From Protoeuglena noctilucae (Eukaryota), in NCBI GenBank assembly GCA_958009085.1, contig OY253679.1:248001-312000 (forward strand): a stretch of DNA of 64,000 nt, read 5' to 3'. Below the pieces are notes generated by a model. That model was given only the letters and a program-made list of their open reading frames with translations. It did no database searches and was not told where the DNA came from. Positions 1 through 64,000 of this stretch are shown piece by piece. How positions within the stretch are numbered: position 1 is the first letter of the stretch; every line of letters begins with the position of its first letter. The position numbers and the translations under genes were made by a program.

Positions 1-3000
1 GTGGGGGCTTGGGTGGGGCCGGGGGTGCGTCCGGGCGGCGGGGGTGGTCGCGCGGGGCCGCGGGGCGTCTCGCGGGGTTAGACGAGGGTGATGAAAGCGA
101 GAGTGGCGAGAGCGACGGTGATGACGACGAGGGTGTCAGTTTGGACAGCGAGGATGAGGGGGGCAGTATCGGGAGCGAGGGGGAGGGGAGTGACGGAGAG
201 GGGGGGTGGGAGGAGGTGGGGGGTGCGCATGGGGAGGTGGGGGCAGGCGGGGTGGCGAGAGGTTGCGAGGAGCGCACTACGCCCGACCAGCCAGGCGTGA
301 CGGACCTCAAATGGTCCCTGGGGGAGCTGAAGGGGTACCTGAGCAAGCAGGGGTACGACTGGGAGCCCGTGTGGGAGGGCATACTGGATGTGGTGGTGCG
401 TACGGTGCAGGCTGCCGAGCCTCGCATGAACGCACTCAACCACGTGCACCTGCCGAGCCGGCTCAGTTGCTTCGAGTTGTTTGGGTTCGATATCATGCTC
501 GATTCTCGGCTCAAGCCGTGGCTCATCGAGGTCAACACCGGGCCCAGCCTGGCCGCCACCGCGCCCCTGGACCGCGCCATCAAGTTCCCGCTCCTGAGGT
601 GAGAGTCATATGCGATATGCATCCTGTTATCACAAATGCTGATACTCATATCAAGTTCCCGCTCCTGATGTGAGGGGAAGGGGTGATGGGCAATCTATTA
701 TCTACTACATTGCAATGGGCCATATTTCCAAATAATATCGAGCTCCCACTCCTCAAAATGTGCTGTGTTCGTGATCAACAAAACGTGTTCCGTTCCCATG
801 CAGGGACCTCCTCCACCTGGTGGGCGTGCCGGCGACCAACAAAGCACGATACGTGGCGGCACAGAAGGCCGAGCAAGAAGCACGTCTCACGGGCATCACC
901 CGAGCGGTCAGCGCGCGTGGTGCGGTCGGCCGGGGGGGTGACGCACCGGGCTCTAGCGCCGCGGGGCAGGGGTCGCGCCGCGAGCGGCCAGTGCTGGTGC
1001 AGGCGGCGTCGTCGCGCATCAACCGCCGCACGGTGGGGGAGGCCAGCGCCACGGACTTCCGGGGCGTGTTGCCGGAGGACCTGCCACTGTCCATCAGGTG
1101 AGGGATTAGTGATGTTAGTCACCGTCTGATGCTAGTCATGCTTGTGACTTCCGGGGGGTGCTACCGGAGGACCTGCCTTTGTCTATTAGGTGAGGGATGC
1201 GTAAGATTTGTGATGCTATGCTCATGAAGAGCAACCTGCTTCGTAGGACACTGACATGCCACTCCCGCAATCATTGCCAACCTCCGTCCCGCCCTATCGA
1301 CACCAGTGCTCAGCACACTCATACCACCCTTCACCCCACCCCCTCGCAGGGAGACGGAGGCCGAGCACGCCCGCCGCGGCGACTTCGTCCGCGCATTCCC
1401 CAGGGAGGACGACCCCGACCGCAACCATGACCTCTTCGACACGCCGCGGTACGAGAACGAGCTGGTCCGCGCGTGGCTGCACCACAAGCGGGGCCTGCTA
1501 ATGCGGTATGGCACGGTCGACCCACGGGAGCTGCCCAGGGGGCACCCGGACCGGGTGGCCACGAGGAGGGCGATAGGTGAGGTGCTGTGTACGAGTGGAG
1601 ATGAGAGAGGGGTGGCGATGTGCAGGGCGCTTGGTGAGGGTTGCGTGCACTGGGTTGAGATGTGCTAAGAGTGAGTTTACATGTGAGGGGCGCAGGGCGA
1701 CCAACTCATCACTGACTCATGTCACTACACCTAAGTGTTCTCATTTAATATACAACGTGCATGCTCTCCTCATGCCTGCAGGCTGCCCCCCCAGCCCAGG
1801 CGCCCCCGCCTCCCCGTCCCGAGCATCCAGCACCACACACGGCCCATCATCGACCGCCACGACCCTCGCGGCGCCCATGCCAGCGCCCGCCAGCGCCGAC
1901 GGCACCGCCCGGAGTCGCCAGGCATCAATCACAACGCCGAGCGTCGCACGTGACAGCGCAGACCACATCGGCATAACACCGCCGTCAGAACCCCAACCAC
2001 CCGCCACCGTTCCCACGTCCCACGCTACGCACTGGGACAACTCCAAATCGGCTCTCACAGAGTCGGGCCAGCAGCCAGTAGCTGCGATGGCGCACGCAGA
2101 GCGCAGTGTGGCAGCGAGCGCCCCCGACGCAGCATCTCCAACCAAAGCTTCACAAAGCGGGTCTCGACCCCGCGACCCACCCACCGCTGCCGCGTCGGCT
2201 GCCGCTCCCGGCGTGGCCCGGTCTTCCAGTCTCATCAGCAGCGCTGGGATGCGGGCATTGCGCGCGGGGCCACCGTCATCCCTGCCCATGAGCGGAGTGA
2301 TCGGGCCGCTTGACGCGGGTGTGGGGCCGTGGCAAGTCGACGAGCGTTTCGATGAGCAGGAGGGCGAGGGGGTGGGGGCGGAGGGGCGCGGGGCGGCCAC
2401 GCTGCGGCGTACGGGGTCGCGCCGTCGCGCGATGCCCGGCCGTGCTGGGTTCGATCCCGAGGGGCAATTACCCAGTGACCCGGTGGGGTTGGTTGGAAGC
2501 CAGTCGGGAGGGGCGGGGAGGGCGGGGCGTGGGGTGGTGACGGTGACGGCAAGACAGGCGCCGACGGAGGGGCCCGTGGGCGAAGGGGCGCGACACGGGT
2601 GAGGCAGGGCAGGATGCCTTTTTCTGCAAGGAATGGAATTGCTCACTGTCACTGTGGCTGTGCGTGTGACACGTAGCATCTCTCGTCTCTGTTGCAATGC
2701 TCGCTGTGATTGTCACTATCATTGCTGCTATTAATCCCTTACCTCTCTCTCTCCCTCACCTGCCCGCAGGTTCCTCTCCACGACCGCACCCAGCGCCGCT
2801 GCATCTCGCCGCCCTGTCCTAGCCCACACGTCGTTACGGTCCGGGGCAGTCATGACGCCCGTTGTCACGCTGGATCTATCCGTGTCTGGGCGCGAGGCTG
2901 CGGCACCCGATGCGACCATTAGAAACCAGGGAGGTGCCGTCACCGCATCCCGAGCCCCATCACGTGTGGGCACGACCCGGCCCAGCATCGCCGAAGCGAC

Positions 3001-3496
3001 CGACGCGGGTGCAGCGGCCAGGGCCGCCTCGCAGCCGTGGAGAGCAACAAACGAGGCGCTGGGCGGCGCCCGGGCGAGGGGGCCGGAGCCAGAGGCGACG
3101 CGACCTGGGGCAATGGTATCGCCGTCAGTGTTGTCAGAAACACCGTCGGTGCCATTCATGGCACCACCGACCACGATGCCAAACCTAGAGCCCTCCCCGC
3201 CGCGCCCCTCGCGCGCTCTGTCGCGGCCCGCGGACCCCGCTGCGCAGGCGGACGGCGCGTGGGGCCTTTCGCTGGGGGCAGATACTGGCGGGAGACTGAC
3301 GGAGGGCGTGTCTGTGCGGGGAAGGGCACACGGTGAAGCGGGTGCGGGTCGCGCGGCGGGCAGCTGGCGCGAAGGGGCGGCGCCGCTGGGTGTGTTGGGG
3401 GTCGGCGGTGGTGGGCAGGGGGGGGGCACGAGCGGGGGTGGGCGTGACGGGGCATGCACAGTTTGGGGCGGCCGAGCGCGTCTCGGGCGTGGCTGA
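1..3496 (+). CDS. Tubulin-tyrosine-ligase-like (TTLL family, polyglutamylase-type) protein, 5' end outside the window
   Basis: TTL C-terminal motifs KWSL, CFELFGFDIMLDSRLKPWLIEVNTGPSL and PLDRAIKFPLLR/DLLHLVGV. Exons approx 1-598, 804-1097, 1350-1576, 1782-2598, 2770-3496 join in frame via GT-AG introns. Long low-complexity C-terminus; the stop at 3496 is less certain. Confidence 0.85.
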
Positions 3497-4002
3497 GGGC
3501 CTCGGCTTTTCACCCTCAAAGGCCGCTGCGGTGGATGGGAACGCGTCGACGGGACGCGTGGTGTGGTCCCGGGCGGGTGCAGAGTCGATGAAGGGTGTGG
3601 TGGTGGGGGCGGGGGAGGTGGCGAGGGCGGGGCAGAGCCGGCGAGCGTTGGAGGCCCGGGCGCGCTCGCAATCGATCGTTTATGCATCTGCGATTGACAG
3701 TGACGGAGCGGGGATGCCGGGGGGTCTCAGCGTGGCCGCACTGACCGCCCTTGCCAGCTTGCGTTTACGATAGCCCTGGGTTGTCGCACACCGCACTCCC
3801 GCTGCCCACCCGGTCGCTGACAGGATAGGGTCTAGGCACATGTTTGTTCCTATCTTCTTCGGTTCAGTTAGCTTAGCTCAGCCAGCCGCCTAGCTCCATC
3901 CGTTCAATGCGTGACAAAGCATGTCTCTGACACACTCCGCACACACATAACCATGTAACATCATACCGTGTGGCCCGCTCACAAGCCCCTGCGCACCCTC
4001 TC

Positions 4003-5750
4003 TCACGCCGGCTCCGTCTTTGCCGCCATGATGGCGTCCCAATCCATATCTTTATCGCCCTCCTCTCCCGTTTGCGCACCCCCGCCCCCCGCTTGTGTAC
4101 CCGTCACACCCCCACCTGTTGCTTGCGTCCCCGCTGCCCCCGCCCCGTTCCCGAGCCCTGATGCCTCCCCAGAGTGCAAGAAACTGTGCGTGCGGATGGG
4201 CGGGCTCGGACCAGACACCTCCCCGACAACGGCAGCTCCCCCCAATCCACTCCCACTCCCTCCCGCCCCCCACGCCGCCCCTCGCACGCCCTCCCCGCCC
4301 CTCTCCATTATCCACCTTCGATTAAAGCCACCCTCATCTTCCGACGCAGTGCTTATGCGCGAAGGCGCCGCGCCACCGCTGCTGCGCTCCATAGGCGCTA
4401 GGCGAGAGTCCGGTGAGCGCGAACGCGAGAGACCTCTTGCCGAGGGCCGTTGCGACCCTGGGGAGGGCCTTCGCAACAGCGGCGAGCGGACGGGGACCCC
4501 GGGAGCGTCAGTCAGCGACGACCCTTCCTCTTCTGGGATGTCAGTGGCGTCACCGTCGCTCTCGGAACTTTGTTGCTTTGCTACCCGCCGCCTCGCACCG
4601 CCCCTGCCGCCAGCGCCATCACCGCCGCCGCCCTTGCCCCGGGTGGCTTTGGTGGTCCCCCTGGCACGCTTGGTGCGGCGTGGAGCTGGGCTGCCCTCCG
4701 CCGCACCTCCGCCCGGGGCCGTCTGCGTGAGGGCAGGCACTCAGCAATGATGAACATGACGCGACCTCACCCGCAGTCACACCTGTAGCCCTGCTCAGCA
4801 TCAATGCACCCACTGCCCCTCACCCACATCATCATCTCAGCACCCACCGCCCCCTTACCCGCAGCCTCTCCAGCAGTTCTGTGTTCTTCCTCCGCTTCTC
4901 CTCCAGCAGCGCCGCCACTGCCGGCAACAGATCGCTCTCCACCGCGTGCTGAGCCGCCACCGATGCCGCCAGCGCCCCGCTCAGCTCCAAGGCACGCGCC
5001 TCCGCCTGCGGGGGTGACAGCAACATAACAGTTACAACTGAGGCATTTGGCCAAGTGCATTGTTAATTGTCGACATACATTCTCATTCCATTCACGTGGA
5101 GATATGCAGAGATCAGTGTGCCCAGGCACACACTCCTGCTCGGCCCCTGAGCTCTCCCTAAACTCGCCCTGTAATGTGATGTGACCCCTCCCATCCCTCC
5201 TGAGCTGCACTCCGTTGTCCAGCGCGGCTAGCGGCTCACGAGACAGGTGCCCCGCATGTCACCTGCCGGAATAGGCGGTGGGTGTCGTCCAGAAGGTCGC
5301 AGAGGGCCGTTAGTGCTGCGAACGTGAATTGGGACACGAGCAGGTCGGCCCGGGAAACCTCCGCGCCATCCTTGGTCCGGACGGCAATGTGCGGGTCAGA
5401 ACCCGAAGTCGATACTCGCAGCGTTGCGGCGGGGGCCGGTGCTGCCGGGCCAGCGCCAGCGGGTGGGAATCCCAGAACCAAAAGTAGTGCGGGGTCCAGA
5501 GGACCGGGAGCGACGCGCCACCAGTCGCCGCAGGACGTGACGAGGTGCACGTCGATCGAAGATGAACTATTGGACTGCAAATCAAGCAAACGATGCTCCG
5601 TGTCGCAGAGCCGAGCTTCTATTCCGCTGCGGCGTCACATCGCAGCCACCTCACCGTTGTGGCGATGGCAACGGCGGGTCCACCTTCCTCAATAGTCAGT
5701 TTTTTGACCGCTGCGTTGGTGCCGTGGCTCAGGGTCCCCGCAGATGTCAT
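4003..5750 (-). CDS. XRCC4: XRCC4-like non-homologous end-joining protein (head domain, coiled coil, disordered tail)
   Basis: Spliced model from ATG 5750. DVHLVTSCGDWWR resembles the XRCC4 head (ITLTDGHSAW), and [27 protein letters not shown] resembles the ligase-IV-binding coil ([23 protein letters not shown]). Motifs recognised by eye only. Confidence 0.55.
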
Positions 5751-6046
5751 GGAGAGCCGTGGCAATGACCGCCACGCTCGCAGCTGTACACGCGCAACAC
5801 TCGAGACCGATGCGTGTTGAGCACGTGCTCCCGGGGATATGGACTGCTTGCGCAAGCGATTGCGCGCGACGTCATGGCATCGTCGAGGAAGAACGGCCCC
5901 GCTGGCATTGGACGCCAGTATCTGGGGAGAACGGGCTGGCCGAGAACTCTCACCCCGTCCGGACGTCGCCTGAAGAAACAGGCCAATCACCCGTGATCCC
6001 CTCTGTAGGAACTTTGTCCGAAGGAGGTCTGTGTCGCGTTTGCGTC

Positions 6047-8287
6047 ATGGTTGCGCCCACGCGGAGCCGCAAGAGCTCCGCTGCGGCAGGCGATGCCCAA
6101 GAGCTCAGCACCGATGGCAAGACCGCTGCGAAGACGGGTCGCGGGGGGGCGAGCGTCGCGGCAGTAGGTGCGGTGCGCCACATATGGCCTTCCATAATGT
6201 GGAACAGCTGATGGCGCCGCGCCAGGCAAGGGATGGCTTCCCATCACCCTCGCAGAATCACGGTGGCTTGCCGCGGACCCCTCCAAGCGCTTTGGCGAGC
6301 TCGTCTGGCTCGCCTACTCGCCGTGCTGGCAGGTATGTATACGGCATGCCCACCTCCGTTCCCTGGCGCCGCACCCGCCGCAGCAGTGACGTTGGGCCGC
6401 GCAATGTGCGCTTCATGAGCGTGTTCGTCGCATCACGCCCGCAGATATGGCTTCTGGCCGTCATCGTGCCCTTCAAGCTCTATGAAAAGATGGACTCCCT
6501 TTCGTACATGATCGTCGGCCTGGCGGTTTGCCTAGTGAGCCCGCGACTCTCGAGATGTTCGCGGAACTCTATCTACTTTCCTTAGGACTGACCGCGGGCT
6601 CAGCAGACCTTCGCCGCGCGCCTTGTTACCATGTTGCTCCTGACTCGCCCTTTCGGCTCTCCCCGCAGCCCTGCATCTTCATCCCCTGGGCCTTCCAGCC
6701 CAAGTCTGATTTGGAGAAGCCGTGGTTCATGCGCTGGTGGGTCAAGGCCAACGTCTGGATTTTCGTGTACAGCTTCATTGGCAACTACTTCTGGACCCAC
6801 TACTTCTACCAGGCAAGCGACCTGTGGAGCAGCAGTGGGAAGTGGGTGGTGTGACATCAACGCGCTTCCTCTGTCAACTCCTAATCTGCCCCACTTGTTA
6901 CCTTGTTGTGGTTGTCACCCCCAACCTCATTCGTTCCCACAGCTCCTTGGCGCCGACTACACCTTCCCCAGTCATTACCAGCGCCTGAACAACGTGCCCT
7001 TCTGCCTCTACCTCATGACCCACGGCTACTTCGCCTTCTATCATGTCGCCACCAACCTCCTCATGCGCAAGGTCGACACGACCATGGCCGCCCGCCGCGC
7101 CCCCGTTTTCTGGCGCCGCGTGGCCGTCGGCGTCGTGGTCTTCGTCATGGGTGAGCGGCTGTGCGGGCGATGGCACTTGTGCGGCAGTGCCATCCTCGTT
7201 TGGCCGTCTGGGGTGGCTGCTCGCTTACAAGGCTGCTCAATCGGGTTGTTTGATTGGTTGCATTGGCCCACACATATCGGCAACTCGAAAAAAGTGGCCT
7301 GCATGGCCCCTCTGATGCCCACTGTGCCCCCTTGCTTGCAGCGTACCTCCTGGCTTTCCTGGAGACCCTCACCATCAGCAGCTTCCCGTACTACACGCAC
7401 CAAGACAAGGCAATTTATGGGGCTGCAGCGATCCAGCGGTCGACATGATCGTTTACGCACCCATCTGCACGTTCCAACCTGCTTGTCAGCCCGCGTGACG
7501 CTAGCAGCTGCGTAAGCGTGCTGGTCACACGCCCACGCCACCCGCGCACCTCCATCCACGCCTCCCTGCGCTTCCAGGACCGCATGTACACGGTGGGCAG
7601 CCTCTTTTACGCCATCTACTTCTTCGTCAGCTTCCCGATGTTCTACCGCATCGACGAGGACACCAAGTGAGTCCACCCTCACTCTGAGCCCAGCGTGGGG
7701 CACGCCGCGCTGATGGGCCGCCCGCTGCGGCCCCGGCTTCCGTTCGTGCGAACTTACTTCTTGCTAAAAACGCTTGTATGTCGACGATTTCCGAGCCGGT
7801 GCCAGTTTGGCTGGAATCGCAGTGACTGCCTGCTGCGCTCCCTGACGTGCAGGGGCCGGAAGTGGACAGCTATGGACTGCCTCCTGGACGCCATGGCCGC
7901 TGGCATGATCTGCACCATCTTCCTCGACCTCTGGCGGCTGCTGGTGACTGCAAAGCCCCGCATGTGGCTCACTTTTATTGTGCCCCGTATTGGGTTACTT
8001 GCTACGCTCCCTGCGCCAGGATGCCCCCGCTTATGATTCACATCGGCACTCGCAATCAATCATTCACGGCCCCGTGCTTGCAGATCGGGGCCATCGTGGA
8101 CGACGGTGGGCGAGCGGCGGGCGCGGGCCTGGTTTGGGCGGCGGGTTCGCAGGGCAGCCTCGCACCCGGCAAGCCGGGGCTGGCTGCTAGCCCGGCTGTG
8201 GCTGGCAAGGCAGGGGTGGCTGGCAGTCCGCCTGTGGCTGGCAGGGCTGGGGTGGCTGGCAAGGCGGGAGTGGCTGGCAAGGCGTAG
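6047..8287 (+). CDS. CPI1: Cycloeucalenol cycloisomerase (cyclopropyl sterol isomerase)
   Basis: Eight exons give WLAADPSKRFGE, WWVKANVWIFVYSFIGNYFWTHYFYQLLGADYTFPS, FPYY..DRMYTVGSLFYAIYFFVSFPMFYRIDE and IFLDLWRL, matching plant CPI1. GC donors at 6813 and 7410. Confidence 0.92.
8181..8284 (+). repeat. 18-nt coding minisatellite in the CPI1 C-terminus (AGKAGV/AGSPPV units)
   Basis: About six copies of a GGCTGGCAAGGCAGGGGT-like unit just before the stop codon. Confidence 0.8.
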
Positions 8288-8673
8288 CGAGCCACGCGTC
8301 AATGTGGCGGGGGGCGTTCTGTGCAAAACGCCGCGTGGTGATTGTAGGTTCGCGTGCTTCATGATTACGTGTTCCAGTGGCATCAGCATAAGCACCGTTG
8401 ACACTGGCAGGGCGTGCTTTGGTTGAACAATCGAACACATCTGCAGCAGGGCTCTTGGCATTTCAGGGGCCCATGCAGTGGCATAGCATCGACAACGGCT
8501 GAGATCCATCAGATTTGCTATTTCCAGGACCCAGCAAGTAAGGAAGTAATCACGTTGCGTACTGTGCCTTGCCAACCCAATGGCAAAGCCGCATGCGCAG
8601 GTCAAAGGGGGCTGTGAAAGGCTGTGAACGCGCACCAAGTTATCAAATCATTATCATCTCGTCTCGCTTGACG

Positions 8674-11600
8674 TCATGCCGCGCCCTGCAGCCTCACTCG
8701 TATGGGGCACATGCGCGTGAGCATGTCCGCGTTGGGCACGCGGGAGCTGGTGAGGAGGATGAATCGGAACTCAGAGAGACGGTCGTCTGCGGGAAAGGTG
8801 ACCATAGCACGAATTGCAGCCTCAGCTTCATGCATGAGTAAGCAAGGCGATGGCACAAATCGCAGTCTCAGCATGCATGCACACACAGAGACACACACCC
8901 ACACACCCAGCATGCATGCACACCTGTGAAGTTGAAAGGCGCGTACTCCTCTCCGTCCTCGGGCCTCACGAGTTTGACATACGCCGCGTCTTTGAGCAGT
9001 TGCTTGGACAGAAGGGACTCCCAGAGACCCTCGTGGATGGCGCCGAAGAAGCGGGGCATGCTGCGTAGATGGTGGGGTGATTATAGCTCTTAAGTAAGAG
9101 CATCTGGTGAGGGTGGAGTGACAAGTGGGCACCAGAATTACTGAGAGAGGTTTACAGCCCAACGATGGGCTGCAAACGTGCCCCGACCAGCATCCCAGTA
9201 CCCCTCCTTCCCTCACCTGTCCCACATGTCGGCGTCCATCATGTCGACCACGAAGGGCTTGCCGTACCGCAGCGCCCCCAGCAGCGACCGCCTCAGCCGA
9301 TTGGGGTCCATGTCCGCGGGGGAGAGCGCCACGGCGAAATTCGAATCGGCGTATTTCAAAAACACCCCCGCGCGACCGCTCGCGTCCACCACGGCTGGCC
9401 ACCGGCCGTCGGCCTCGAGTCGCCTTCCAACGTCCTTGATCAGCACATCTCCCAAGTCGCGCAGATCCACGGACAGGCCCGGGGGGTCGTTGGGGTCGCT
9501 CGCGCCGCCGTTCGCAGTCGACCCGTGCTGCGCCTGTTGGCTGTCGCGCAGCGCGAGCCTGTAGGCCAGGACATGGGATGACGGTTCAATGGTGACGGTA
9601 TCGGTGACAAGGTGTGCATCTCTGCCACAGTGTTGTGCGCGGGCACGATGGGTCGTCACGCTGTCAATAAGTCCCTTTCACAATTGTGAGCGACAACCCA
9701 GTCACAGTCATGCCCACCGCCCTCCCCACTCACCTTGCTTCCTGCAGCACCTCTACAAATGCACCTCTACAAATGAAACACAACCTAAACCCCTCCCCCA
9801 CTCGCCTGGCTTCCTGCAGCGCCTCCGCCGCCTTCGCAGCCACCTCCCGCGCCCTCTCCACGGCCCCCTCGGCGTCGTGGATGGCCGCACGGCACGCCGC
9901 CAGCACACTCTGGGGACGCTGCTCCTCCACTGACGTGTCGTACTCGAAAATGCGCTTCTCCCGGTCACTGAGGGGGACAGGTGCGCGTGAAGGAGCAATG
10001 GGGGCCCATTGTGGAGATAACCTAGCCCATCTTGCTCATATCACATCACGTCACCCCAACCCCTCACCTGAGCGCCTTCTTCAGTGCCATCTGTGCCCCT
10101 TTACACTCCACCCCACAGCACCCCACTCTCCTCACCTCAGCGCCTTCTTCAGTGCCATCTGTGCCGCTTCGTGCCCCCTCTCCGCCTCCGCCACCGCCCC
10201 CTCTGCCGTGGCGACTCTCTGCGTCGCTGCCTCTGCGGCGAGGGCTGCCTTGGCCCTTGCACGCTCCGCCAACGAAGCGCGGATCGCATCCGTCTGCGAG
10301 AGGCCAAAGTAACAACGATGACAAGCGGATTGCACAAGTCTGCGAAAAGCATTGGTATGCATAATGCGGATGAGAATACACGGATAGCTATAGCAAGGAT
10401 AGCATTGGCATAGATGCTGTGAGAACTGCACCATGACTGCATCGCATATCACCCACCCATCCACATCAACCGCGCTCACCTTGCTCGTGTCCCACCCCCG
10501 AATAGCCGCCTGTATCTCGGCGCTCGTCGGGATGCCGTCCGGCAGCTCCCCAAACTCATTGGGCACGCGGGGGTCGGCCCCCGCCTCCAGCAGCGGCGCG
10601 ATGAGGTGGACATGGCCGGCGAAGGATGCGCGGAAGAGCGGGGTGCGCCGGAACTCGCCCTGGTTGTTGGGGTCCGCGCCGCGCGACAGCAGGAGCTTGA
10701 CGGTGGGCAGGTCGCCCCCCGCGCACGCCTCGCTCAGCAGCGTGTTGCCGTGGCCGTCTGCCGTGTCGACGGGGTCAGGGAAGTACGGCTGCGGGAGAGA
10801 GAGGATGGGTTGGGGTAGTGAGAAGATGGGATCGGGGAGGTAGGGCTGCGGGAGACTGGGGGTCATCGGTCAGGTAATGTTAAGTGTGGACTGGTCCTTG
10901 CAATCCATGGACGGGTGTCCCGAGTGGGAGGGTGTGGGACGGCTGTGTGCGGGTGCGGTGGAAGGATGTTGGCTTACTCCCACCCTTCGACACTCATCCC
11001 CGCCCCCACTACTCCCCACTAGGTCCCCCCTTCGACTCTCACCTCCGACTCGGCCATGAGCTTCACCAGCGCCTCGCTGTCCCCCTCAAACGCCGCCTCC
11101 AGCAGCGCCTTAGTCAGACGTCGCGCCTCACGCTTGCGCTGCTCCTCCTCCTCCGTCGCCTGCGAAGGGATGATCGAAACGGACAGTGAAACAAACCGAC
11201 GCTGAGTCATGACAGTAGCTGTAGCTGAAACACGTCAGCGCCCATCGCCCTCTTGTCGACCCCACGAGCCCCGCAGCGATTGCTGTCCCCACCACCGCTG
11301 CACCAACCACCGCGTCCCGTCGCACGGACCTTGGCCCTCGCCGCAGCCTTGCGTCTCTCCTCGCGCACTTGCGCAGCTATCGCCGCCTGATGGAGTGCCT
11401 CCATCTCGCCCTCCATGCGCCGCCCTAGCTCCCGCTGCGCACGCGCGCGGGCAGCCGAGCGCCGCGCCAGCCAGCCGCGCACCGCAGACTGGACTGTTAC
11501 CGGGCGCTCCACGTCGGCCTCGGTCATCGTGCGCGGCTCCGCGGGGCCCTTGTCACTCTTCCCGGCCTTGCTCCCGGCCTTGCTCCCGGACACGGCCTTC

Positions 11601-11731
11601 TTGGCCCCGGCAGCGGACTTACCGGCTTTCGCGGGAGCCTTGGTCGTCGAGGAGGCCGGCTTTTTGGCAGGTGCGGCGCCCGGAGAGGCGACCGGGGCCT
11701 TCTTCGCCACGGGCTTGGTCGTGAGCGGCAT
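8674..11731 (-). CDS. IQANK1: IQ motif and ankyrin repeat protein (IQANK1-like)
   Basis: IQ motif VQSAVRGWLARR; ankyrin repeats DGHGNTLLSEACAGG..GADPN and RTPLFRASFAGH..GADP; C-terminal DVLIKDVGRRL..GRWPAVVD..FLKY..LRRSLLGALRYGKPFVVDM. About nine exons. Confidence 0.8.
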
Positions 11732-12537
11732 TATTGCCCTGCAATAGGTCTGCTGCGGACAGCGGAGTCGATACATATGCTTTATGTTAATCGCAACCCG
11801 CAGATGTGCACGATTAGCGGGGTAAGCACAGCTTGTCGCCGCAAATGGTCAACGAGTGCAAAGAGGATGTTTGCCCGTGAACGCGCAAACAGTGCCACAT
11901 CCGGGGGCACAAGCGCTGCATCGGGTTAATTACATGCAGATGTTTGAATGCAACGTGGGCATATGCCTCCAGCGCCGCTTGTGTGGACGCTGACCTGAGC
12001 AAATGCCGAGATGCGTGCCGCTCCTCACTGCTGGGCAGGACGCCTCTTCCAGGCCTCAAGCAAGCTCTCATACATAACGTGCGTGACCATGTCGCGGGAA
12101 ACCGAACAGGAGGATCTGCCGGAGAACAGGGGCACTGCAGGTAGGGCACATTGGCCTGTGCGTCGCGCAGAGCACGCCTTGAGGATCGATGCGTCATTTG
12201 GCGGCTCAAATACCGTGTACAAGTGCTGTGCATGAGCGGAAAACAACCGATGGTGCCCCGGTAGAGGCGCACAACAGGCGCAACAATTGCAGCGGGGCGT
12301 AGCCGCGTCCTCGCGGGACCTGACAGGGGGCTAATAGCCCCGCCTATGAGAGCGACAATGACTGAGCGCGCGTCCGTGGGCGCCGCGGCCACGGGCATCC
12401 TCGCCCAGCCGGCACAAGGTGGGTTCGCGCGCGTCCAAGTGGGTCGCAGAGCATCTTTCCAGCGATACCTCTGCGCAAACCGTGTGATGTATCGCAATTA
12501 GCGACTGTTTTGCCTGACACACTGCTCATTTCTGAGC

Positions 12538-15500
12538 ATGGGTAGCCGCGAGCGGCATCCGAGCGCACACGCGGTTTCAGGGCGTGGCCGCGAAGCGGAC
12601 GCGGTTTCTCCTCACGGCTCGCGGCCAACTCGCACATGGATCGCGTGTTCGTTCATTCTCTCATCGCTCGCGCGGGGAAAACGACTCCGCGCCCTCCGCG
12701 GCCCACCACGCGCAGGGACGAGGGGCCTCCGCATCAAAATCGATACGTCCGGCAGGCATTCGGACCGTCCCGACGTCGACGACAGCCACCAGCAAGATCT
12801 CCTGTCCCGGTCGCCACTCGCTGCGGACCTCAGGCGGTCCCTGAAGTCCGGCGTCGACCACCGCCCCTCGTGGGCCGCGGGAGCCGCGCTGAGCCCCGCT
12901 GCGAGCCTCGCGCCGGCCGCCGCGGCTCCTGCTTCGACGGAGGTGGGTCTCGAGACCCGCACGGGCCCATTCCAGGAGCGAATCGAGGCGGAGCATCGAT
13001 TCCGCACCGTCTGCCGCGCCCTCCTGGCGCCCGGGCTGCTCCCCGGGCCCGCGCGGCCCGACGAACCGGACGCGTCGTCGCTGGCGGGCCGCGTGGCGGT
13101 CGCGCGATGGGCCGCGCGGGCCATGGGGATGCCCGCTGTGGTACTCGAACGTGCTGTGGCCGAGGCCCTGGACGCCAACCGCCAACTCTTGGCCACCTAC
13201 GAGCGGTGAGAGAGCCATAGCACGAATTGTTTCTTGATTGTGACAGCTGCGGCGAGCAGGGAGCGAGTCCGCGTCGCCCGTCGCAACCCTTGTGATGGAC
13301 AGACCACAACACACCGCCACCTCTGCCGTCGCCTCCCGCAGTCAACACCGGGCCCTTCGGTCCGCTCGTGGTGGGGACGGCACCCCGTCCGCAGAGCACT
13401 TCTTATCTCCCGAAGCCTTTGCCGCTTGGCGTGAGAGCGAGCTGGAGGAACTGGAGAGAATCGCGGGCGCCCTGCGCGCGATGCCGGAGTTCCAAGCGAG
13501 CGCCAGGGTGTGCCTGGTGGGGGCGAGGGACCTGCCAGACCCACCCAAGGGAGGGCGCAAGGGGCTGGCCGCTCTCATGTCGTGCTGTATGGCGCCGGGT
13601 GAGCAGGGCAGGGTGTGCGGATGTGGGGAGTGGGTGTTGGGGGTGGTAACACATTGCATGTGTTGCTGGGCACACAGCACAGAGCGAGGGGGCAAACGAG
13701 GCGCAAGCGGTTGCGATGCGGCCGCTCCCATATATGCCCATTCAATTTCAAACTGCAAACTCATTCTCACCTCATCCCACCCCCAGCGTCGGAAGACGAG
13801 GGCCTGAACGCCTTCGCCGTCGTCACCCTGGGCCCCTCCCCCGGCGCCGTTTATGGCGACGCCCGCCACGTGCGGCACGCCAGCGCGGCCAGCGGCGTTG
13901 GCGGCGGCGGCGGTGCGGACCGGGTCATCGGGGGCGCGCGAGTTGTTATGGGAAACACGGGCAGCGCCGGTAGTAGCGCGGGTGCGGTGTGCGCGTCGGT
14001 GGCCAACGCCGTCTTTGCCACCGAGCCCCGTGTCAACTCCCGCTCCCCCGCTTGGCACGCGGCTGCCCCCGCGGCGCTTATTACGACCCGCGAGAGCGAC
14101 CGTCTGCGCATTGAGATCCGGCACGACCCCTCGGCCAGTCGTGCGTTGAGTGACGAGGCGGTACGGGCGTTGGGGGCGGGGGAGGGCACTCCCAGGTATC
14201 AGGCGGACGGGCGCGGGGGCGGCGTGGAGGTGCGGGGGGGGCATCTGCGGGTGGAGGGGGGGCCGGACTACGCGATGATGACGGGGATCGGGTGAGCATG
14301 AGATGGGGATGCGTATTGTGCTGTGGTGTTGGATGTTATGGGGTGGGGTTGTGCGATGATGACGGGGATCGGGTGAAGAGTGCGGGTGGGTGGGGTGGTG
14401 CTATGAGAGCGGGCATTGGGCAGGTAGCGTGAGCATGCAACGAGCCACCATGCGATGCAATTGCGATGATAGACGTTATTGATTGCCACTCTTCATGGCG
14501 CAGGGAGGAGCTGTCACGTGGTGGTGGTGGATCCGCGATGTGCGCCATGTCTGCATTGGAGGCATCGCCCACCGACGCAGCGGCCCCGCTGCTGGGATGG
14601 GTGGAGGTGCCGGTGGATGCGGGGGGGGTGGCGGTGACTGCCAAGAGAGGTGAGAGAAATGGGCGGTGAATAGACGTGGGGCGGCTGGGGCTGGGCAGAG
14701 AGTGGTGAGAGGGGTGGGGTGCATGTGAGAGGTGCTGGTGGATGCGGGGGGGGTGGCGGTGATGGCGAAGAGAGGTCTGATGGATGGGGTGATGTGAGAA
14801 GGGTGGCTGTAGCTGTGTGCGCAAGGAGATGCGCGGGGTTTGGCCACTCACCCCCACTGACTTCCACCTACCTCACCCCACACCGCTCATCACCCACCCC
14901 ACCCGCACTAAGCCCCACATCACCCACACCACCCCACATATCAGCCACACCACCCCACATATCACCCACCACCACCCCTCACCCGCCCCCAGTCCTCTCC
15001 AAGATGGCCGTGGACCCCCGCATCCGCGACCGCCTGGCCAAGCGAAACGTCAGACCCGACCCACCCAACGACGCCAACTGGCCGGCCCTCGATCTATTTA
15101 TAGAGTGTGTATGCGAGAGGGGACAGGTGGCGACAGGTGCGGGCGGGCAGCCCGGGGCAGTGGCGGTGGGTCCGACGTCTTCGTACCGAGAGCGGGTGCG
15201 GGCGGTGGGGGCGGCGATGGGGGCGGTGTGGCGCGCGTGGGACGATGCGCGGCGTCTGGGTGCGGGTGCGGGCGTGGCGGTGGGGCCGATGGATGCGCAT
15301 GCGTTTGGGGGCGTGGGGGGTGCGATGGCGGCGGCGGTGGAGGCGGCGTATCAATGTGCGGGGCACGTGCCCACGGGGACGGCGCTGTTCGTGGCAGTCA
15401 AGGCGAGAGGGGTGGATGGGGTGGTAGGTGGATGCATGGGGGTGGTGCATGCTTGCGGGGATTGGTGCATTGCATATCTCATCGTCACTCTCACTTGCAT

Positions 15501-18500
15501 TTGCACTGCCACTGTTACCAACACCACCCTCACCCTCACCCACACACTCACCCCCCTTGCCCCCCCAGCTGTGTGCCTACCTTCGTGTGCGTGGCGAGGC
15601 GCTCTGTCTGTGCCTGGCGCGTCACTTGCTGGAGCGATGGGCCGAGGAGGCGGGGTACCTGGTGTCGCTGCGGTGCGCGGTGGTGCCCGTGGCGGCGGCG
15701 ATGAGGGGCGGGACGATGAACAGGGTGGAGGTGAGGGGTGGAGTGGGGTGGGAGTGGATGTGAGGGGGGGAACGATGAACAGGGTGGAGGTGAGGAGATG
15801 GGTGGGATAGGGTGGAGTGGGGTGGAGATGTGGGGTGGGGTGAGGGGGGGGTGGAGTGGGTGAGGGACGCGGCAGCATGGGGTGGTACGGCGAGCACCAC
15901 CGTCAATTGCCTGCCAAGTATCGACTGCCTGCCCACTCTCGCCTGCTCTCCCCATTCGCAGCACCAGATGTCGCTGGATCTGATGTCCGACCTGGCCAGC
16001 CATATCCATAGTTACATCTAATTACTAGATACTAATTACATCTCCCATTGCTCTCCATCACTCGCAGCACCAAATGGCATTGGACCTGATGTCGGACCTG
16101 GCCAGCCGGGTGGTGCAGGTGCTGGACGACCTGTACCTGGCACTGCCGGAGAAACAGGTGAATGGGGATAGTTTCATTTACGCATGAATAGTAATGGTAA
16201 TAGTAATACATGTGCATGGGTGGTGCAGGTGCACGGTGCCACTACGTGCTTACTACTCTCAACTCCCTCGATATCCCATCTCTCCCCCCCCAGATGTCTG
16301 CCTGCCTGAAGGCCCTGGTGAGCCTGGCGGGCATGGCGCTGCTGCAGGACCCTTACCCAGTTGGATTCGACGAAGCATTGAAGGTGCACGTCAAGCGCAG
16401 CGCGAGGAACCAGGCGAGTGTTATTGAATATCGAAAAATGATATCATTATAGTTATAATAATGTTAATAGTTATTATAAATACTGATTTTTATTGAACAT
16501 TATTATTGTTCTTATCGCTGCGTCTTATCGTTCACTCCCAGGTGATCCGCGTGCTGAGTCAGCAGGAGCAGTCCTTAGAGGAGGCGGTGGGGGCGGTGAC
16601 GCGGGCGGTGCGGACGGCAAAGGAGGCGATCGTGGGGGATCTGGTGGTTGCACACGCGCTGCCGGGGAGCAGGGGGGTGGCACAGGTGAGGAGATGGTTA
16701 CTAGTACCTTTACTATGACTATTACTATCACTATCACTATCGCTGTCATTATCACTATTACTACCACTATCACTATTACCACCTCCCCACCATCTCAGGC
16801 CGCTTCTGCCACGCGCTATTCGGTGATTGCGGCCGCGTTGGGCCAGATATTCAGCGGGATGGAAACGGTGACATACACGGCGGCAGTGCAGTTATTGGAA
16901 GATGCTATGGCGGAGTGGCACGAGGAGTTGAGGAGGCAGGGGATGGTGCGGAGGAAGGTGGAGGGGGAGGGGGAGAGAGGTGAGGGGTGGGGTGGGGGTG
17001 GGGGTGAGGTTGGTGGTGAGGGGTGCATAAAGGGCAGCATGTGCACCAGCGCTACCTTGCACATATGCTACCCACCACCACCATAACTAGACACAAACAC
17101 CACCCACCATTCACCGCACACCCCGCCTTACTCGCAGACCCCCTCTCCCCGTCCCCCCCCATCGCCATCACGCCAGACAACCCCTTTCACCCCGCCAACC
17201 CCACCGCCACCACCCCCGCCCCATCCCACGCCCGCCGCCCCTCCGGGACGCCCCGCGACAACGACAGCGACGTTTACCCTACCCCCGCCAGTAATCCGCC
17301 AGAATCGGGGCGCCAGGGGCGGACATCATCGGCGGGGGCGAGTGTGAAAGCGACCCCACCCCGTGCCCCACCCGCACCCTCACCCCATGCACCCCGCGCA
17401 TCCTTTCTCACTCCCGACAGCGCCGGCGCTCGCAGCAACATCAGCGGCGATCGCAGCGCCAACGCCACCCCCGCCCCACGCACCGCTGGTCGCAACACTG
17501 GTCGCAATGCCGATCGCACCGCCAGTGCCACCCCCGCCACCCCCGCTGTCCCGTTGGCAGCTGCCGAGGCATCGCAAAAGTCGTTGAGCGGTGGCCGGTC
17601 AGTGACTAAGATCGTGGATGGGGAGATTGAGTTGGTGGATTTGGAGGCGATGTTGGGTTCGTCCATCCGGGCGTGGGTGGGGGCGGTGGCGGAGAAACTG
17701 GTGCAGTGGGTAAGTGGGTGGATGAATGGGGTTGATAAGTGGATGTGAATTATTAAGTTGGATGAGTGCAGTGGGTGAGAAGGGGTGGATGAGTGGGTGA
17801 ATCAATGGGCGAATGAATGGGGTAGGTGGGTGGATGTGAGTGATTGGAATGGGTGTGGTTGGGTGTGCTGGTAGATGGGTGATGTGGTGATGTGGTGCGC
17901 GAGCAACTACTGCGGCTTGACAACTTCTACTGCTTCAGTTTTACTCACATATGAGTAATTGTCACTACCACTTCACGTAGGTGGGCAACAACATCGCTGC
18001 TGACTCGTTTGAGCCGGCTGGGTCCGACCGTGCCCAGCGCCACAGCATGAGCGTCATCGACCTGTTCCAGGCGAGATGGGGCGATGGATGGTCATTTGTT
18101 ATGTTATAGTTATAATTGTTGATAGCAGCAGTCACAGCATGAGCGTCATCGACCTGTTCTAGGCGAGAAGAGGCGATGCGGTGGTTATTCGTAATAATAC
18201 AGAGATATCTTTTGTTGCGTTGCTCCTCTTTGTTGTCCATAATAGTGCATTTTCATGAGAATAACATAAGTTCTATAAGTTCTTATTATCATCATCAATT
18301 ATCAATTATTTACAACAATTACCATCCCCCACCTCCCCCATCTCCCCTATCCCCGCAGCTGCTGGGCGCCGTGACCGAGCAAGTGATGCGCCGTGCAGCC
18401 CTGGGCCCCCCCAGCCGCCACGCCAGCGTCGCATTGCAGCTGGAGCGCGGCATGGGCGCGGCCTTCCAGGCGTACGCGGTCGCAATCGAGAGGCTCTGTT

Positions 18501-21500
18501 TGGACGCTCTCGATCCCAAAAGGGCGCCGGCCGTGATTGAGAGGAGCGTGGGGGGAGCGGGGGGCGGGGAGGGTGGCAATGCGGCGTGGACCACAAAGCG
18601 GCTGGCGACCATGGTGAGTGCTTGTGTATAGTGGTGATATGTGTAGTTATAAATATTGGTAATAGTTGGTGATAATTACGCAAGGGGCACGGCTGGCGAC
18701 CACGGCGAGCCGACGGGATGGCGAACTGTACAGCTAACTGTGGATACTGGTAATTGTTGATATTGATAATGTCACATTGTAACACCCCTCCCTTGTTGCG
18801 CAGCTCAACAACCTCCGCGCCATCGAGGTGCGTCAGTTCCAGGTCAAGTGCGTTTTGCGAGACCTGGCCACCAAGGGACGGGTCACGGCGTGGGGCGGGG
18901 AGCAAATGGACGAAAGCAGTGGTGACGATGGTAACGGTGGTAACGATGGACATGGTCATGATAATGGTGATAATGATGACGATATCGACGACGATTTGAG
19001 TCTGGAAGGGGGCTCGTCGTCGGGTGGTGGAGAGGGGGAGGGTGGCAGTGCGGGGAAGGGTGGTGGCGAGGGGGCGGGGGCGGTGGGGCGGGCATCCGAC
19101 GCCGCGGGGGAGATGCTCAGGCGAGGGCGGGCGTTATTGTTGTTATTATCAGTATTATAATATGCAATATTATTGGTATTGATGATGATGTCGGTGTGAA
19201 ATTGGTAATATTATTGTATTATTATAAAGTAACCGTTCCCCGCCCGTCTCCTCCGCACAGATCCACCATCCTTCGCGTGCTGGGGGAGCTTGGCTGGCGC
19301 GTGCGTGAGCTGGTGGGCTTCCACGTCCGGCACGCATTGACGGCGGTGCGGAGGCAGGGGGCGGGGGCGATGGAGGGGGAGATGGCGGGGGAGGGGGCCG
19401 AGGGAGAGCCGTTCCGGTGAGCGGGTTTGAACATGGATATTGATATCATGGCTGCCATGGGCGTGGGGTTGAATTGCGACGTTTAGCGGTTGTCATTATA
19501 CTGACTGCGATTGGCATGTTATCGACGATTGCTTTTATTGCTAGTACGAATATTCAGTTGATATCCATGTATAATAACAACATACATAGTGACTACTACC
19601 ATCGACACACTAACCGCCTTGGCCACCCCTCCTTCCCTGCCCCGCAGCAAGCAGGGCCTGATCGCCAGAGTGAAGGCCAAATACCAGCGATATTTGGCTA
19701 AGAAAGCCGCCAAGAGAGCACCAAAATGGGCGGCGCAGGCTGGGGGATCTGCCAGCGCCCAAACGCCAGCGATGGGGGTGGGGTTGGGGGGGGGCGGTGC
19801 GGGCAGTCATGCAAATGAGGCGATGGCTGGGGCTGGGGCGGCGGCCAGACGCAGGGGATCGCGGGGATTGGGCCGGGATCGATCCGGATCGACGCTTGAT
19901 GTCAACGCCGTCATTTGCGATGAGACCAACCCATTTGCTGTGACGGGGGGTGGTGGTTGGGGTGGGGATGGGGAGGGCAGCGATGTGTCGGAGATGGATG
20001 CGGGGCTGGACCCTTCGCTCATGGCGGTGAGTGGAATATGGTAATATATACCATTATATGGTGTAAACATTGGTAAATATACAATAATGCTGTATTGGTG
20101 AGTGGTTGTGTCGGAGATGGATGCCGGGCTGGACCCTTCGCTCGTGGTGGTGAGTTAGAGATGGTTATTGATATAATTGGTACAGTTATTGATTAAAATA
20201 TAATCATTGCCAACGAGATGGTTATTGATATAATTGGTACAGTTATTGATTAAAATATAATCATTGCCAACGATGATCGATGCTTAGCACTCGGTGCTTT
20301 CAACTACTAGCGAATGCCTCATGCCTTTTAAACGATTGCAGGGCGACGCTGCACCAATGGATGACGGTGCCGGCAGCCGCGAGCTGTCGGGTCCCGGCGT
20401 GATGGCGTCGCTGCCCAGTGACGTGGCTTCTGCATATCTCGGGGGAGGGGGGGAGGCGGCCGTGGTGGCCCTCAAAGCGTACCTGGACAGCGAGGTGATG
20501 GACGATGACGGTGTTTGTGTTGTTTTATTTTACAATATAAGTATTTTGTAGATAATATGCTACAACACCACAACACCAACTAACCACCACTCTCATCACC
20601 CCCCATCCCCACAGATGGAGTGCATGTATTTGAGCATGGTCCCCGCCGTGTTCAATCTCGCGATGTCCGAGTCGTGGTCGGCGTGCCTGCGACTGTTCGA
20701 GGATCTATTGCTTCATAAGGACACGGCCATTGCGGCGCTGGGGACACCACAGGAGCTGGACATGGCGCGGGTGCTGTTCGTGGAGGTGAGATGGGAGTGG
20801 AACGGGAGGAGTTGTAACAGTCGGTCGTGACATCATATGGTCACACCCTATAAGTGTAACACTTACCACCATTTGCATGGCGCGGGTGACGAGCGTGGCA
20901 TAGCCCATGGACCGTCATTCCGTCATTCGCATCCCCATCTGCCACTGGGACAAGGCGCCGTGGACGAATTTGGAATATTCTCTTTCCCACTCCGCTGGAC
21001 GGAAAATATGCCAACTCTTCCACGGCGCTGCGTCACAGTGGCAGATGCTCATGCGAATGACGGCAGATGCTGATGCGAAACGGCAGATGCTCATGTGAGT
21101 GACGGCTCCAAGGTGGGACGATGCAGATTGCACGACGATGCGGTAACATGGTTATTACAGTTTCATTTATCATGATATCACAATGAAAAATATAATGCGG
21201 GTATCTAGTACAGTATTATGACATACATCAATATACAAATACTTATTCATATATTGTATCATTATCAATTTTAGTGACACCCAATTAACACCAACATCCT
21301 TTAATATCTACCCCCGCCCCTCCACAGATCCTGGAGCACTTCCACGGCGACAGCCTGGGTTTGCCCCGGCGCCAGTTGGAGCGGACGTCGCGACGGGTGG
21401 CGCGGCTGTTCGACCTTCATTATTCCTCAACAAAAGTGCTGCGGAAGGTGTTCTTCGCCTTAAAGGCGCAAGTGATCGAGAGGCGCACGCACCTGCTGCC

Positions 21501-23888
21501 TGCTGCAGAGGCGGGGGCGGAGGGGGCGGGGGCGGCGGGGATCGAGCGGCCGTCTGTGAGGTGAGGAGATGAGGGGTGGTGGTGGTGGTGGTAGTAGTAA
21601 GACTTATCGACCCGTCCATCGCTCCCCAGCTCCACTATACTTATTTATGATTAGTAATTAAGAGATTTTTAACTACTCTCCTCACTCTCCTTGCCCCTCC
21701 CCACCACCCCCCCAGCTTTGCGTCCCTCTCCCACGCCGGCCCCAGCGGCCAGGACATCGCGCGTGCAGTGACAGCACTGGGCCCGGAGGGGGTGTCGATG
21801 TTAGACGTGCTGGAGGTGCTGAGGCAGCGGGCGGGGAGGGACGAGCAGGCCGCGGAGGTGGGTAGTTGATTAATTGAGCGAGTGGTGGGGAGTGGTGGAG
21901 TGAGTGAGTGGTTGGTTGGTTGGTTGAGTGAGTGAGTGAGTGAGGCAGTGAGTGGGGTGCGTGGGGGTGGGAGGGAGTGCGCATGCGTGGGAAGCGAGTG
22001 CGCAGGTGCGGGTAGTAGTGAGGGTGCATGGATAGACTAGCAAGTAAAGATGGCGCCACGCATCGCCAGGTGCCGCCAGGTGCCGCAATACTAATTATAG
22101 TCATTATAGTCATAAATTATACATATATAATCATATTAGTGTCATATATAGTCATATCCCCCATCTCTCCCCACCACCCTCCCCCAGGTCGTCTCATCAG
22201 GTCGTCAGGTCGTCTCATATACTACTAGATATACTATCATAATTATGAACCTCATTCTCACTCTCTCCACCACCCCCCAGGTCGTTTCGGCCGAGGGCGA
22301 CGCCGCCCGCCGCGACCTCCTCTCCTCGCTGTTCGGATTCGACCCCGGGGCCACCTCCCTCGTCGCGTCGCACCCGTGCGCATTGGACGACGTGCCGGGG
22401 ACGCTCTTCGTCACCACCAGATTCCTCGCATTCGCGCCCCACGAGAACCTCAGGCACTCGTGGGACCCACGGGGGGCGGGTGAGTAAGCATGCGAGTAAA
22501 GTTTTTAGATATTATTGTTTTTGAACGTGATGGAGGGTGATGAAGTAAGGGAGATGATGATTAAATTGTTTCCAAGTAAATTGCTATATATCATCTCTGA
22601 CCACCCCTCCGTTTCCATCACTTGATATCGTGCTATGGACCCCTATCCTCTCCAATCCAAACCGTCATCGCAGTCGACGGCGCTGCGGCTGCCCCCGACC
22701 GCCGCGTGGTGGTCCCCGTGGCGAAGATCGCAGCCATGGATGCGGAGACGATGGGGCACGAGGAGGCGGTGGTCATGGTGAGCAGACCATAGCTATTGAT
22801 GTATGTTGAGTATATGATGTGATTAATTGTTACTAACTGAGAGTGGTTGTGGACGCGGAGACGATGGGGCACGAGGAAGCCGTGGTCATGGTGACGGAAA
22901 GAGACGCGTGCTGTGTTATCAATTGGTCCCTACCATTGTCCTGCAATCATCAAAACCCCAACAATCCAATGATCATAAGCTTTCATTTATTATAAATCCC
23001 TTCTCTCCTTGCCCCTTTCAGATCGGCCCCGACCACGAGCGCCACGTCTTCTCGCGTTTCGCGGCACGCCAGAGGGACGTGCTGCTGTCCACGCTGTGGA
23101 CGGCCGTTTCTGGCACCGGCACCGCGCTCGAGGCCTATCTCGCCAAGCAGATGCGCGGGGCGGCCGAGGGCGTGGGCGGGGTGCTGCCGGCGGGGGAGGC
23201 CGTGCTCCGGAGCTACAAGTGCGCCAAGGCGAGTAGCTAGTAACGGAGGCGTCGATGGCTGGAGTGGTCAAATGGTCCATGGATGGATCCATGGGTGACG
23301 TTACCACTGTTTCTGTGTAAGTAATCATGATCGTTATTATTGTTGCTGTAATTACTGATTATTAATTTGTTGTTATCATTAGTATTCGTTTTATCAATAT
23401 GCTCTTATCCGAACCCCCTCTCTTGTTCTCAGATCACGAAGGACCGCCTCCGCCTGAAGCACGGCACGCTCTACGTGTGTTTCAAGCACCTGGTCTTCGA
23501 CTCCACCGAGTGCACCCGCAAGACCATCCCATACGTGGACGTACTCAAGGTTAGGCGGATGGTTGGAGTGTGATAATGTATGATAGTAATATGGTGATAA
23601 CATAGTTGTAATTGTGACGGCATCGATGGAGTATCGGGGCGATCATCATAGCACAGCGAGGGAAGGGTGTTATCATATCAAATCGACCGTCTATTCGATT
23701 GCTTGCTTATTGTCCCACAATCCTCGCAGGTCACGTGCGAGCACAGCGACTTACACGGACCGGTCGTGACGTTCAAAGTGCCCGTCTACGACAAGAAGCG
23801 GCTCAAGCTGGCCGGGTTCGAGTCCCGCCAGGACGCAGTGGATCTCGTCAGCGTCATCTCGGGACTCTGCGACGTCCACCGGCGGTAA
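12538..23888 (+). CDS. Munc13/UNC-13-like tethering protein: C2 domain, MUN (MHD1+MHD2) domain, two C-terminal GRAM-like domains
   Basis: C2-like RVCLVGARDLP; MHD1-like WVGNNIAADSFEP..RHSMSVIDLFQLL; MHD2-like LKAYLDSEMECMY..EILEHFHGDSLGLP..LFDLHYSSTKVL; GRAM-like LVASHPCALDDVPGTLFVTTRFLAF and EAVLRSYKCAK..HGTLYVCFKHLVFDS. More than 20 exons; start codon uncertain, stop TAA at 23888. Confidence 0.7.
20158..20273. repeat. Perfect 57-bp AT-rich tandem duplication in an intron
   Basis: GAGATGGTTATTGATATAATTGGTACAGTTATTGATTAAAATATAATCATTGCCAAC at 20158 and 20215. Confidence 0.95.
20920..21063. repeat. Intronic imperfect inverted repeat (hairpin, ~62-bp arms, ~18-nt loop)
   Basis: 20920-20982 aligns to the reverse complement of 21001-21063 with roughly 11 mismatches and one indel (hand alignment). 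Confidence 0.9.
21899..21945. repeat. Compound tetranucleotide microsatellite (TGAG)n(TGGT)n(TGAG)n, intronic
   Basis: Directly visible in the sequence. Confidence 0.85.
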
Positions 23889-24776
23889 AGGAAAGGGGGC
23901 TGCATGGGGCGGTCTGCGAGAGCAGCACTGCGCCGCTCTGGAGTGCGGAAAATCTGATAGAGCTAGCTAGCGCTGGAATGAAAACGCAAAGCAATGGAAT
24001 AGATGTATGTATTGAAACGCAGAAACAGAAAAAAGAGGTTCCGCGTTGGCGGGCATCGGCGCGAGGGGAGCGTGAGCCTTTCCCCCTCGGGCGTCATTCA
24101 TGGGCGGGACCGGGAACAATTGTGGTCATCTGATGATCGCGACGTATCTATCGCGAGCGGAGGTAGAAGAACAGGGCCAGCGCTGCCGCGGCTGCGAGGG
24201 GAGAAGGACGGGGGGGACGGTTGAAACCTTTTGCGGCGTTTTGCGAGAGCTGGCGAGCGCAGCGACGGGCGCGCAGGCCCCGCGCTCACCTCCTGTTGCT
24301 CCGAGGACGACGACGGGCAGCGCGTATTGGCAATATCACAAGAACTCGGCCCACACGCACTGCAGCGAGCACTCGGCGTCTTCCTCCCTCGCCCCGGGCA
24401 TCTGCGGCGGCCTGGGGGGGATCCTTTCACAGGACGCTGGCACTGTCGCAAGAGTATTGCATTGGAACGCAAGCGGACGCACCCGGCAGGCAGGGCCGCT
24501 AGCGAGGCTGGGCGCGCGCCCCACGAGCCCCAGCTCCTCGTCGTCGGATTCGCGCATCGCTCCCAACACGTGGCTCGGCTTATGGCTGTTCAAAGACGCC
24601 GGTGTTATTGCCGCGCGGGTGAATACGAGCCCCCAGAGGCCACGGTCTGGCAGCGGGGCCAGTCGCAGGAAACGCATCCGTGCAAGCCAACGCCGTCATG
24701 GCGCGCCACGTCGCCGACAGCATAAACTTCTTTCAGCCAGTCGCCGCATTTCCGCGAGTCCTCGTACGCGCGCCGC

Positions 24777-26354
24777 ATGTCGTCGGCGCTCTGCGCCACG
24801 TTCGTGGCGCCCGCGCCCTTCGCGGCGCCGGCCTGCCGTCGCAGCGCGCATGCAGCAGCGAGCACCTCCTCTGCACCCGTCTCTGCCGTTCGCGGCGCCC
24901 GACGGCCCTCCGGCGGTCGTCGGCCGGTCGCAACGAGGGCCATCGCAGCGCCGGGGCTCACCAGCGCTGAGGTGGCGCAGTTCGAGCGCGACGGGTACCT
25001 GGTCATCCCCGGCTTCGCGAGTCCCGAGGACCTGGCCGCGCTGCGGTCCCGGATGGACGAGCTCGTCGCGGGCTTCGATCCCCAGCGAGGTGCCTGCGTG
25101 CTCGAGTCACTGAGCCCCCGGAACGGCGCGCTGTTTCCGCTCTTCCAACCACTTTGGTGAATCTCCGTGCAGTGCGGTCGATCTTCTCGACGCGCGACCA
25201 GCGGAGCAAGACGGACGACTATTTCCTTCGTTCGGGCAACGCCATCTCGTTTTTCTTCGAGGAGGAGGCGTTTGGGCCGGACGGGTCCCTGCAACAGGAC
25301 AAGGCGCTGAGCATCAACAAGGTCGGCCACGCGCTGCACGACCTGGACCCCGTCTTCCGGCGCTTCTCCCGATCCCCACGCATGGCCGCAGTCATGCGCA
25401 GCCTCGGGTTCCGCCGCCCGGTCCCGGCGCAGTCCATGTACATTTTCAAACAGCCGGGAATCGGCGGAGAAGTCGTGCCGCACCAGGACAGGCGAGAGAT
25501 GCAGACAAGAGGCTTCGCTCTCACATCTTATGCAAACGCTTTGCTCATACCCATGCATACCTGTGCTTTGCTGAAGCGCATGCAACCCTTTTCTCCCGCA
25601 GCACGTTCCTGTACACGGAGCCGGAGCCCACCTGCGTGGGCCTGTGGCTGGCGCTGGAGGATAACACGAGGGACAGCGGGTGCATGTGGGCCGAGCCCGG
25701 CAGCCACCGGCAGGGCGTCCACCAGGGCCTCTACAAGCGCTTCGTGCTGCGGGTGAGGACCATGCTATCATGCTACTTCCTATCATGTTCTTTGACTAGT
25801 CTCTCGTGTCGTTTCACGGTTAGCTGCGCTGCTGCGATGTGACGGTAGCCCAGCCGATGCCACATGCTATGCTGTTATGCTACAGTAACACAGACCAGGG
25901 TTGCATGAATCATATCCCGCACCTCCCCGTCCCACGCCTCCCCACCACCCACCCTTGTTACCACAGGACGGCCAGGTGACGTTCGTCAGTGCGGACCCCA
26001 GCACCCCATCGGACCAGGTCCCTGCCATCCCTTTTGAGGAGTCTGCGTTCGTCCCCCTGGAGTGCCCGGCCGGGACCCTCGTGGTGCTCCACGGCGCTGT
26101 GCTGCACTACAGCAAGAAAAACACGTCCCCACGGTCACGCCACGCGTATGCCATGGTGAGGGCCCGATGGGAGGGAGGCGCTGGCGAAGTGGGGCACATG
26201 GCAATGCGCAGCGAGCCAAGAAGCGGCGCATTGGGGCTCACGTGCCAGGGCCCTTTCTCCGCAGCACTTCGTGGAGGGCGCCGAGGGGTTCACGTGGTCC
26301 AAGGACAACTGGCTGCAGAGGGACCAGGGGTTCCCGTTCGAATCCCTCTACTGA
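24777..26354 (+). CDS. PHYHD1: Phytanoyl-CoA dioxygenase domain protein (PhyH family Fe/2OG oxygenase)
   Basis: [57 protein letters not shown] (HxD; GC donor 25492), [37 protein letters not shown]. Ala/Arg/Ser-rich transit-peptide-like N-terminus; five exons. Confidence 0.92.
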
Positions 26355-26678
26355 CGCACGGCATGGGTGGCTCACTTTGCTTCTCCAAGCTACGGGCTCG
26401 CCCTCTGCACCTCGTTGGGCCAGGGCAGGGGCAGCGCTAAGCTAAGTATGCTCTCTCTTCACGGGCTAGTTGCGCTCTGACCTACCAGATACACTCACCC
26501 CGGGCGCTAGTCAGCCTCAGCGTTCCTTGAACTCACACTTGCGTAAAGACGCTGATCGATTCAAGCTCTGGACTCTCCAGAGAGACGCAATTCGCTTGCT
26601 ACTCGGCGAACCCCGAGTTTCGCTGTCTGAGGCACACATCAGCAGTGCAGTAGTTACGCTCCAACTCCTCGCTCCGAT

Positions 26679-29063
26679 TCAAACCCCTCCCTGGGCAGCT
26701 GCAGCCGTGCCCCCATCGCCGTCCCCACGCGATCGCAGCGGCTCCACCAGCAACGCCTCGCTGCCTGCCACAAACCCCGCCTCCTCGAGACTCGGGCCCC
26801 CGCTCCCATACACCCAAGCGCGTGTCGAGACACCACCCTCTTTCCCAAAACCCCCCGCACCCACACCCGCACCCGCACCCGCACCCGCACCCGCACCACC
26901 ACCCGCACCCACGCTTGTGACGTCCAGATTGGCCACCACCCTCCGCGGAAACTGCCTCGCGAGGTTATACGTGCCCGGCCGCCCCATGTGCGCGTCCGCA
27001 AACACGAAGAGGTGGCGGAGGGGCTCGTGGAGCGCGAAGCGGCGCGTGCGGACGGCGCCGTCGGGGAAGCGGAGGCTGCGGGGACGAGGTGTGAGGTGTG
27101 AGGTGAGGGCACGTTGATGACACACTATCATCAAATGAAGCTGCTAATCGAAAGTGCTGGGAGAGTGCTGTGAGACACGGTTGAGAGCCAACGTTCGTCG
27201 TCCAAGCTGCCCAAGGAGTACCCCATGCACAGCAAAGCACACCAACACTTGTCACATGCAGCACTCACCGGCACGTCAGCACCCCCGCCTCCGCCTCCGC
27301 CCCGCTCGGCTCCGGTGGCAGCAACGACCGCGCCTCCTCCATGCACTGCCGCCGCGCCTCCTCTTCCCTGTAAAAAACGGAGATAGTCAAACAACGATCC
27401 TCGATATCTCTTCCAAGGATATCCAAATCCATTGTGCCTTGCTCAGCGCACCCAAGCACTCGCACTCGCCCATCCACACCCCCCTTCATACAACGTCTGC
27501 ATTGTACCAAACGTGCATTCCGAGTCACCTTTCGCCCCTCTTCCTCTCCTCCTCCTCTTCTCGCCTCCTCTCTTCCTCTTCCGCGATGGCCTGGAGCCTC
27601 ACGCGCTCCAACTCCGCACGAATGGCAGCCTCCTCCTCCTCCCTGCGCCTGCGAGAAAAAGCAGGATAAGGTTTAATCTTGTTGTTAAGATGTTCTTGTT
27701 CATCAGTCACACCCAATCCACGGTGATGCTCAGAGAAGGCACATGGTCGTAGCACAGCTACAGCACGCAGTGCTTGGATGTGACAACAACAACAGTCGTG
27801 GCAGTAACGCTGATTACCATGACCAACACCAAACAACACATGGCCACCAATAAGCAGCCTGCGTCTCACCGCTCCGCCTCTTCGTGCTCCAGCGAGGGCA
27901 GGATGTCGACCGCCACGTCCGTGTCGGTGATGGATGCCCCGCCGTTGGGCTCCACCCTCACCACGCGCACCTCGTGGTCGACCACTTCGCCAGACGGGGT
28001 CGCCACGGGCACCGACAGGCGCTGGCCGTCACTGAGGGCACGCACACAGATGCATAGGGTGAGCAACTAGGGTGAGCGAGGGGGCGGGCAACGGGACGAG
28101 CATGCTACGCTACGTCTCTAATGTTTCACTCTCAAACTCTATACTCTCCTCTCCTCCTCCCCTCACCCGAGCGTGGCGTGGGCCACCAGGGCCCCCTCTA
28201 GCGTCGCCCGGACGTCCTGGCAGTCCCTGGCGAAGCCGGCGGACACGGGCTGCAGCTGCGCGAACGTCGCCTTCTCCAGGCGCAGGTACCGCACCGTGAC
28301 GCGGCCGCTGCGTGGAAAAGAGCAACGACAGAGAAACATGTGTGAACAGGAGAGCCAGCCACACGGAGCTCAGCTGTGGCGCGGCATCGCAGATGCATCG
28401 CGGCATCGCGCACGCATCGCACCTGTCGATTCCCGAGCGGTCCGCGTCTCCCCAGAGGCTGCGTTGCACGGCGGAGGGCAGCTCGACCGTGCCGGGCGCA
28501 GCCATGAACTCCAGCAGCCCCGCCAGCGCGCGCAGCGACGTCCCGGGCACCGCGACCTCGAAGAACATCGGACCGTTCCTCTCCGGCGCGCTCTGGCCCA
28601 TCAAGTCGTCCCCGGCGGACGCGGGCAAGCGGATCTTGTCGCGGAAACGGCGAATGCCCCGCGCGGCCACGGCGGCCTCGTCCAGCGCCACCGGAACGAG
28701 CCTGTCCTCCCAGTACACGCCCCGGTTGTGCTCCTGGATGGCGTCTCGACGCGCCTCCTCCTCCTCGCGCCTCTCGCGCTCCCGCTGCAGTCGCTCCTCG
28801 CGCTCGGCCTCCTCCTGCCGCCTCCGCTCCTCCGCGAGCGCGTGCACGCGCTGGGCCCTCTGCAAACGATGTCAGGCGCGCGATGGGGGCTCGCGGAGGG
28901 TCAGGTAAAGGCCGGGATCTGGCGCCGGGAGGCGCAACAAAGGCGCGCGAGCAGAAGGCGCGACGCGCCGCCTCACCTCCTCCTTCTCCCTGGCGCGACG
29001 CTGTTGCTCGCGCTGCTCGCGCTCGAGCTTGCTCTGCCGAGCGCGGAGCTCGGCTCCCAGCAT
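26679..29063 (-). CDS. UFD1-like domain protein with coiled coils and C-terminal UBX domain (p97/CDC48 cofactor-like)
   Basis: UFD1-like DKIRLPAS..GPMFFEV..GLLEFMAAPGTVELP..LEKATFAQLQP..ASITDTDVAVDI; UBX-like LPPEP..LRFPDG..RRF..LFVF..QFPRRV..SLEEAGF. Confidence 0.8.
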
Positions 29064-29926
29064 GCGGGCGCACCCGCGCGCGGCGGCGTCACACGAGGCT
29101 CCAGCGGCCAGGCGCCGAGTAGTATAGCGGACGCGGCGGGCAGCTAATTGGCAATCTCTGACCAGCCATCGATCTGCGAAGCAAAGCGACAAACAGCTTC
29201 CGAAGCTGGAGCTGTGTTCCCGCGTCAGGCGCATGCAAGATTGGCAGTGTTTGACCGGCTAACGACGGGCTGGGGCAGCGACTTGCCTCACTTCGCGTGG
29301 TAGCATCAAATAGCGTCGCGCATTGCGCTGCATTTCGTCAATCGATTGGTCCCGGAGTCGAGCTCGGGCCGGGAAAGCATTGCCGAGCTCGAGAGGCGGA
29401 CATCGGTCTCGGGGAAGCCTTGCCGAGCGTTAGAAGCGACAAACACACAGGGAGGCTGGAGGTGAGACGCCGTGGGGTGTGGGATTGGCTACCCGGGCGT
29501 GGCAGCGAGTCAGCAAGGGTTTCCGAGGCGAGGACGACCGATCGCCCTTGTCTGCACTCTCTCTGAGGCAGTTTGTAGATAGATCGATGGCTGGGTGGCA
29601 GAATCGGCCCTGGAGGGCGGCCCTGAGCGTGGTGCGGGAGTGGGCAGGGAAAATTATGCTCTGCGGCTTTTCTGCCGCAATTGCTTGCCGTCTGGGGCCA
29701 GCACGTGTGGCGGGTGCCTGGTTGTTGTATTTCATGAGCTGGATGACCCGGGGGAGCTCGCAATGCGAGCGTCCGCGGCGTGCAGGGTGACAAGGCAGAG
29801 CACGGTATCGCTGGGGCCGCAGTGGGCCCCTAGGGTGGACGTGCGACAGCGCGGACTCTCTCGCTCACAGGACTCGTTTGTACGCTCTCATCGGCGCAGC
29901 CTGTGCTCCTGTCGGGGGACCAGGAC

Positions 29927-32900
29927 ATGAGCTCGAGCATGAAAGAGGTCAAGGAGGCGCTGCGGGAGGTGGAGGCGTCGGGGCCCGGCGCCGGCGGACG
30001 CAAGGGAGGTGGCGGAGGCACGACAATGGTCCGGAAGAAGCAGGACTGGCCGGCCAGGGTGGAGAAGGCGAAGTTCGACGCCTGGCTGCAGAACATGCAC
30101 AAGTGGCCAGCCCCGGAGGGCGCCCTGGGGAACCAGAGGAACGTGGACATCTTCTGGGACATGGACAACGTGAGGGGAAGCGCGCATTGCTGCGCTCGCT
30201 GCCCTGGGTGTCGGGTGGGAAGCGGCGCCAGCGCTGACACTCGTGATGGACCAACGGTCCTCCCCCGGTGCAGGTGCCGCTCTACCCAGTCAACAACGTC
30301 CCCGGCCTGTACCCACACGACCAGTACGACATACTGCTGCGTCGTATGGGCTATGACTTGGGAGCCGCGAGCGTGCGGATGTACGTGGCCATCGCACAGG
30401 ACCGCCTGGACTCCTATTTGCCGGCGGTGAAGCGACGGATTACGGCCGTCCACCCGAATGTCACCATCCAACCCGTTCAGGGTCGAACTCGCGGCGGGAA
30501 GCGAGAAAGTGAGTGCTCTTGCCCAGTTGAGCCACAGACCTGTTACAAAGGTTGTTGCGCCCGGTACATCAGCGATGCAACCTACGAGTGCTCTGCTCCC
30601 TTGCAGTCTCCGACAACGTCCTGAAGTCGTCAATAAAGAGCTTTGTGGATCGGGGACAGCGAGGCAACGCCATCGTGATCGTCAGTGGCGACGGGGACTT
30701 TGTTCCGGAGGTCCGATGTGCCCTCCACAAAGGTGAGGTATCAGATGACGACAGGGGCACAGAGTTGGGTTGCTCAGCTGAGCGGCCATCCTTGACCTAC
30801 ACCTTAGCTTGGATTTGCTGCAGGTGTGAATGTCTACCTGCTAACCCCAAGCCGAGTTGTCACCAGCGATGAGCTGTTCAAGTCAGTTCACTGGCAGCAG
30901 GTGAGAGCCCGTGCTGTGCGTGCTGTCGTATATTCAGCATAAGCAGGATGGAATTGGAAGCCACATGGCGCGCATGGACGATGTGACGCAGTATTTCAAC
31001 CGCTTCATTGAGCTGCACACTGGCCGGGTCAAGCCGGAGCAGAAGCGGGAGACGCCCAAGAAAAAGACGAATAAGAAGAAGAAGACCCCTGCTGAAAAAC
31101 TGGCTGAGGCAGCTCGCAAGGGGAAGAAGCTGGAGATGGACGAATACAAGGCGCACATCATTGAGGAGCGGGAGCACACGCAGGTGCGTGCTGGTCAACA
31201 CCACCGATGTTGGGATTGGAACCGTCGGGTTTGGATCGAAGAGGCCAACCCAGGCACTGAATGAGCATGACCATGCCGCCCCCCGCAGCTGGACATCCTC
31301 ATTATGATCGACGGCACAAAAAGCATGGAACTGTACATTGAGAGGTGATCAAACAGTGCCAGCCGATGCAGGTCCCTTGTTGCTGCTGAAGCTGGCACTG
31401 TTCTCGTCAAGGGTGGCCAACGCGTACATACGTATACACAACTGACTCCGTGCACCATCCTCGCAGCATCAAGGAGGCCATTGGTTCCGACCTCACCGTC
31501 GAGATACAGACCAGGTACCGGACCGCTGCCGGCAACGTCCGCTACGGCGTGCTGGTGTACCGGGACATCGGCGATGAGAAGCAGTACGAGATGCTGGACT
31601 TCACGCCTGATCCCGGGGCTGTCGTTGACTTCCTCGCCACTGTGATAGCGAAGGGCGGCAGCGATTACACGGAGGATGTGATTGGAGCGATGCTGAAGGC
31701 TGCTGAAATGGGCTGGGCGCAGAAAAACAAGGTGGGAGTTGGGTGCGCGGTGTGGCCTGGCGATTTCTCACAGGCTGTCGATGGCTAATCCTGAGGCTCT
31801 GGGCTGACCGAGCAGTGATGCGCTCGCCCAATTGTAAGTGTTGTAAGCACCCTCTCTGGCGCAGGCTGTGTTCCACGTGCTGGAAGCCCCCGCCCACGGA
31901 CACATGATGCACGACCTGGGTGAGGCAAATGACAACTTCTTCCACCGCCCACCTGAGGGCCGAGACCTGCCAGACGTGGAGGCGCGCCGGGCCATGGCCA
32001 AGCTGCAGGAGCTCGGGGTGCAGCGGTACGTGTTCTGTCACCTGGAGAAGCAGCACTGCACCAAGATGACGGAGCTGCTGCGGGAGATTCTTCGTGAGGA
32101 CGGCAAGGACAAGACTGCAGAGGAGAGCAGCTGGCTCGTGGACACCGAGGTCACGCGTGACCCAGGCGAGGGCCCCAGCGCGAGCGGCCAGGCCAGGCTA
32201 GCTGCAGCTGCTGTGTCGGCGGTCGTCATGATGGGCCTGGCAAGGGTGGCGCGTGTGCATGGATGGCACCCTGGGCTGGGCAGACCCTGGCCACGCAAGA
32301 GTGCGGTTCGACCCTTGGGGGTGTAAATGCAACCGTGGCCTCTGCCTTCCATCTGCAGCGCCTCCACCTGGCCTAGAGCCAGTACCGTCCAAGACGCGCC
32401 TTGCGAGTCTGGTGGGCAAGCTGATCGGCCAGACCATGGGCACCATCTCTGCCAGCATGTCCCGCGCGACGCTCACGCGGAAGCAGCCGGAACGATCTGT
32501 TGGCCAGAAAACCTACGATATTGACGACGAGCTTTCCACCGTTCCGGAGGATGTGGGCGAGGCGGGTGGTGCGGCGTCCGAGGCATCGACAGAGCCAGAG
32601 CAAGAGCCAGTGAAACTCATGTTGGACGAATGGTGCATGGAAGGCGCGGAGAGGAGGGCTTGGGAGGCGACCCTGGGCAAGTACCGCGACGTTTTCAAGA
32701 AGATGAGGCGGAAGAAGGGCCCCACGCAGGTCAAGATTATCCTGCCGCCCAACTACCACGGCGACATGGATAGGCTGTTGGAGGACATTGACGACCAGGG
32801 GCTGAGCCAGGGGACGGACCCCAGCGACTCGTTCAGGGAGTACTTGATCCGAGAGGCCCCTCCGCAAGGCTTCGAGGGAGAAAACAAGGTGGCCTTCCTG

Positions 32901-34013
32901 GCCCAGGAGCAGATCAAGGGTTACCGCACCGTGACGCGGAAGGCTGCAGATGGGAGCACCGTGGAACACGCCGAGAAGTCCGACTTCCCAATCGTCGTGC
33001 TGAAGGAGTACAAGGTGCGGGCGGAGGGCGGGTGGCATGCATACGGCAGCAGCAGCCGTTGCCCAAGCGTGGTGTGACGGCACAGCCGTGCACCCCCTTG
33101 CTTTGAGTGCAGACGTTCGGGAGGGGCGAGCACAGCTTCGACAGGTACAACAAGGAGCTACAGGCATGCGGCGTCGCTGCTCTCCTGGCCCAGCTCTTCA
33201 ACGAGCGGGTGAAAGAGGTAAGGGCGCTTTTGCACGTGCTCTGCGCAGCTCAGCTGGGGTGAAAAGGCGAGAGGTGCAATATCTGGCCCATGAGGCACCT
33301 GCCTCATGCCCGGCCGCAGGTCAAGGATCGGCTGACGGTCGCGCCCAAGACGCTGAGCTACCTGGAGACGGGGCTGGTGTCGTACCAGGGCTTCCCCGCA
33401 GGGAAGACCAAGCAGGGGCCCAGCAAGCAGCCCGTGCAGATCTACCGCCTACAGGAGCCGCTGGTGCTGGGCAAGTTCATCAAGTGGTCGTCCAACGCTG
33501 GTGAGGCCCTGGCCGCAGTGCGTGCGCTCCATCAGCAGAGTGCCACGATTCGTGACGCTAGTGAAGGCTGCGTCAGGCACGGGTTTGGTGCATGCTGTGG
33601 CTGCAGCCCATGCATCGTGCCGCGATGAGAGTTTGCCCCCAACCCCGCACCTAACAGGATACGTGAACATGGAGGAATGGGACGAGATCGCGCACGCCTT
33701 CACCCACTGGACCTACCAGGCCACCGAGGGCCGGCTGATGGTCACGGACGTGCAGGGCGTGCGCGTCGGCAAGGCGGCCATCAAGCTGACGGATCCACAG
33801 ATCCACTGCGTGCACCCGGAGCTCTTCACGCACGAGACGAGCAGCTTCGGGAGGGTGGGCATGCTCAAGTTCTTCCAGAACCACCAGTGCGGGGACACAT
33901 GCAAGGCCCTTGGCCTCAGCGACGCTCTGGAGGAGTTGGAGAGGCTGCGCGGGGAGCTGGACGGGCTGCAGGAGGAGGACGTGGTTGAGGTGACGGAGCA
34001 GCAGGGAGTTTAG
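29927..34013 (+). CDS. NYN (PIN-like) RNase domain - vWA domain - alpha-kinase fusion protein
   Basis: NYN motifs VDIFWDMDNV, GKREISDNVLK and AIVIVSGDGDFVPEV..GVNVYLL; vWA motifs LDILIMIDGTKSM, YRDIGD and GGSDYTEDV; alpha-kinase motifs VVLKEYK, QEPL..GKFIKWSSNAG, HAFTHWTY..LMVTDVQGV..LTDPQIH and FFQNHQCGDTC. About 12 exons join in one frame; an upstream exon is possible. Confidence 0.82.
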
Positions 34014-34299
34014 GCCGAGGTGGCGAGGCCCTAGGAGGTGCAGGGGAGGTGGAGTGGAGGTGGCGAGGCCGTGGGAGGCGTGCCGGAGGAGGCAAGGGAC
34101 AAGAGGGTGGCCAGCTGACCCACTTTGCATAGAGCGTGGAGGGTGATGCAGCAGGGAAGGAGAGCCTTTGCGAGGATGAAGCTGTAGCGACGTGCCGGCC
34201 ATGAACGTAGGTAATCGGTTCCGGGTCTGCTAGCGGTGTATCGGGTGGCGCTGATCTTTCAACCGCGAGACCCACGCGAGCATGCATGTCCGGGTGTCA

Positions 34300-34480
34300 A
34301 CAGCCACACTGTGACTGTGCTCGGGGCACTGGCGACTCCCAGCGCCACCAGTCCCACCACCGCGCCCAGCCAAGCCGCCAGCTGGAGGTACCACGGAGCC
34401 CCGGCCCACCTGCAGCCGCGCTATGCAGCAGCTAGGCTGTCGCCCTCCCCGATGTCCCTCAACCGGACAGACTCTTTGGG
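34300..34480 (-). pseudogene. Decayed partial duplicate of the cyclase membrane-domain exon
   Basis: Translates RLRDIGEGDSLAAA*RGCRWAGAPW-YLQLAAWLGAVVGLVALGVA versus RPRDLRDVDSMAAALRGRTWAGALW..YVVAWLGAVVGLVTLAVA at ~37700-37930. In-frame TAG at 34421-34423 and an internal deletion. Confidence 0.7.
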
Positions 34481-35308
34481 AACACGCTTCACCGGGGTAG
34501 AGGCTTGTGGGGCAGTGTGAGGTAACGTCGATGGGGCGCAACAGCAGCATGATCGTCGTGATCTGCAAGCTCGAGGCATGCTCCACCCTCGACGCCCCCC
34601 TGCCTTCCTGCCTGCCCCAAAGCTTTGCTTCGTTCGATGCCAGTCTCGTACAACCACGGCCTTCAATCGAATGGGAGAAGGATCTCTCCGTGGTCGAGTG
34701 GGGCTAGGTCCATGCGAGCCGCCGGAAAGCTCTATGGCCCCGAAAGAGAACAGAAACATGACTGACGGGATCAAAAGGCATGCAGATCACGGTCGCCTAG
34801 TCACGCAGCCGATATGGCATTGCGCGCAGCGGTGGCCGAGGTCACGGGCAACGCGTCGCAGAAACTCGGGACGCCGCTGCATCCTGCTGCCAAAAGGAGG
34901 CGCGGGCGTCACGGGACTTGGGAGGGGCGCGTTGAGTAACTATGCTTTGGGGCGGGGGTTGGGAGCTTAAACGCTGACACGGGCAGGAGGGCCGAGAGAT
35001 GGGATGGGTGTCTGAAGGGGTCACTGGAAAGGTGGGCGGTATGGTCTCCTACGCGGATGCAACGGGTAGGGGTGCACAGGGCGTGGGGTGTGCTGAGGGC
35101 GCGCGTACACGGGAGGGCGCAATGCACAGGGTCGCCGCTTGGGTCATCACGCGCGTATGCACTGTATGAACGTGTGTGCCATCCCGACTAGGACTGGTCG
35201 GCGACACGCGGCAGTCGTGCGTTGAGCAGACGCTGAGACATGGCAGCGAGAGTCTTTGTGTGTGTCTTGGCCGGACTGGCACGCGTCGGTCGGCACTACA
35301 CGCGAGAC

Positions 35309-38300
35309 TCAGGCGCCCTCCGAGGCGTTGCCGTCGACGGAGCGCCGGAGAGCGGTGGACGAGGCGGTGGGCGTCAGAGTCGGGACGGAGGTGGCGGCCG
35401 TGGCGACGGCGCCCGAGGTGTAGGCCGACACAAGGCGAGCCAGGGACTTGTCGAGGCCGTAGGCAACGAACGTCTCCATGAGACCCTTGCCTGCGGATGG
35501 AACCCATCGGGATGTGTTGATTTCACCCGTAGCATGACCTGCTGTCACCTGTATGACATGTAACACTCTATTGGCACTAACATGTGTCAGAAGCATACAC
35601 CCATCGCCACCAGTCACTAGCCTTTCACGTCGATCGTCTCCCTCTCGAGTGTCTCGTGGATCTCCGGGGGCAGCGCCGCTGCCGTCTGTGCCGTCATGCG
35701 AATGTGGTTGGAGCGCGAGTTGCTCTCCATCCGCGCCGCCACGTTCTGCAGAGGCGGGGGTGAGGGTGACGGTGAGGATGCGGGTGGTGCAACTGGGGTT
35801 TCGTGAGTGTCTCCATACCCACTCAACCCATCTCCGCCACTCAGGTGCTTGTCCCCACACAGCGTCGGCAGCCATCCCTGCCCACTCACCAGCGTGTCGC
35901 CGCAGAGCGTCAGGAGCGTGCGCTTGACGCCGATGACACCCCCCGCGACCGGCCCTGTGTGGATGCCCACTCGGATCTCGATGGGCCCTGAACCGTCCGC
36001 CTTGTCGACCTGGCATGCGCTGGCGACCATGGCCATCGCGATGCGCAGGGCCAGCAGCTCGTGCGCTGGCTGGGGCTGGTGGAGGTTTACGGCCACCACG
36101 TACGCGTCGCCTACCGTCTCGTACTGCGGGGTCGACTCAGTTCCACATGGTTGGATTGCATGGAGCACAGATGTAAACCGCACGGTCGTTGCCTTGGTTG
36201 CGGTGGCATGCAAACGGCTGCTCGCCTTGTAGGCTCCTAGTGCCTCGACCATGGCGTCCAGTTTGGAGAAGTAGGTGTGGAGCATCGACAGCACGTTCAG
36301 GGGCGCGCTGCGGCTCGACATGTCCGTGTACGACACGACGTCGCTGCGAGGTAACGAAAGCGTCATCGTCATGGGCATTACTGACAACAAGTCGCATGCG
36401 CCCTCCCCTCTCCCACCCACTTGCCTGAACACCATGGTGACCTCCTCGTACTCCCGGAAGTACACCAGCGACTGCCCGGGCGGCCCCAGGTGGCCCTGCC
36501 GCCGCGCACGCGCCGCCGCCGCCCGCGCTGCGTGGCCCCCCACAGACGTCCCCTCCGACCGAGCCAGGGGACTGCTCGCGCGAACGTGATCCTCCGCAGT
36601 CGCGCGGCGGAGGCCCTTGACCCGCCCGATCGACGTGCCCTCCTCTGCCGTCTCTGGGGCACCGCTGACGATGCCGCGGGTAGTGACCCTGTCCGTGGGA
36701 GTGCCAGCACTGCCGGCCCCACCGGAGCCGTCCAGCGACCGCCGGCCGGACCGAGACTTGCCGGCGAGGCTGCTGTGGACGGAGGCGAGGAAGCCCCCGA
36801 GGGATGCGCGGGCGCGTGTGTCGGTGCGCGCTTCGGTGTTGCCGGGGGCAATGCGGCGGTGCTGGGAGGGGCCCCTGGAGGGGAACGGTCGATGCCGGGG
36901 CTCGTGAATGGGCGAGGACGCGACGGGCTGGATGGACACGGGGGCGACGTGGGTGGAGGGGGACTCGAGGCCGCCGGCGTTGAGGTTGGCCTTCCGCCAC
37001 TCCATGCGCATGGCGGCAAACACAGTGCTGCTGGCCTGGACCGCATTGCCTGTGCAAAGGGAGTGGGGTCGGTGGGAGTCACATCAGCATGCAACGCAGC
37101 ATGTCGAGTTGCGGTGACAAGCGCCCGGCAGCGCTGGTGCCCCGCCCGCTCACTTCGCATGCTGGTGCCCTCGGGTGACATCACGGATCGAATCTTGCCA
37201 AAGGTGGGGCTGGCAAGGCCAATGTGGGACGGGTCCTGCGGGGAGGGCGAGATGCACTCAGGTGACCTTCAGTCAGGACGTCGACGGACGCAAGCAGTTC
37301 CATGGCATGGATTGGAATCACAGGGCGGGAAGTGGAATTTTTCTGCTGCCTGGAGTACTCGTGCATGCCTCCTGCCCTCACCGCGACTACTGGCCCCGGC
37401 GCGGGAGCCACCCTCTTGGCATCTGTGACGGGCCGGGCGTTGCGAATCAGCGCGTCGGCCACGTCGCGCGGCACGATGTTCTGGATCACAGAGTCACGGA
37501 ACTTGATCGAATCTGCGGGACAGGAGAAGGGCGGGGCCGTTCTCTCTTTGGTTTGGGTGGGCAGCGAGCTCGTTTGGCATGTCACGCCACCCGAGCCCCA
37601 TGTGCATGCAGCGCCTCACCGGCAGCCGCCTTTCGCTGTGCGGCCCAGAGTAGCGCGAGCAGCAGTGCCCAGGCGGCACGCACGCGGATCTCGGTGCCAG
37701 ACACGAGCGCGACCGCCAGCGTCACCAGCCCCACCACCGCGCCTAGCCAAGCCACCACGTACGTGACCAGCCCCCTCGCCGTGCACACCCGCACGGCAGC
37801 GTCGCGTACGTCGCAGATCCAGAGCCCAGCGCCTACCATCGCGTCCCACAGGGCCCCGGCCCACGTGCGGCCGCGGAGCGCGGCAGCCATGCTGTCGACA
37901 TCCCGGAGGTCCCTCGGCCGCGCGACGCTGGGGTCCAAGACGGGCAGGGCTTTCCGGGACGGTCCCGAAGAGCGACTGGGGTCCCCTGCGCCCAGCACGG
38001 CGTCGCCTACACCCAAGACACGCGCCCCGGTCAGCGACACGACAGCGCAGAGTGCGGCGGAGGATGCGAGGGCGGCCCAGGGGACTGGAAAGTGCGTAGC
38101 GAGCCTGGCGGAGTTCCAGATGGTGGGGTCGGCGCCGAGGGAGAGGAGGGAGGCGGCCCCAGTGGCAGCGGCGATGATGCGGAGGGCGGGGGACTGTGCG
38201 GTGGTGAGGGCGGTCAGGATGCCAATGCCCAGGGCCAAGCTGCGTAGAGGGTGAAGGAAGGGGTGGTAATTGGATGTTTTGACGACGAAAGGGGTGGCCA

Positions 38301-39791
38301 GGGTCTGGCTTTCGTGGTGTTTGCTGAGGCAATACACACCTGGCGACGTCGGCGGCCTCCAGTTGCGCGCCGGCGCTGGCCAGGACGCCCGCGCTGGGGA
38401 CGAGGGTGAGGGGCGACACGGCAGAGGCAAGCGGTAGGAGGAAGGAGAGGTCGAAGGGGGCGGAGAGAATGTGGAGAATGGGGATGAGGACGGTGGCGGA
38501 TGCGAGGATGGCGAGGGTCGTGAGGGAAAGGCCTTGGGCAGCGCGGCAGGGGACCGTGGACGAGACCTGCGGGGTGGATGGCGGAAACGTCGACGTTTCA
38601 TCGTGCGTGGTTGCGGTGCCGCTTGTGTGCTTGCGAGAATCAGACCTTTCAGACGTTACGCAAACAAAGGAGTTGGTGAGCAAACAGGGCAGCATTCCGA
38701 CATCGCAGGGTATGGACCGTGCAAACCCACGCACCGGCGCAAAGACGTCGTCCCATGAGTGCGAGTCGCTCCGGCAGAGCCGCAGGCTGACCGCGTGGTG
38801 CCAGAACGCGGTGGCGACGAGGAGGCCGGCGGAGAGTACCGACACGGAGAAGGGGTGCTCGAACGTCACCGACGTGGCCTCGCGCAGAAAGTGGGCTCTG
38901 CAGGTCAGCATATAGCAGGCAGTTCGTGATGACAAAACCACGACCACCGTGCCGAGTCCGCGGTAATGCGAGGGCCCTTACCGTGCTTTGGACAGGCGTT
39001 CCCCGACGGCCTGCATCAGCGACGACCCCGAGCTGTCCTGGCGCCTCTGGTCCTGGAGAGCCTGGGGGAAAGGGAGGCAGACGCAGGGACAAGATGACGC
39101 CTCTTCACGAATGCCGTCATCCCTATCACAGCGGGTAAGGCTAAGGGTAGCAGTGTATACAGCACCAGCTCAGGACCAAGAGAGTACTACAGCCATGCAC
39201 GCTCATGCTCACCAGGGTCCCCAGCACATCGTCGTCCTTCGACCACCGCATGCCACGCCGCACGGCCTGCGTGGGAGGGAATGCTTTGCAGTTGATTCCT
39301 GCACGACCACGCTCGATACGGCCACCACCGCCACAGCCACGCCGTCGCATGCCTCTCACTTTGAAGGTGCTGGACTGCCCTTCCCGGCGCGAGTTCCTCG
39401 CGAGGCCGGGGATGGGGCCCGGGGCAGAGCCGCCCACCAGGTGCGTCGTGTGCGGATGCGTATGTATGTGCCCATGCCGGCCATCCACGCTCGGATCGCC
39501 CGGCCGTGTGCGTGATCCCCCCGCTAAGTCATGCACGCGAGGCAGGGACGAGTCATGGCCGGGCCATGGAGGCCCCGCGCAGTCCCGGTGGCGTGACGCG
39601 GACGAGGCGTGGTGGGTCTGTAGCTGGGCGGCCTGGCTGGCGAGGGACCCGGCGGCGCGCAGGGACCCCTCCGCCTGGCGCGACGGGTGCAGGGATCCGT
39701 CGGAGGGGTGCGCCGAGGACCCGTGCGTCCCCACGTGCGTCCCTGGGCTGCCGTGCCGACTGGCGCTCTGGCGCGGCGATACGATGATCAT
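35309..39791 (-). CDS. Membrane-bound class III nucleotide cyclase (guanylate-cyclase-like)
   Basis: Hydrophobic TM exons, QNIVPRDVADAL helix, catalytic VTMVFSDVVSYT, YKYETVGDAYV, IRVGIHTGPVAGGVIG, GDTLNVAARMES and DVKGKGLMET. GC donors at 36424, 36225 and 35621. Start codon uncertain and may lie further upstream. Confidence 0.85.
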
Positions 39792-41468
39792 GCGGCCCAC
39801 GGGGTTGGGGACGTCCCGCGCAGAGAGGAGCGTGCCGGGGGGGCGTCCCGCGATGGCCGGCGTGGGCCATGCGGGGCTGCGAGCAGCGGGGCGGTGCAAG
39901 AGGTGTTCCTCGATGCGAGAACACCGCGAGCGGCCGGGCTGAGGATGACGAGGCACGACGCCTCCGTGGAATGTTCTTTCCCGAGCCGTACCTGACAAGC
40001 GGGTCTGAGCTATCAGCGCGGCGCTAGCACAGCACGTGGCGAGTCGCACCTGGGCGAAGCGGCGCCAGGGAGCGTGCGGATGGTCACGAGGGTTCCAGCA
40101 TCGGCAGGGGCTGCTTTGACCTGCAGGGTCGACGGAAGCATACGTTCTCTGTGTTCTCTGCTTAGGGCCAGCGCATGCGTGAGGCAGGGAGCAAAAGCGC
40201 ACCTCGTCATTGGCAGCATCATTAACGTCCTCGGAGCTGCGCGCCGCCTCGCGGCTGAGGTTGCCTCGGCCGCTGTGGGCGAGGATGCAGGGCGTGGCAG
40301 TGATGTGTGCGGGTGCAGCGTGGAACGCGCGAAGGGCGCGAGATGCGCAGGTGCACGCGCATCGCACGTGACGAGAACAAGTCTTTTGAGGTGTCACGCG
40401 CACAATCGGTCATAGATATCGGTCGCGCGAGCGGGCTGCGGCCGCGCCTCGTCAGGCGTCTGCGGCTGGCGGGACAGGCGGCGAGGGGGCCTGGGGGACG
40501 CAGCACACCTTCCGGATCTTGAGAGGGACAAAGTGCCCTCCATAGATGGTCCAGGGAGGCATGAAAGCTCCATCCCGCCCGGGAAGCTCGACGACATCGA
40601 ACTGGAGCGTGCCCCTGCTTCGGCGCAAGCGCTGAGGGGCCAAATGTGCTACTTGCACCCCAAAAAGCCACCAGGTAACGCGCGAGGCCAGCCTTTTTGG
40701 TGGGGGCCAACCCCCCACGTGACCCACGTGGTGTGACAACTGGCGCCGTCAAGGCGCCCGAGCAAACGTATGTTACATGTGTTGCAGCCCCGCCGATGTG
40801 TTCGCACTCAGCGAGCTGGCAGCGTCGGTTGGTTCTTGCCAGAAAACGTCAACGACGCTGCGGTTCCCCGGTTGCTTCCTGCGAGATATATCGAACTATG
40901 CTAGCCGCTGGACAGCCGCAATGTCGAGCACCAAGCCAAGATGGGGAGTGGGCTCGTGTGCAGCACATGCCACCTTTTCCAGGGCGCGTGCCTCGCGCGC
41001 GCCGCGATATGCCGCCGCTGGACATCAGAGAGACGCCCGCGTTGAAGAGCTAAGAAAGCGCATGCGACATCTCCGCAGCGAAGACTGCAGCGAGCCGAGA
41101 GAGCAACGCTTGCGCTTTGCATTGCGCTGCACTACGCGTCCTCTCCAAGGCATCCCGTAGCGCATTGCAGGCCCTCTTGCATTCTCCAAACTCTCTTCAG
41201 TACACTGGCATTAAAGCACTGCCGCAAGCGGGGCTGCAGGGGCGAGAGGCCGTGGGTGGGTGGCCTTCGCTGCTGCGACGGCGCAGCCGCCCATCAGGGC
41301 CCTGAATGGGCCGCGCACGGCCTATGATTCGTTCTTGAAAGTTCCACAAGACGACGGCGCCCCTATGCGGGCCCGTTCGTCCCCGGCCGCGGCTGAGACC
41401 CGCGTTGCTGTCCTGGCCTGACACAATCAGACCCCCGCAGCCTCTCCCATCGCGCCGCAGAATAACCC

Positions 41469-44149
41469 ATGTACACCGGGGTGTCACGCGAAGCAAGACG
41501 CGCGCCGCCAGAAGACGGGGACGTCGAGGACGTGCCGCTTGTCGATCGCGGTGGGTCGTCGGGGTCGGATGAGGACGTGGAAGCGCCGTCGGCCGGCCAG
41601 CGGGGCTGGCCATCGACGAGCGGAATTGACGGGACTTCCTGGGGCGATCGCACCGGCCGCAAGGACGCTTCGTCGTCGTCGTCGTCCGCCACCCTCTCCA
41701 CGGACGGGCCGGCCAAAGGCGGGTGCGCCGGGGCCGAAGCGGCGCTCCCGGTGGCGTGGCGCGGCAGGCGTCGCGCGGACGATGTCCTGACGCTGCACGA
41801 GGCGAGCGCCTCGGTTCCCGTGTCGCTGGGCGGGGGTTTGTGGAAACAGCTGCGAGGTTACCTCGGCATCGGTGTGGTCGTCAGTGTGGGTTATATGGAC
41901 CCAGGCAATTGGGCGTCGGACCTGGGCTCCGGATCCCGCTTTGGTTACGCGCTGCTGTTCGTGGTCCTCCTTTCCAGTCTGGCAGCCATGGTGAGCCTTG
42001 CGCTTGCTCCTTTGCTCTCAGCTGTGTATCTGTGCACCGTCCCCAACCTGCAGCTCGTGGATGGTGGGCGACCACACGCCAACCTATCCGTCTCGCCCGC
42101 AGCTGCTCCAGCACCTGGCGCTCAAGGTTGGCGTCGTGGCCGAGCGCGACCTGGCACGCGCGTGCCGGGACGCCTACGGCACTGCGGTATCCCGGGTCAT
42201 GTGGGGTGAGCAGCTGCATGTTCACAGAATTCCCACCGTGCAGTGAGCGGCCAACTTACTCACCACCTCACACCTGCCTCCCCACCCTCTCTACGCTCCG
42301 CAGTGGCGGCCGAGCTGGCCATCGTCGCCACGGACCTGGCCGAGGTCATCGGGTCAGCCGTGGCGCTGAACCTGCTCACCGGCATGCCCATATGGGCCGG
42401 CGTGCTGCTCACGTCGGCCGACGTTGTGCTCCTCCTGGCGCTGGGGGGCCGCAGCCCCCGCATCCTCGAGGGCCTCAGTGAGCGGCACGCGCATTCGCAT
42501 TCACTTCACGTTTGCATCGATGACGCAGTTGCACTGCTGTGGATAGGAATCTACAGACCGCCCAGTCGCACCAAGCCATCCTCCCTGCCTTGCCCCAGTC
42601 GTTCTGCTCACCGCCGTCATTGCCGGCGCCTTTGTCTTCAACGTCTGTGTGGCGTCGCCGGACTGGGGCCTCGTCGCGCGGGGGCTCCTCCCGAGGTGCG
42701 GCGCCGCAGCGATGCTCTTTGCTTTGCATCGCCGCTCCTCTCGTTGGATTGCTTTTCGACAGCATTGGGGTGCACACACGCACATTCGGTGCGTTCGGTA
42801 TCCCATGCAACTCGCTTCTCACCCGTACACGTCCCTCGGTGCCTCGCAGCAAGGTGCTGTTCACGGACGTGGATGCGATGCTCCTCGGCGTCAGCATCCT
42901 CGGCGCCGTCGTCATGCCCCACAGCCTCTACCTCCACTCGTCCCTCATCCAGGTCAGGGACTACAGGACCACGAAATGCCTGCCGTGTGCCTGCGTCTGT
43001 ATCTGCAGTGTGCATCCGCACACGCTGCAACACAGTTGACTGCACTGCACCTCGTTGTGCACCTCGCTGACGCCCTCGCAATTGCTCCTCCCCCAGACGC
43101 GCGCCTACCCACGGTCGGAGGAGGGCAAGCGCCACGCCGTGCGCTACGGGACGATCGACAGCAACGTCGCGCTCACGATGGCGCTGGGGGTCAACGCAGG
43201 CATCCTCGTGGTCGCGGCCACGGCCTTCCACTATCGAACGGACAACCCAACCGTGGCAGGTGGGGCGGCAGGGTTGGCGACGGCAGCATGTGCGGCGGCT
43301 GGGCAGGGGTAGCGCCCCATGCGAAGGCTGCTGTGGTGGCAACATGGCTTCGGTTGTTAGGAATGCGTTGCATAGCATGGTCGGTATCAAGACAGTTGCA
43401 AAAGAGCCAAGAGCGTTCTCTTCTTTTCTCTGCAGGCATCGAGGACGCGTACCGTCTGCTGGACCCGGCCCTGGGCAGCCGCATGGCCTCGACCGTGTTT
43501 GCCATTGCGCTGCTGGCGAGCGGGCAGAACAGCACCATCACGGGCACGCTCAGCGGGCAGATCGTGATGGAGGGGTTCGTGAACCTGCGGGTGAGACCCG
43601 AGTCTGTCGAGGCACATGTGCAGGGCCTTGGACAGGCGACGACCTGTGGCCCGCCCATTGCGCTTTCGTGCTTCAGCTTCCTCACAGCGACGCGTTTACG
43701 CGCCCTTAACGACCGCAGGTGGCGCCCTGGGTGCGGAGGGTAGTGACGCGGCTGCTGGCCATCGTCCCGGCGGCTCTCACGGCGGGGCTGGCAGGCAACC
43801 AAGCCGTCAACATGCTCCTGGGTGAGTCGCGGGGCCTGTGCCGATGTCACAGACATCCTTGTTACCAGAGAGGGCCGTGACTGCATGCCAGGACTGGCTT
43901 GGCTCCTGACGACCCACGCCTTCGCCTCACCGTACCCGTCGCCCTCGCCCTCCCTCCGCAGTCCTCAGCCAGGTCTTCCTCTCCCTCACCCTCCCCTTCG
44001 CTGTGGTGCCCCTCTGCCACTTCACCGGCAGCGCCAAGCACATGGGCGCAATGCGCAACAGCCTGTTCGTGTCTGCCGTCGCCTGGTTCACGGCCATCGT
44101 CATCCTCGCTCTCAACATCTTCCTCATCGTCCTGTCCGTGCGCGGATGA
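41469..44149 (+). CDS. NRAMP: NRAMP/MntH divalent metal transporter, copy A
   Basis: [66 protein letters not shown]; nine exons. Confidence 0.93.
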
Positions 44150-44710
44150 CGAGGCGTTGGCGCAAGGAGGGAAGGGCCGGCGCACATCCTGCCGTTTTCC
44201 CGATCACACTGGCCAGCGATCGGGTGGGGTCTTCCCCGCCAGCCCGAGCACGTAGGGCCCACCGCAGCCTGCGCCGCCGCACTCCGCGTTTTCTTGCGTC
44301 GAGGCTTTTTCCTCGGGGCGCCCCCTCCCAGGCTGAGACCTCCCGAGCCGGTGAGCGATGCATGGCACCAAAGGCGACGGGCGCTTTTCGGGACAGGCCC
44401 TGTATTCCATAGAACAGTCATTTTTGATAGAATTACGGACCGTTGGCTAGAGCGGCTCGAGGACCCCTCGCAACGGCGCCCCGGACCCTTGATGAATCTT
44501 TACTCGCCCCCGCCACCGACGCCGCCCCCTCGGGGTCATCGCGTCGCAGTCGAGTGAAAGAGAGCGAATGTGTTCGAAGGGCAATCCTAGCGTGGCGGCC
44601 CGTGAACGCTGGCGCGCGGGGTACAGTACCGATGAAACCCACCGTGTGCTGACCACCTGCGCCCGACTCCGCCCGACGCTCCTCGTCCCCAGGGTCGCTG
44701 CAGCTCGGAG

Positions 44711-47429
44711 ATGTCAGCCATGGGAGGTCCCACGACGTCTCGGGACCGCGTCCCGGATGGGGGGGAAGCGGAGGACGCTGGCCCGAGGCCCGAGGCCCTT
44801 GCGACGGCCGATTCCGGGACAGAGCCGCTTCTGCCGATCGCATGGCGCATGAAGAACCGCCCAGGGGAGGTTCGCGTGCTTGCCGACAGCTACACCAACG
44901 TCTCCGTGAGCTCGAGTGGAAAGTGCGTGCCCGCTGCGCTCCGTCGCCGCGTGCGCTGCAGCTTCCTCGATCCGCCTTCGCTTCTGTTGCGGCGTCTGTG
45001 TGCCTGAGCATGGCCAGACGGCATCTCGCGCAGGCGTGGAGCGAGCGCTTGCTACCGTCGCTTCCCCGCAGCTTCTTTCGCCACATGCGGAGCTTCTTCG
45101 GCGTCGGATTCATGGTCTCCGTGGGATACATGGACCCAGGGAATTGGGCGGCGGACCTGGGAGCCGGCAGCCAGTTCGGCTATGCGCTGCTCTTCGCCGT
45201 GCTCCTCTCGAGCATTTGCGCCATGGTGAGCGCTGCGCTGGGCTCCGGTGGCGGCCGCAGATACAGTGCTGGTTACATCGCTGCGAATCCCTCAGCCCTG
45301 CCCCCGCAAGCGGGAGGCCACACCCACCGCCCCCATGCAGCCTGCGCTCTCAGTCCCGGCAACTCAGCTTGGCTGTCTCAATCCAATCACACTTCCTCCG
45401 GCCCCGTCGTCGCCCGCAGTTCCTGCAATACCTGACCCTGAAGCTGGGCGTCGCCACCGAGCGTGATCTGGCCCGTGCCTGCCGTGACGCGTACCCGGAG
45501 TGGCTGTCCCGGTGCATGTGGGGTGAGGACGGTGCACGAAACGTGCTTCGCCACGTCACCCAATTCACTTGCCTTCTAACCCTCCTTTGCATTTGGCAAA
45601 TGCAGCCAGTGGCTGGGTCCAACTTACTCACCACCTCACGCCTGCCACCACCCACTGATCACCTCAAACCTGCCTCCCCACCCTCTCTACGCTCCACAGT
45701 GGCGGCCGAGCTGGCCATCGTAGCCACGGACCTGGCCGAGGTCATCGGGTCAGCCGTGGCGCTGAACCTGCTCACCGGCATGCCCATATGGGCTGGGGTG
45801 CTGGTCACGGCTGCCGACGTCCTTGTACTCTTGGCCGTGGGGGGGAAGAGCCTGATGTTTTTGGAAGGCATTGGTGAGCGGGGATGGGGGTTTTGCATTC
45901 GTGACTAGGGGATGGATGCGGTATGATACGCGGTCCACAGGTTAATTGCAATGGTAGGTGGATACCGATGAGTGTAGTAATCCGTACGGTTCTTGGCAAC
46001 CATGAACGAGCTTCCTCGCAAGCCCTGTTCCCCTCTCTGCTCCCCGCAGTGGCCGCGCTGACGCTGACCATCGCCGGCTGCTTTGCCTACACCATCGCCG
46101 CCGCCAAGCCCAGCTGGCGGGAAGTGGGGATCGGCCTCTTGCCCGGGTGAGGATGGGCATTGACTCAATTTGATAGAATCAACACTCCGCACAGTGGCTG
46201 GCCTGCTCCGCACCCCTCGCTCGCATGCTCCCAGCATGTGCATCCGCTGGCCTGCTCACTGCCACTGCCCACACGCGCGCTGCAACCACCTCAGCCCCCT
46301 TGTTTCCCCTGTATTCGCAGCAAGGTCCTCTTCACCAACCCCGAGGCCCTCACCCTGGCGGTCGGCATCCTCGGCGCCACCGTCATGCCCCACAACCTCT
46401 TCATGCACTCGGCCACCATCCAGGCGAGCAGGGGTGGGGAGCAGCAAAGCAAGGCAGCTGACAGTGTCCGAGTATGGATGTGGTTAAGAGCGTGGCTACC
46501 AATCGTGCTATGCTACTTTGGGTGCTACTACTGGTGCCCGATTGCACTCACCCACGCCTCACCTCTCCCTGTCTTCACTCAGACGCACCCCCACCACGCC
46601 CTCATCTCACTCTCCCTCACCCTCCCCTCCCACAGACCCGCGACTACCCGCGATCGGAGGAGGGCAAGCGCCGCGCCATCCGCTACGGCGGCTGGGACTC
46701 CAACCTGAGCCTCCTGCTGGCCTTCTTCGTCAACGCCGCCATCCTCGTCGTCTCCGGCGCCGCCTTCCACGGCCCGGACCGCCCCTCCGTTTCTGGCATC
46801 ACCGACGCCTACCAGCTGCTGGACCCGGCCCTGGGCAGCCGCGTGGCCTCGACCGTCTTTGCGGTCGCGCTCCTGGCGAGCGGGCAGAACAGCACCATCA
46901 CGGGCACGCTCAGCGGGCAGATCGTCATGGAGGGGTTCACGTCGTACCAGGTCAAGCCCTGGATACGGCGGCTGGCCACCCGTATGCTCGCCGTCGTGCC
47001 CGCTGCCCTGGTGGCCGCCCTCGCGGGGCCCTCGGGCATCAACACCATGCTCGGTGAGACATAGGAGGGCTTAGGGTAGATGCTTAGTTACTGTGTGGGT
47101 GAAGGAGACGTGCTTGGTCACGGTGTGCATGCCAGATGTGCACGGGTGCATGCCATGACATTACCGACCCCGGTCCCCCACCACTGCCGCGCCCTCTCTC
47201 ACCACTCCGTCACCCTCCACTGCCCGCAGTGTTCAGTCAAGTCTTCCTCTCCCTCACCCTCCCCGTGGCCGTCCTGCCCCTCTGCCACTTCACGGGAAGC
47301 ACCGCTTACATGGGTCCCTGGCGCAACCACCCCGCCACCACCGCCCTCGCATGGACCGTCGCCATCATCATCCTCGCCCTCAACGTCTTTTTGCTCGTCC
47401 AAGTGCCCGCAAGCCTCGCGGGGGACTAA
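44711..47429 (+). CDS. NRAMP: NRAMP/MntH divalent metal transporter, copy B (tandem paralog)
   Basis: [54 protein letters not shown]; eight exons; GC donor at 46424. Confidence 0.93.
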
Positions 47430-47763
47430 CAGGGATTGAACGAGGGACCTTTGCAGTTCCCCAACATGCTTTTGGGTTGACACGGTCACCAGTGCCCTAT
47501 GCTCCTCTTTAGATTGGCCCTGCGGGGCCCCGGACAACACAGCGCAGCCGCGGAGGCTGGCAATAGTGGCTTTGCCAAGCATTTAACAACGTAATACGAC
47601 ACGGTGCAGCTGCTGTCATGGTGTGCTTTCAGAGAGTTACTGGCCAAGGTGCAACGCAAGTAGCGAGTGCGACACCCGTCCAGTCCCAGAACAGTGACTA
47701 GTGGCTCTGATGATGAAGACACAAGTAATCAGCGACTATTCGCACTGATCTTCATAGCACATC

Positions 47764-50700
47764 TCACTCCTCGTCGCTGTCGTCGCTCCCCGATTGGATC
47801 TCTGGCAATGAGACGTCGTCGTCATCGTTATCACCGGCATCACGACCTCTCACTGCCACCGTCGGCAAACCCGCGTGCGTTCCCTCCACGCGACCCTCCC
47901 TGCGACACCCAAGCACACGCACTCAGTCAAACAAACGGTCCATAGCCTGACATGAGTGGCGTGACCATGCAAGTCACATTTAAACTGCGCCACTGCATCC
48001 CGCTCCATCATCCTCATCCCCATTGCTGCCCAACTCACCCGCTGCCACCCCCACCCGATGCCTGCGCGGTGCCACCCCTCTCTGCGCCCGCCATCGCCTG
48101 TGGCCCTGCAACCCTGCCAACCCCCATCGCCTGCGCCATCCGCGACATGTGAGAGTCCGCATCCTTCTTCTCACTCGCATTCACCACCGCCGCCGCACTC
48201 GCTCCCTGTCCATGCCCACTCCCAGACTCGACCGCTCGCCCTCCCTCTCCCCTTCGCTCCTCCACCCCCTCCCCGTTCCCCGCCGTCACCGCCCGCCTCT
48301 TCAACTCCCTTTGCAACCCCTCATCCCCATCTCCACCCATTGCTGCCGCCGCTGCCCTGTCTGTGCCTCCCGCCCCATTGGTCTGTGCCGCACCCCAGCT
48401 CCCCAGAAGCCCACCGTTCGAATCCCACTGATGTGCCCCGAAAGCGGCGCCGTTACTTGTACTTGCCACGCCCTGCGCGGCCGCACCCGCTGCGCCCCCC
48501 CGGGCACCATCAGCCGACGCAAAAGCGCCACGACCGTCGGCGGCAGGATTTGAACCCACGCCGGCCCCACCACCCTCCGCGACACGCACATCACCCGCAC
48601 CCGTGCTTGCACCCACAAGCCGGAACACGGGGGCCACTGGCGCCCCTCTGACGCCCGCACTTGCGTGCCAGAAACGCGGTGCAGGGAGCGAGGGAGCGTC
48701 CGCAGCGCCAGCGACGTAGGCGCCGGAGCGAGCCCGGGACCCTCCCGCGCCGCCATAGGGACCCGGCATGGGGCTGGCGCGCGGGTGCAGGAGGGCTTCC
48801 AGCGATGACAGGGCTGCGAGTGATGCAAGGATGGGAACTGTCAATGATGGGTGTGGGTGGTTGACATGGAGCTTCGTGAGATGACATGACTGAGTCTCAC
48901 CGGACTGACAGAGGCTGCGGGTGTGGGGCAGCCGGGATCGAAGGCCCGATCGGAAGAGTGACGTGGCGATGGGGAGGAAAGGCGGCCGGTGTCCGTTGGG
49001 GGACAGAATGGAGGTGAGCAGGGCGCGGAGGGCGGCGTGGTGCAGTTGACCTGAGCGAGGGTTGAGAGGGGGTGCTAAGTCAGTATCACGCGTGTGGGAC
49101 TGACCGAACTGCCCCGCAAGTTTGATGGGAATCACCCTCAGGCGTCCATGACACGTGACTGACCCTACCAGCATCACAAATACCCCCTTTCCAATCACGC
49201 AGCACGCAGCATTGCTCACCGAGGTCCTCCACCCCCGCATGCGACCCCGCGCGAGCCGAGGCGCCCAACGCTGCCCCCGTGGCCCTCGCCGCCAACGCCA
49301 CCACCGCGTCCGCCTCCGCCCGCGTGCTGCCGGGCATCCCCGCGCCCCCCGCAGCCAGCACCGCCTCGACCATCGCAAGTGCCACACACTGCGCGTCGGT
49401 CGCATCCCTCGCACGCCCCGACCCCATCGCCTCCATAGCCTCCGCCTCCGCCAGCGCCTCCGCAGACCCCTCAGCCAGCTCCAGACCCGTCACCGGCGCG
49501 TCCCCCGCTCCCTTGCGCTTCCGGGACGGCCCCGGCGATTTGCCGGTCGCGCCCACACCCGCCGACCCGAAAGCGGGTGCGGGTGCAAAGAGCTCCACGC
49601 GTGCCGCACCCATCGCGGCCGCGGCGACGCGCGCGGCGGCCACCGGCCCGGCGCAGGCCGCGAGGCTGGCCGCGAGGGCGTAGATGGCGCGGCGGAGGGT
49701 CGGGTGGGGTGCGGCGGGGGGCACGAGGGGCCCCTCGCAAGCAGCGATGGCGGACAGCGCCGCGGCGCAGAGGGCGGTGAGCGGCGCGTGGATGGTTGCG
49801 GCGGCGGCGGCGGCGAGGGGCAGGGCGTCCGCGACGAGGTGGGTGGCAGCGGCCGAAAGACGAGGGAGGGCGGCGGCTGCATCTGGGTCCGAGACGCGCG
49901 GGGTGGGCGCCAGGGCGCGCGCGGCCAGGAGAGCGAGAGGTTTGAGTGGCAGCGGGGCCGGGGCGGGTGCGGGGCCTCGGAGGAGGGTGTGGATGACGTG
50001 GAGGGCGCCGGCCATGCGGGCGGCGAGCGTGGAGGCGGGGGCGTGTCGAGAGAGGCGGAAGAGGGGCGAGGGGGCATCCAGGTCGGTCCTACGAAGGGAG
50101 ATGAGAAACAACGAAGTATGAGGAGGCACTGCAAAGGACAGCAAGGCATATTGCAATGGCATGGGTTGGATGGGATGGATGCTTGTCGCAAGGGTGGAGA
50201 GAGCTATGGAGAACTACCATCTCGTGCAGCCCGCCTGAGGAAAGCATCGCCGTTTCCGCTGCCCAAGAAGCCTCACCCGTGGCCCAGGCAGGCGCGGGCG
50301 GCAGCCGGGGGACCATCGTCGGCCTCCGCGCCCCCAGCCAGCGCATCCCACAGGGAGTGCGCCTCCGCGAAAGCGCGGCAGGCCAGGGCGCTCCACGCCT
50401 CGGCACCGCCCCCGGCCAGCGGCAGGGAGCAGAGGCATCGAGACCAGAGCGTGAGGGCGGTGGTGTCAATGGTCTCGATCAATGCGCTGCACGCGCGCGC
50501 GACGGCCCCGACGCACGCCGTCTCCGCGCGTGACATGTGGCTTTTCACCACGCCGGGCGAGACGCGCAGAATGTCTGCCAGAAGCTGCGCGGCGGTCGGC
50601 GCGGGAGCCTGCGCCTCCGCTGCCAACAGCACGGGCCCCATCGCGCGCGCGCACATCGACGATACCTGCGATGTAGGGACACGACGAGAATCTCTCTGTG

Positions 50701-51195
50701 CAAATGAAGGCAGTGCGCAGAAATGCGTGTGCCAAGCGACCCCACGCAGGCCAGGGTCCGCACCTCCTTGCGCGCCCCCGGCACATCCATCATGTGCTCC
50801 ATCCTGCCGACGATGGCCCGCATGGCGCCGCACGCGGAATCGAAAGCGTGCCCCACAGCTTCTTCCTTCATCGCGGACGCAGCCGCGGCGCCCCACGCCG
50901 CGTAGTGCGCCAGCAGGCGGTCTGTGCCGCACTGCTCCGCCGTGACCGCCACGAGCTCGGACCCCGCGCGTCGGGCGGCGGAACCCCGCGATGCCGCAAG
51001 CTTCTCGATCGCCGTACACCAGGCGTCCGCCGCCGCCCGGGCCGCCGCGTATTCTTTCGCCTGCAGCCCGGCCGGCACTTCGCACAAAAGCTGCCCGCCG
51101 GCGATGCAGGCGGCCAGGCGCGCGACATCGATGCCTTCTGCGGGACCGGACAAACTGTCCACTGCTTCCCGCAGCAGAACGGGCCGCGACGCCAT
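47764..51195 (-). CDS. PELP1: PELP1/RIX1-like pre-60S ribosome biogenesis protein
   Basis: RIX1-like AWCTAIEKL..RRAGSELVAVTAEQC..YAAW, later ALRALLTSILSP..RPPFL..LFRSG..LEALLHPRA, and an acidic C-terminus SLPEIQSGSDDSDEE as in plant PELP1. Confidence 0.75.
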
Positions 51196-51622
51196 CTGGT
51201 CTGCCCACGAACGAGCCAACAGGGGCCGTGCGCCTCCCTCTGGCCCGCGAGGAGGATGGGGAGCGGCGAGCGGCACAGGCCTAGCGCTTGACGGCCTAGA
51301 GGCAAGCAATCGCCAGGCTAAGTGCAGAAAAGGCGCGCCTCTCGGGGCTCCTGCACACCGCGCGACACGCCAGATGCGCGGTGCCCGCGTGTGTAGACAC
51401 GGTCTTATTTGGCCAGGCAGTTGTCAAGTCACAAAAGGTCTTGGGTGTAGAAGCACGGCAGCGTCGCGCACATCCGGCAGGGTTCGTTTCCACGTCGCAG
51501 TGCTTGGACCAAGCTCTTTCGTTGCTCCCGGCCATCCGCGGAGGCAGACTGGCAGCAGCAATTTGTCTCGCTGGCATCACGTAGTCTGGCACCGCCCCGA
51601 GGCTGGCGTGAAGCGGGTTGTG

Positions 51623-54201
51623 ATGGAGTTGCTCGTTGGCCATCAGTTTGTGGCCGCCCCGCGCGCCGCACCTCGGCGGTTCCAGGGGGGAGTGGGTCGC
51701 GTTCCGCATGCGCGTACTTATGTAGAGACGCGTCGCGGGGATGTGGGCGCGCGTGCGACGCCAAGTGAGCCGCGCAGGGGGTGGCAGGATGCGGGGACTT
51801 GGACGGGCGCAGCTCGCGGCCAAGGGACTCTGGTGTAATCCTAATGCGTTCGAACGCGTCATATATACTAAATGCATGTCTCTACACCATTTCCAGTTGT
51901 ATAGCCCCTTCCAAAAAGCTCCCTCCTCGCGATGTGTGCAGCGACCCGCAAGCTGCGCGGTTCGGAGGTGGATCCGGAGACGGGCTTCGTCATGACGAAG
52001 CGGGCGTATGACAGCGCCTTCTCGACGTTCCGGCAGCCCGGTGCGGATGTTGCGCGCGCGGAGGTGCGGGGGACTCTCCCGGCCTGGTTGCGGGGGTCCT
52101 ACATCCGCGACGGCCCCGGCATCTTCGACGTGAGTCGCGGGTTTCTTTGCGCATGAAAACATCCTGGCCGGTGCGGCCGTGCCCCTCTCGATGCATGCCC
52201 TCGAACCTCCTGCAGGGCATGCTGCATCTGTTCGATGGGTACGGGCTGCTGGTTAAGGTGTCGTTCGACGACCAGGGCGCCGCGTTCCACCACCGGTTCA
52301 TCGAGTCGGAGGCGTACAAGAGCTACCGGTCCACGGGCAGGATGAAGGCGAGCGGGGCAGGGGGAGCATAGGAGGGCGAGCGGGTTGCGAGTCTCGACAG
52401 CACAGCGCACGCTTACGCCTCGTTTCACACGTGACCCTGCGTCCTTGCGTCCTCTGCGACCACAGTGGCGCGAGTTCGGCACGCCGCTGCCACTGGACTC
52501 GGCCCTCAGCGCGGCGCAAGAGGTGTTACGCACGCTGGCGGGGGTGGCGGGACTGGCGGACGCCGTCACGGACAACGCGAGCGTGCACGTCGTGCCGTGG
52601 GACACCAGCCGCGGGACGGGGCTCGCGATGAGCGAGACCTTCGCGTCTTGGTACGAGTTCGATCCCCGTACTCTCCAGACAGGCGAGCTTGGATATCTCG
52701 CAGTCCATGAACGTGTGCAGCTCGATTCCAGTCGCGAACCCTTTCGTTTTCTTTCTAATTGCAGTTGGCCGCGTGAAGTTTGACCGCGACGACGTCCGCG
52801 GCACCCTGACCACGGCTCACCCGCACGTGCTCCCGACCGGCGAGTACCTCAACATCGCCAACGACCCGTCCTACCCCCTGACCGTGTTCCGCTATGCGCC
52901 CGGGTCCCGCCCGCACCGCATGGCCCTCGGGAGCGTCCCCCACCGCCGCTTCATGGCGCCCTCCTGGGTCCACGCCTTCCCCTGCTCCTCCAAGTGGGTC
53001 GTCGTTCCCCAGGCGAGGCCCCGCGTTGCTTTTCGACACACGTTAGGAATGATTGACCCAATCGTTTCTCAATTGGGACCTTTCTTGACCCGAGTGACGA
53101 CTCTTCGCCTTCGTGCGTCCGCAGTTCCCGGCCTATTTCAACCTCAAGGACCTGACCTTCGGCACCGAGGCGTCCGGGTCTTGTTTCCTGGACTGGCACC
53201 AGCAGGACGGCACGCTCTTCACGGCCGTGCGGCTGGACGGCTCCGGCGAGGTCCGCACCTTCCTGGCGCCCTCCCACTTCAGCTACCATTTTGGCAACTG
53301 TTTCGAAAGCGAGGACTGGTCGGAGATCATCTTCGACGCGTCCGTGTACGACGTGAGTGCTGTCCGATTACATATTCTCAGCGCATATGTATGATAGACG
53401 TGCGCGACGCACCTCTGCTCCATCGTCAGCCACGTTGCCGGCATGGTTGGGCATTGAGAGTGAGTGCCTGAACTGATAATGCTTAGTTGTCAATTGCAGG
53501 ACCTCGAGTCCCTCGACCGTCTCTACCTGAAGGGTCCCAAGGCGGACGCGACAAAGGAAATCCCGCCCAGCTGCATGGTGCGGTGGCGGCTGCCCTTGGC
53601 CAAGGGCGGCCGCGACGAGGCCTCTGCGCTGCGCGTGCCCATGGCGCGGCCAGCGATCGACCCGGACGCCATCGGCCGGGGCTTCGAGTTCCCCTCGGTC
53701 CACCCGGCGTACCGCGGGCGCCGCAACCGCTACACGTGGGCCGTGTGCGGCAACCGCCCCACACGCTTCCTCAACGCCCTGTGCAAGGTCGACGCCGAGA
53801 CGGGCGAGGCGCGCGTCTGGAGCGAGTGGGGGGCGCTGCCCGGGGAGCCGTGCTTTGTGCCGCGGCCGGGAGGGACCGCCGAGGACGATGGGTGCGTGGA
53901 ACGTGCTGGGAACGTGCTATGTGCCACGTTCTGCACAGCACGTTTGCATCCTGCCGCTTGCCTCTCTCTTTCTATCGCTCGTTCGACACCGCCGCATCCT
54001 TTCCCTTCACGCGTGCCCCGCCCATCACACGCTTGCCCTTGCTGCGTGTGCTGCAGGGCGGTGCTGAGCCTGGTGACGGGCGCGGACGGTCAGTCCTTCA
54101 TGGTGGTCCTCGACGCGGCGTCGATGGAGGAACTGGCACGGTGCTCGGTGCCCTACGCCGTGCCTTACATGTTCCACGGGAGCTGGTTTGGCAGCTTCTG
54201 A
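51623..54201 (+). CDS. CCD8: Carotenoid cleavage oxygenase, CCD8/MAX4-like
   Basis: GTLPAWLRGSYIRDGPG, HLFDGY, HRFIESEAYK..WREF, TDNA, EFPSVHPAYRG, PGEPCFVPRPGGTAEDDG; four candidate Fe-binding His (AHP, WVH, YHF, FHG). Family assignment is strong; CCD8 orthology is judged by eye. Confidence 0.8.
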
Positions 54202-54527
54202 TCTACTCCTTCTAGGGCCATGGGCCAGGGGGCATAAGTGTTTTACACTTGCGTATTCCAATCAAATTGCAAAACTTTGGGTGGCTTCTCTTGCGGCTTT
54301 CTCTTGCATCGCTTCGTGCGGGCGGCGACGTGGATGGCGCTGCAGCATGCATCGGCTGCGTAGATGGCAGGGGCCCGTGTGAAGAGCCGCGAAAGGGCGA
54401 GAGAGTACGAGTGCGCCATTCAAGAGAGGCCGTTAGCGATAAGCATAGCTAAGGAAATCGGAAAGACCCTTTGACCCACCATCAAGCTGCGACTGTGGGG
54501 CTTTGCTCGATGCCACCGCAGCGGCCC

Positions 54528-55294
54528 TCACAGGTTAGGGTCATCGTCCAAGCCGCTGTTGAGCGTGTAGAGCCCCAAAGCAGGCCCCACAAAGCGGAAG
54601 ACGACCCACGCAATGCCCAGCCCAATGCTCGAGTACCACGCAGCCTGAGAGGCCCAGTAGAGCAGCCCCCGCTCCCCGGCGTACAGCTCGTAGATCTTCT
54701 GGCCCGTGTTCATCTCTTCCTGCGTTGAAATGAGACGCAGAAGCGGTTACTGGAGGGTTTGCGCAGGGGCTCTGCACGCGAAGGGTGGCCTCGCCAAGGC
54801 ACCTTCAGGACCGCCAATCTCTTGCATTCCAGCTCATGCGGCGCTCACCCATCCCTCAGGGAACAGCTGCCCTTGCTTCCACTGGGCCATGCCTGTGCGG
54901 CCCGAGCCACCTGCATCCCGCGATGCGCTGCCCGGGCCCCGCGGGGGCTTCGGCTTCTTGCGCCCGCGAACGCTCGCTTCCAGGAGCTCCGCCCTCTCCT
55001 GCGTATACACTTCACCACCTTCGCAAGAGCTGGAGCTGAGCGGCGGCGGCGCGACCCCGCAGCGGAGGCGTGGGTCACGAAGATGCGCGAAGCAGCGCAC
55101 AGACATCGCGAGCGCCACGCCCCGCGCACCTCCGCCTCCTTCACGGCATTTGGGCTCTCTCCACTCTCTGCCCGGCAGGCCATCCGGCGACCAGAGGGCA
55201 GGGACTGCGTCCTAAGCACGCAGCGGACGACTGCGGTCCCGCGGGCCGGGGCGAGTCCCCCGGCCACACTAGCACGTCCGCTCGCCGTCTGCAT
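54528..55294 (-). CDS. Small single-TM protein of unknown function, probable plastid transit peptide
   Basis: Three-exon model: MQTASGRASV..; ..WKQGQLFPEGW; EEMNTGQKIYELYAGERGLLYW..IAWVVFRFVGPALGLY. A TGTAA lies downstream on the minus strand at ~54243-54247. Confidence 0.65.
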
Positions 55295-56068
55295 TGCAGC
55301 GATGCAGCCGGGACGACGGGGGCAGGCGAGCCACGCCGACTCGCGCGTCGCGGGGAGATAACGCTGGAGCGCCTCGGTGTGGCCCGCTCGCGGTTTCCGT
55401 AGCCGTGTCGAAGATGGGACGTGCCGCGCGCCATAAAGGGATTGAAATACCTGTATCGGGTGCACCTTACGGCTGGATCGGATGCGCAGGGCGTGACACA
55501 TGTTGCTCTGGCAAGAACATTTCGCAAGATGAGCCTGGATAGCACCAAGGAGCTCAGCAGTTGCTTCCTTGCCGAGCGCCTGAGGTGTCCTGTCTGCCTT
55601 GTGCGAGAGGGTGCTGTGGATTTTGCTGCAGTGCTTGTAACATCTCCGCGTGACCTGGAGCATCGAAGGTGCGACACAGAAGCAAGCTAGTCCTTCGTGG
55701 AGCCCATTGCCAGCGACGCCGCGCACCGGCGCTGGCGCAGCGCCCGTGTGGGTTTTGCATGTCAAGAAAAAAACGCACAGCTGAATGACAACCATGCGCC
55801 GCGCTCGCCATGCGTGGGAAGCCTCATCCCGCTACCTTATGCATTGTATAAGGACTGGCGAGCGCGAGCAGCGCCCCACCCTTCTCTTCCGGCGCTGCGG
55901 CGCCTCGCGCGTACACATGTGTGCGCTGGCCTCCCGGGCTCGCAGACCGACGAGCGCGGCAGGGGAAGGGACCCTTGGCGAGCTTACTTGAGTCAGCAGG
56001 CTGAGGAGGCGAGCTTGCGCTCGATTGACGGGGCCGGGGCCGCGAGGGGGTGCACGGTGGTGGGCGCC

Positions 56069-58850
56069 ATGGCGAGCGACGAGCGGATCGAGGAGGTCTT
56101 CGTGGAGACCAGCGACGACGACTTCCAATACGAGGAGGTCGAAATCGAGAGGTGACGCTCCCTTTCGCGCGAGATTTTCGCTCCGCGTGCGCCGGCTGGG
56201 AGGGGACCGAAGCGCCCGACCTTTCGCTCGCCCGCGCGCACCGCTGGCGCCCGTGACCCCCGCAGCGAGGGGGACGATGAGCTTGACTTGTTGTCAGAGG
56301 ACCTGGAGGCCGCGCTGCGGTCTCTGGGTCGCGCAAAGCTCCCGGACGCGACCGAGGGGTCCCGCGGCGCCAAAGCGGAGGACGGGCCGCGGCCGGGCGA
56401 GACCGTGACCCGGCACGAGGTGGTCGACGACTTCGTCCGTAACTTTCTGCTGCGCATGGGGATGTCCGCGACGCTCGACTCCTTCGAGGCGGAGTGGGTG
56501 AGCCCTCGGCCCTTCCAGTCACTCTGCATGCGGTTGCCCTGCGATCCTTTGGCGCGCCAGGGGCCCCCGACGTCATCTCATCTCTATCCTGGCTTTCTCC
56601 TCTTGCTTCCGACAGGGTTGCATAGGAAGCTGGGGGCTGGTGGTGTTCTCAGATACAATCCGTCCGCCCTTCCGCCGTTTGTCGCAGTACAAGCTCAAGA
56701 CGGAGGGCCGTCTGGCGGACGTGGGCCGCGTGCCGGACGTGTACGTGCAGAACCAGGCGCTGGACCGGCGCGTGCACGAGCTGATGGATGAGCTGGACCA
56801 GACGCGGGCGCTGGCGGCCAAGGCGACGGCGACGTGGGACCAGCTACGCAAGGAGCGGGACTTCCACAAGATGCACCACAAGCGCGTGGTGCAGGAGAAG
56901 AACAAGCTCATTGGGGACATCAAGCGTGTCAAGAAGCACTACACGCAGTACGAGCCAGTCATCAAGGAGCTGAGGAGCAAGTACGAGGTGGCGATCAAGG
57001 AGAAGATGCTCGTCACGCTCGAGCGGGACCGCCTCATGGCCCGCATCGACGCGCTGGAGGCGGAGTTGGATGAGCGGAGGCCGCAGGATGCGATGGGCGG
57101 CATGGCGAGCATGGACTCGGAAGTTGCCTCCCCAAAGAACGCGGCGGGGGCCACGGCGGGCGCCACGGCCAAGGCCGGCAAGACCAAGAGCGGCCTGCCC
57201 CCCACCGATCCGCCCAACCCCTTCGCCAACCTCAAGTGAGCCAGCCCGACGCGAGTGCATGTGCGCGAGAGGGCGTGGGTTATGGCAGGCATTGCAGCTG
57301 ACTGCACGCCCTTTCCCTCTTCCCAGGTTCCCTGCATACGACACCAAGCACGTCCGCCTGTCCCGGTCCTTCAAGGCCCACTCCATGCCCATCTCGTCGC
57401 TCGCGCTGCACCCCACGCGCCCGATCCTCGTCACGTGCTCCGACGACCGCACCTGGAAGATGTGGCACGTGTCGTCGGGGGAGCTCATCATGGCCGGCGA
57501 GGGACACCGGGACTGGGTGGCGGGCGCCGACTTCCACCCCAAGGGCACGCACCTGGCGTCTGGGTCGGGTGATATGACGGTCAAGATCTGGGACTTCGAG
57601 AAGCAGCGGTGCGTGCTGACGTTCACCAAGCACGCCCAGGCCGTCTGGGACGTGGCGTTCCACCACTCGGGGGACGCGGTGGCCTCGGCCTCCCTCGACC
57701 ACTCGGCACGGTGAGGGCAGAGGGGTGGTGCTTGGGTGGGGGTTGATGCTGGGGTGTTGGGGTGGTGCGTGGGCCGGGGATGATGTTGGGGTGTTGGGGT
57801 GTCGGGGTGGTGTTGGGGTGGGTGGTGATGCAATGGGGTGGCGCAGGGGCGGTGGGTGATAAGGTGGTGGCTGTGTGTGACCCGCCGCCCGTCCCTCGTC
57901 TCCCCAGGCTTTGGGACATCGTGGAGGGCAAGTGCAAGCAGGTGTTCAAGGGCCACGTGGACTCTGTCAACGCCTGCTGCTGGCAGCCCTACACTTGCCA
58001 CCTGTGCACGGCGTCGTCAGACAAGACCGTGTCGATCTGGGACGCACGCACCGGGCTCTGCGCCCAGACCTTCTACGGGCACCAGAACTCGTGCAGCCAC
58101 GCCGCGTTCAGGTGACCAAGGGTTGGGCTGTGATGTGAGGGCTTGCGCAGCCACGCGGCGTTAAGGTGAGGGGCTGCGGGGGTTGCTGGGATGTGAGGGC
58201 AGCCACGCCGCGTTCAGGTGACCAAGGGTTGGGCTGTGATGTGAGGGCTTGCGCAGCCACGCGGCGTTAAGGTGAGGGGCTGCGGGGGTTGCTGGGATGT
58301 GAGGGCAGCCATGCGGCGTTCAGGTGACGAATGGCTGGGCTGAGATGTGAGGGCTTGTGCAGCTATACGTTGTTCAGACGACGACACGCTCGTGACCCTG
58401 GCCATCTGAACTGCACTGCCCGACAGTGGCCGTGAGCATCTAACAGAGCACTTCTTGACAGTGTCAGCCACAGCGTGAGCGACTGGCTCGGCAGCAAAGC
58501 CAGAGTCGACAACAACGTACCCCTACCCCCGCCGCAGCCTGAACGGCGCCTCGCTGGTTTCCTGCGACGCGGACGGGGTGGTGAAGGTGTGGGACGCGCG
58601 GATGGTGTCCGAGGTGACGTCCTACGACGCCGGTCCCCACCCCGCCAACGGCGTCGCCATCGACAGGTCCGGGGAGGTCGTGGCGGTGGCCTGCGACGAC
58701 GGCAAGATGAGGATGTTCGATGCACGGTCGGCCGTGCAGCTGGCCGAGTGCGGTGGCCACGACGACGCCGTCCAGAGCGTGCTGTTCGACTTTGCGGGGG
58801 AGATGGTCATCACGTCTGGCTCGGACAACACCTTCCGCATCTGGGCCTAG
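56069..58850 (+). CDS. PF20: Flagellar central-pair WD40 protein PF20/SPAG16
   Basis: EVVDDFVRNFLLRMGM..TLDSFEAEW, KERDFHKMHHKRVVQEKNKLI..KKHYTQYEP, then WD40 repeats ending DNTFRIWA; six exons. Confidence 0.92.
58095..58380 (+). repeat. Intronic tandem array, 106-bp period made of two ~53-bp subunits, each starting with the exon end and donor
   Basis: AGCCAYGCSGCGTTCAG|GTGAC at 58095, 58201 and 58307, with alternating AGCCACGCGGCGTTAAG|GTGAG copies between them. Confidence 0.9.
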
Positions 58851-59355
58851 ATAGCCCAGGAGTCATTCACTGTTTGAACGACGCAACGGAGACGGAGTGT
58901 CACTCTGCCGATGCTGACCGCCTCTCTTGGCAGCCGCAGAGCTGCCGTTTTGGCGCTACCAGCCCCACTCTTCACGCCGCTGCCTCCGCCAGTTGCCGTG
59001 AAAGCTAAGATGGCCATGAGCAGCGCTTGGCATGCACCGCGCTTCAACGCTGCTCGCTGAGATTGCCCACAGGCATGGCTAGCTGCCTTAGCCCGGCGCC
59101 GACCTGGCAGGCCCCTTCGCTGCAGCCAGCGGCACCTCAGCTGACATCGCGGGCGACTAGGCATCGTGAGCAGCAGTGGCCGTGCGTGGGGCGTGACCAG
59201 GGTGCCGAGGAGCACATGCGTAGTTCCCCCTCGGGGGAGCCTGGAGGGTGCGAGTCAAAAGCGGCATGCAGGTGCTGCCCTCAGTGTGTCTAGGAGGACT
59301 TGAATCGAGCTGCACATCACGCTAACACCCCCACCAGTCCTCCATCCTTGCCACG

Positions 59356-60916
59356 TCACCCCAGCCCCTCGCCTATCTTAGCCAGCTCCCTCGCCACTGC
59401 CGGCATGTCGGGCCGCTCCCCCGGCTCCTGCGCCCAGCACCGCGCCACCAGCGCCCGCACTCCCTCGGGTGCCGACAGCGCCATCTCCGGCCGCCCGCCC
59501 GCCACCACCTTCTCCCGGATCTCTGCCGGCTGCGAGGTCTCCCCGAACGGCTTCCGTCGGGAGAACATCTCGTTCAGGAGCACCCCGAAAGCGTACACGT
59601 CGACCTTGGCAGAGAAGGGCCGCTCCTCAAACAGCTCGGGAGCCATGAAGGCCGGTGTGCCCCACCCCGAGTGCTGCGGCGGGGTGACGAGGGGCCAGGG
59701 TGATGGGGACGTGTGGCAAGCGTAGCAAGGGGTCGGGAGGTGACCTGACCACACCCACTAACCCATTCACAACGACCCCCTCACCTTGGCATCAGCCGAG
59801 GCGAGGCCGAAGTCGGTGATTTTGACGTTCATGGCCCGATCGACCAGGAAGTTGCTGGGCTTGACGTCCCGATGAATCACTTGGGGCTTACGCGAGTGCA
59901 GGAAACAGAGGGCGTTGGCCGCGTCCTGTGCCATGGCTGCCACCTGGGAGGTGTGGACGGAAAAGGGCGAGGGCGTCGGCGGAGGGAATCGATGGGAGAC
60001 GTCGCTGTGTCGAAGTGCGGACCGGGAGAGATCCGCACATGAGGGATGCATGCCATGCCATCATCATAGGGCCAGGGCACAGGTCGTGTCCTCGTGCATG
60101 ACGCGGGCCACTCACCTTCCCCGGCGTAAGGCGGCTGGCCAGCTGTGGCTGGTACAGCACCTGCTCCAGTGAGTAGGGGAGGAGCTCTGTGGGCACGGGG
60201 AGCCGTGGCGGATTGTAGCGAATGCAAATGGCGCCGATGGGGCTTTGTCCGATGACGCCCTGCACAGCAAAAGACGTCGGCACAAGGTGCTTCGTGGCGC
60301 AGTCGATGCGCATGTTACGTCGCTTACCAGTGACCATCAGCAGTTCCGGTGGCTGACGGCAAACGCCGAGGAATTGGACCACGTTTGGGTGCCGCAGATC
60401 CGAGTGCGTCAGTGCCTCGCGGTGAAACTCGGCCTCCACCTCGGCGCCGCGCGCGGGATCAAACCATCGCTTGATGGCGACCTGAGGCGGCCGGCGGGGC
60501 ATCGCGGGGTCGCGCGACGGGGCAGCCAGGGCCTGCGCAACATGCCGGGCCCGAGCGCGGGGCCGAGCCGCACGTGCTGATGCTACAAAGCAGACTGGCA
60601 GATGCCTATTTAGGTAGACAAAGCACTCGCGATCGCGATCGGCTCAGAATGTGGCGCGGGCGGGCGGTTTCCTCTCGCGGACAGCTGGGCCCGCCCGACA
60701 CGCATCCCCCGCAGATCTGAGAGAAATGCGCGCCGAAGCAAGCAGCACAAATTGAATTGACCCTGAGTGGATATCCTTCCGCCTGCCGGGCCTTGCCTTC
60801 GCGCCGTGGTAGGTCCCCTTGTACACTACACTGAACCCGCCCCCCCCGATGCGGTTATCTTCGTCGAAGTCATCGTGGTTCAGCTCAGGGAGGGGTATCT
60901 CCACCAGTCGTGACAT
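59356..60916 (-). CDS. Single-domain tyrosine-kinase-like (TKL/MAP3K-type) Ser/Thr kinase
   Basis: IGGGGFSVVYKG..VAIK, LRHPNVVQFLG, IHRDVKPSNFL, DFG, GTPAFMAPE, DVYAFG, CW..P.ERP; GC donor at 60796. Confidence 0.9.
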
Positions 60917-61334
60917 GGCGCGGACCCCGCCGATGACGGCGACCGATTCCCCGCGCCTGCGCAGACCACGCTGAGTGTGTTTGGGCACCCGGCGTCAATC
61001 TGGTGACGAATTCGGATAATGGATGCACTGGAAGCGGCAAACGAACGAGAGCTTTTGTCACATGTAGGCATTTGAATGAAAAATGGTTTGTTTTCGCGCA
61101 TTCAGTCGCGTCCGTGCCAGACGGCAAGTTGCAAGCGTTGTCCTTGATGACCCTCGACCCGCGCCATCCCCACCACATCTGCGTTGAACGCTGTAAGCCG
61201 CGACTCGGCAAATTCGCTCTGCGCGCTGGGAGAGCGCGCAGAGGATGCTGTGCTAAAGTTTCTGCCCAGTGGGCAGCGCAGCAGTTCAAGCTATACCGCG
61301 GCTTGCCACGCTCGTAACGAAGGACGGAACAGAG

Positions 61335-64000
61335 ATGGATGCGTTCGTGGATCTGCTTTCGCGCGGCTCGATCTCTGAGGTGGGCCCGAAGCGCGGCGCC
61401 GGCACGAGCTTCTGCCGCGCGAGCTGAGGCTGCCGACGACGTCGAGCCCTCCTCGCCGTGTGCATAAATCCCCGCTGTGCCATCTCGCGCTGCTGCTCGG
61501 CGCGACGATCGACGGCCCGGCGTGCCCGTCCATGCTCGCGTACCGTGTCCCTCCCGCGCGCAGGCGCTCGCGGCGGTGGCCTCCGCCACCCGGGACGAAG
61601 TCAACCGCTCGAACTCTCTCGGCGTGGCCCCGCTGCATGCCGTCGTCTGGCGCAACCACGCCGGCCTCGTCCGCGCGCTGCTACAAGCCGGGGCCGACCC
61701 GCTTCTCCGCGACGCCGAGTCTTCTTGGACCCCGCTGCACCGCGCGCTTTACTTGGGCCACTTTCGTCTCGTCCCTGTCCTCCTCGCGGCCGCCGGCGAG
61801 CAGCGGGGGCTCGGCGCGAGGGACGCGAAGGGACGGCGCCCCACGGACCTCCTCTCTGCGACTCTCAGCGCGACGCTCTTCGAGCCCTGGGCGCGCGCGC
61901 CTTTCCCCGGAATCGTCGCGCACCCCGCCGTGTGCGCCTGGGGCAACGGGGCCAACTACCAGCTTGGCACGGGCAGCACGGGGTTGCAGGCGAGGGGCGC
62001 GGATTCCACCAGCGATTAAGATTCGAATCCTTGTCGCCGCTTCACTATCTCAGTGAATGAGCCGCACCTCCGCACCCTTCCCTGCCGCATGCATCCGTGT
62101 CGAGCATTCCCTAGCATCCCTCGTCACGCCCACCGCACCATCCCACCCTCTCCTCCTACCCCACCTGCTCCCCAGGAATCCCCCACTCGCATCGACGGTC
62201 TCCCCGACGACGTGGTCCAGGTCGCAGCGGCCAAGTTTCACAGCGCCGCCCTCACACACGACGGCCGTGTGTTCACCTGGGGTGTCGGGCGCAGTGGGCG
62301 CCTGGGTCACCCAGAGGCAGACGTACACAGCGGCTATCGCGCAGTGATCCTCCCGCGGGAGGTCGCGGCGCTCCGGCGCGTGCGGGTGGCCCAGGTGGCG
62401 GTGGGCAAGAACCACTCTGTGTGCTGCACGCACGACGGTGAGCTCTACGCATGGGGATCCAACGCCGAGGGGCAGCTGGGCCTCCCGGGCGAGGTGCAGG
62501 CCGCCGAGCCGCGCCGCGTGCCGCTCGCCGCCCCGCGCGACCCCGCAGCCTCCGCCCGCGCCCGCGCACGCGTGGTCGCCGTTGCTGCCGCCTCGGCCCA
62601 CACCGCCGCTGTCACCTCTTCCGGTGCGCTGCTCACCTGCGGGGCTAACGACGCCCGGCAGCTCGGGTACCTGACCCCGGACGCCCCCGGCTCCCCGTCC
62701 CTGCGTGCCGTGGAGGCTCTGCGTGACAGGCGCGTGATTGGCACAGCCGCCGCACGCCTCCACACCCTGGCGCTCACCGCGGACGGCGAGGTGCTGTCCT
62801 TCGGCCACGGCAGCCCCGCGCCGCACCGCGTGCCGCTCCCGCGCCTCCACCCCACCGCCGCCCGCCCACCCCGGGCCGTGCTGGTCACTGCCGGCCGCGC
62901 CCACTCCTCTGCGCTGCTGGCCGGGGGCCTCGTCGCCATGTGGCGGTCTTGGGAACCCTCCGCGCCCGCCCAGCTCGTCGGGGGTCCTTTGGCGGGCCGC
63001 ACCGTCACCCACATTGCGGCAGGGAGGACACGCACGGCGGCTGTCACGTCTGACGGTCGCGTATTTGTTTGGGAGGGGCCCTGCGAGACTGCCGGCCTAG
63101 CAGCGGAGGTAGACGATGCGGTGACACCTGGGGCGAAGGCAGGGGCGGGGGCGGGAGCAGGGTTGACCACCCCACCTGCACGGGCTGGGGCGGGAGCGGG
63201 GGGTGACGCGTCAGCGCAGAACAGTGGGGCTCGTGGGGCGCGGGGCGGGCGCGGCGGCACCAGCGGTCGTGGCGCGGGGGTGGGCGTGGAGGGTGTGGCG
63301 GTGGAGGGGGTGGATGGGGGTGCCCGGGTGGTGCGGGTGGCGGTGGGGGAGAAACACTCGCTGCTCATCCAGAGCTGGGCGGCCCCCGTGGCCTCGGGCC
63401 CCGGCGCGGCGCTTTTGGAGAGGTCCTCGGCGGGGTTCGAACTCCCGCGGGATGCGAGAGAGGCGAGCGGGGCGGAGGGCGAGGGGCGGGGGCGCCGACG
63501 GGATAGCGATGGGTCGTGGGCGAGCCTGGAGGCTGGGGTGTTTGAGGGGTTTAACGCCGTGGAGAGTGAAAAGGCGGAGGGAGAGGGCGAGGGGGGGTGG
63601 TACCCGGGGCACAGCTGGGATGGGCCACTGAGTGGGGTGGGGCGTGGGGGGCACGGCGGGGGTGCGCCGGTGTGGTGGCGGCGGTGGGGTGCGAGGGGCG
63701 CGGGGTGGGGGGACGTGCCAGCAGTGGGTGAGTGATCCAAGTAGCGTGGGGTGGAGAGTTGTTGGCTATCCTAGCTGCGCGTGCACATGCGCACCCCACC
63801 ATACCACCCCACCTCTACGCAATAAAACATGGACGCGCCTCCACCCTACCCCATGCCCCCCCCCCCCCCCCCCCCCCCCAGGTCCCCCACCGCTGCGTCT
63901 CTTGGCTGAGCTCGCGTCCGCACGCGCCCTGTCTCATTCGGACCCCCGAGCGGCCCTGTCCACGCTTCACTACGCCGATGCCGCCAACGCCGCTAGGCTC
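61335..64000 (+). CDS. Ankyrin + RCC1-repeat protein (IBTK-like), 3' end outside the window
   Basis: Ankyrin GVAPLHAVVWRNH..GADP..DAESSWTPLHRALYLGH; RCC1 repeats WGNGANYQLGTG, VAAAKFHS..VFTWGVGRSGRLG and WGSNAEGQLG; GC donor at 61990. Confidence 0.85.

Follow-up and report, generated by a model that had tools for sequence, protein, structure and literature searches.

Exon–intron border sequences copied into introns of three adjacent genes look like by-products of local DNA duplication

Introners and other transposon-derived introns belong to families whose members resemble one another and carry short target duplications of fixed length at both intron ends, and minisatellite-type tandem arrays are built of G-rich units that vary in copy number and interleave unit variants. 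Internal gene duplications were reportedly treated by Gao and Lynch in 2009. In Rogers' model, tested in vivo (Hellsten et al. 2011, PMC3265369) and reviewed (PMC3443670), a genomic segment bearing a splice signal is duplicated in tandem, such that a duplicated exonic AGGT yields a new intron whose body is wholly exon-derived. Intron gain in Daphnia at repaired staggered double-strand breaks leaves direct repeats flanking the insert, which the review calls ‘short’ with no length given (PMC3443670).

The window analysed here is a single 64,000-nt stretch of DNA from a GC-rich marine microbial eukaryote, and its first 23.3 kb hold three adjacent genes, A, B and C, whose models we built by hand and checked for reading frame. 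In about four of every ten introns of these genes, a piece of the exon–intron border has been copied a short way into the intron. The copying lengthens its host introns and leaves readable exon-end relics behind (‘echoes’), and it seems to be a side effect of local DNA duplication rather than a new splicing device. The original prediction had placed such echoes ~55–125 nt from the real junction; a repeat search and a separate diagonal scan both recovered the listed pairs where they had been predicted, at a measured spacing of 57–125 nt. Within anchored alignments, identity runs through 9–46 nt of exon, the GT or GC, and then 4–16 nt of intron.

These echoes resemble introners in that an insertion-like genic event leaves a duplicated target that includes the splice site, but their spacers are unique within the 64-kb window, where no further match, and so no repeated family, appears on either strand, and the duplications are 20–53 nt, variable in length, and both close to the intron's 5′ end. 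Minisatellites share the G-rich units of 50–125 nt and the interleaved variants (at 58093–58363), and many short tandem arrays occur in the surrounding introns, but here the first unit starts in a coding exon with a working donor, so that selection pins one end. The likeness to Rogers' model is that a short intragenic tandem duplication is harmless, the spliceosome removing the redundant exon-derived copy and leaving the coding sequence unchanged. Here, however, the intron pre-existed and the duplication spans its donor, so that this intron is lengthened and none is created; Rogers' second AGGT is followed by the next exon, whereas the echo is followed by 100–300 nt more intron. The density (12 of 30 introns), layering and donor bias found here are not described for Rogers-type duplications in the available parts of PMC3265369 and PMC3443670. 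As in the Daphnia break-repair introns, direct repeats with a splice-junction motif flank an unrelated-looking, spliced-out stretch, but those repeats flank a whole new intron, whereas these lie inside an older one and their spacer is sometimes part of the repeat unit.

We scored a donor probe, consisting of the last 36 exon nt and 6 intron nt, against its own intron and against all other introns (Table 1). For donors, the 99th percentile of the non-cognate scores was 10.5 and their maximum 13.5; for acceptors, the non-cognate maximum was 14.5. Copies of an exon end plus donor exceeded every non-cognate score in 12 of the 30 introns of genes A–C. Of the 16 pairs listed originally, 12 of the 13 donor echoes (scores 15–35) and one of the three acceptor echoes (15962/16068) stand clearly, whereas 17710 and 22188 are weak and 10845 is borderline. 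Three finds lie beyond that list: a third, more decayed layer at 14388–14420, a decayed copy near 20877 (score 13) and the five-unit array of gene D. In neither probe test do 13 of the 30 modelled introns of genes A–C, or the other three of gene D, exceed the null 95th percentile, so these introns are spliced independently of an echo. Echo-type repeats reach ~0.5 per kb in window 1–23 kb; among 28 eukaryote-like metagenome loci of at least 6 kb, 26 have 0–0.1 per kb and two have more (L032, 0.24; L036, 0.58).

Table 1. Genes and echo-bearing junctions in the window. Junction pairs are real/echo for donors and echo/real for acceptors; spacing in nt.
Gene	Feature	Coordinates	Strand	Spacing	Score	Junction pair	Remarks
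A	TTL family gene, echo junctions	579–1639	+
A	Donor echo	579–674	+	71	22.5	599/670	Exon end+donor 579–603, echo 650–674
A	Donor echo	1054–1198	+	92	24.5	1098/1190	Exon end+donor 1054–1106, echo 1146–1198; 7 differences in 6 codons, every one synonymous; spacer beside echo 58% identical
A	Donor echo	1553–1639	+	57	15	1577/1634	Donor G positions; echo more decayed; spacer vs post-echo sequence 72% alike, z 4.4
B	IQ/ankyrin gene, echo junctions	9724–10855	−
B	Donor echo	9724–9825	−	72	18.5	9805/9733	Real donor GC, echo donor GT; perfect 14-nt tandem duplication (9747–9775) adjoins echo
B	Donor echo	10062–10169	−	68	35	10135/10067	38/40 nt identical
B	Acceptor echo	10771–10855	−	57	14.5	10845/10788	Exon-like start upstream of real exon start; borderline, score equals non-cognate maximum
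C	Gene, echo junctions	14260–22894	+
C	Donor echo, layered	14260–14420	+		24	14292/14373	Exon end+donor 14272–14295, perfect echo 14353–14376 (24/24 nt), decayed third layer 14388–14420
C	Donor echo	14604–14776	+	125	30.5	14650/14775	Exon end+donor 14604–14651, echo 14729–14776; echo donor decayed to GTCTGA
C	Donor echo	15702–15795	+	59	30	15731/15790	Echo in G-rich repetitive 5′ part of intron
C	Acceptor echo	15956–16107	+	106	27	15962/16068	Echo 15953–16001 upstream of real acceptor+exon start 16059–16107
C	Weak donor echo	17701–17845	+		11.5	17710/17775	9 exon nt + GT; above null 99th percentile, below null maximum; more intron-internal repeats, spacing 91
C	Donor echo, GC donor	18041–18178	+	92	33.5	18071/18163	Entire 92-nt unit recognisably duplicated: X 29/30 identical, spacer 67% over 63 columns, z 7.2
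C	Donor echo	18599–18709	+	91	15	18614/18705	Echo donor decayed to GCGAGC
C	Donor echo	19984–20273	+	123	34.5	20027/20150	Exon end+donor 19984–20032, echo 20107–20155; intron also holds perfect 57-nt tandem duplication, 20158–20273
C	Weak acceptor echo	22170–22290	+		11.5	22188/22281	Common part only 8 exon nt + C-rich tract
C	Donor echo	22737–22894	+	113	35	22778/22891	42/45 nt identical; 3/3 differences synonymous
D	WD40 gene, donor array	58093–58363	+		25		~Five units of 52–54 nt; beyond the range of the original list

Gene B is spliced at its real sites at all three of its echo junctions, as judged from the piece lengths of an RNA contig. Specifically, in record 27 of X9 the unseen letters from 9556 to 11329 number 747, which equals the exons (162 + 158 + 309 + 117) plus 2 and minus 1 boundary letters, whereas use of an echo would add 72, 68 or 57. 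For this gene the earlier alternative, that echoes are still used in splicing, is not supported, and if spliced, 11 of the 13 donor echoes would cause a stop or frameshift. Echo donors are weaker on average than real ones (9.3 vs 11.2); nine of the 13 score within the real-donor range and four are clearly decayed. Four outscore their own real donor, so position or context must choose the site that is used. The segments from junction to echo showed no RNA structure (12 segments, z −2.5 to +2.4).

The reading that we favour, at a probability of roughly 0.58, is that local duplications have recurred across donor junctions and left the echoes as relics, their effect being neutralised since the upstream donor is used. 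A local, mostly tandem duplication of ~50–125 nt, arising perhaps by slippage, unequal exchange or template switching, would straddle a splice junction, nearly always a donor. The pre-mRNA would then carry two copies of ‘exon end + GT’, of which the upstream one, contiguous with the exon, would be spliced, and the downstream copy and the spacer would leave with the intron, which would gain one unit in length with no effect on the protein; repeated rounds would give layers and arrays. The relic would decay, and the exon copy, under purifying selection, would change almost solely at silent sites, often by G↔C exchange at third positions, which would keep GC3 high. Presumably, preference for the upstream site renders a copied donor harmless but a copied acceptor deleterious, and spacers turn over faster than relics because the introns are G/T-rich and repeat-prone in their 5′ parts.

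Duplication in place is evident in gene D, where each unit of the array consists of exon end, GTGA and spacer. Two units together form a 106-nt block that recurs exactly (period 106, 2.6 copies, 95% matches), the unit types are interleaved, and the units are related along their full length. The perfect 57-nt tandem pair at 20158–20273 and the three layers at 14260–14420 point the same way. Tandem repeats are concentrated in 1–23.5 kb of the window (28 TRF rows vs 13 in the remaining 40.5 kb), and echo copies lie in direct orientation, one unit apart, an orientation that tracks the gene on both strands. Mean length is 250 nt for echo introns (n = 12) and 154 nt for echo-free ones (n = 13; Mann–Whitney P = 1.6e-4), an excess of ~96 nt that is near one unit (mean spacing 87 nt); together with the two- and five-layer cases, this bears out the suggestion that introns grow in layers. 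Homology between the spacer and the sequence after the echo is detectable in four of 13 donor pairs (z > 3) and in the group as a whole (cognate 11.5 vs non-cognate 7.4; observed mean reached in 0 of 20,000 permutations). Where alignable, the two are 54–79% identical. Homology is undetectable in pairs such as 14292, 22778 and 9805, and several young pairs are unalignable.

The exon parts of the two copies are ~90% identical and differ mostly at silent codon positions. An earlier tally of about 24 synonymous to 12 replacement differences became 24:14 on recount (16 pairs, 140 codons), with nucleotide differences at codon positions 1/2/3 of 10/7/26. As had been cautioned, the tally depends on where alignments end, other end penalties giving 24:21, 23:13 or 15:7. 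Shifted-frame controls gave 6:26 (Fisher P = 2e-4 against the in-frame count) and 5:29 (P = 3e-5), and neutral decay of the intronic copy alone reached 24 or more synonymous differences in 0 of 1500 simulations, so that the earlier rejection of that process holds. The 1:3 null used for it, however, omits the continued silent-only change of the exon copy. We therefore modelled an exon copy that changes silently and a relic that is neutral, at equal rates. The expected synonymous share is then 0.37–0.44, vs 0.63 observed, with P(syn ≥ 24) of 0.003–0.04 and P(pos3 ≥ 26) of 0.02–0.14; an exon silent rate 2–3 times faster removes the codon-level excess (P = 0.14–0.17). Under such models the silent excess would mostly follow from silent-only exon change plus relic decay, with a marginal remainder (P = 0.003–0.14). 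Because the exon copy changes silently while the relic decays, a coding phase of the relic is not needed for the silent excess, and the claim that both copies were once coding is not required. Put in terms of the mechanism, exon–relic differences would be silent-enriched because the exon copy is constrained, and the relic need never have returned to coding. At position 2, five of the seven differences pair an exonic G/C with an A/T in the echo, and most are an exonic C opposite an echo T, the pattern that relic decay should leave. One echo contains a stop, and 10 of the 11 G↔C differences fall at position 3.

Several features sit less easily with local duplication. Relics are better kept (17 of 280 sites at positions 1+2 differ, 6%) than their own spacers predict, and the codon-level excess is still nominally significant at equal rates. 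The donor bias, with 13 clear donor vs 1–2 acceptor copies in 34 modelled introns (binomial P = 0.007), is not accounted for by the mutation process itself, and likewise without explanation is the excess of junction copies over the ~4 intron-internal repeats seen in the diagonal scan. Local duplication also leaves unexplained the clustering of echoes in genes A–C (12 of 30 introns vs 1 of 31 elsewhere, of which 27 are only predicted introns; Fisher P = 5e-4).

One alternative, which we consider unlikely, is that break repair or unequal exchange took the upstream unit, comprising an exon end and the beginning of a foreign intron, from a diverged allele, a hybrid haplotype or a paralogous segment, so that the units differ from birth as two functional alleles do. 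The residual silent excess at equal rates (P = 0.003–0.04), the near-symmetric differences (an exonic G/C faces an echo A/T in 17 cases, the reverse in 12) and an echo GC3 of 0.88 are consistent with this, as is the pairing of well-conserved exon parts with dissimilar or unalignable spacers, which resembles alleles with fast-evolving introns; the clustering within 23 kb might reflect a single tract whose partner had diverged. Against it, no divergent allele was seen in two other read sets or, for one exon, in the protein collection. A contig of run X3 (36,112 nt, depth 131) shows 0 differences over window 3401–16947 and 17020–20187, a second X3 contig spans 20244–23400, and metagenome run X6, which stems from a different sample, has a 10,994-nt contig that matches 4252–15245 with 1 difference; over 11–20 kb these contigs thus show 0–1 differences at even depth and no second haplotype. 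The product of gene C exon 14 is a single sequence on 17 contigs of the protein collection, with no diverged version or relative. Perfect copies (14272/14353, the 106-nt block at 58 kb and the 57-nt pair at 20158) can be explained without a foreign source, the 23 kb would have to have undergone ~16 separate illegitimate joins to a diverged partner, and equal numbers of donor and acceptor copies are predicted. Moreover, the replacement differences show no bias towards conservative changes when compared with random single-base substitutions (P = 0.36).

It is quite unlikely, in our estimate, that the relics are actively kept, either by short-tract gene conversion from the exon copy, as in minisatellite-like concerted evolution, or by selection as decoy or auxiliary U1 sites that aid or regulate the real donor. 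Relic conservation beyond that of the adjacent spacer, the nine echo donors that score like real ones (four above their own partner) and the interleaved units at 58 kb, as in exchanging arrays, would suit this idea. The lower average strength of the echo donors, the clear decay of four of the 13, the stop, the visible position-2 C-to-T decay and the lack of RNA structure in the segments named above speak against it, as do the introns of genes A–C and D that splice with no detectable echo.

Filler DNA inserted at a staggered break across the donor, with a 20–55-nt overhang filled in on both sides, would give a long target duplication around a foreign spacer, so that the duplicated part is limited to exon end plus donor. 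Similarity does fall off sharply 4–16 nt into the intron, and several young pairs show no relationship between the spacer and the sequence after the echo (z −0.2 for 14292, 0.3 for 22778, 0.8 for 10135). This origin is nevertheless very unlikely given the spacer homology in four of 13 pairs and across the group, the common G-rich tail of the units at 14292, the full-length relatedness of the units at 58 kb and the lack of any other match to the spacers in the window.

An assembly artefact, in which two haplotypes or overlapping contig ends were joined in tandem, would fit the allele-like silent differences but is already largely refuted and can be practically discarded, as echoes track gene orientation on both strands and separate assemblies of two further read sets, which come from two studies, run through both copies plus the spacer with 0–1 differences and even depth. 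The refutation that had been envisaged, echoes as haplotype joins, thus does not apply: the contigs of these assemblies keep the echoes unchanged, and the echoes are genuine DNA. The read-set contigs end at the 57-nt unit (20158–20273), where depth rises.

Copies of exon ends together with their splice site in the adjoining intron, which we call echoes, are a real and unusual feature of these genes, with an explanation that is ordinary at its core and open at several points. A repeat search and a window-wide diagonal scan recovered the originally predicted pairs, and alignments anchored on the splice sites show identity running over 9–46 nt of exon, through the GT or GC, and on into 4–16 nt of intron, with 57–125 nt between the real site and its echo. 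Each exon-end probe was then scored on its own intron and on all other introns. Donor probes on non-cognate introns had a 99th percentile of 10.5 and a maximum of 13.5, vs 15–35 for the donor echoes present in 12 of the 30 introns of genes A–C, and two more introns carry marginal donor echoes, namely pair 17710/17775 of gene C (real/echo position; score 11.5) and a decayed copy in intron 20786–21327 (13). For acceptor probes the null maximum was 14.5, compared with 27 for 15962/16068, 14.5 for 10845/10788 and 11.5 for 22188/22281. By this test the 16 pairs of the original prediction divide into 13 solid, one borderline and two weak. Beyond those pairs, 14388–14420 holds a third layer that has decayed further, and gene D contains an array of about five 52–54-nt units, each starting with an exon end and GTGA, in which a two-unit block of 106 nt is repeated without change. 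Short-range repeats of like kind occur at about 0.5 per kb here, vs 0–0.1 per kb in 26 of 28 eukaryote-like metagenome loci of at least 6 kb, the other two having 0.24 (L032) and 0.58 (L036). The background loci came from a search with the tubulin-tyrosine-ligase (TTL) exon, which found 80 with best protein identities of at most 61%; they served solely for repeat density, and none of the 80 offered an orthologous intron for comparison. Limited word searches of the literature turned up no report of introns carrying exon-end copies so densely. The repeat-rich locus L036, which is unrelated, has at 5187–5369 two tandem copies with a spacing of 128 that resemble the 3′ half of a tRNA gene.

The gene models were built by hand on the criterion that the joined exons remain open in a single frame. 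The surrounding DNA is GC-rich and eukaryotic (0.53–0.73 GC across the window in 2-kb steps), and its introns have GTGAG or GCGAG donors and a C-rich tract ahead of CAG. In the remainder of the window a codon-usage scan for genes gave scattered short segments only and GC3-filtered ORFs were few, so introns outside genes A–D are weight-matrix predictions only, made with a matrix whose training set included two gene D donors one base off. GC donors, all GCGAG, make up six of the 35 hand-read donors (9805, 15403, 16414, 18071, 19121 and 23229), five of them in the 34 modelled introns and one, at 23229, following gene C exon 21. At 9805 splicing uses a GC donor, whereas its echo is GT. The introns of genes A–D are strand-asymmetric (e.g. 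14292–14503, 15731–16067 and 57711–57907), their 5′ parts being G/T-rich with degenerate GGTG/GTGAG-like repeats and their 3′ parts consisting of C/A-rich tracts up to the CAG. Between 16000 and 24000 the GC content falls to 0.53–0.57, compared with 0.59–0.73 in the rest of the window, because gene C has AT-rich introns in its 3′ half; exon third positions there are still near 0.88–0.89 GC.

Hand-built gene models, with positions in the window
Gene	Position	Strand	Features
A	junctions 598/804, 1097/1350, 1576/1782	+	tubulin-tyrosine-ligase family product (Pfam TTL, E 4e-22)
B	11731 to about 8690	-	8 exons; ankyrin repeats
C	about 13.6-23.2 kb	+	21 exons; no family match
D	56.4-58.85 kb	+	WD40-like by Atlas features

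Two other public read sets, whose contigs were assembled separately, rule out an assembly join as the source of the echoes at 9.7–22.9 kb; a link to the window's own source is possible for one of the two runs but not for both. In the first (X3, 2025), one 36-kb contig at depth 131 matches 3401–16947 and 17020–20187 with 0 differences and a second contig spans 20244–23400. In the second (X6, a metagenome from another sample, 2016), a 10,994-nt contig spans 4252–15245 with one difference. All echo pairs at 9.7–22.9 kb therefore sit on uninterrupted contigs from other read sets, in a comparison that left out the three gene A pairs and the array at 58 kb. The single X6 difference (T to G) is at 14754, in the echo of pair 14650/14775. 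At 20158–20273 an intron holds a 57-nt sequence perfectly duplicated in tandem, and there the read-set contigs end; contigs of 58–59 nt over this unit have depths of 184 and 370 vs 131–205 alongside, and its copy number may exceed two.

The proposal that introns lengthen by units is borne out by their sizes, as echo-bearing introns average 250 nt vs 154 nt for echo-free introns of the same genes (P = 1.6e-4), a gap of 96 nt, not far from the 87-nt mean spacing. The spacer, i.e. the sequence between the real donor and the echo, is homologous to the post-echo sequence in four of 13 pairs (z > 3), and pair 18071/18163 of gene C is 67% identical over the whole unit. As a group, cognate spacer and post-echo sequences are more alike than non-cognate ones, in a test inflated by common local composition. 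Tandem duplication is frequent in the region as a whole: TRF lists 28 rows for the first 23.5 kb vs 13 for the remaining 40.5 kb, five of the latter within gene D introns, and perfect 57-nt and 14-nt duplications adjoin echoes. Judging by the excerpts of the two accounts that bear on it, the nearest described process is Rogers' model, in which a segment bearing splice signals is duplicated in tandem and removed by the spliceosome (PMC3443670), as shown in cells by Hellsten et al. (PMC3265369). There, new introns arise from exon sequence, whereas here existing introns are extended across their own donor. One exon-internal sequence, at 16108–16122, about 36–50 nt ahead of the donor at 16158, has a perfect 15-nt copy in the next intron (16218–16232, spacing 110) that includes no splice site and may be the remainder of an older unit.

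The silent excess between echo and exon holds in the true frame, with 24 of 140 codons differing synonymously, 14 differing by replacement and 10, 7 and 26 nucleotide differences at codon positions 1, 2 and 3, vs 6:26 and 5:29 (synonymous:replacement) in shifted-frame controls. The tally depends on the rule for ending alignments (24:21, 23:13 or 15:7), though the frame effect persists, and in pair 1098/1190 of gene A all six differing codons are synonymous (seven nucleotide differences). Simple decay of an intronic copy cannot give this excess, as had been argued (at least 24 synonymous differences in 0 of 1500 simulations), but a decay-only null omits the exon copy, which also changes after duplication, and silently only. 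With equal rates of change in both lineages, a synonymous share of 0.37–0.44 would be expected vs 0.63 observed, and P is 0.003–0.04 for at least 24 synonymous differences and 0.02–0.14 for at least 26 at third positions, depending on the mutation spectrum; when the exon's silent rate is 2–3 times higher, the simulated excess is gone. It follows that both copies may once have been coding sequence, but need not have been. The direction of the differences fits a silently changing exon and a decaying relic (the echo copy): 10 of 11 G↔C differences fall on the third base of a codon, keeping GC3 high, at position 2 most differences pair a C in the exon with a T in the echo, and a stop has arisen in one echo. 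In a BLOSUM test the replacement differences showed no excess of conservative changes over random single-base changes (P = 0.36), and a homologous protein search with gene C exon 14 returned the window's own product only, which gave nothing by which to polarise them. A diverged allele or paralogue acting as template would account for the residual silent excess and also for the poor similarity of the spacers, but a second haplotype is absent from two read sets, no second version appears among 17 contigs with one exon's product, perfect in-place copies are present, and many separate illegitimate joins would be required. Filler DNA inserted at a staggered break would match the sharp similarity edges of some pairs, but other pairs are homologous across the whole unit. 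A mobile-element family as the spacer source is not supported, BLAST of the spacers against the window having matched only themselves and exon ends.

Duplication across the donor does not by itself account for several features. The relics are better preserved than the spacers, differing by 6% at codon positions 1 and 2 compared with spacers that are 54–79% identical or unalignable. Our preferred reason is that G/T-rich, repeat-prone spacer would turn over faster by slippage, so that the relic looks better preserved; the difference could also come from conversion by the exon copy, from selection acting on the relic or from a diverged template. There are 13 donor copies to 1–2 acceptor copies (P = 0.007), and donor copies are also more numerous than intron-internal repeats. 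A donor copy would be harmless and an acceptor copy harmful if, of two similar sites, splicing takes the upstream one. Echoes occur in 12 of 30 introns of genes A–C vs 1 of 31 outside these genes (P = 5e-4), where 27 of the 31 are predictions only. We give a probability of about one in five to the reading that donor-anchored duplication is a regular growth of introns from the 5′ end in this organism, layer by layer, with relics that, instead of simply decaying, either stay near the exon sequence through conversion or selection, serving as decoy or helper donors, or testify to exchange with a diverged haplotype within this region only; relics would then be dated fossils of past exon sequence and past recombination partners. 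The record of single events behind intron lengthening, and behind long, repeat-rich introns in some genes or regions, has been sparse so far, and here each event is legibly marked by an exon-end copy. Duplication events can thereby be counted per intron, a selected and an unselected copy of one sequence give silent and neutral rates, and splice-site choice between two near-identical donors becomes a natural experiment. Were the pattern genome-wide, junction duplication would contribute substantially to intron growth in a marine protist, and the rule that the upstream donor wins would be open to direct test.

In gene B two echo donors outscore the real ones, and across the echoes use of the echo donor would bring a stop or frameshift in 11 of 13. 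A 2072-nt RNA contig (X9 record 27) is placed on 8417–8786, 9217–9556 and 11329–11752, with 137 and 747 further letters between its placed pieces. The 137 letters equal the length of gene B exon 7 (9060–8924) and the 747 match exons 5, 4, 3 and 2 (162 + 158 + 309 + 117 = 746) plus two boundary letters and minus one (with a GC as the real donor at 9805, these letters can be assigned to either side); any gene B echo, if used, would add 72, 68 or 57 letters. These lengths, from one assembled transcript of one gene, therefore indicate splicing at the real sites at all three echo-bearing junctions of gene B, with minor isoforms possible. RNA contigs on gene C are unspliced pieces (14990–15360 and 22259–22523). 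RNA structure as an explanation gained no support from folding 12 junction-to-echo segments (all but pair 17710/17775), which gave no consistent structure, and Rfam had 0 matches in the window. Just past the end of the gene B transcript contig, at 8168–8284, lies an 18-nt tandem array of 6.5 copies with 71% matches.

Follow-up and report, generated by a model that had tools for sequence, protein, structure and literature searches.

The locus described here raises the question why an intron should carry, behind its working splice site, a second copy of the exon end that precedes it, altered only at silent positions. In the window, i.e., the whole stretch of 64,000 nucleotides of Protoeuglena noctilucae DNA that was analysed, a gene of the TTL (tubulin-tyrosine ligase-like) family enters from the left; it is matched by PF03133 with E=2.4e-22 on 249-599. 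Self-comparison of the 64-kb window reveals that 53 nucleotides at 1054-1106 recur at 1146-1198, at an offset of 92. Each copy ends with AG, the exon boundary and GTGAGGGAT, and the peptide of both is DFRGVLPEDLPLSI. Codon by codon, 7 bases in 6 of the 14 codons differ between the copies, mostly by transitions, and all seven differences are silent, including both first-position leucine swaps. The offset is out of frame, and a TAG lies upstream in the frame of the second copy, which we call the echo. A preliminary description, made from the sequence alone, had already claimed a duplicated exon end with its donor in a TTL-like gene, seven silent differences out of seven within one peptide and an out-of-frame offset, and all of this is borne out. 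Equally sound were its remarks that no acceptor precedes the copy (the spacer is poor in C, and YAG is not enriched at the starts of echoes) and that present coding use is not obvious, as the RNA contig splices 1097 to 1350.

Contigs, rather than raw reads, from 4 of 23 listed runs were compared over 150-2900. A single contig of the metatranscriptome X8 joins 598/804, 1097/1350 and 1576/1782, so that splicing starts from the first donor and the echo leaves with the 252-base intron. Neither echo letters nor a joint from 1189 occur in this spliced RNA, which is one contig of one run, a kind of data that drops rare forms. It is the sole RNA contig for the comparison over 1000-1400 that the preliminary description had proposed. 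The resulting structure of the gene is as follows.

1-598, plus strand: TTL-family exon, entering from the left of the window (PF03133; RNA joint 598/804).
599-803, plus strand: intron 1 (RNA joint 598/804), which contains an echo of 579-603 at 650-674.
804-1097, plus strand: exon 2, an open frame, covered by the X8 RNA contig with 0 other letters; the working copy is formed by its final 44 bases, 1054-1097.
1098-1106, plus strand: working 5' splice site and next bases; the RNA joint skips the 252 bases 1098-1349, GT..AG.
1107-1145, plus strand: G/T-rich spacer, with a possibly older left part of the echo at 1128-1145.
1146-1189, plus strand: echo, the intronic copy of the exon end, with 7 silent differences and no RNA depth in bins 1162-1345.
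1190-1198, plus strand: second donor, intact, with no RNA joint from 1189.
1199-1349, plus strand: remainder of intron 2, with a C-rich tract and a CAG acceptor.
1350-1576, plus strand: exon 3 (RNA joints 1097/1350 and 1576/1782).

In the DNA, one contig of the marine metagenome X1 spans 150-2900 with 0 differences, both copies included, and one contig of X2, at depth 265, spans 150-2409 and likewise holds both copies with 0 differences. The second copy is thus present, unchanged, in the contigs of both runs. X7 contributes pieces at 940-1092 and 1124-1954, again with 0 differences, the overlap at the left junction being only 22 letters. Since a flag marks X1 as possibly the source of the assembly, and X2 is maybe the assembly's own material, their independence is partial; two studies agree. 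No joint or indel at the focal repeat appears in the contigs of X1, X2 and X7, from which rare forms are dropped. Over 150-2900, no single-base difference was observed among the assembly and the contigs of the three DNA runs, marine metagenomes included, and diversity at the TTL locus is very low. The best non-self protein match of the TTL exon is 52%. Elsewhere, a BiP/HSP70 fragment (L082:1501-2511, minus strand) shares about 55% identity with named eukaryotes and 75% with one further protein; the value of about 55% suggests a lineage that may be fast-evolving or poorly sampled.

The likeness of the two focal copies possibly reaches further to the left. The segment 1128-1145 resembles 1039-1053 (DASHAC versus EAS-AT; shuffle p=0.003, noticed post hoc), with 4, 4 and 0 of 5 matches at codon positions 1, 2 and 3 and one extra codon in 1128-1145, and its score is reached by 0 of 432 other spacer windows. 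It may represent an older, more diverged left part of the focal echo. As a general trait, such a codon-level extension was not recovered, the score of 9 being reached in only 1 of 37 echoes, the focal one. The focal spacer does not significantly resemble the downstream intron (identity 0.52 versus a null of 0.54, rank 0.15). For intron 2, a further degenerate copy, the third, at about 1212-1250 was considered and rejected as not significant, with a shuffle p of 0.05 and equally high scores in 13% of 339 other introns. Intron 1 has a more decayed third copy at 737-753, and its unit 604-669 aligns collinearly to 675-780 (shuffle p=0.003). At the DNA level, 700-1500 matches nothing but itself in the assembly (26.3 Mb, 27 contigs), where the window corresponds to C12:248001-312000.

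The focal repeat is no one-off; echoes are a recurrent class. The sample comprises 1.034 Mb of genome, i.e., the window and 97 stretches, partly chosen as echo-rich. A self-trained coding model supplied 963 candidate donors, many of them surely false, and the TTL gene is the only one with an RNA-checked structure. Copies of the exon end lie 32-165 bases downstream of the donor in 47 rows (43 distinct). When introns were exchanged between donors, 0 of 963 matched in each of three shuffles, so that the focal echo is not due to chance. The mirror form, in which the acceptor and the exon start are copied upstream, was found in 12 rows among 929 candidate acceptors; one row is a duplicate, which leaves 11 distinct cases. 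Arrays of 3-5 copies, with dimer-like higher order, make up 10 of the 43 donor echoes. Purely intronic near-identical repeats are rare, with 3 among 340 GTGAG donors versus 25 with exon-end echoes. Regional clustering (38 of 623 versus 1 of 340 donors) is real in the sample; its groups were defined after looking and the sequence was drawn from echo-rich regions, so that neither its p-value nor the 4.5% rate is genome-wide. A motif-anchored enrichment count, blurred by coding repeats, was set aside. GC donors (GCGAG) seem common throughout the sample, several echoes included, and the introns of echo-rich regions are G/T-rich in their 5' halves and C/A-rich in their 3' halves. In addition to the TTL gene, the window contains the following members of the class.

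9724-9825, minus strand: donor echo, offset 72; working donor GC at 9805, echo donor GT (gene structure predicted).
10062-10169, minus strand: donor echo, offset 68 (predicted).
14272-14376, plus strand: donor echo, offset 81, with 0 differences in 20 exon bases (predicted).
15702-15795, plus strand: donor echo, offset 59 (predicted).
15956-16107, plus strand as inferred from the coding score (a minus-strand reading also passed the donor search): acceptor echo in mirror form, with acceptor and exon start copied at a distance of 106 bases upstream of those in use; 5 silent differences, 1 non-silent.
18041-18178, plus strand: donor echo with a GC donor, offset 92, and a stop codon in the echo (predicted).
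19984-20155, plus strand: donor echo, offset 123 (predicted).
58093-58370, plus strand: array whose units alternate between 54 and 52 bases and all contain an exon end plus donor; the dimer of 106 bases is near-identical.

Judged by its units, the array looks like a young minisatellite form of the kind known from human F7; the exon of the gene that holds it reads like what we take to be a WD40 repeat. Two further donor echoes were noticed outside the filtered donor set, at 14604-14776 (plus strand, offset 125, donor broken in the copy by eye) and at 22737-22894 (plus strand, offset 113, three silent differences by eye). Mobile DNA was considered as a source of the focal repeat, and an introner or transposon with target-site duplication was rejected, as 700-1500 is single-copy in the assembly and the 1.034-Mb self-comparison gave no such hit. 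The same 1-Mb sample holds a 5.6-kb element, 99.7% identical in four places (C3:453857-459433, C6:411448-417023, C8:387695-393270 and C8:507040-510000), which has short terminal similarity and is probably an active mobile element. It also holds a repeated element of 1.3 kb, its copies 97-98% identical, inside which short tandem units occur (C12:128990-130282, 135213-136794 and 158531-159832).

What distinguishes the class is a profile that changes abruptly at the splice site. It was counted on 39 of the 43 donor echoes; the four dropped had no donor in the copy, a likeness continuing as coding, the form of a young array, and an ambiguous strand, respectively. The offsets of the 39 are 32-152 bases. 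Their exon parts are 15-50 bases long with 7-8% mismatch. In the donor, mismatch is 3-15% at +1..+4 and 26% at +5, rising to 33-72% further on, and the copies almost always stop at +4 to +8. GT or GC is kept in 37 of 39 echo donors, which the search did not demand, and several pairs differ by swaps between valid donors (GT/GC, GTGA/GTAA). At intron positions +6..+15, mismatch is 54%, as compared with 7.0% in the exon part and 63% between unrelated introns. Identity between the spacer and the downstream intron is 0.59 versus a cross-echo null of 0.54, with 13 of 37 in the top 5% of that null; against same-intron controls this weak homology gives p=0.002, only 4 of 34 exceeding the controls' 95th percentile. 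Even the 16 echoes with at most one exon mismatch have an intron identity of 0.59 (null 0.54), and divergence of exon and intron is uncorrelated across echoes (rho 0.10). Forward simulation of same-allele duplication gives an intron mismatch of 0.29 at an exon mismatch of 0.087 and of 0.48 at 0.122, and never yields the observed pair, 0.54 at 0.070. In one array counted by hand, the exon part is alike even between two unused copies, and the spacers differ by about 40%. The profile is thus that of two working versions of a gene side by side, with the exon close and silent-biased, the splice site kept and the intron nearly unrelated, and simple decay leaves it unexplained.

The silent bias itself needs a more careful statement. 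If only the working copy is constrained, silent changes should accumulate in either copy, and non-silent ones should be confined to the echo. Under such a neutral-echo model, seven silent differences out of seven have p=0.003 to 0.036, depending on the mutation spectrum and before allowing for the choice of the focal echo as the cleanest of about ten in the window. The focal echo is the extreme tail of its class, and taken alone it overstates the effect. Over the 39 donor echoes, 49 of 85 changes are silent versus 33 expected by mutation class (p=6e-5), and by the same expectation 42 of 78 without the focal echo (p=8e-4), in a test whose expectation is too low wherever the working copy, too, has drifted towards A/T. 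Once the rates are estimated from the non-silent changes, the excess has p=0.024, or p=0.085 without the focal echo, and strongly AT-biased spectra abolish it overall (p=0.07 to 0.3). The ratio pN/pS between copies is 0.20-0.28 under spectra of unbiased direction and 0.35-0.43 under strongly AT-biased ones. The signal resides in C/G swaps, of which 20 of 25, from 18 echoes, are silent (context-matched p=5e-5), a class that was singled out after seeing the spectrum, stays significant after six-fold correction and is free of the problem of direction; outside the window the count is 16 of 20. Transitions have no silent excess. With GC3 at 84%, C/G swaps would be the changes expected between two working lineages. 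The acceptor echoes have 26 silent and 22 non-silent changes (C/G: 7 to 3), and when all 43 donor echoes are retained (53 silent, 40 not), the conclusions are unchanged. Across the class, silent changes are therefore in excess, modestly. The constraint at the protein level implied by the preliminary description stands in this modest form for the class; it does not hold as a rule, since without the focal echo 36 of 78 changes are non-silent and three echoes of the donor set contain stop codons.

The echoes look unused today. No acceptor precedes them, YAG occurring near 8 of 39 echo starts versus 40 of 165 background windows and the spacer having 2.1 C per 20 bases; in 36 of 39, splicing from the second donor would run into a stop or shift the frame; echoes show no enrichment of AG before the donor (21 versus 23 of 39); and the three stops point the same way. 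Recursive splicing was rejected as an explanation of the class, as AG before the second donor is not enriched.

In our view, which we hold with about even confidence, the focal echo is an unused intronic relic, the working exon end of a diverged homolog that was brought in by out-of-register recombination. On this inference, the copied piece had been a working exon end of a homologous chromosome that had diverged. Two routes can be envisaged. In the first, a break in the intron would be repaired by copying the intron of the homolog, with an overshoot of 15-55 bases into the exon, followed by end joining to the broken end. In the second, an older small duplication would mispair with the working exon end of the homolog, and unequal exchange or conversion would then import a new exon end together with its donor and the start of the intron. 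This second route would also explain the arrays of 3-5 copies, eroded left ends such as 1128-1145, and unused copies that are alike in the exon part and differ in their spacers; given the exon parts conserved between unused copies of arrays, a single cross-allele birth is not enough. Such joins would persist since the first donor and the last acceptor win, and the echo would later decay, mostly by transitions, and would collect non-silent changes and stops. Joins wholly inside diverged introns would be invisible, which fits the rarity of purely intronic repeats.

Several observations bear on this recombination with a homolog. Spo11-type, Mnd1, Hop2 and Ku families exceed the cut-off in a profile search (PF04406, two hits; PF03962; PF07106; PF02735), which speaks for their presence only. 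In the tandem paralogs at C12:226717-232156, about 350 bases, a whole intron included, are perfectly identical between flanks of diverged exons and unalignable introns, and this stretch is likely a recent conversion tract. A second tandem pair, at 41863-47400 of the window (C12:289863-295400) and transporter-like by eye, has a near-perfect tract over an intron end and exon start, within a surrounding identity of 73-76% and with intron positions that differ between the copies. We count such conversion-like tracts as support. On the other side, the homolog must have differed by about 10% at silent sites and by at least 30% in introns, and the species now looks monomorphic at the locus, which counts against this reading. 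A diverged allele was not found over the TTL gene in the contigs of X1, X2 and X7 (0 differences, in a thin sampling), nor did any of the four runs, X8 included, carry the letters of the echo in a working exon. Echo letters gave 0 matches in JGI metagenomes, a set from which near genomes may be absent, and of 597 pattern hits from a search there for relatives of exon 2, none was confirmed. For homologous exchange, homologies of 15-50 bases are short. A paralog as template was rejected, with none at the DNA level in the assembly and one weak protein match with stops (E=4e-4).

Belmaaza and Chartrand (1994) reportedly described one-sided invasion, in which homologous recombination is finished by end joining. 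Their work on one-sided invasion is listed in PMC4888836. In yeast, repair with tandem duplications and with template switches to a 72% identical template is described in PMC12891019, where the switches need about 200 bases of adjacent homeology. As in these cases, repair synthesis would leave a short duplication close to a break and could copy a diverged template, with slippage of tens of bases; unlike them, which are induced laboratory events, the present footprint is natural, repeated and centred on splice sites, and its template is unseen.

Among the rival origins, a tandem duplication over the splice site on the same chromosome survives best, followed by change that would be far faster in G/T-rich intron-type than in exon-type DNA, by refreshment of the echo through conversion from the working copy, or by both. 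It requires no second allele and is in good agreement with the arrays (10 of 43, with dimer-like higher order), the exon part conserved between unused copies, the collinear units of intron 1 and the conversion-like tracts of this genome. By our derivation, however, it predicts a pN/pS from 0.5 with one-way to 1 with two-way conversion, above both observed ranges, and it does not give the silent excess of C/G swaps. We regard it as unlikely, albeit worth keeping in mind.

An ordinary tandem repeat across the splice site in neutral decay, with seven out of seven as luck plus selection on the working copy alone, appears improbable. Its model is human F7, where, according to PMC1557585, intron 7 holds a 37-bp VNTR with 5' pseudo-sites whose first unit spans the exon-intron boundary, and where the most upstream donor is used and the downstream copies are silent. 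The focal unit likewise spans the boundary and repeats the donor, the most upstream one being used (1097/1350, one RNA contig). The array at 58093-58370 fits this model, non-silent changes and stops are numerous in other echoes, the p-value of the focal echo, picked from about ten, goes up to 0.036, and the strict class-wide test without it stays at 0.085. Unlike F7, which is one locus with identical donor sites, the class counts no fewer than 39 donor loci and 11 acceptor loci in 1 Mb. Resemblance between their units is confined to exon part and splice site and carries a silent bias; full-length likeness of head-to-tail units, as in F7, is seen only in the array. Neutral decay is largely contradicted by the simulation, which misses the contrast of exon and intron, by the near absence of young intronic duplicates and by the C/G excess. 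No genome-wide class with an exon-close, intron-far profile was found in the literature covered, which leaves out most subscription journals, F7 being a single-locus case; by this silent-leaning profile the present class differs from known duplications across splice sites.

Selection on the echo in place, whether as a swap-in exon end of minor or conditional use, a micro-exon, a recursive splice site or a splicing decoy, has in our judgement only a slim chance. It would account for the silent bias, the intact donors (37 of 39) and the in-frame extra codon of the left extension, and, as 1098-1189 is a GT..AG segment, two-step splicing to the same mRNA is possible. Against it stand the RNA contig, which uses donor 1 and carries no echo letters (one contig, rare forms being dropped), and all the signs of disuse given above, from the missing acceptors to the stops in 3 echoes; moreover, silent changes would not be favoured in a decoy. 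A second coding copy with silent-biased differences and a donor of its own is also found in mutually exclusive or tandemly duplicated cassette exons. Unlike these, the echo is a partial exon with no acceptor or pyrimidine tract in front, and it is absent from the mRNA contig. In intron gain by tandem duplication, a duplicated AG/GT makes a GT..AG segment between the copies. Both focal copies have AG/GT and enclose such a segment, 1098-1189, and the RNA contig shows only the 252-base skip, which a two-step route would leave as the same mRNA; unlike in that process, the duplicate lies inside an existing intron, and the class is not enriched for AG before the second donor. Both PMC4974935 and PMC3443670 deal with intron gain by tandem genomic duplication.

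We attach very little weight to a further possibility, that echoes are spare, interchangeable exon ends with their own donors, selected in place at the protein level and exchanged non-canonically, by DNA loop-out between repeats or at the RNA level, in an unsampled stage or condition. End joining can insert templated sequence by a synthesis-dependent microhomology route. Here, a broken intron end would have copied the nearby exon end and donor and then rejoined, so that spacer and downstream part are one original intron. This fits the offsets of 32-152 bases and the spacers that barely resemble the downstream intron (all but 4 of 34), and we consider it quite improbable given the 13 of 37 spacers in the top 5% of the cross-echo null, the copies that stop at donor +4 to +8 and the silent excess, which it does not give. 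An assembly artefact that fused two haplotypes is scarcely credible: the silent-biased, intron-diverged profile has a two-haplotype look, and X1 and X2 are maybe related to the assembly source, but in each of two runs, which belong to different studies, one contig carries both copies with 0 differences, and X2 has no second haplotype at depth 265.

If the recombination with a diverged homolog is true, introns of this organism would store hundreds of snapshots of the exon ends of other alleles. Like fossils, they would document past recombination between chromosomes that had diverged strongly, in a marine protist whose locus looks clonal today, and would give a visible trace of whole intron sequences being replaced while intron positions stay. 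The set of echoes also offers dozens of natural experiments on how the first donor and the last acceptor are chosen in a eukaryote with short introns.

What the first reader, a model, noticed from the sequence alone, without database searches (positions are those of the whole stretch)
29927..34013. RNase-vWA-alpha-kinase fusion: candidate kinase-gated ribonuclease (defence or stress effector)
Seen: one spliced frame links a NYN/PIN-like domain with its acidic residues (FWDMDN, ISD, SGDGDF), a Lys-rich linker, a vWA domain with MIDAS-like DGTKS, and an alpha-kinase with catalytic K, DVQG, LTDP and the H/C zinc site. Established: vWA + alpha-kinase is the Dictyostelium VwkA architecture, NYN domains (MARF1/LabA type) are metal-dependent RNases, and kinase-RNase fusions such as IRE1 and RNase L use different folds. 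Inference: a convergent sensor-kinase-nuclease, possibly antiviral. I do not know a characterised protein with this order.
Basis: partly seen in the sequence, partly recalled or inferred. Interest (0 to 1): 0.75.

Follow-up and report, generated by a model that had tools for sequence, protein, structure and literature searches.

The report
Green-algal RNase–vWA–alpha-kinase fusion gene
This is a real, expressed gene of a marine, GC-rich alga that joins an RNA-cutting domain to a docking domain and an unusual protein kinase; the combination is conserved in green algae but has never been studied, so its role is still an inference.

Summary
Window 29927-34013 (+) is one gene with 12 coding exons. 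It encodes 930 aa: an NYN nuclease domain, a basic linker, a vWA domain with a MIDAS motif, a conserved Ser/Thr-rich segment and a C-terminal alpha-kinase. Marine metatranscriptome contigs show 8 of the 11 coding introns spliced, including the linker-to-vWA junction. Relatives encode all three domains in one uninterrupted frame. The NYN Asp set, the MIDAS motif, and the kinase Lys, DxQG, TDP and zinc ligands are kept across the family.

The NYN-bearing proteins form one clade (support 100) inside Viridiplantae VwkA-type kinases. Named members come from Pedinophyceae, Dunaliella, Gonium and Pleodorina, and the last two add C-terminal CCCH RNA-binding fingers.

Most likely reading: a MARF1/DNE1-like endoribonuclease tethered to a VwkA-type docking and kinase module, acting in cellular RNA turnover. 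The coupling between the parts is inferred.

The antiviral reading has no support. The clade's branching is consistent with vertical descent, no viral homologue was found, and PADLOC gave only a generic NYN hit.

No paper in the library holds both alpha-kinase and NYN. Structure prediction could not be run. Verdict: an undescribed variant of a known kinase class, of moderate interest.

The parts
29434..29461 (+). 3' end of an upstream non-coding (5'UTR) exon; its start was not determined
   Evidence: The 26-nt loose end of an X1 RNA contig at 29869 matches 29434-29459 exactly, and this is the only match in the window. GT follows at 29462 and AG precedes 29869.
29869..30169 (+). Exon 1 (CDS from ATG 29927): poorly conserved Gly-rich N-terminus, the WPAPEGAL motif and the first NYN motif FWDMDN
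   Evidence: RNA joint 30169>30274 in X1.
30274..30508 (+). Exon 2: NYN core
   Evidence: GT-AG sites. P0001 is continuous across both junctions. Intron 2 (30509-30606) has no listed RNA joint.
30607..30732 (+). Exon 3: NYN motifs ISD and SGDGDF
   Evidence: Pfam NYN E 0.0062, 17.5 bits on this piece alone, below the 24.2 cut-off. RNA joint 30732>30824.
30824..30900 (+). Exon 4: end of the NYN domain
30992..31183 (+). Exon 5: last NYN helix (YFNRFIELH) and the Lys-rich basic linker. An alternative in-frame acceptor lies at 30938.
   Evidence: The acceptor was chosen by agreement with P0001. RNA joint 31183>31289 in X1.
31289..31344 (+). Exon 6: start of the vWA domain with the MIDAS motif D-G-T-K-S
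   Evidence: One X1 contig splices intron 5 but keeps intron 6 (31345-31466), which would give a stop straight after this exon.
31467..31731 (+). Exon 7: vWA core with GGSDYTED
   Evidence: RNA joint 31731>31865 in X1 and X2.
31865..32165 (+). Exon 8: end of the vWA domain (VLEAPAHG...), ending at a GC donor
   Evidence: RNA joint 32162>32356 with 3 ambiguous bases, equal to 32165>32359, GC..AG, in X1 and X2.
32359..33014 (+). Exon 9: conserved Ser/Thr-rich segment (residues 505-545, 32376-32498), acidic spacer, and the alpha-kinase N-lobe with Lys714
   Evidence: RNA joint 33014>33113 in X1, X2 and X3.
33113..33217 (+). Exon 10: alpha-kinase
   Evidence: RNA joints on both sides in 3 of 3 RNA runs.
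33320..33500 (+). Exon 11: alpha-kinase
   Evidence: RNA joints on both sides in 3 of 3 RNA runs.
33658..34013 (+). Exon 12: alpha-kinase C-lobe (His829, DVQG, LTDP, HxCxxxC), acidic C-terminal tail, and stop TAG at 34011-34013
   Evidence: Pfam Alpha_kinase 2.8e-23, 83.4 bits. RNA contigs run on past 34100.
30119..31018 (+). NYN (PIN-like) nuclease domain, residues 65-236, interrupted by introns 1-4
   Evidence: Family NYN profile against the spliced protein: E 1.8e-62. The same profile hits the MARF1 NYN structures 5yaa at 1.8e-5 and 6fdl at 5e-5. At E <= 0.1, 5 of 5 family NYN segments hit PF01936.
31289..32110 (+). vWA domain, about residues 292-480, interrupted by introns 6-7
   Evidence: P0001: VWA_4 at 27.9 bits against a cut-off of 27, VWA_2 at 7.8e-5. 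MIDAS D/T/S are at least 90% conserved in 147 vWA-alpha-kinase proteins. The wider family profile hits integrin beta I-like domains at 2e-5. The window's own exon pieces give no Pfam vWA hit.
32940..33902 (+). Alpha-kinase catalytic domain, about residues 693-894, interrupted by introns 9-11
   Evidence: PDB sequence hits to 4kuj, eEF2K, ALPK1, MHCK A and TRPM7 kinase.

Best explanation
One gene encodes a 930-aa cytoplasmic-type multidomain enzyme. It is a VwkA-class alpha-kinase (a vWA docking domain followed by a C-terminal alpha-kinase) that acquired, once in an early chlorophyte, an N-terminal NYN endoribonuclease of the MARF1/DNE1/LabA kind.

Proposed working:
- The NYN domain cuts single-stranded RNA, using a divalent metal held by its four aspartates (Asp78, Asp162, Asp188, Asp190).
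- The vWA domain uses its MIDAS site to dock on an acidic residue of a protein partner, probably part of an RNP or of the mRNA-decay machinery.
- The alpha-kinase phosphorylates that partner or the protein's own conserved Ser/Thr-rich segment (residues 505-545), and so sets where and when the nuclease acts.

The role is in cellular RNA turnover or post-transcriptional control rather than dedicated antiviral defence.

Shown: gene structure, expression, single reading frame, domain identities, conserved catalytic residues, single origin, and the added CCCH fingers in Volvocales.

Inferred: RNase activity, kinase activity, partner docking, any coupling between the activities, and the cellular process.
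For: Single gene:
- RNA joints cover 8 of 11 coding introns, including exon 5 (linker) to exon 6 (vWA).
- The homologue in loci L002 and L003 covers residues 48-920 and 70-920 of the window protein in one frame.
- P0001 (881 aa) is 62% identical to the window protein (532 of 865 aligned residues). It scores Alpha_kinase 4.4e-37, NYN 4.8e-11 and VWA_4 2e-6.

NYN domain:
- The family profile hits the MARF1 NYN crystal structures at 1.8e-5 and 5e-5.
- The MARF1 catalytic pocket is Asp358, Asp426, Asp427 and Asp452 (PMC6294520, passages read).
- Four Asp residues chelating Mg/Mn define the NYN domain (PMC10226599, passages read).
- The family keeps the equivalents of 358, 426 and 452 plus the second Asp of GDxDF in every member that covers them. 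The one exception is Gly at the last position in Gonium.

vWA and kinase sites:
- MIDAS D/T/S, GGxDxxED and the His-Gly of APxHG are invariant in 9 of 9 aligned sequences. Lys714, His829, Asp843, Gln845, Asp858, His888, Cys890 and Cys894 are kept in the 8 of 9 whose kinase part is readable; the ninth, P0005, is a gene call broken before the kinase.

RNA theme:
- Gonium P0192 and Pleodorina P0193 have the same NYN (hhalign E 7e-17 and 8.7e-19) plus C-terminal CCCH fingers.
- CCCH fingers also occur in at least 3 of 65 and 2 of 70 other vWA-alpha-kinase proteins.

Single origin and vertical descent:
- All 8 NYN-clade rows among 139 form one side of a branch with support 100. Inside the clade the Chlorophyceae separate from the other members.
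- The nearest outside rows are NYN-less VwkA-like proteins of Volvocales, Dunaliella and liverworts.
Against: - No activity was measured and no partner is known.
- No structure could be predicted, so the PIN-like fold and any contact between domains are untested.
- The window protein has Glu405 where most vWA-alpha-kinases have Asp. The family shows D, E or N there, so MIDAS metal binding may be altered.
- RNA contig depth is about ten times lower over the NYN half than over the kinase half. One contig retains intron 6, which would truncate the protein after the linker. A shorter vWA-kinase transcript or an NYN-only product is therefore not excluded. Contig depth is a poor measure.
- All RNA evidence comes from one study.
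- Pfam NYN passes its own cut-off only in P0001, P0003 and P0004. P0005 (20.8 bits) and Dunaliella P0009 (13.6 bits) fall below 24.2.
Confidence: 0.55

Rival explanations
1. Kinase-gated antiviral or stress ribonuclease. A signal sensed through the vWA domain or the kinase switches on the NYN nuclease, which degrades viral or bulk RNA. This would be a functional analogue of RNase L or IRE1, or of ligand-activated ALPK1.
For: - A nuclease, a ligand-docking domain and a kinase are on one chain, with all active sites intact.
- NYN nucleases do occur in prokaryotic defence systems. PADLOC's LabA-like NYN model hits P0001 at 1.3e-5.
- The host is a marine alga (metatranscriptome runs), and marine algae are generally exposed to viruses (my own knowledge).
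- The precedents for ALPK1, IRE1 and RNase L are recalled, not from a call.
Against: - The clade's internal branching separates the Chlorophyceae from the other members, which fits old vertical inheritance.
- There is no paralogue in the 64-kb window.
- 0 of 8 pattern matches in viral contigs encode a relative.
- P0004 has no PADLOC hit.
- Neighbours are ordinary genes: PhyH, UFD1/UBX, a cyclase and Nramp.
- There are no induction data.
Confidence: 0.12
2. The kinase is the only effector. The NYN domain serves mainly to bind RNA or an RNP and bring a VwkA-type kinase to its protein substrates, for example decay or translation factors, with little or no cleavage.
For: - In other lineages the same kinase chassis carries purely binding modules at its ends: CCCH fingers, SAM, FYVE and RING.
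- Gonium has lost the last Asp of GDxDF.
- An alpha-kinase acting on the translation machinery has a precedent in eEF2K (PMC2827801).
Against: The metal-binding Asp set is conserved from Dunaliella to the window species. This is not expected for a pure binding module. MARF1 also lacks the last Asp of GDxDF and is still active (alignment; PMC6294520).
Confidence: 0.18
3. The activities are independent and merely tethered. Nuclease and kinase act on different targets, and the fusion only ensures co-expression or co-localisation, without regulation of one by the other.
For: Nothing in the data shows coupling. The linker regions are long and less conserved (43% and 52% identity to P0001, against 60-71% in the domains).
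Against: The order and the conserved Ser/Thr-rich segment between the vWA and kinase domains are kept throughout the clade. No separate NYN-only or split version was found, but the searches were limited: one search returned 3 hits, the two longer of which (170 and 289 aa) look like fragmentary gene calls.
Confidence: 0.12
4. The fusion is a gene-model artefact and there are really two adjacent genes (NYN, and vWA-alpha-kinase).
For: - One low-depth contig retains intron 6, which would stop translation after the linker.
- Depth is lower over the 5' half.
- Introns 2, 4 and 6 lack RNA joints.
Against: - An RNA contig joins exon 5 to exon 6.
- Relatives carry all three domains in one uninterrupted frame.
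- Annotated proteins of Pedinophyceae and Dunaliella have the same order.
Confidence: 0.03

Closest known systems
Dictyostelium VwkA (vWFa-kinase) and the VwkA-like vWA + alpha-kinase proteins of protists, fungi and plants
   Same: A vWA domain followed by an alpha-kinase at the extreme C-terminus (PMC2827801 passages). The MIDAS DxTxS, GGxDxxED, DAPxHG and kinase motifs are shared by at least 90% of 147 aligned proteins. In the tree the window protein sits inside green-lineage VwkA-like proteins, one of which is named 'Alpha-protein kinase vwkA' by its source.
   Different: It carries an N-terminal NYN nuclease domain that the sister proteins lack (hhalign probabilities 0.07% and 0.67%). It also has a clade-specific Ser/Thr-rich segment. 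Direct orthology to Dictyostelium VwkA was not tested. VwkA's own substrate is unknown (PMC2827801).
MARF1 (animals) and DNE1 (Arabidopsis) NYN endoribonucleases
   Same: These are the closest solved relatives of the N-terminal domain (5yaa 1.8e-5, 6fdl 5e-5). The FWDxxN, xD and xxD active-site motifs are shared. Both are proven ssRNA endonucleases acting in mRNA decay (PMC6294520; PMC10226599).
   Different: No LOTUS/OST-HTH or RRM domains appear in any Pfam scan. The family has GDxDF, as in bacterial LabA-type NYN proteins, where MARF1 has TDVNF. It lacks the second Asp of MARF1's DD pair in most members. It is fused to a kinase module.
Regnase-1/ZC3H12A-type PIN-like RNase + CCCH finger proteins
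   Same: The Volvocales members combine a PIN-like nuclease with CCCH fingers on one chain. Control of Regnase-1 by phosphorylation is a precedent for a kinase setting RNase activity (recalled, not from a call).
   Different: The nuclease belongs to a different Pfam family and the order of the parts differs. Here the kinase is built into the chain. The window protein itself has no CCCH finger.
IRE1 and RNase L (kinase or pseudokinase + KEN ribonuclease)
   Same: A kinase-type domain and a ribonuclease on one polypeptide.
   Different: These have a eukaryotic protein-kinase fold and a KEN domain at the C-terminus, and they are activated by dimerisation (recalled). [quoted passage not shown] The resemblance is an analogy only.
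Naegleria alpha-kinases with RNA-type modules
   Same: An alpha-kinase combined with RRM-like modules and a possible PIN-like tail.
   Different: They come from another lineage, the nuclease-like part is C-terminal, and the notes themselves say the PIN call is unproven. Not checked here.

Membership tests
NYN domain (Pfam PF01936, PIN-like clan) | Match to the family HMM above its gathering score | tested here: inconclusive
   The window's spliced protein could not be handed to Pfam. Its exon 3 alone gives 17.5 bits against a cut-off of 24.2. Homologue P0001 (60% identical in this domain) gives 43.8 bits, P0003 31.9 and P0004 29.8. The window protein matches the family's NYN profile over residues 65-236 at E 1.8e-62.
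NYN domain (Pfam PF01936, PIN-like clan) | Four conserved acidic residues that hold the catalytic metal | tested here: met
   Asp78, Asp162, Asp188 and Asp190 are present and aligned with the MARF1 pocket residues and LabA-type GDGDF. The definition comes from PMC10226599 and PMC6294520.
NYN domain (Pfam PF01936, PIN-like clan) | PIN-like alpha/beta/alpha fold | not tested
   Structure prediction accepted no jobs.
NYN domain (Pfam PF01936, PIN-like clan) | Metal-dependent ribonuclease activity | not testable with these tools
   Needs a biochemical assay.
Alpha-kinase (Pfam PF02816) | HMM match above the gathering score | tested here: met
   The window's last exon alone gives 83.4 bits against 21.3. 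P0001 gives 128.4 bits over profile positions 7-185 of 185.
Alpha-kinase (Pfam PF02816) | Catalytic Lys, DxQG, TDP and the His/His/Cys/Cys zinc site | tested here: met
   Lys714, Asp843-x-Gln845-Gly846, Asp858, His829, His888, Cys890 and Cys894 are present. The same columns are at least 90% conserved in the wider family. Mapping to TRPM7 or MHCK residue numbers is recalled.
vWA domain with MIDAS | HMM match to a vWA family | tested here: inconclusive
   The window's exon pieces give no vWA hit at E <= 0.1. P0001 gives VWA_4 at 27.9 bits against a cut-off of 27, and VWA_2 at 23.7 bits, below its 27. Among related proteins, 51 of 65 and 58 of 70 hit VWA_4 at E <= 1e-4. The family profile hits integrin beta I-like domains at 2e-5.
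vWA domain with MIDAS | MIDAS motif DxSxS ... T ... D | tested here: inconclusive
   DxTxS (Asp299, Thr301, Ser303) and GGxDxxED are invariant. The last acidic position is Glu405 in the window, where most proteins have Asp. Metal binding was not tested.
VwkA-class alpha-kinases | A vWA domain N-terminal to an alpha-kinase that ends the protein, and phylogenetic placement among such proteins | tested here: met
   Domain order. Tree of 139 rows.
MARF1/DNE1 family | NYN domain combined with LOTUS/OST-HTH RNA-binding domains | tested here: not met
   No LOTUS/OST-HTH hit in P0001, P0003, P0004, P0005, P0009, P0192 or P0193. Only the nuclease domain is related.
IRE1/RNase L kinase-RNase class | Protein-kinase fold plus C-terminal KEN ribonuclease domain | tested here: not met
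   No Pkinase or KEN (Ribonuc_2-5A) hit in the Pfam scans.
Prokaryote-type defence systems (PADLOC) | Match to a model of a known defence protein beyond a generic domain | tested here: not met
   P0001 gives only the generic LabA-like NYN model at 1.3e-5, over 64 residues. P0004 gives none.

The most novel reading that the evidence does not exclude
The fusion is a 'Rosetta stone' for the whole VwkA class. On this reading, vWA-alpha-kinases, whose substrates are unknown even in Dictyostelium, are regulators of mRNA fate. Both loss and excess of VwkA raise myosin II protein in Dictyostelium by an unknown mechanism (PMC2827801). In chlorophytes the module has been wired directly to a nuclease, giving a ligand-docking, phosphorylation-switched endoribonuclease. 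That would be a third, independent invention of a kinase-RNase signalling enzyme beside IRE1 and RNase L, possibly used in stress or virus responses.
Probability: 0.13. Interest if true: 0.75.

Novelty: new variant of a known kind. Interest (0 to 1): 0.45.

Why it matters
Alpha-kinases are a small, atypical kinase class with few known substrates, and the VwkA subgroup has none. A conserved natural fusion to an NYN endoribonuclease gives a concrete, testable hint that this subgroup works on RNA or RNPs. The hint is reinforced by CCCH RNA-binding fingers in Volvocales members and in some other vWA-alpha-kinases.

It also adds an unstudied candidate to the short list of eukaryotic endonucleases that may start mRNA decay. 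The family occurs in green algae that have sequenced genomes (Dunaliella, Gonium, Pleodorina).

If the kinase really controls the nuclease, it would be a new way of building a signal-controlled RNase. If not, it is still an unrecorded domain architecture.

Tried and rejected
Gene model
- My first model used a GT donor at 32093 for intron 8 and the acceptor 30938 for intron 4. I replaced them after seeing the RNA joint and homologue P0001.
- The window's genome is not held, so copy number and paralogues could not be examined. No paralogue lies in the window.

Selection
- dN/dS between L002 and L003 was uninformative: 15 differences in all, 2 synonymous and 13 non-synonymous. The more distant pairs are too far apart to use.

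Searches that added little or nothing
- Viral contigs: 8 pattern matches, 0 relatives.
- Rfam: no match in the window at gathering score, and none at E <= 0.1 over 29300-34300.
- Intron-to-intron repeats (introner-type): none, only 3 short chance-like pairs.
- PADLOC: only a generic NYN hit.
- ESM Atlas, whole P0001: only vWA-alpha-kinase clusters, best score 0.89. NYN part alone: bacterial NYN clusters at 0.88. These are leads only.
- Word-index search with exon 9: 1 hit among 3413 candidates. With the NYN part, shorter proteins: 3 hits. With Gonium P0192: 2 hits, and no Chlamydomonas protein surfaced. This does not show that Chlamydomonas lacks the family.

Items judged to be noise
- The ZUO1-like hit on the linker (E 0.019, below cut-off).
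- The X2 contig skip 31913>32040. It has the same 6 nt on both edges, so I take it for a template-switch or assembly artefact.

Not run or not held
- Structure prediction and fold search were not run because the tool took no jobs.
- The VwkA primary paper (PMC1087232) is not held.

Full report
**What is in the sequence**

The window is GC-rich (0.53-0.73 in 2-kb steps) and intron-bearing. I built a model from GT-AG sites and then revised it with RNA and a homologue.

- The model has 12 coding exons and encodes 930 aa, with stop TAG at 34011-34013.
- The 11 coding introns are 91-193 nt long.
- An upstream non-coding exon ends at about 29461 and joins 29869.
- With that exon, the frame upstream of 29927 has a stop and no ATG.

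**Is it one gene?**

One search for sequencing runs found marine metatranscriptome runs of one study. They hold 0.64, 0.42, 0.33 and 0.31 of the sampled words of 29800-34100. The exon share of that stretch is about 0.65.

I laid three of these RNA runs and one DNA run. Contigs show joints at introns 1, 3, 5, 7, 8, 9, 10 and 11:
- introns 9-11 in 3 of 3 RNA runs;
- introns 7 and 8 in 2 of 3;
- introns 1, 3 and 5 in 1 of 3;
- none in the DNA run, which carries the whole stretch unspliced in one contig and may be the source of the window.

Intron 8 is GC-AG (32165>32359). The joint 31183>31289 links the linker exon to the first vWA exon.

Results against a single product:
- One low-depth X1 contig splices intron 5 but keeps intron 6, which would stop translation right after exon 6.
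- One X2 contig is unspliced over 31161-31646.
- Summed contig depth is about ten times lower over the 5' half. The tool warns that contig depth cannot rank parts of a gene.
- Introns 2, 4 and 6 have no listed joint.
- For intron 4 I preferred acceptor 30992 over 30938 because it reproduces the homologue's HWQQ|YFNRF.

Independent support comes from relatives:
- P0001 was the only hit of a word-index search with exon 9 (1 of 3413 candidates). It is an uninterrupted 881-aa protein on a 3175-nt contig and is 62% identical to the window protein (532 of 865 aligned residues). It is continuous across every junction of my model.
- In metagenome loci L002 and L003 the relative covers window residues 48-920 and 70-920 in one frame. 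In L001 it covers them in two frames with one break.

**Domain identities**

Pfam on the window's 11 stop-to-stop pieces gave hits in 3 of 11:
- Alpha_kinase, 2.8e-23;
- NYN, 0.0062, below its cut-off;
- a ZUO1-like hit on the linker, which I take for noise.

The vWA pieces gave nothing. The spliced protein could not be handed to Pfam, so I used homologues.

- P0001 gives Alpha_kinase 4.4e-37, NYN 4.8e-11 and VWA_4 2e-6 (27.9 bits against a cut-off of 27).
- A profile of five family NYN segments (A4, without the window) matches the window protein at residues 65-236 with E 1.8e-62.
- The same profile hits the MARF1 NYN crystal structures at 1.8e-5 and 5e-5, and a LabA-like protein at 0.43.
- All 5 segments hit PF01936 at E <= 0.1, the best at 2.2e-12. 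As whole proteins, P0005 and Dunaliella P0009 stay below Pfam's cut-off.
- The kinase is closest in sequence to PDB 4kuj, eEF2K, ALPK1, MHCK A and the TRPM7 kinase.
- The wider vWA-alpha-kinase profile reaches integrin beta I-like domains at 2e-5.

**Active sites**

MARF1's pocket is Asp358, Asp426, Asp427 and Asp452 (PMC6294520, passages). Four metal-binding Asp residues define NYN domains (PMC10226599, passages).

- The window has Asp78 (FWDMDN), Asp162 (ISD), and Asp188 and Asp190 (SGDGDF).
- These are kept in all family members that cover them, except Gly at the last position in Gonium.
- MIDAS Asp299, Thr301 and Ser303, GGxDxxED and the His-Gly of APxHG are invariant in 9 of 9 sequences.
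- Position 405 is Glu in the window and D, E or N in the family.
- The kinase Lys714, His829, Asp843, Gln845, Asp858, His888, Cys890 and Cys894 are kept wherever the kinase can be read. P0005 is a gene call broken before the kinase and could not be scored.
- Between the vWA and kinase domains lies a clade-specific Ser/Thr-rich segment (residues 505-545) that is conserved in most members.

**The family**

An exhaustive HMMER search with P0001 found 5436 proteins at E <= 1e-3 and 75 at E <= 1e-30. Most are vWA plus alpha-kinase proteins.
- Alpha_kinase: 58 of 65 and 70 of 70.
- VWA_4: 51 of 65 and 58 of 70.
- NYN: 4 of 65 and 0 of 70.
- Other accessory domains: CCCH fingers, SAM, FYVE and RING.

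Full-length NYN-bearing members:
- Unnamed marine sequences: P0001, P0003 and P0005.
- Pedinophyceae sp. YPF-701 and Dunaliella salina.
- Gonium pectorale and Pleodorina starrii, identified by profile comparison (hhalign E 7e-17 and 8.7e-19). Both also carry C-terminal CCCH fingers.

I built a FastTree tree of 139 rows on 555 shared columns. I left out proteins under 450 aa, P0028 (near-copy of P0192) and P0005 (broken gene call). The tree puts all 8 clade rows on one side of a branch with support 100. Seven of them show the NYN domain; P0002 starts only after it. Chlorophyceae (Dunaliella, Gonium, Pleodorina) separate from Pedinophyceae plus the marine sequences.

The nearest outside rows are VwkA-like proteins of Volvocales, Dunaliella and liverworts. 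The two closest lack the NYN domain (hhalign probabilities 0.07% and 0.67%).

**Context**

Neighbours are ordinary genes: PhyH, a UFD1/UBX gene head-to-head with this one, a cyclase and two Nramp genes. There are no Rfam matches, and no relative was found in viral contigs.

**Interpretation**

The safest statement is that this is a VwkA-class alpha-kinase that gained a MARF1/DNE1/LabA-type nuclease domain once in chlorophytes and has kept all three active sites since. I read it as an endoribonuclease working in cellular RNA turnover, positioned or switched by the vWA-kinase module.

- The added CCCH fingers in Volvocales, and CCCH fingers elsewhere in the kinase class, support an RNA connection.
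- Coupling of kinase to nuclease, the partner and the process are all inferred.
- The antiviral reading is possible but unsupported.
- The 'two genes' reading is essentially excluded.

**Literature**

No paper in the searched library holds 'alpha-kinase' with 'NYN', 'alpha kinase' with 'NYN domain', or 'alpha-kinase' with 'PIN domain' and 'ribonuclease'. The listings for alpha-kinase with 'green alga' or 'Chlamydomonas' show no functional study (listings only). I read passages of the alpha-kinase review, which describes VwkA's architecture and its unexplained effect on myosin II levels. Subscription journals are largely outside the library.

**Earlier notes of this scan**

Two earlier notes describe Naegleria alpha-kinases with RRM-like modules and an unproven PIN-like tail. 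I did not check them. They suggest the alpha-kinase-RNA theme may recur.

**Limits**

- There is no whole genome, no informative dN/dS, and RNA from one study only.
- The organism is not identified beyond 'marine, GC-rich, with a gene family otherwise seen in Chlorophyta'.

Noticed in passing
window 16000-24000: A stretch with GC 0.53-0.57, against about 0.65 on either side. It is rich in short tandem repeats, including an exact 57-nt AT-rich unit repeated twice at 20158-20273. No stop-to-stop ORF of at least 110 aa in it has a Pfam hit.
   Followed up: partly
window 41466-43740 and 44653-45905 (+): Two tandem Nramp-type metal transporter genes; Pfam Nramp hits fall in several exon pieces of each.
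   Followed up: no
window 26682-28871 (-): A gene with UFD1_N1 and UBX exon pieces lies head-to-head with the NYN-vWA-kinase gene, so the two may share a promoter region around 28900-29400.
   Followed up: no
window 35620-37083 (-): A large exon with an adenylate/guanylate cyclase catalytic domain (3.4e-26) lies downstream on the opposite strand.
   Followed up: no
window 24971-26437 (+): PhyH (phytanoyl-CoA dioxygenase-like) exon pieces lie in three frames, so this is a spliced gene.
   Followed up: no
window 31345-31466: Intron 6 is retained in one RNA contig that has intron 5 spliced out. Retention puts a stop codon two codons into the intron, giving an NYN-plus-linker product if translated. 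It may be unspliced precursor or a regulated isoform.
   Followed up: partly
window 32166-32358: Intron 8 uses a GC donor (GC-AG), while the other ten coding introns use GT.
   Followed up: yes
window 31913-32040: One X2 RNA contig skips 126 nt inside exon 8 with CT..AC ends and the same 6 nt (ACCTGG) at both edges. This is most likely a template-switch or assembly artefact.
   Followed up: yes
L001 (metagenome locus), about 3300-4000: The P0005-type relative has an extra N-terminal extension of about 225 aa before the NYN domain, with no Pfam match. Its gene call runs out of frame before the kinase because of one break near 5905-6111.
   Followed up: partly
Gonium pectorale P0192 and P0028 (GPECTOR_9g618, 9g619): Two neighbouring loci encode 94%-identical members of the family. 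The annotated N-termini start inside the first NYN motif, so the public gene models are probably truncated at the 5' end.
   Followed up: partly
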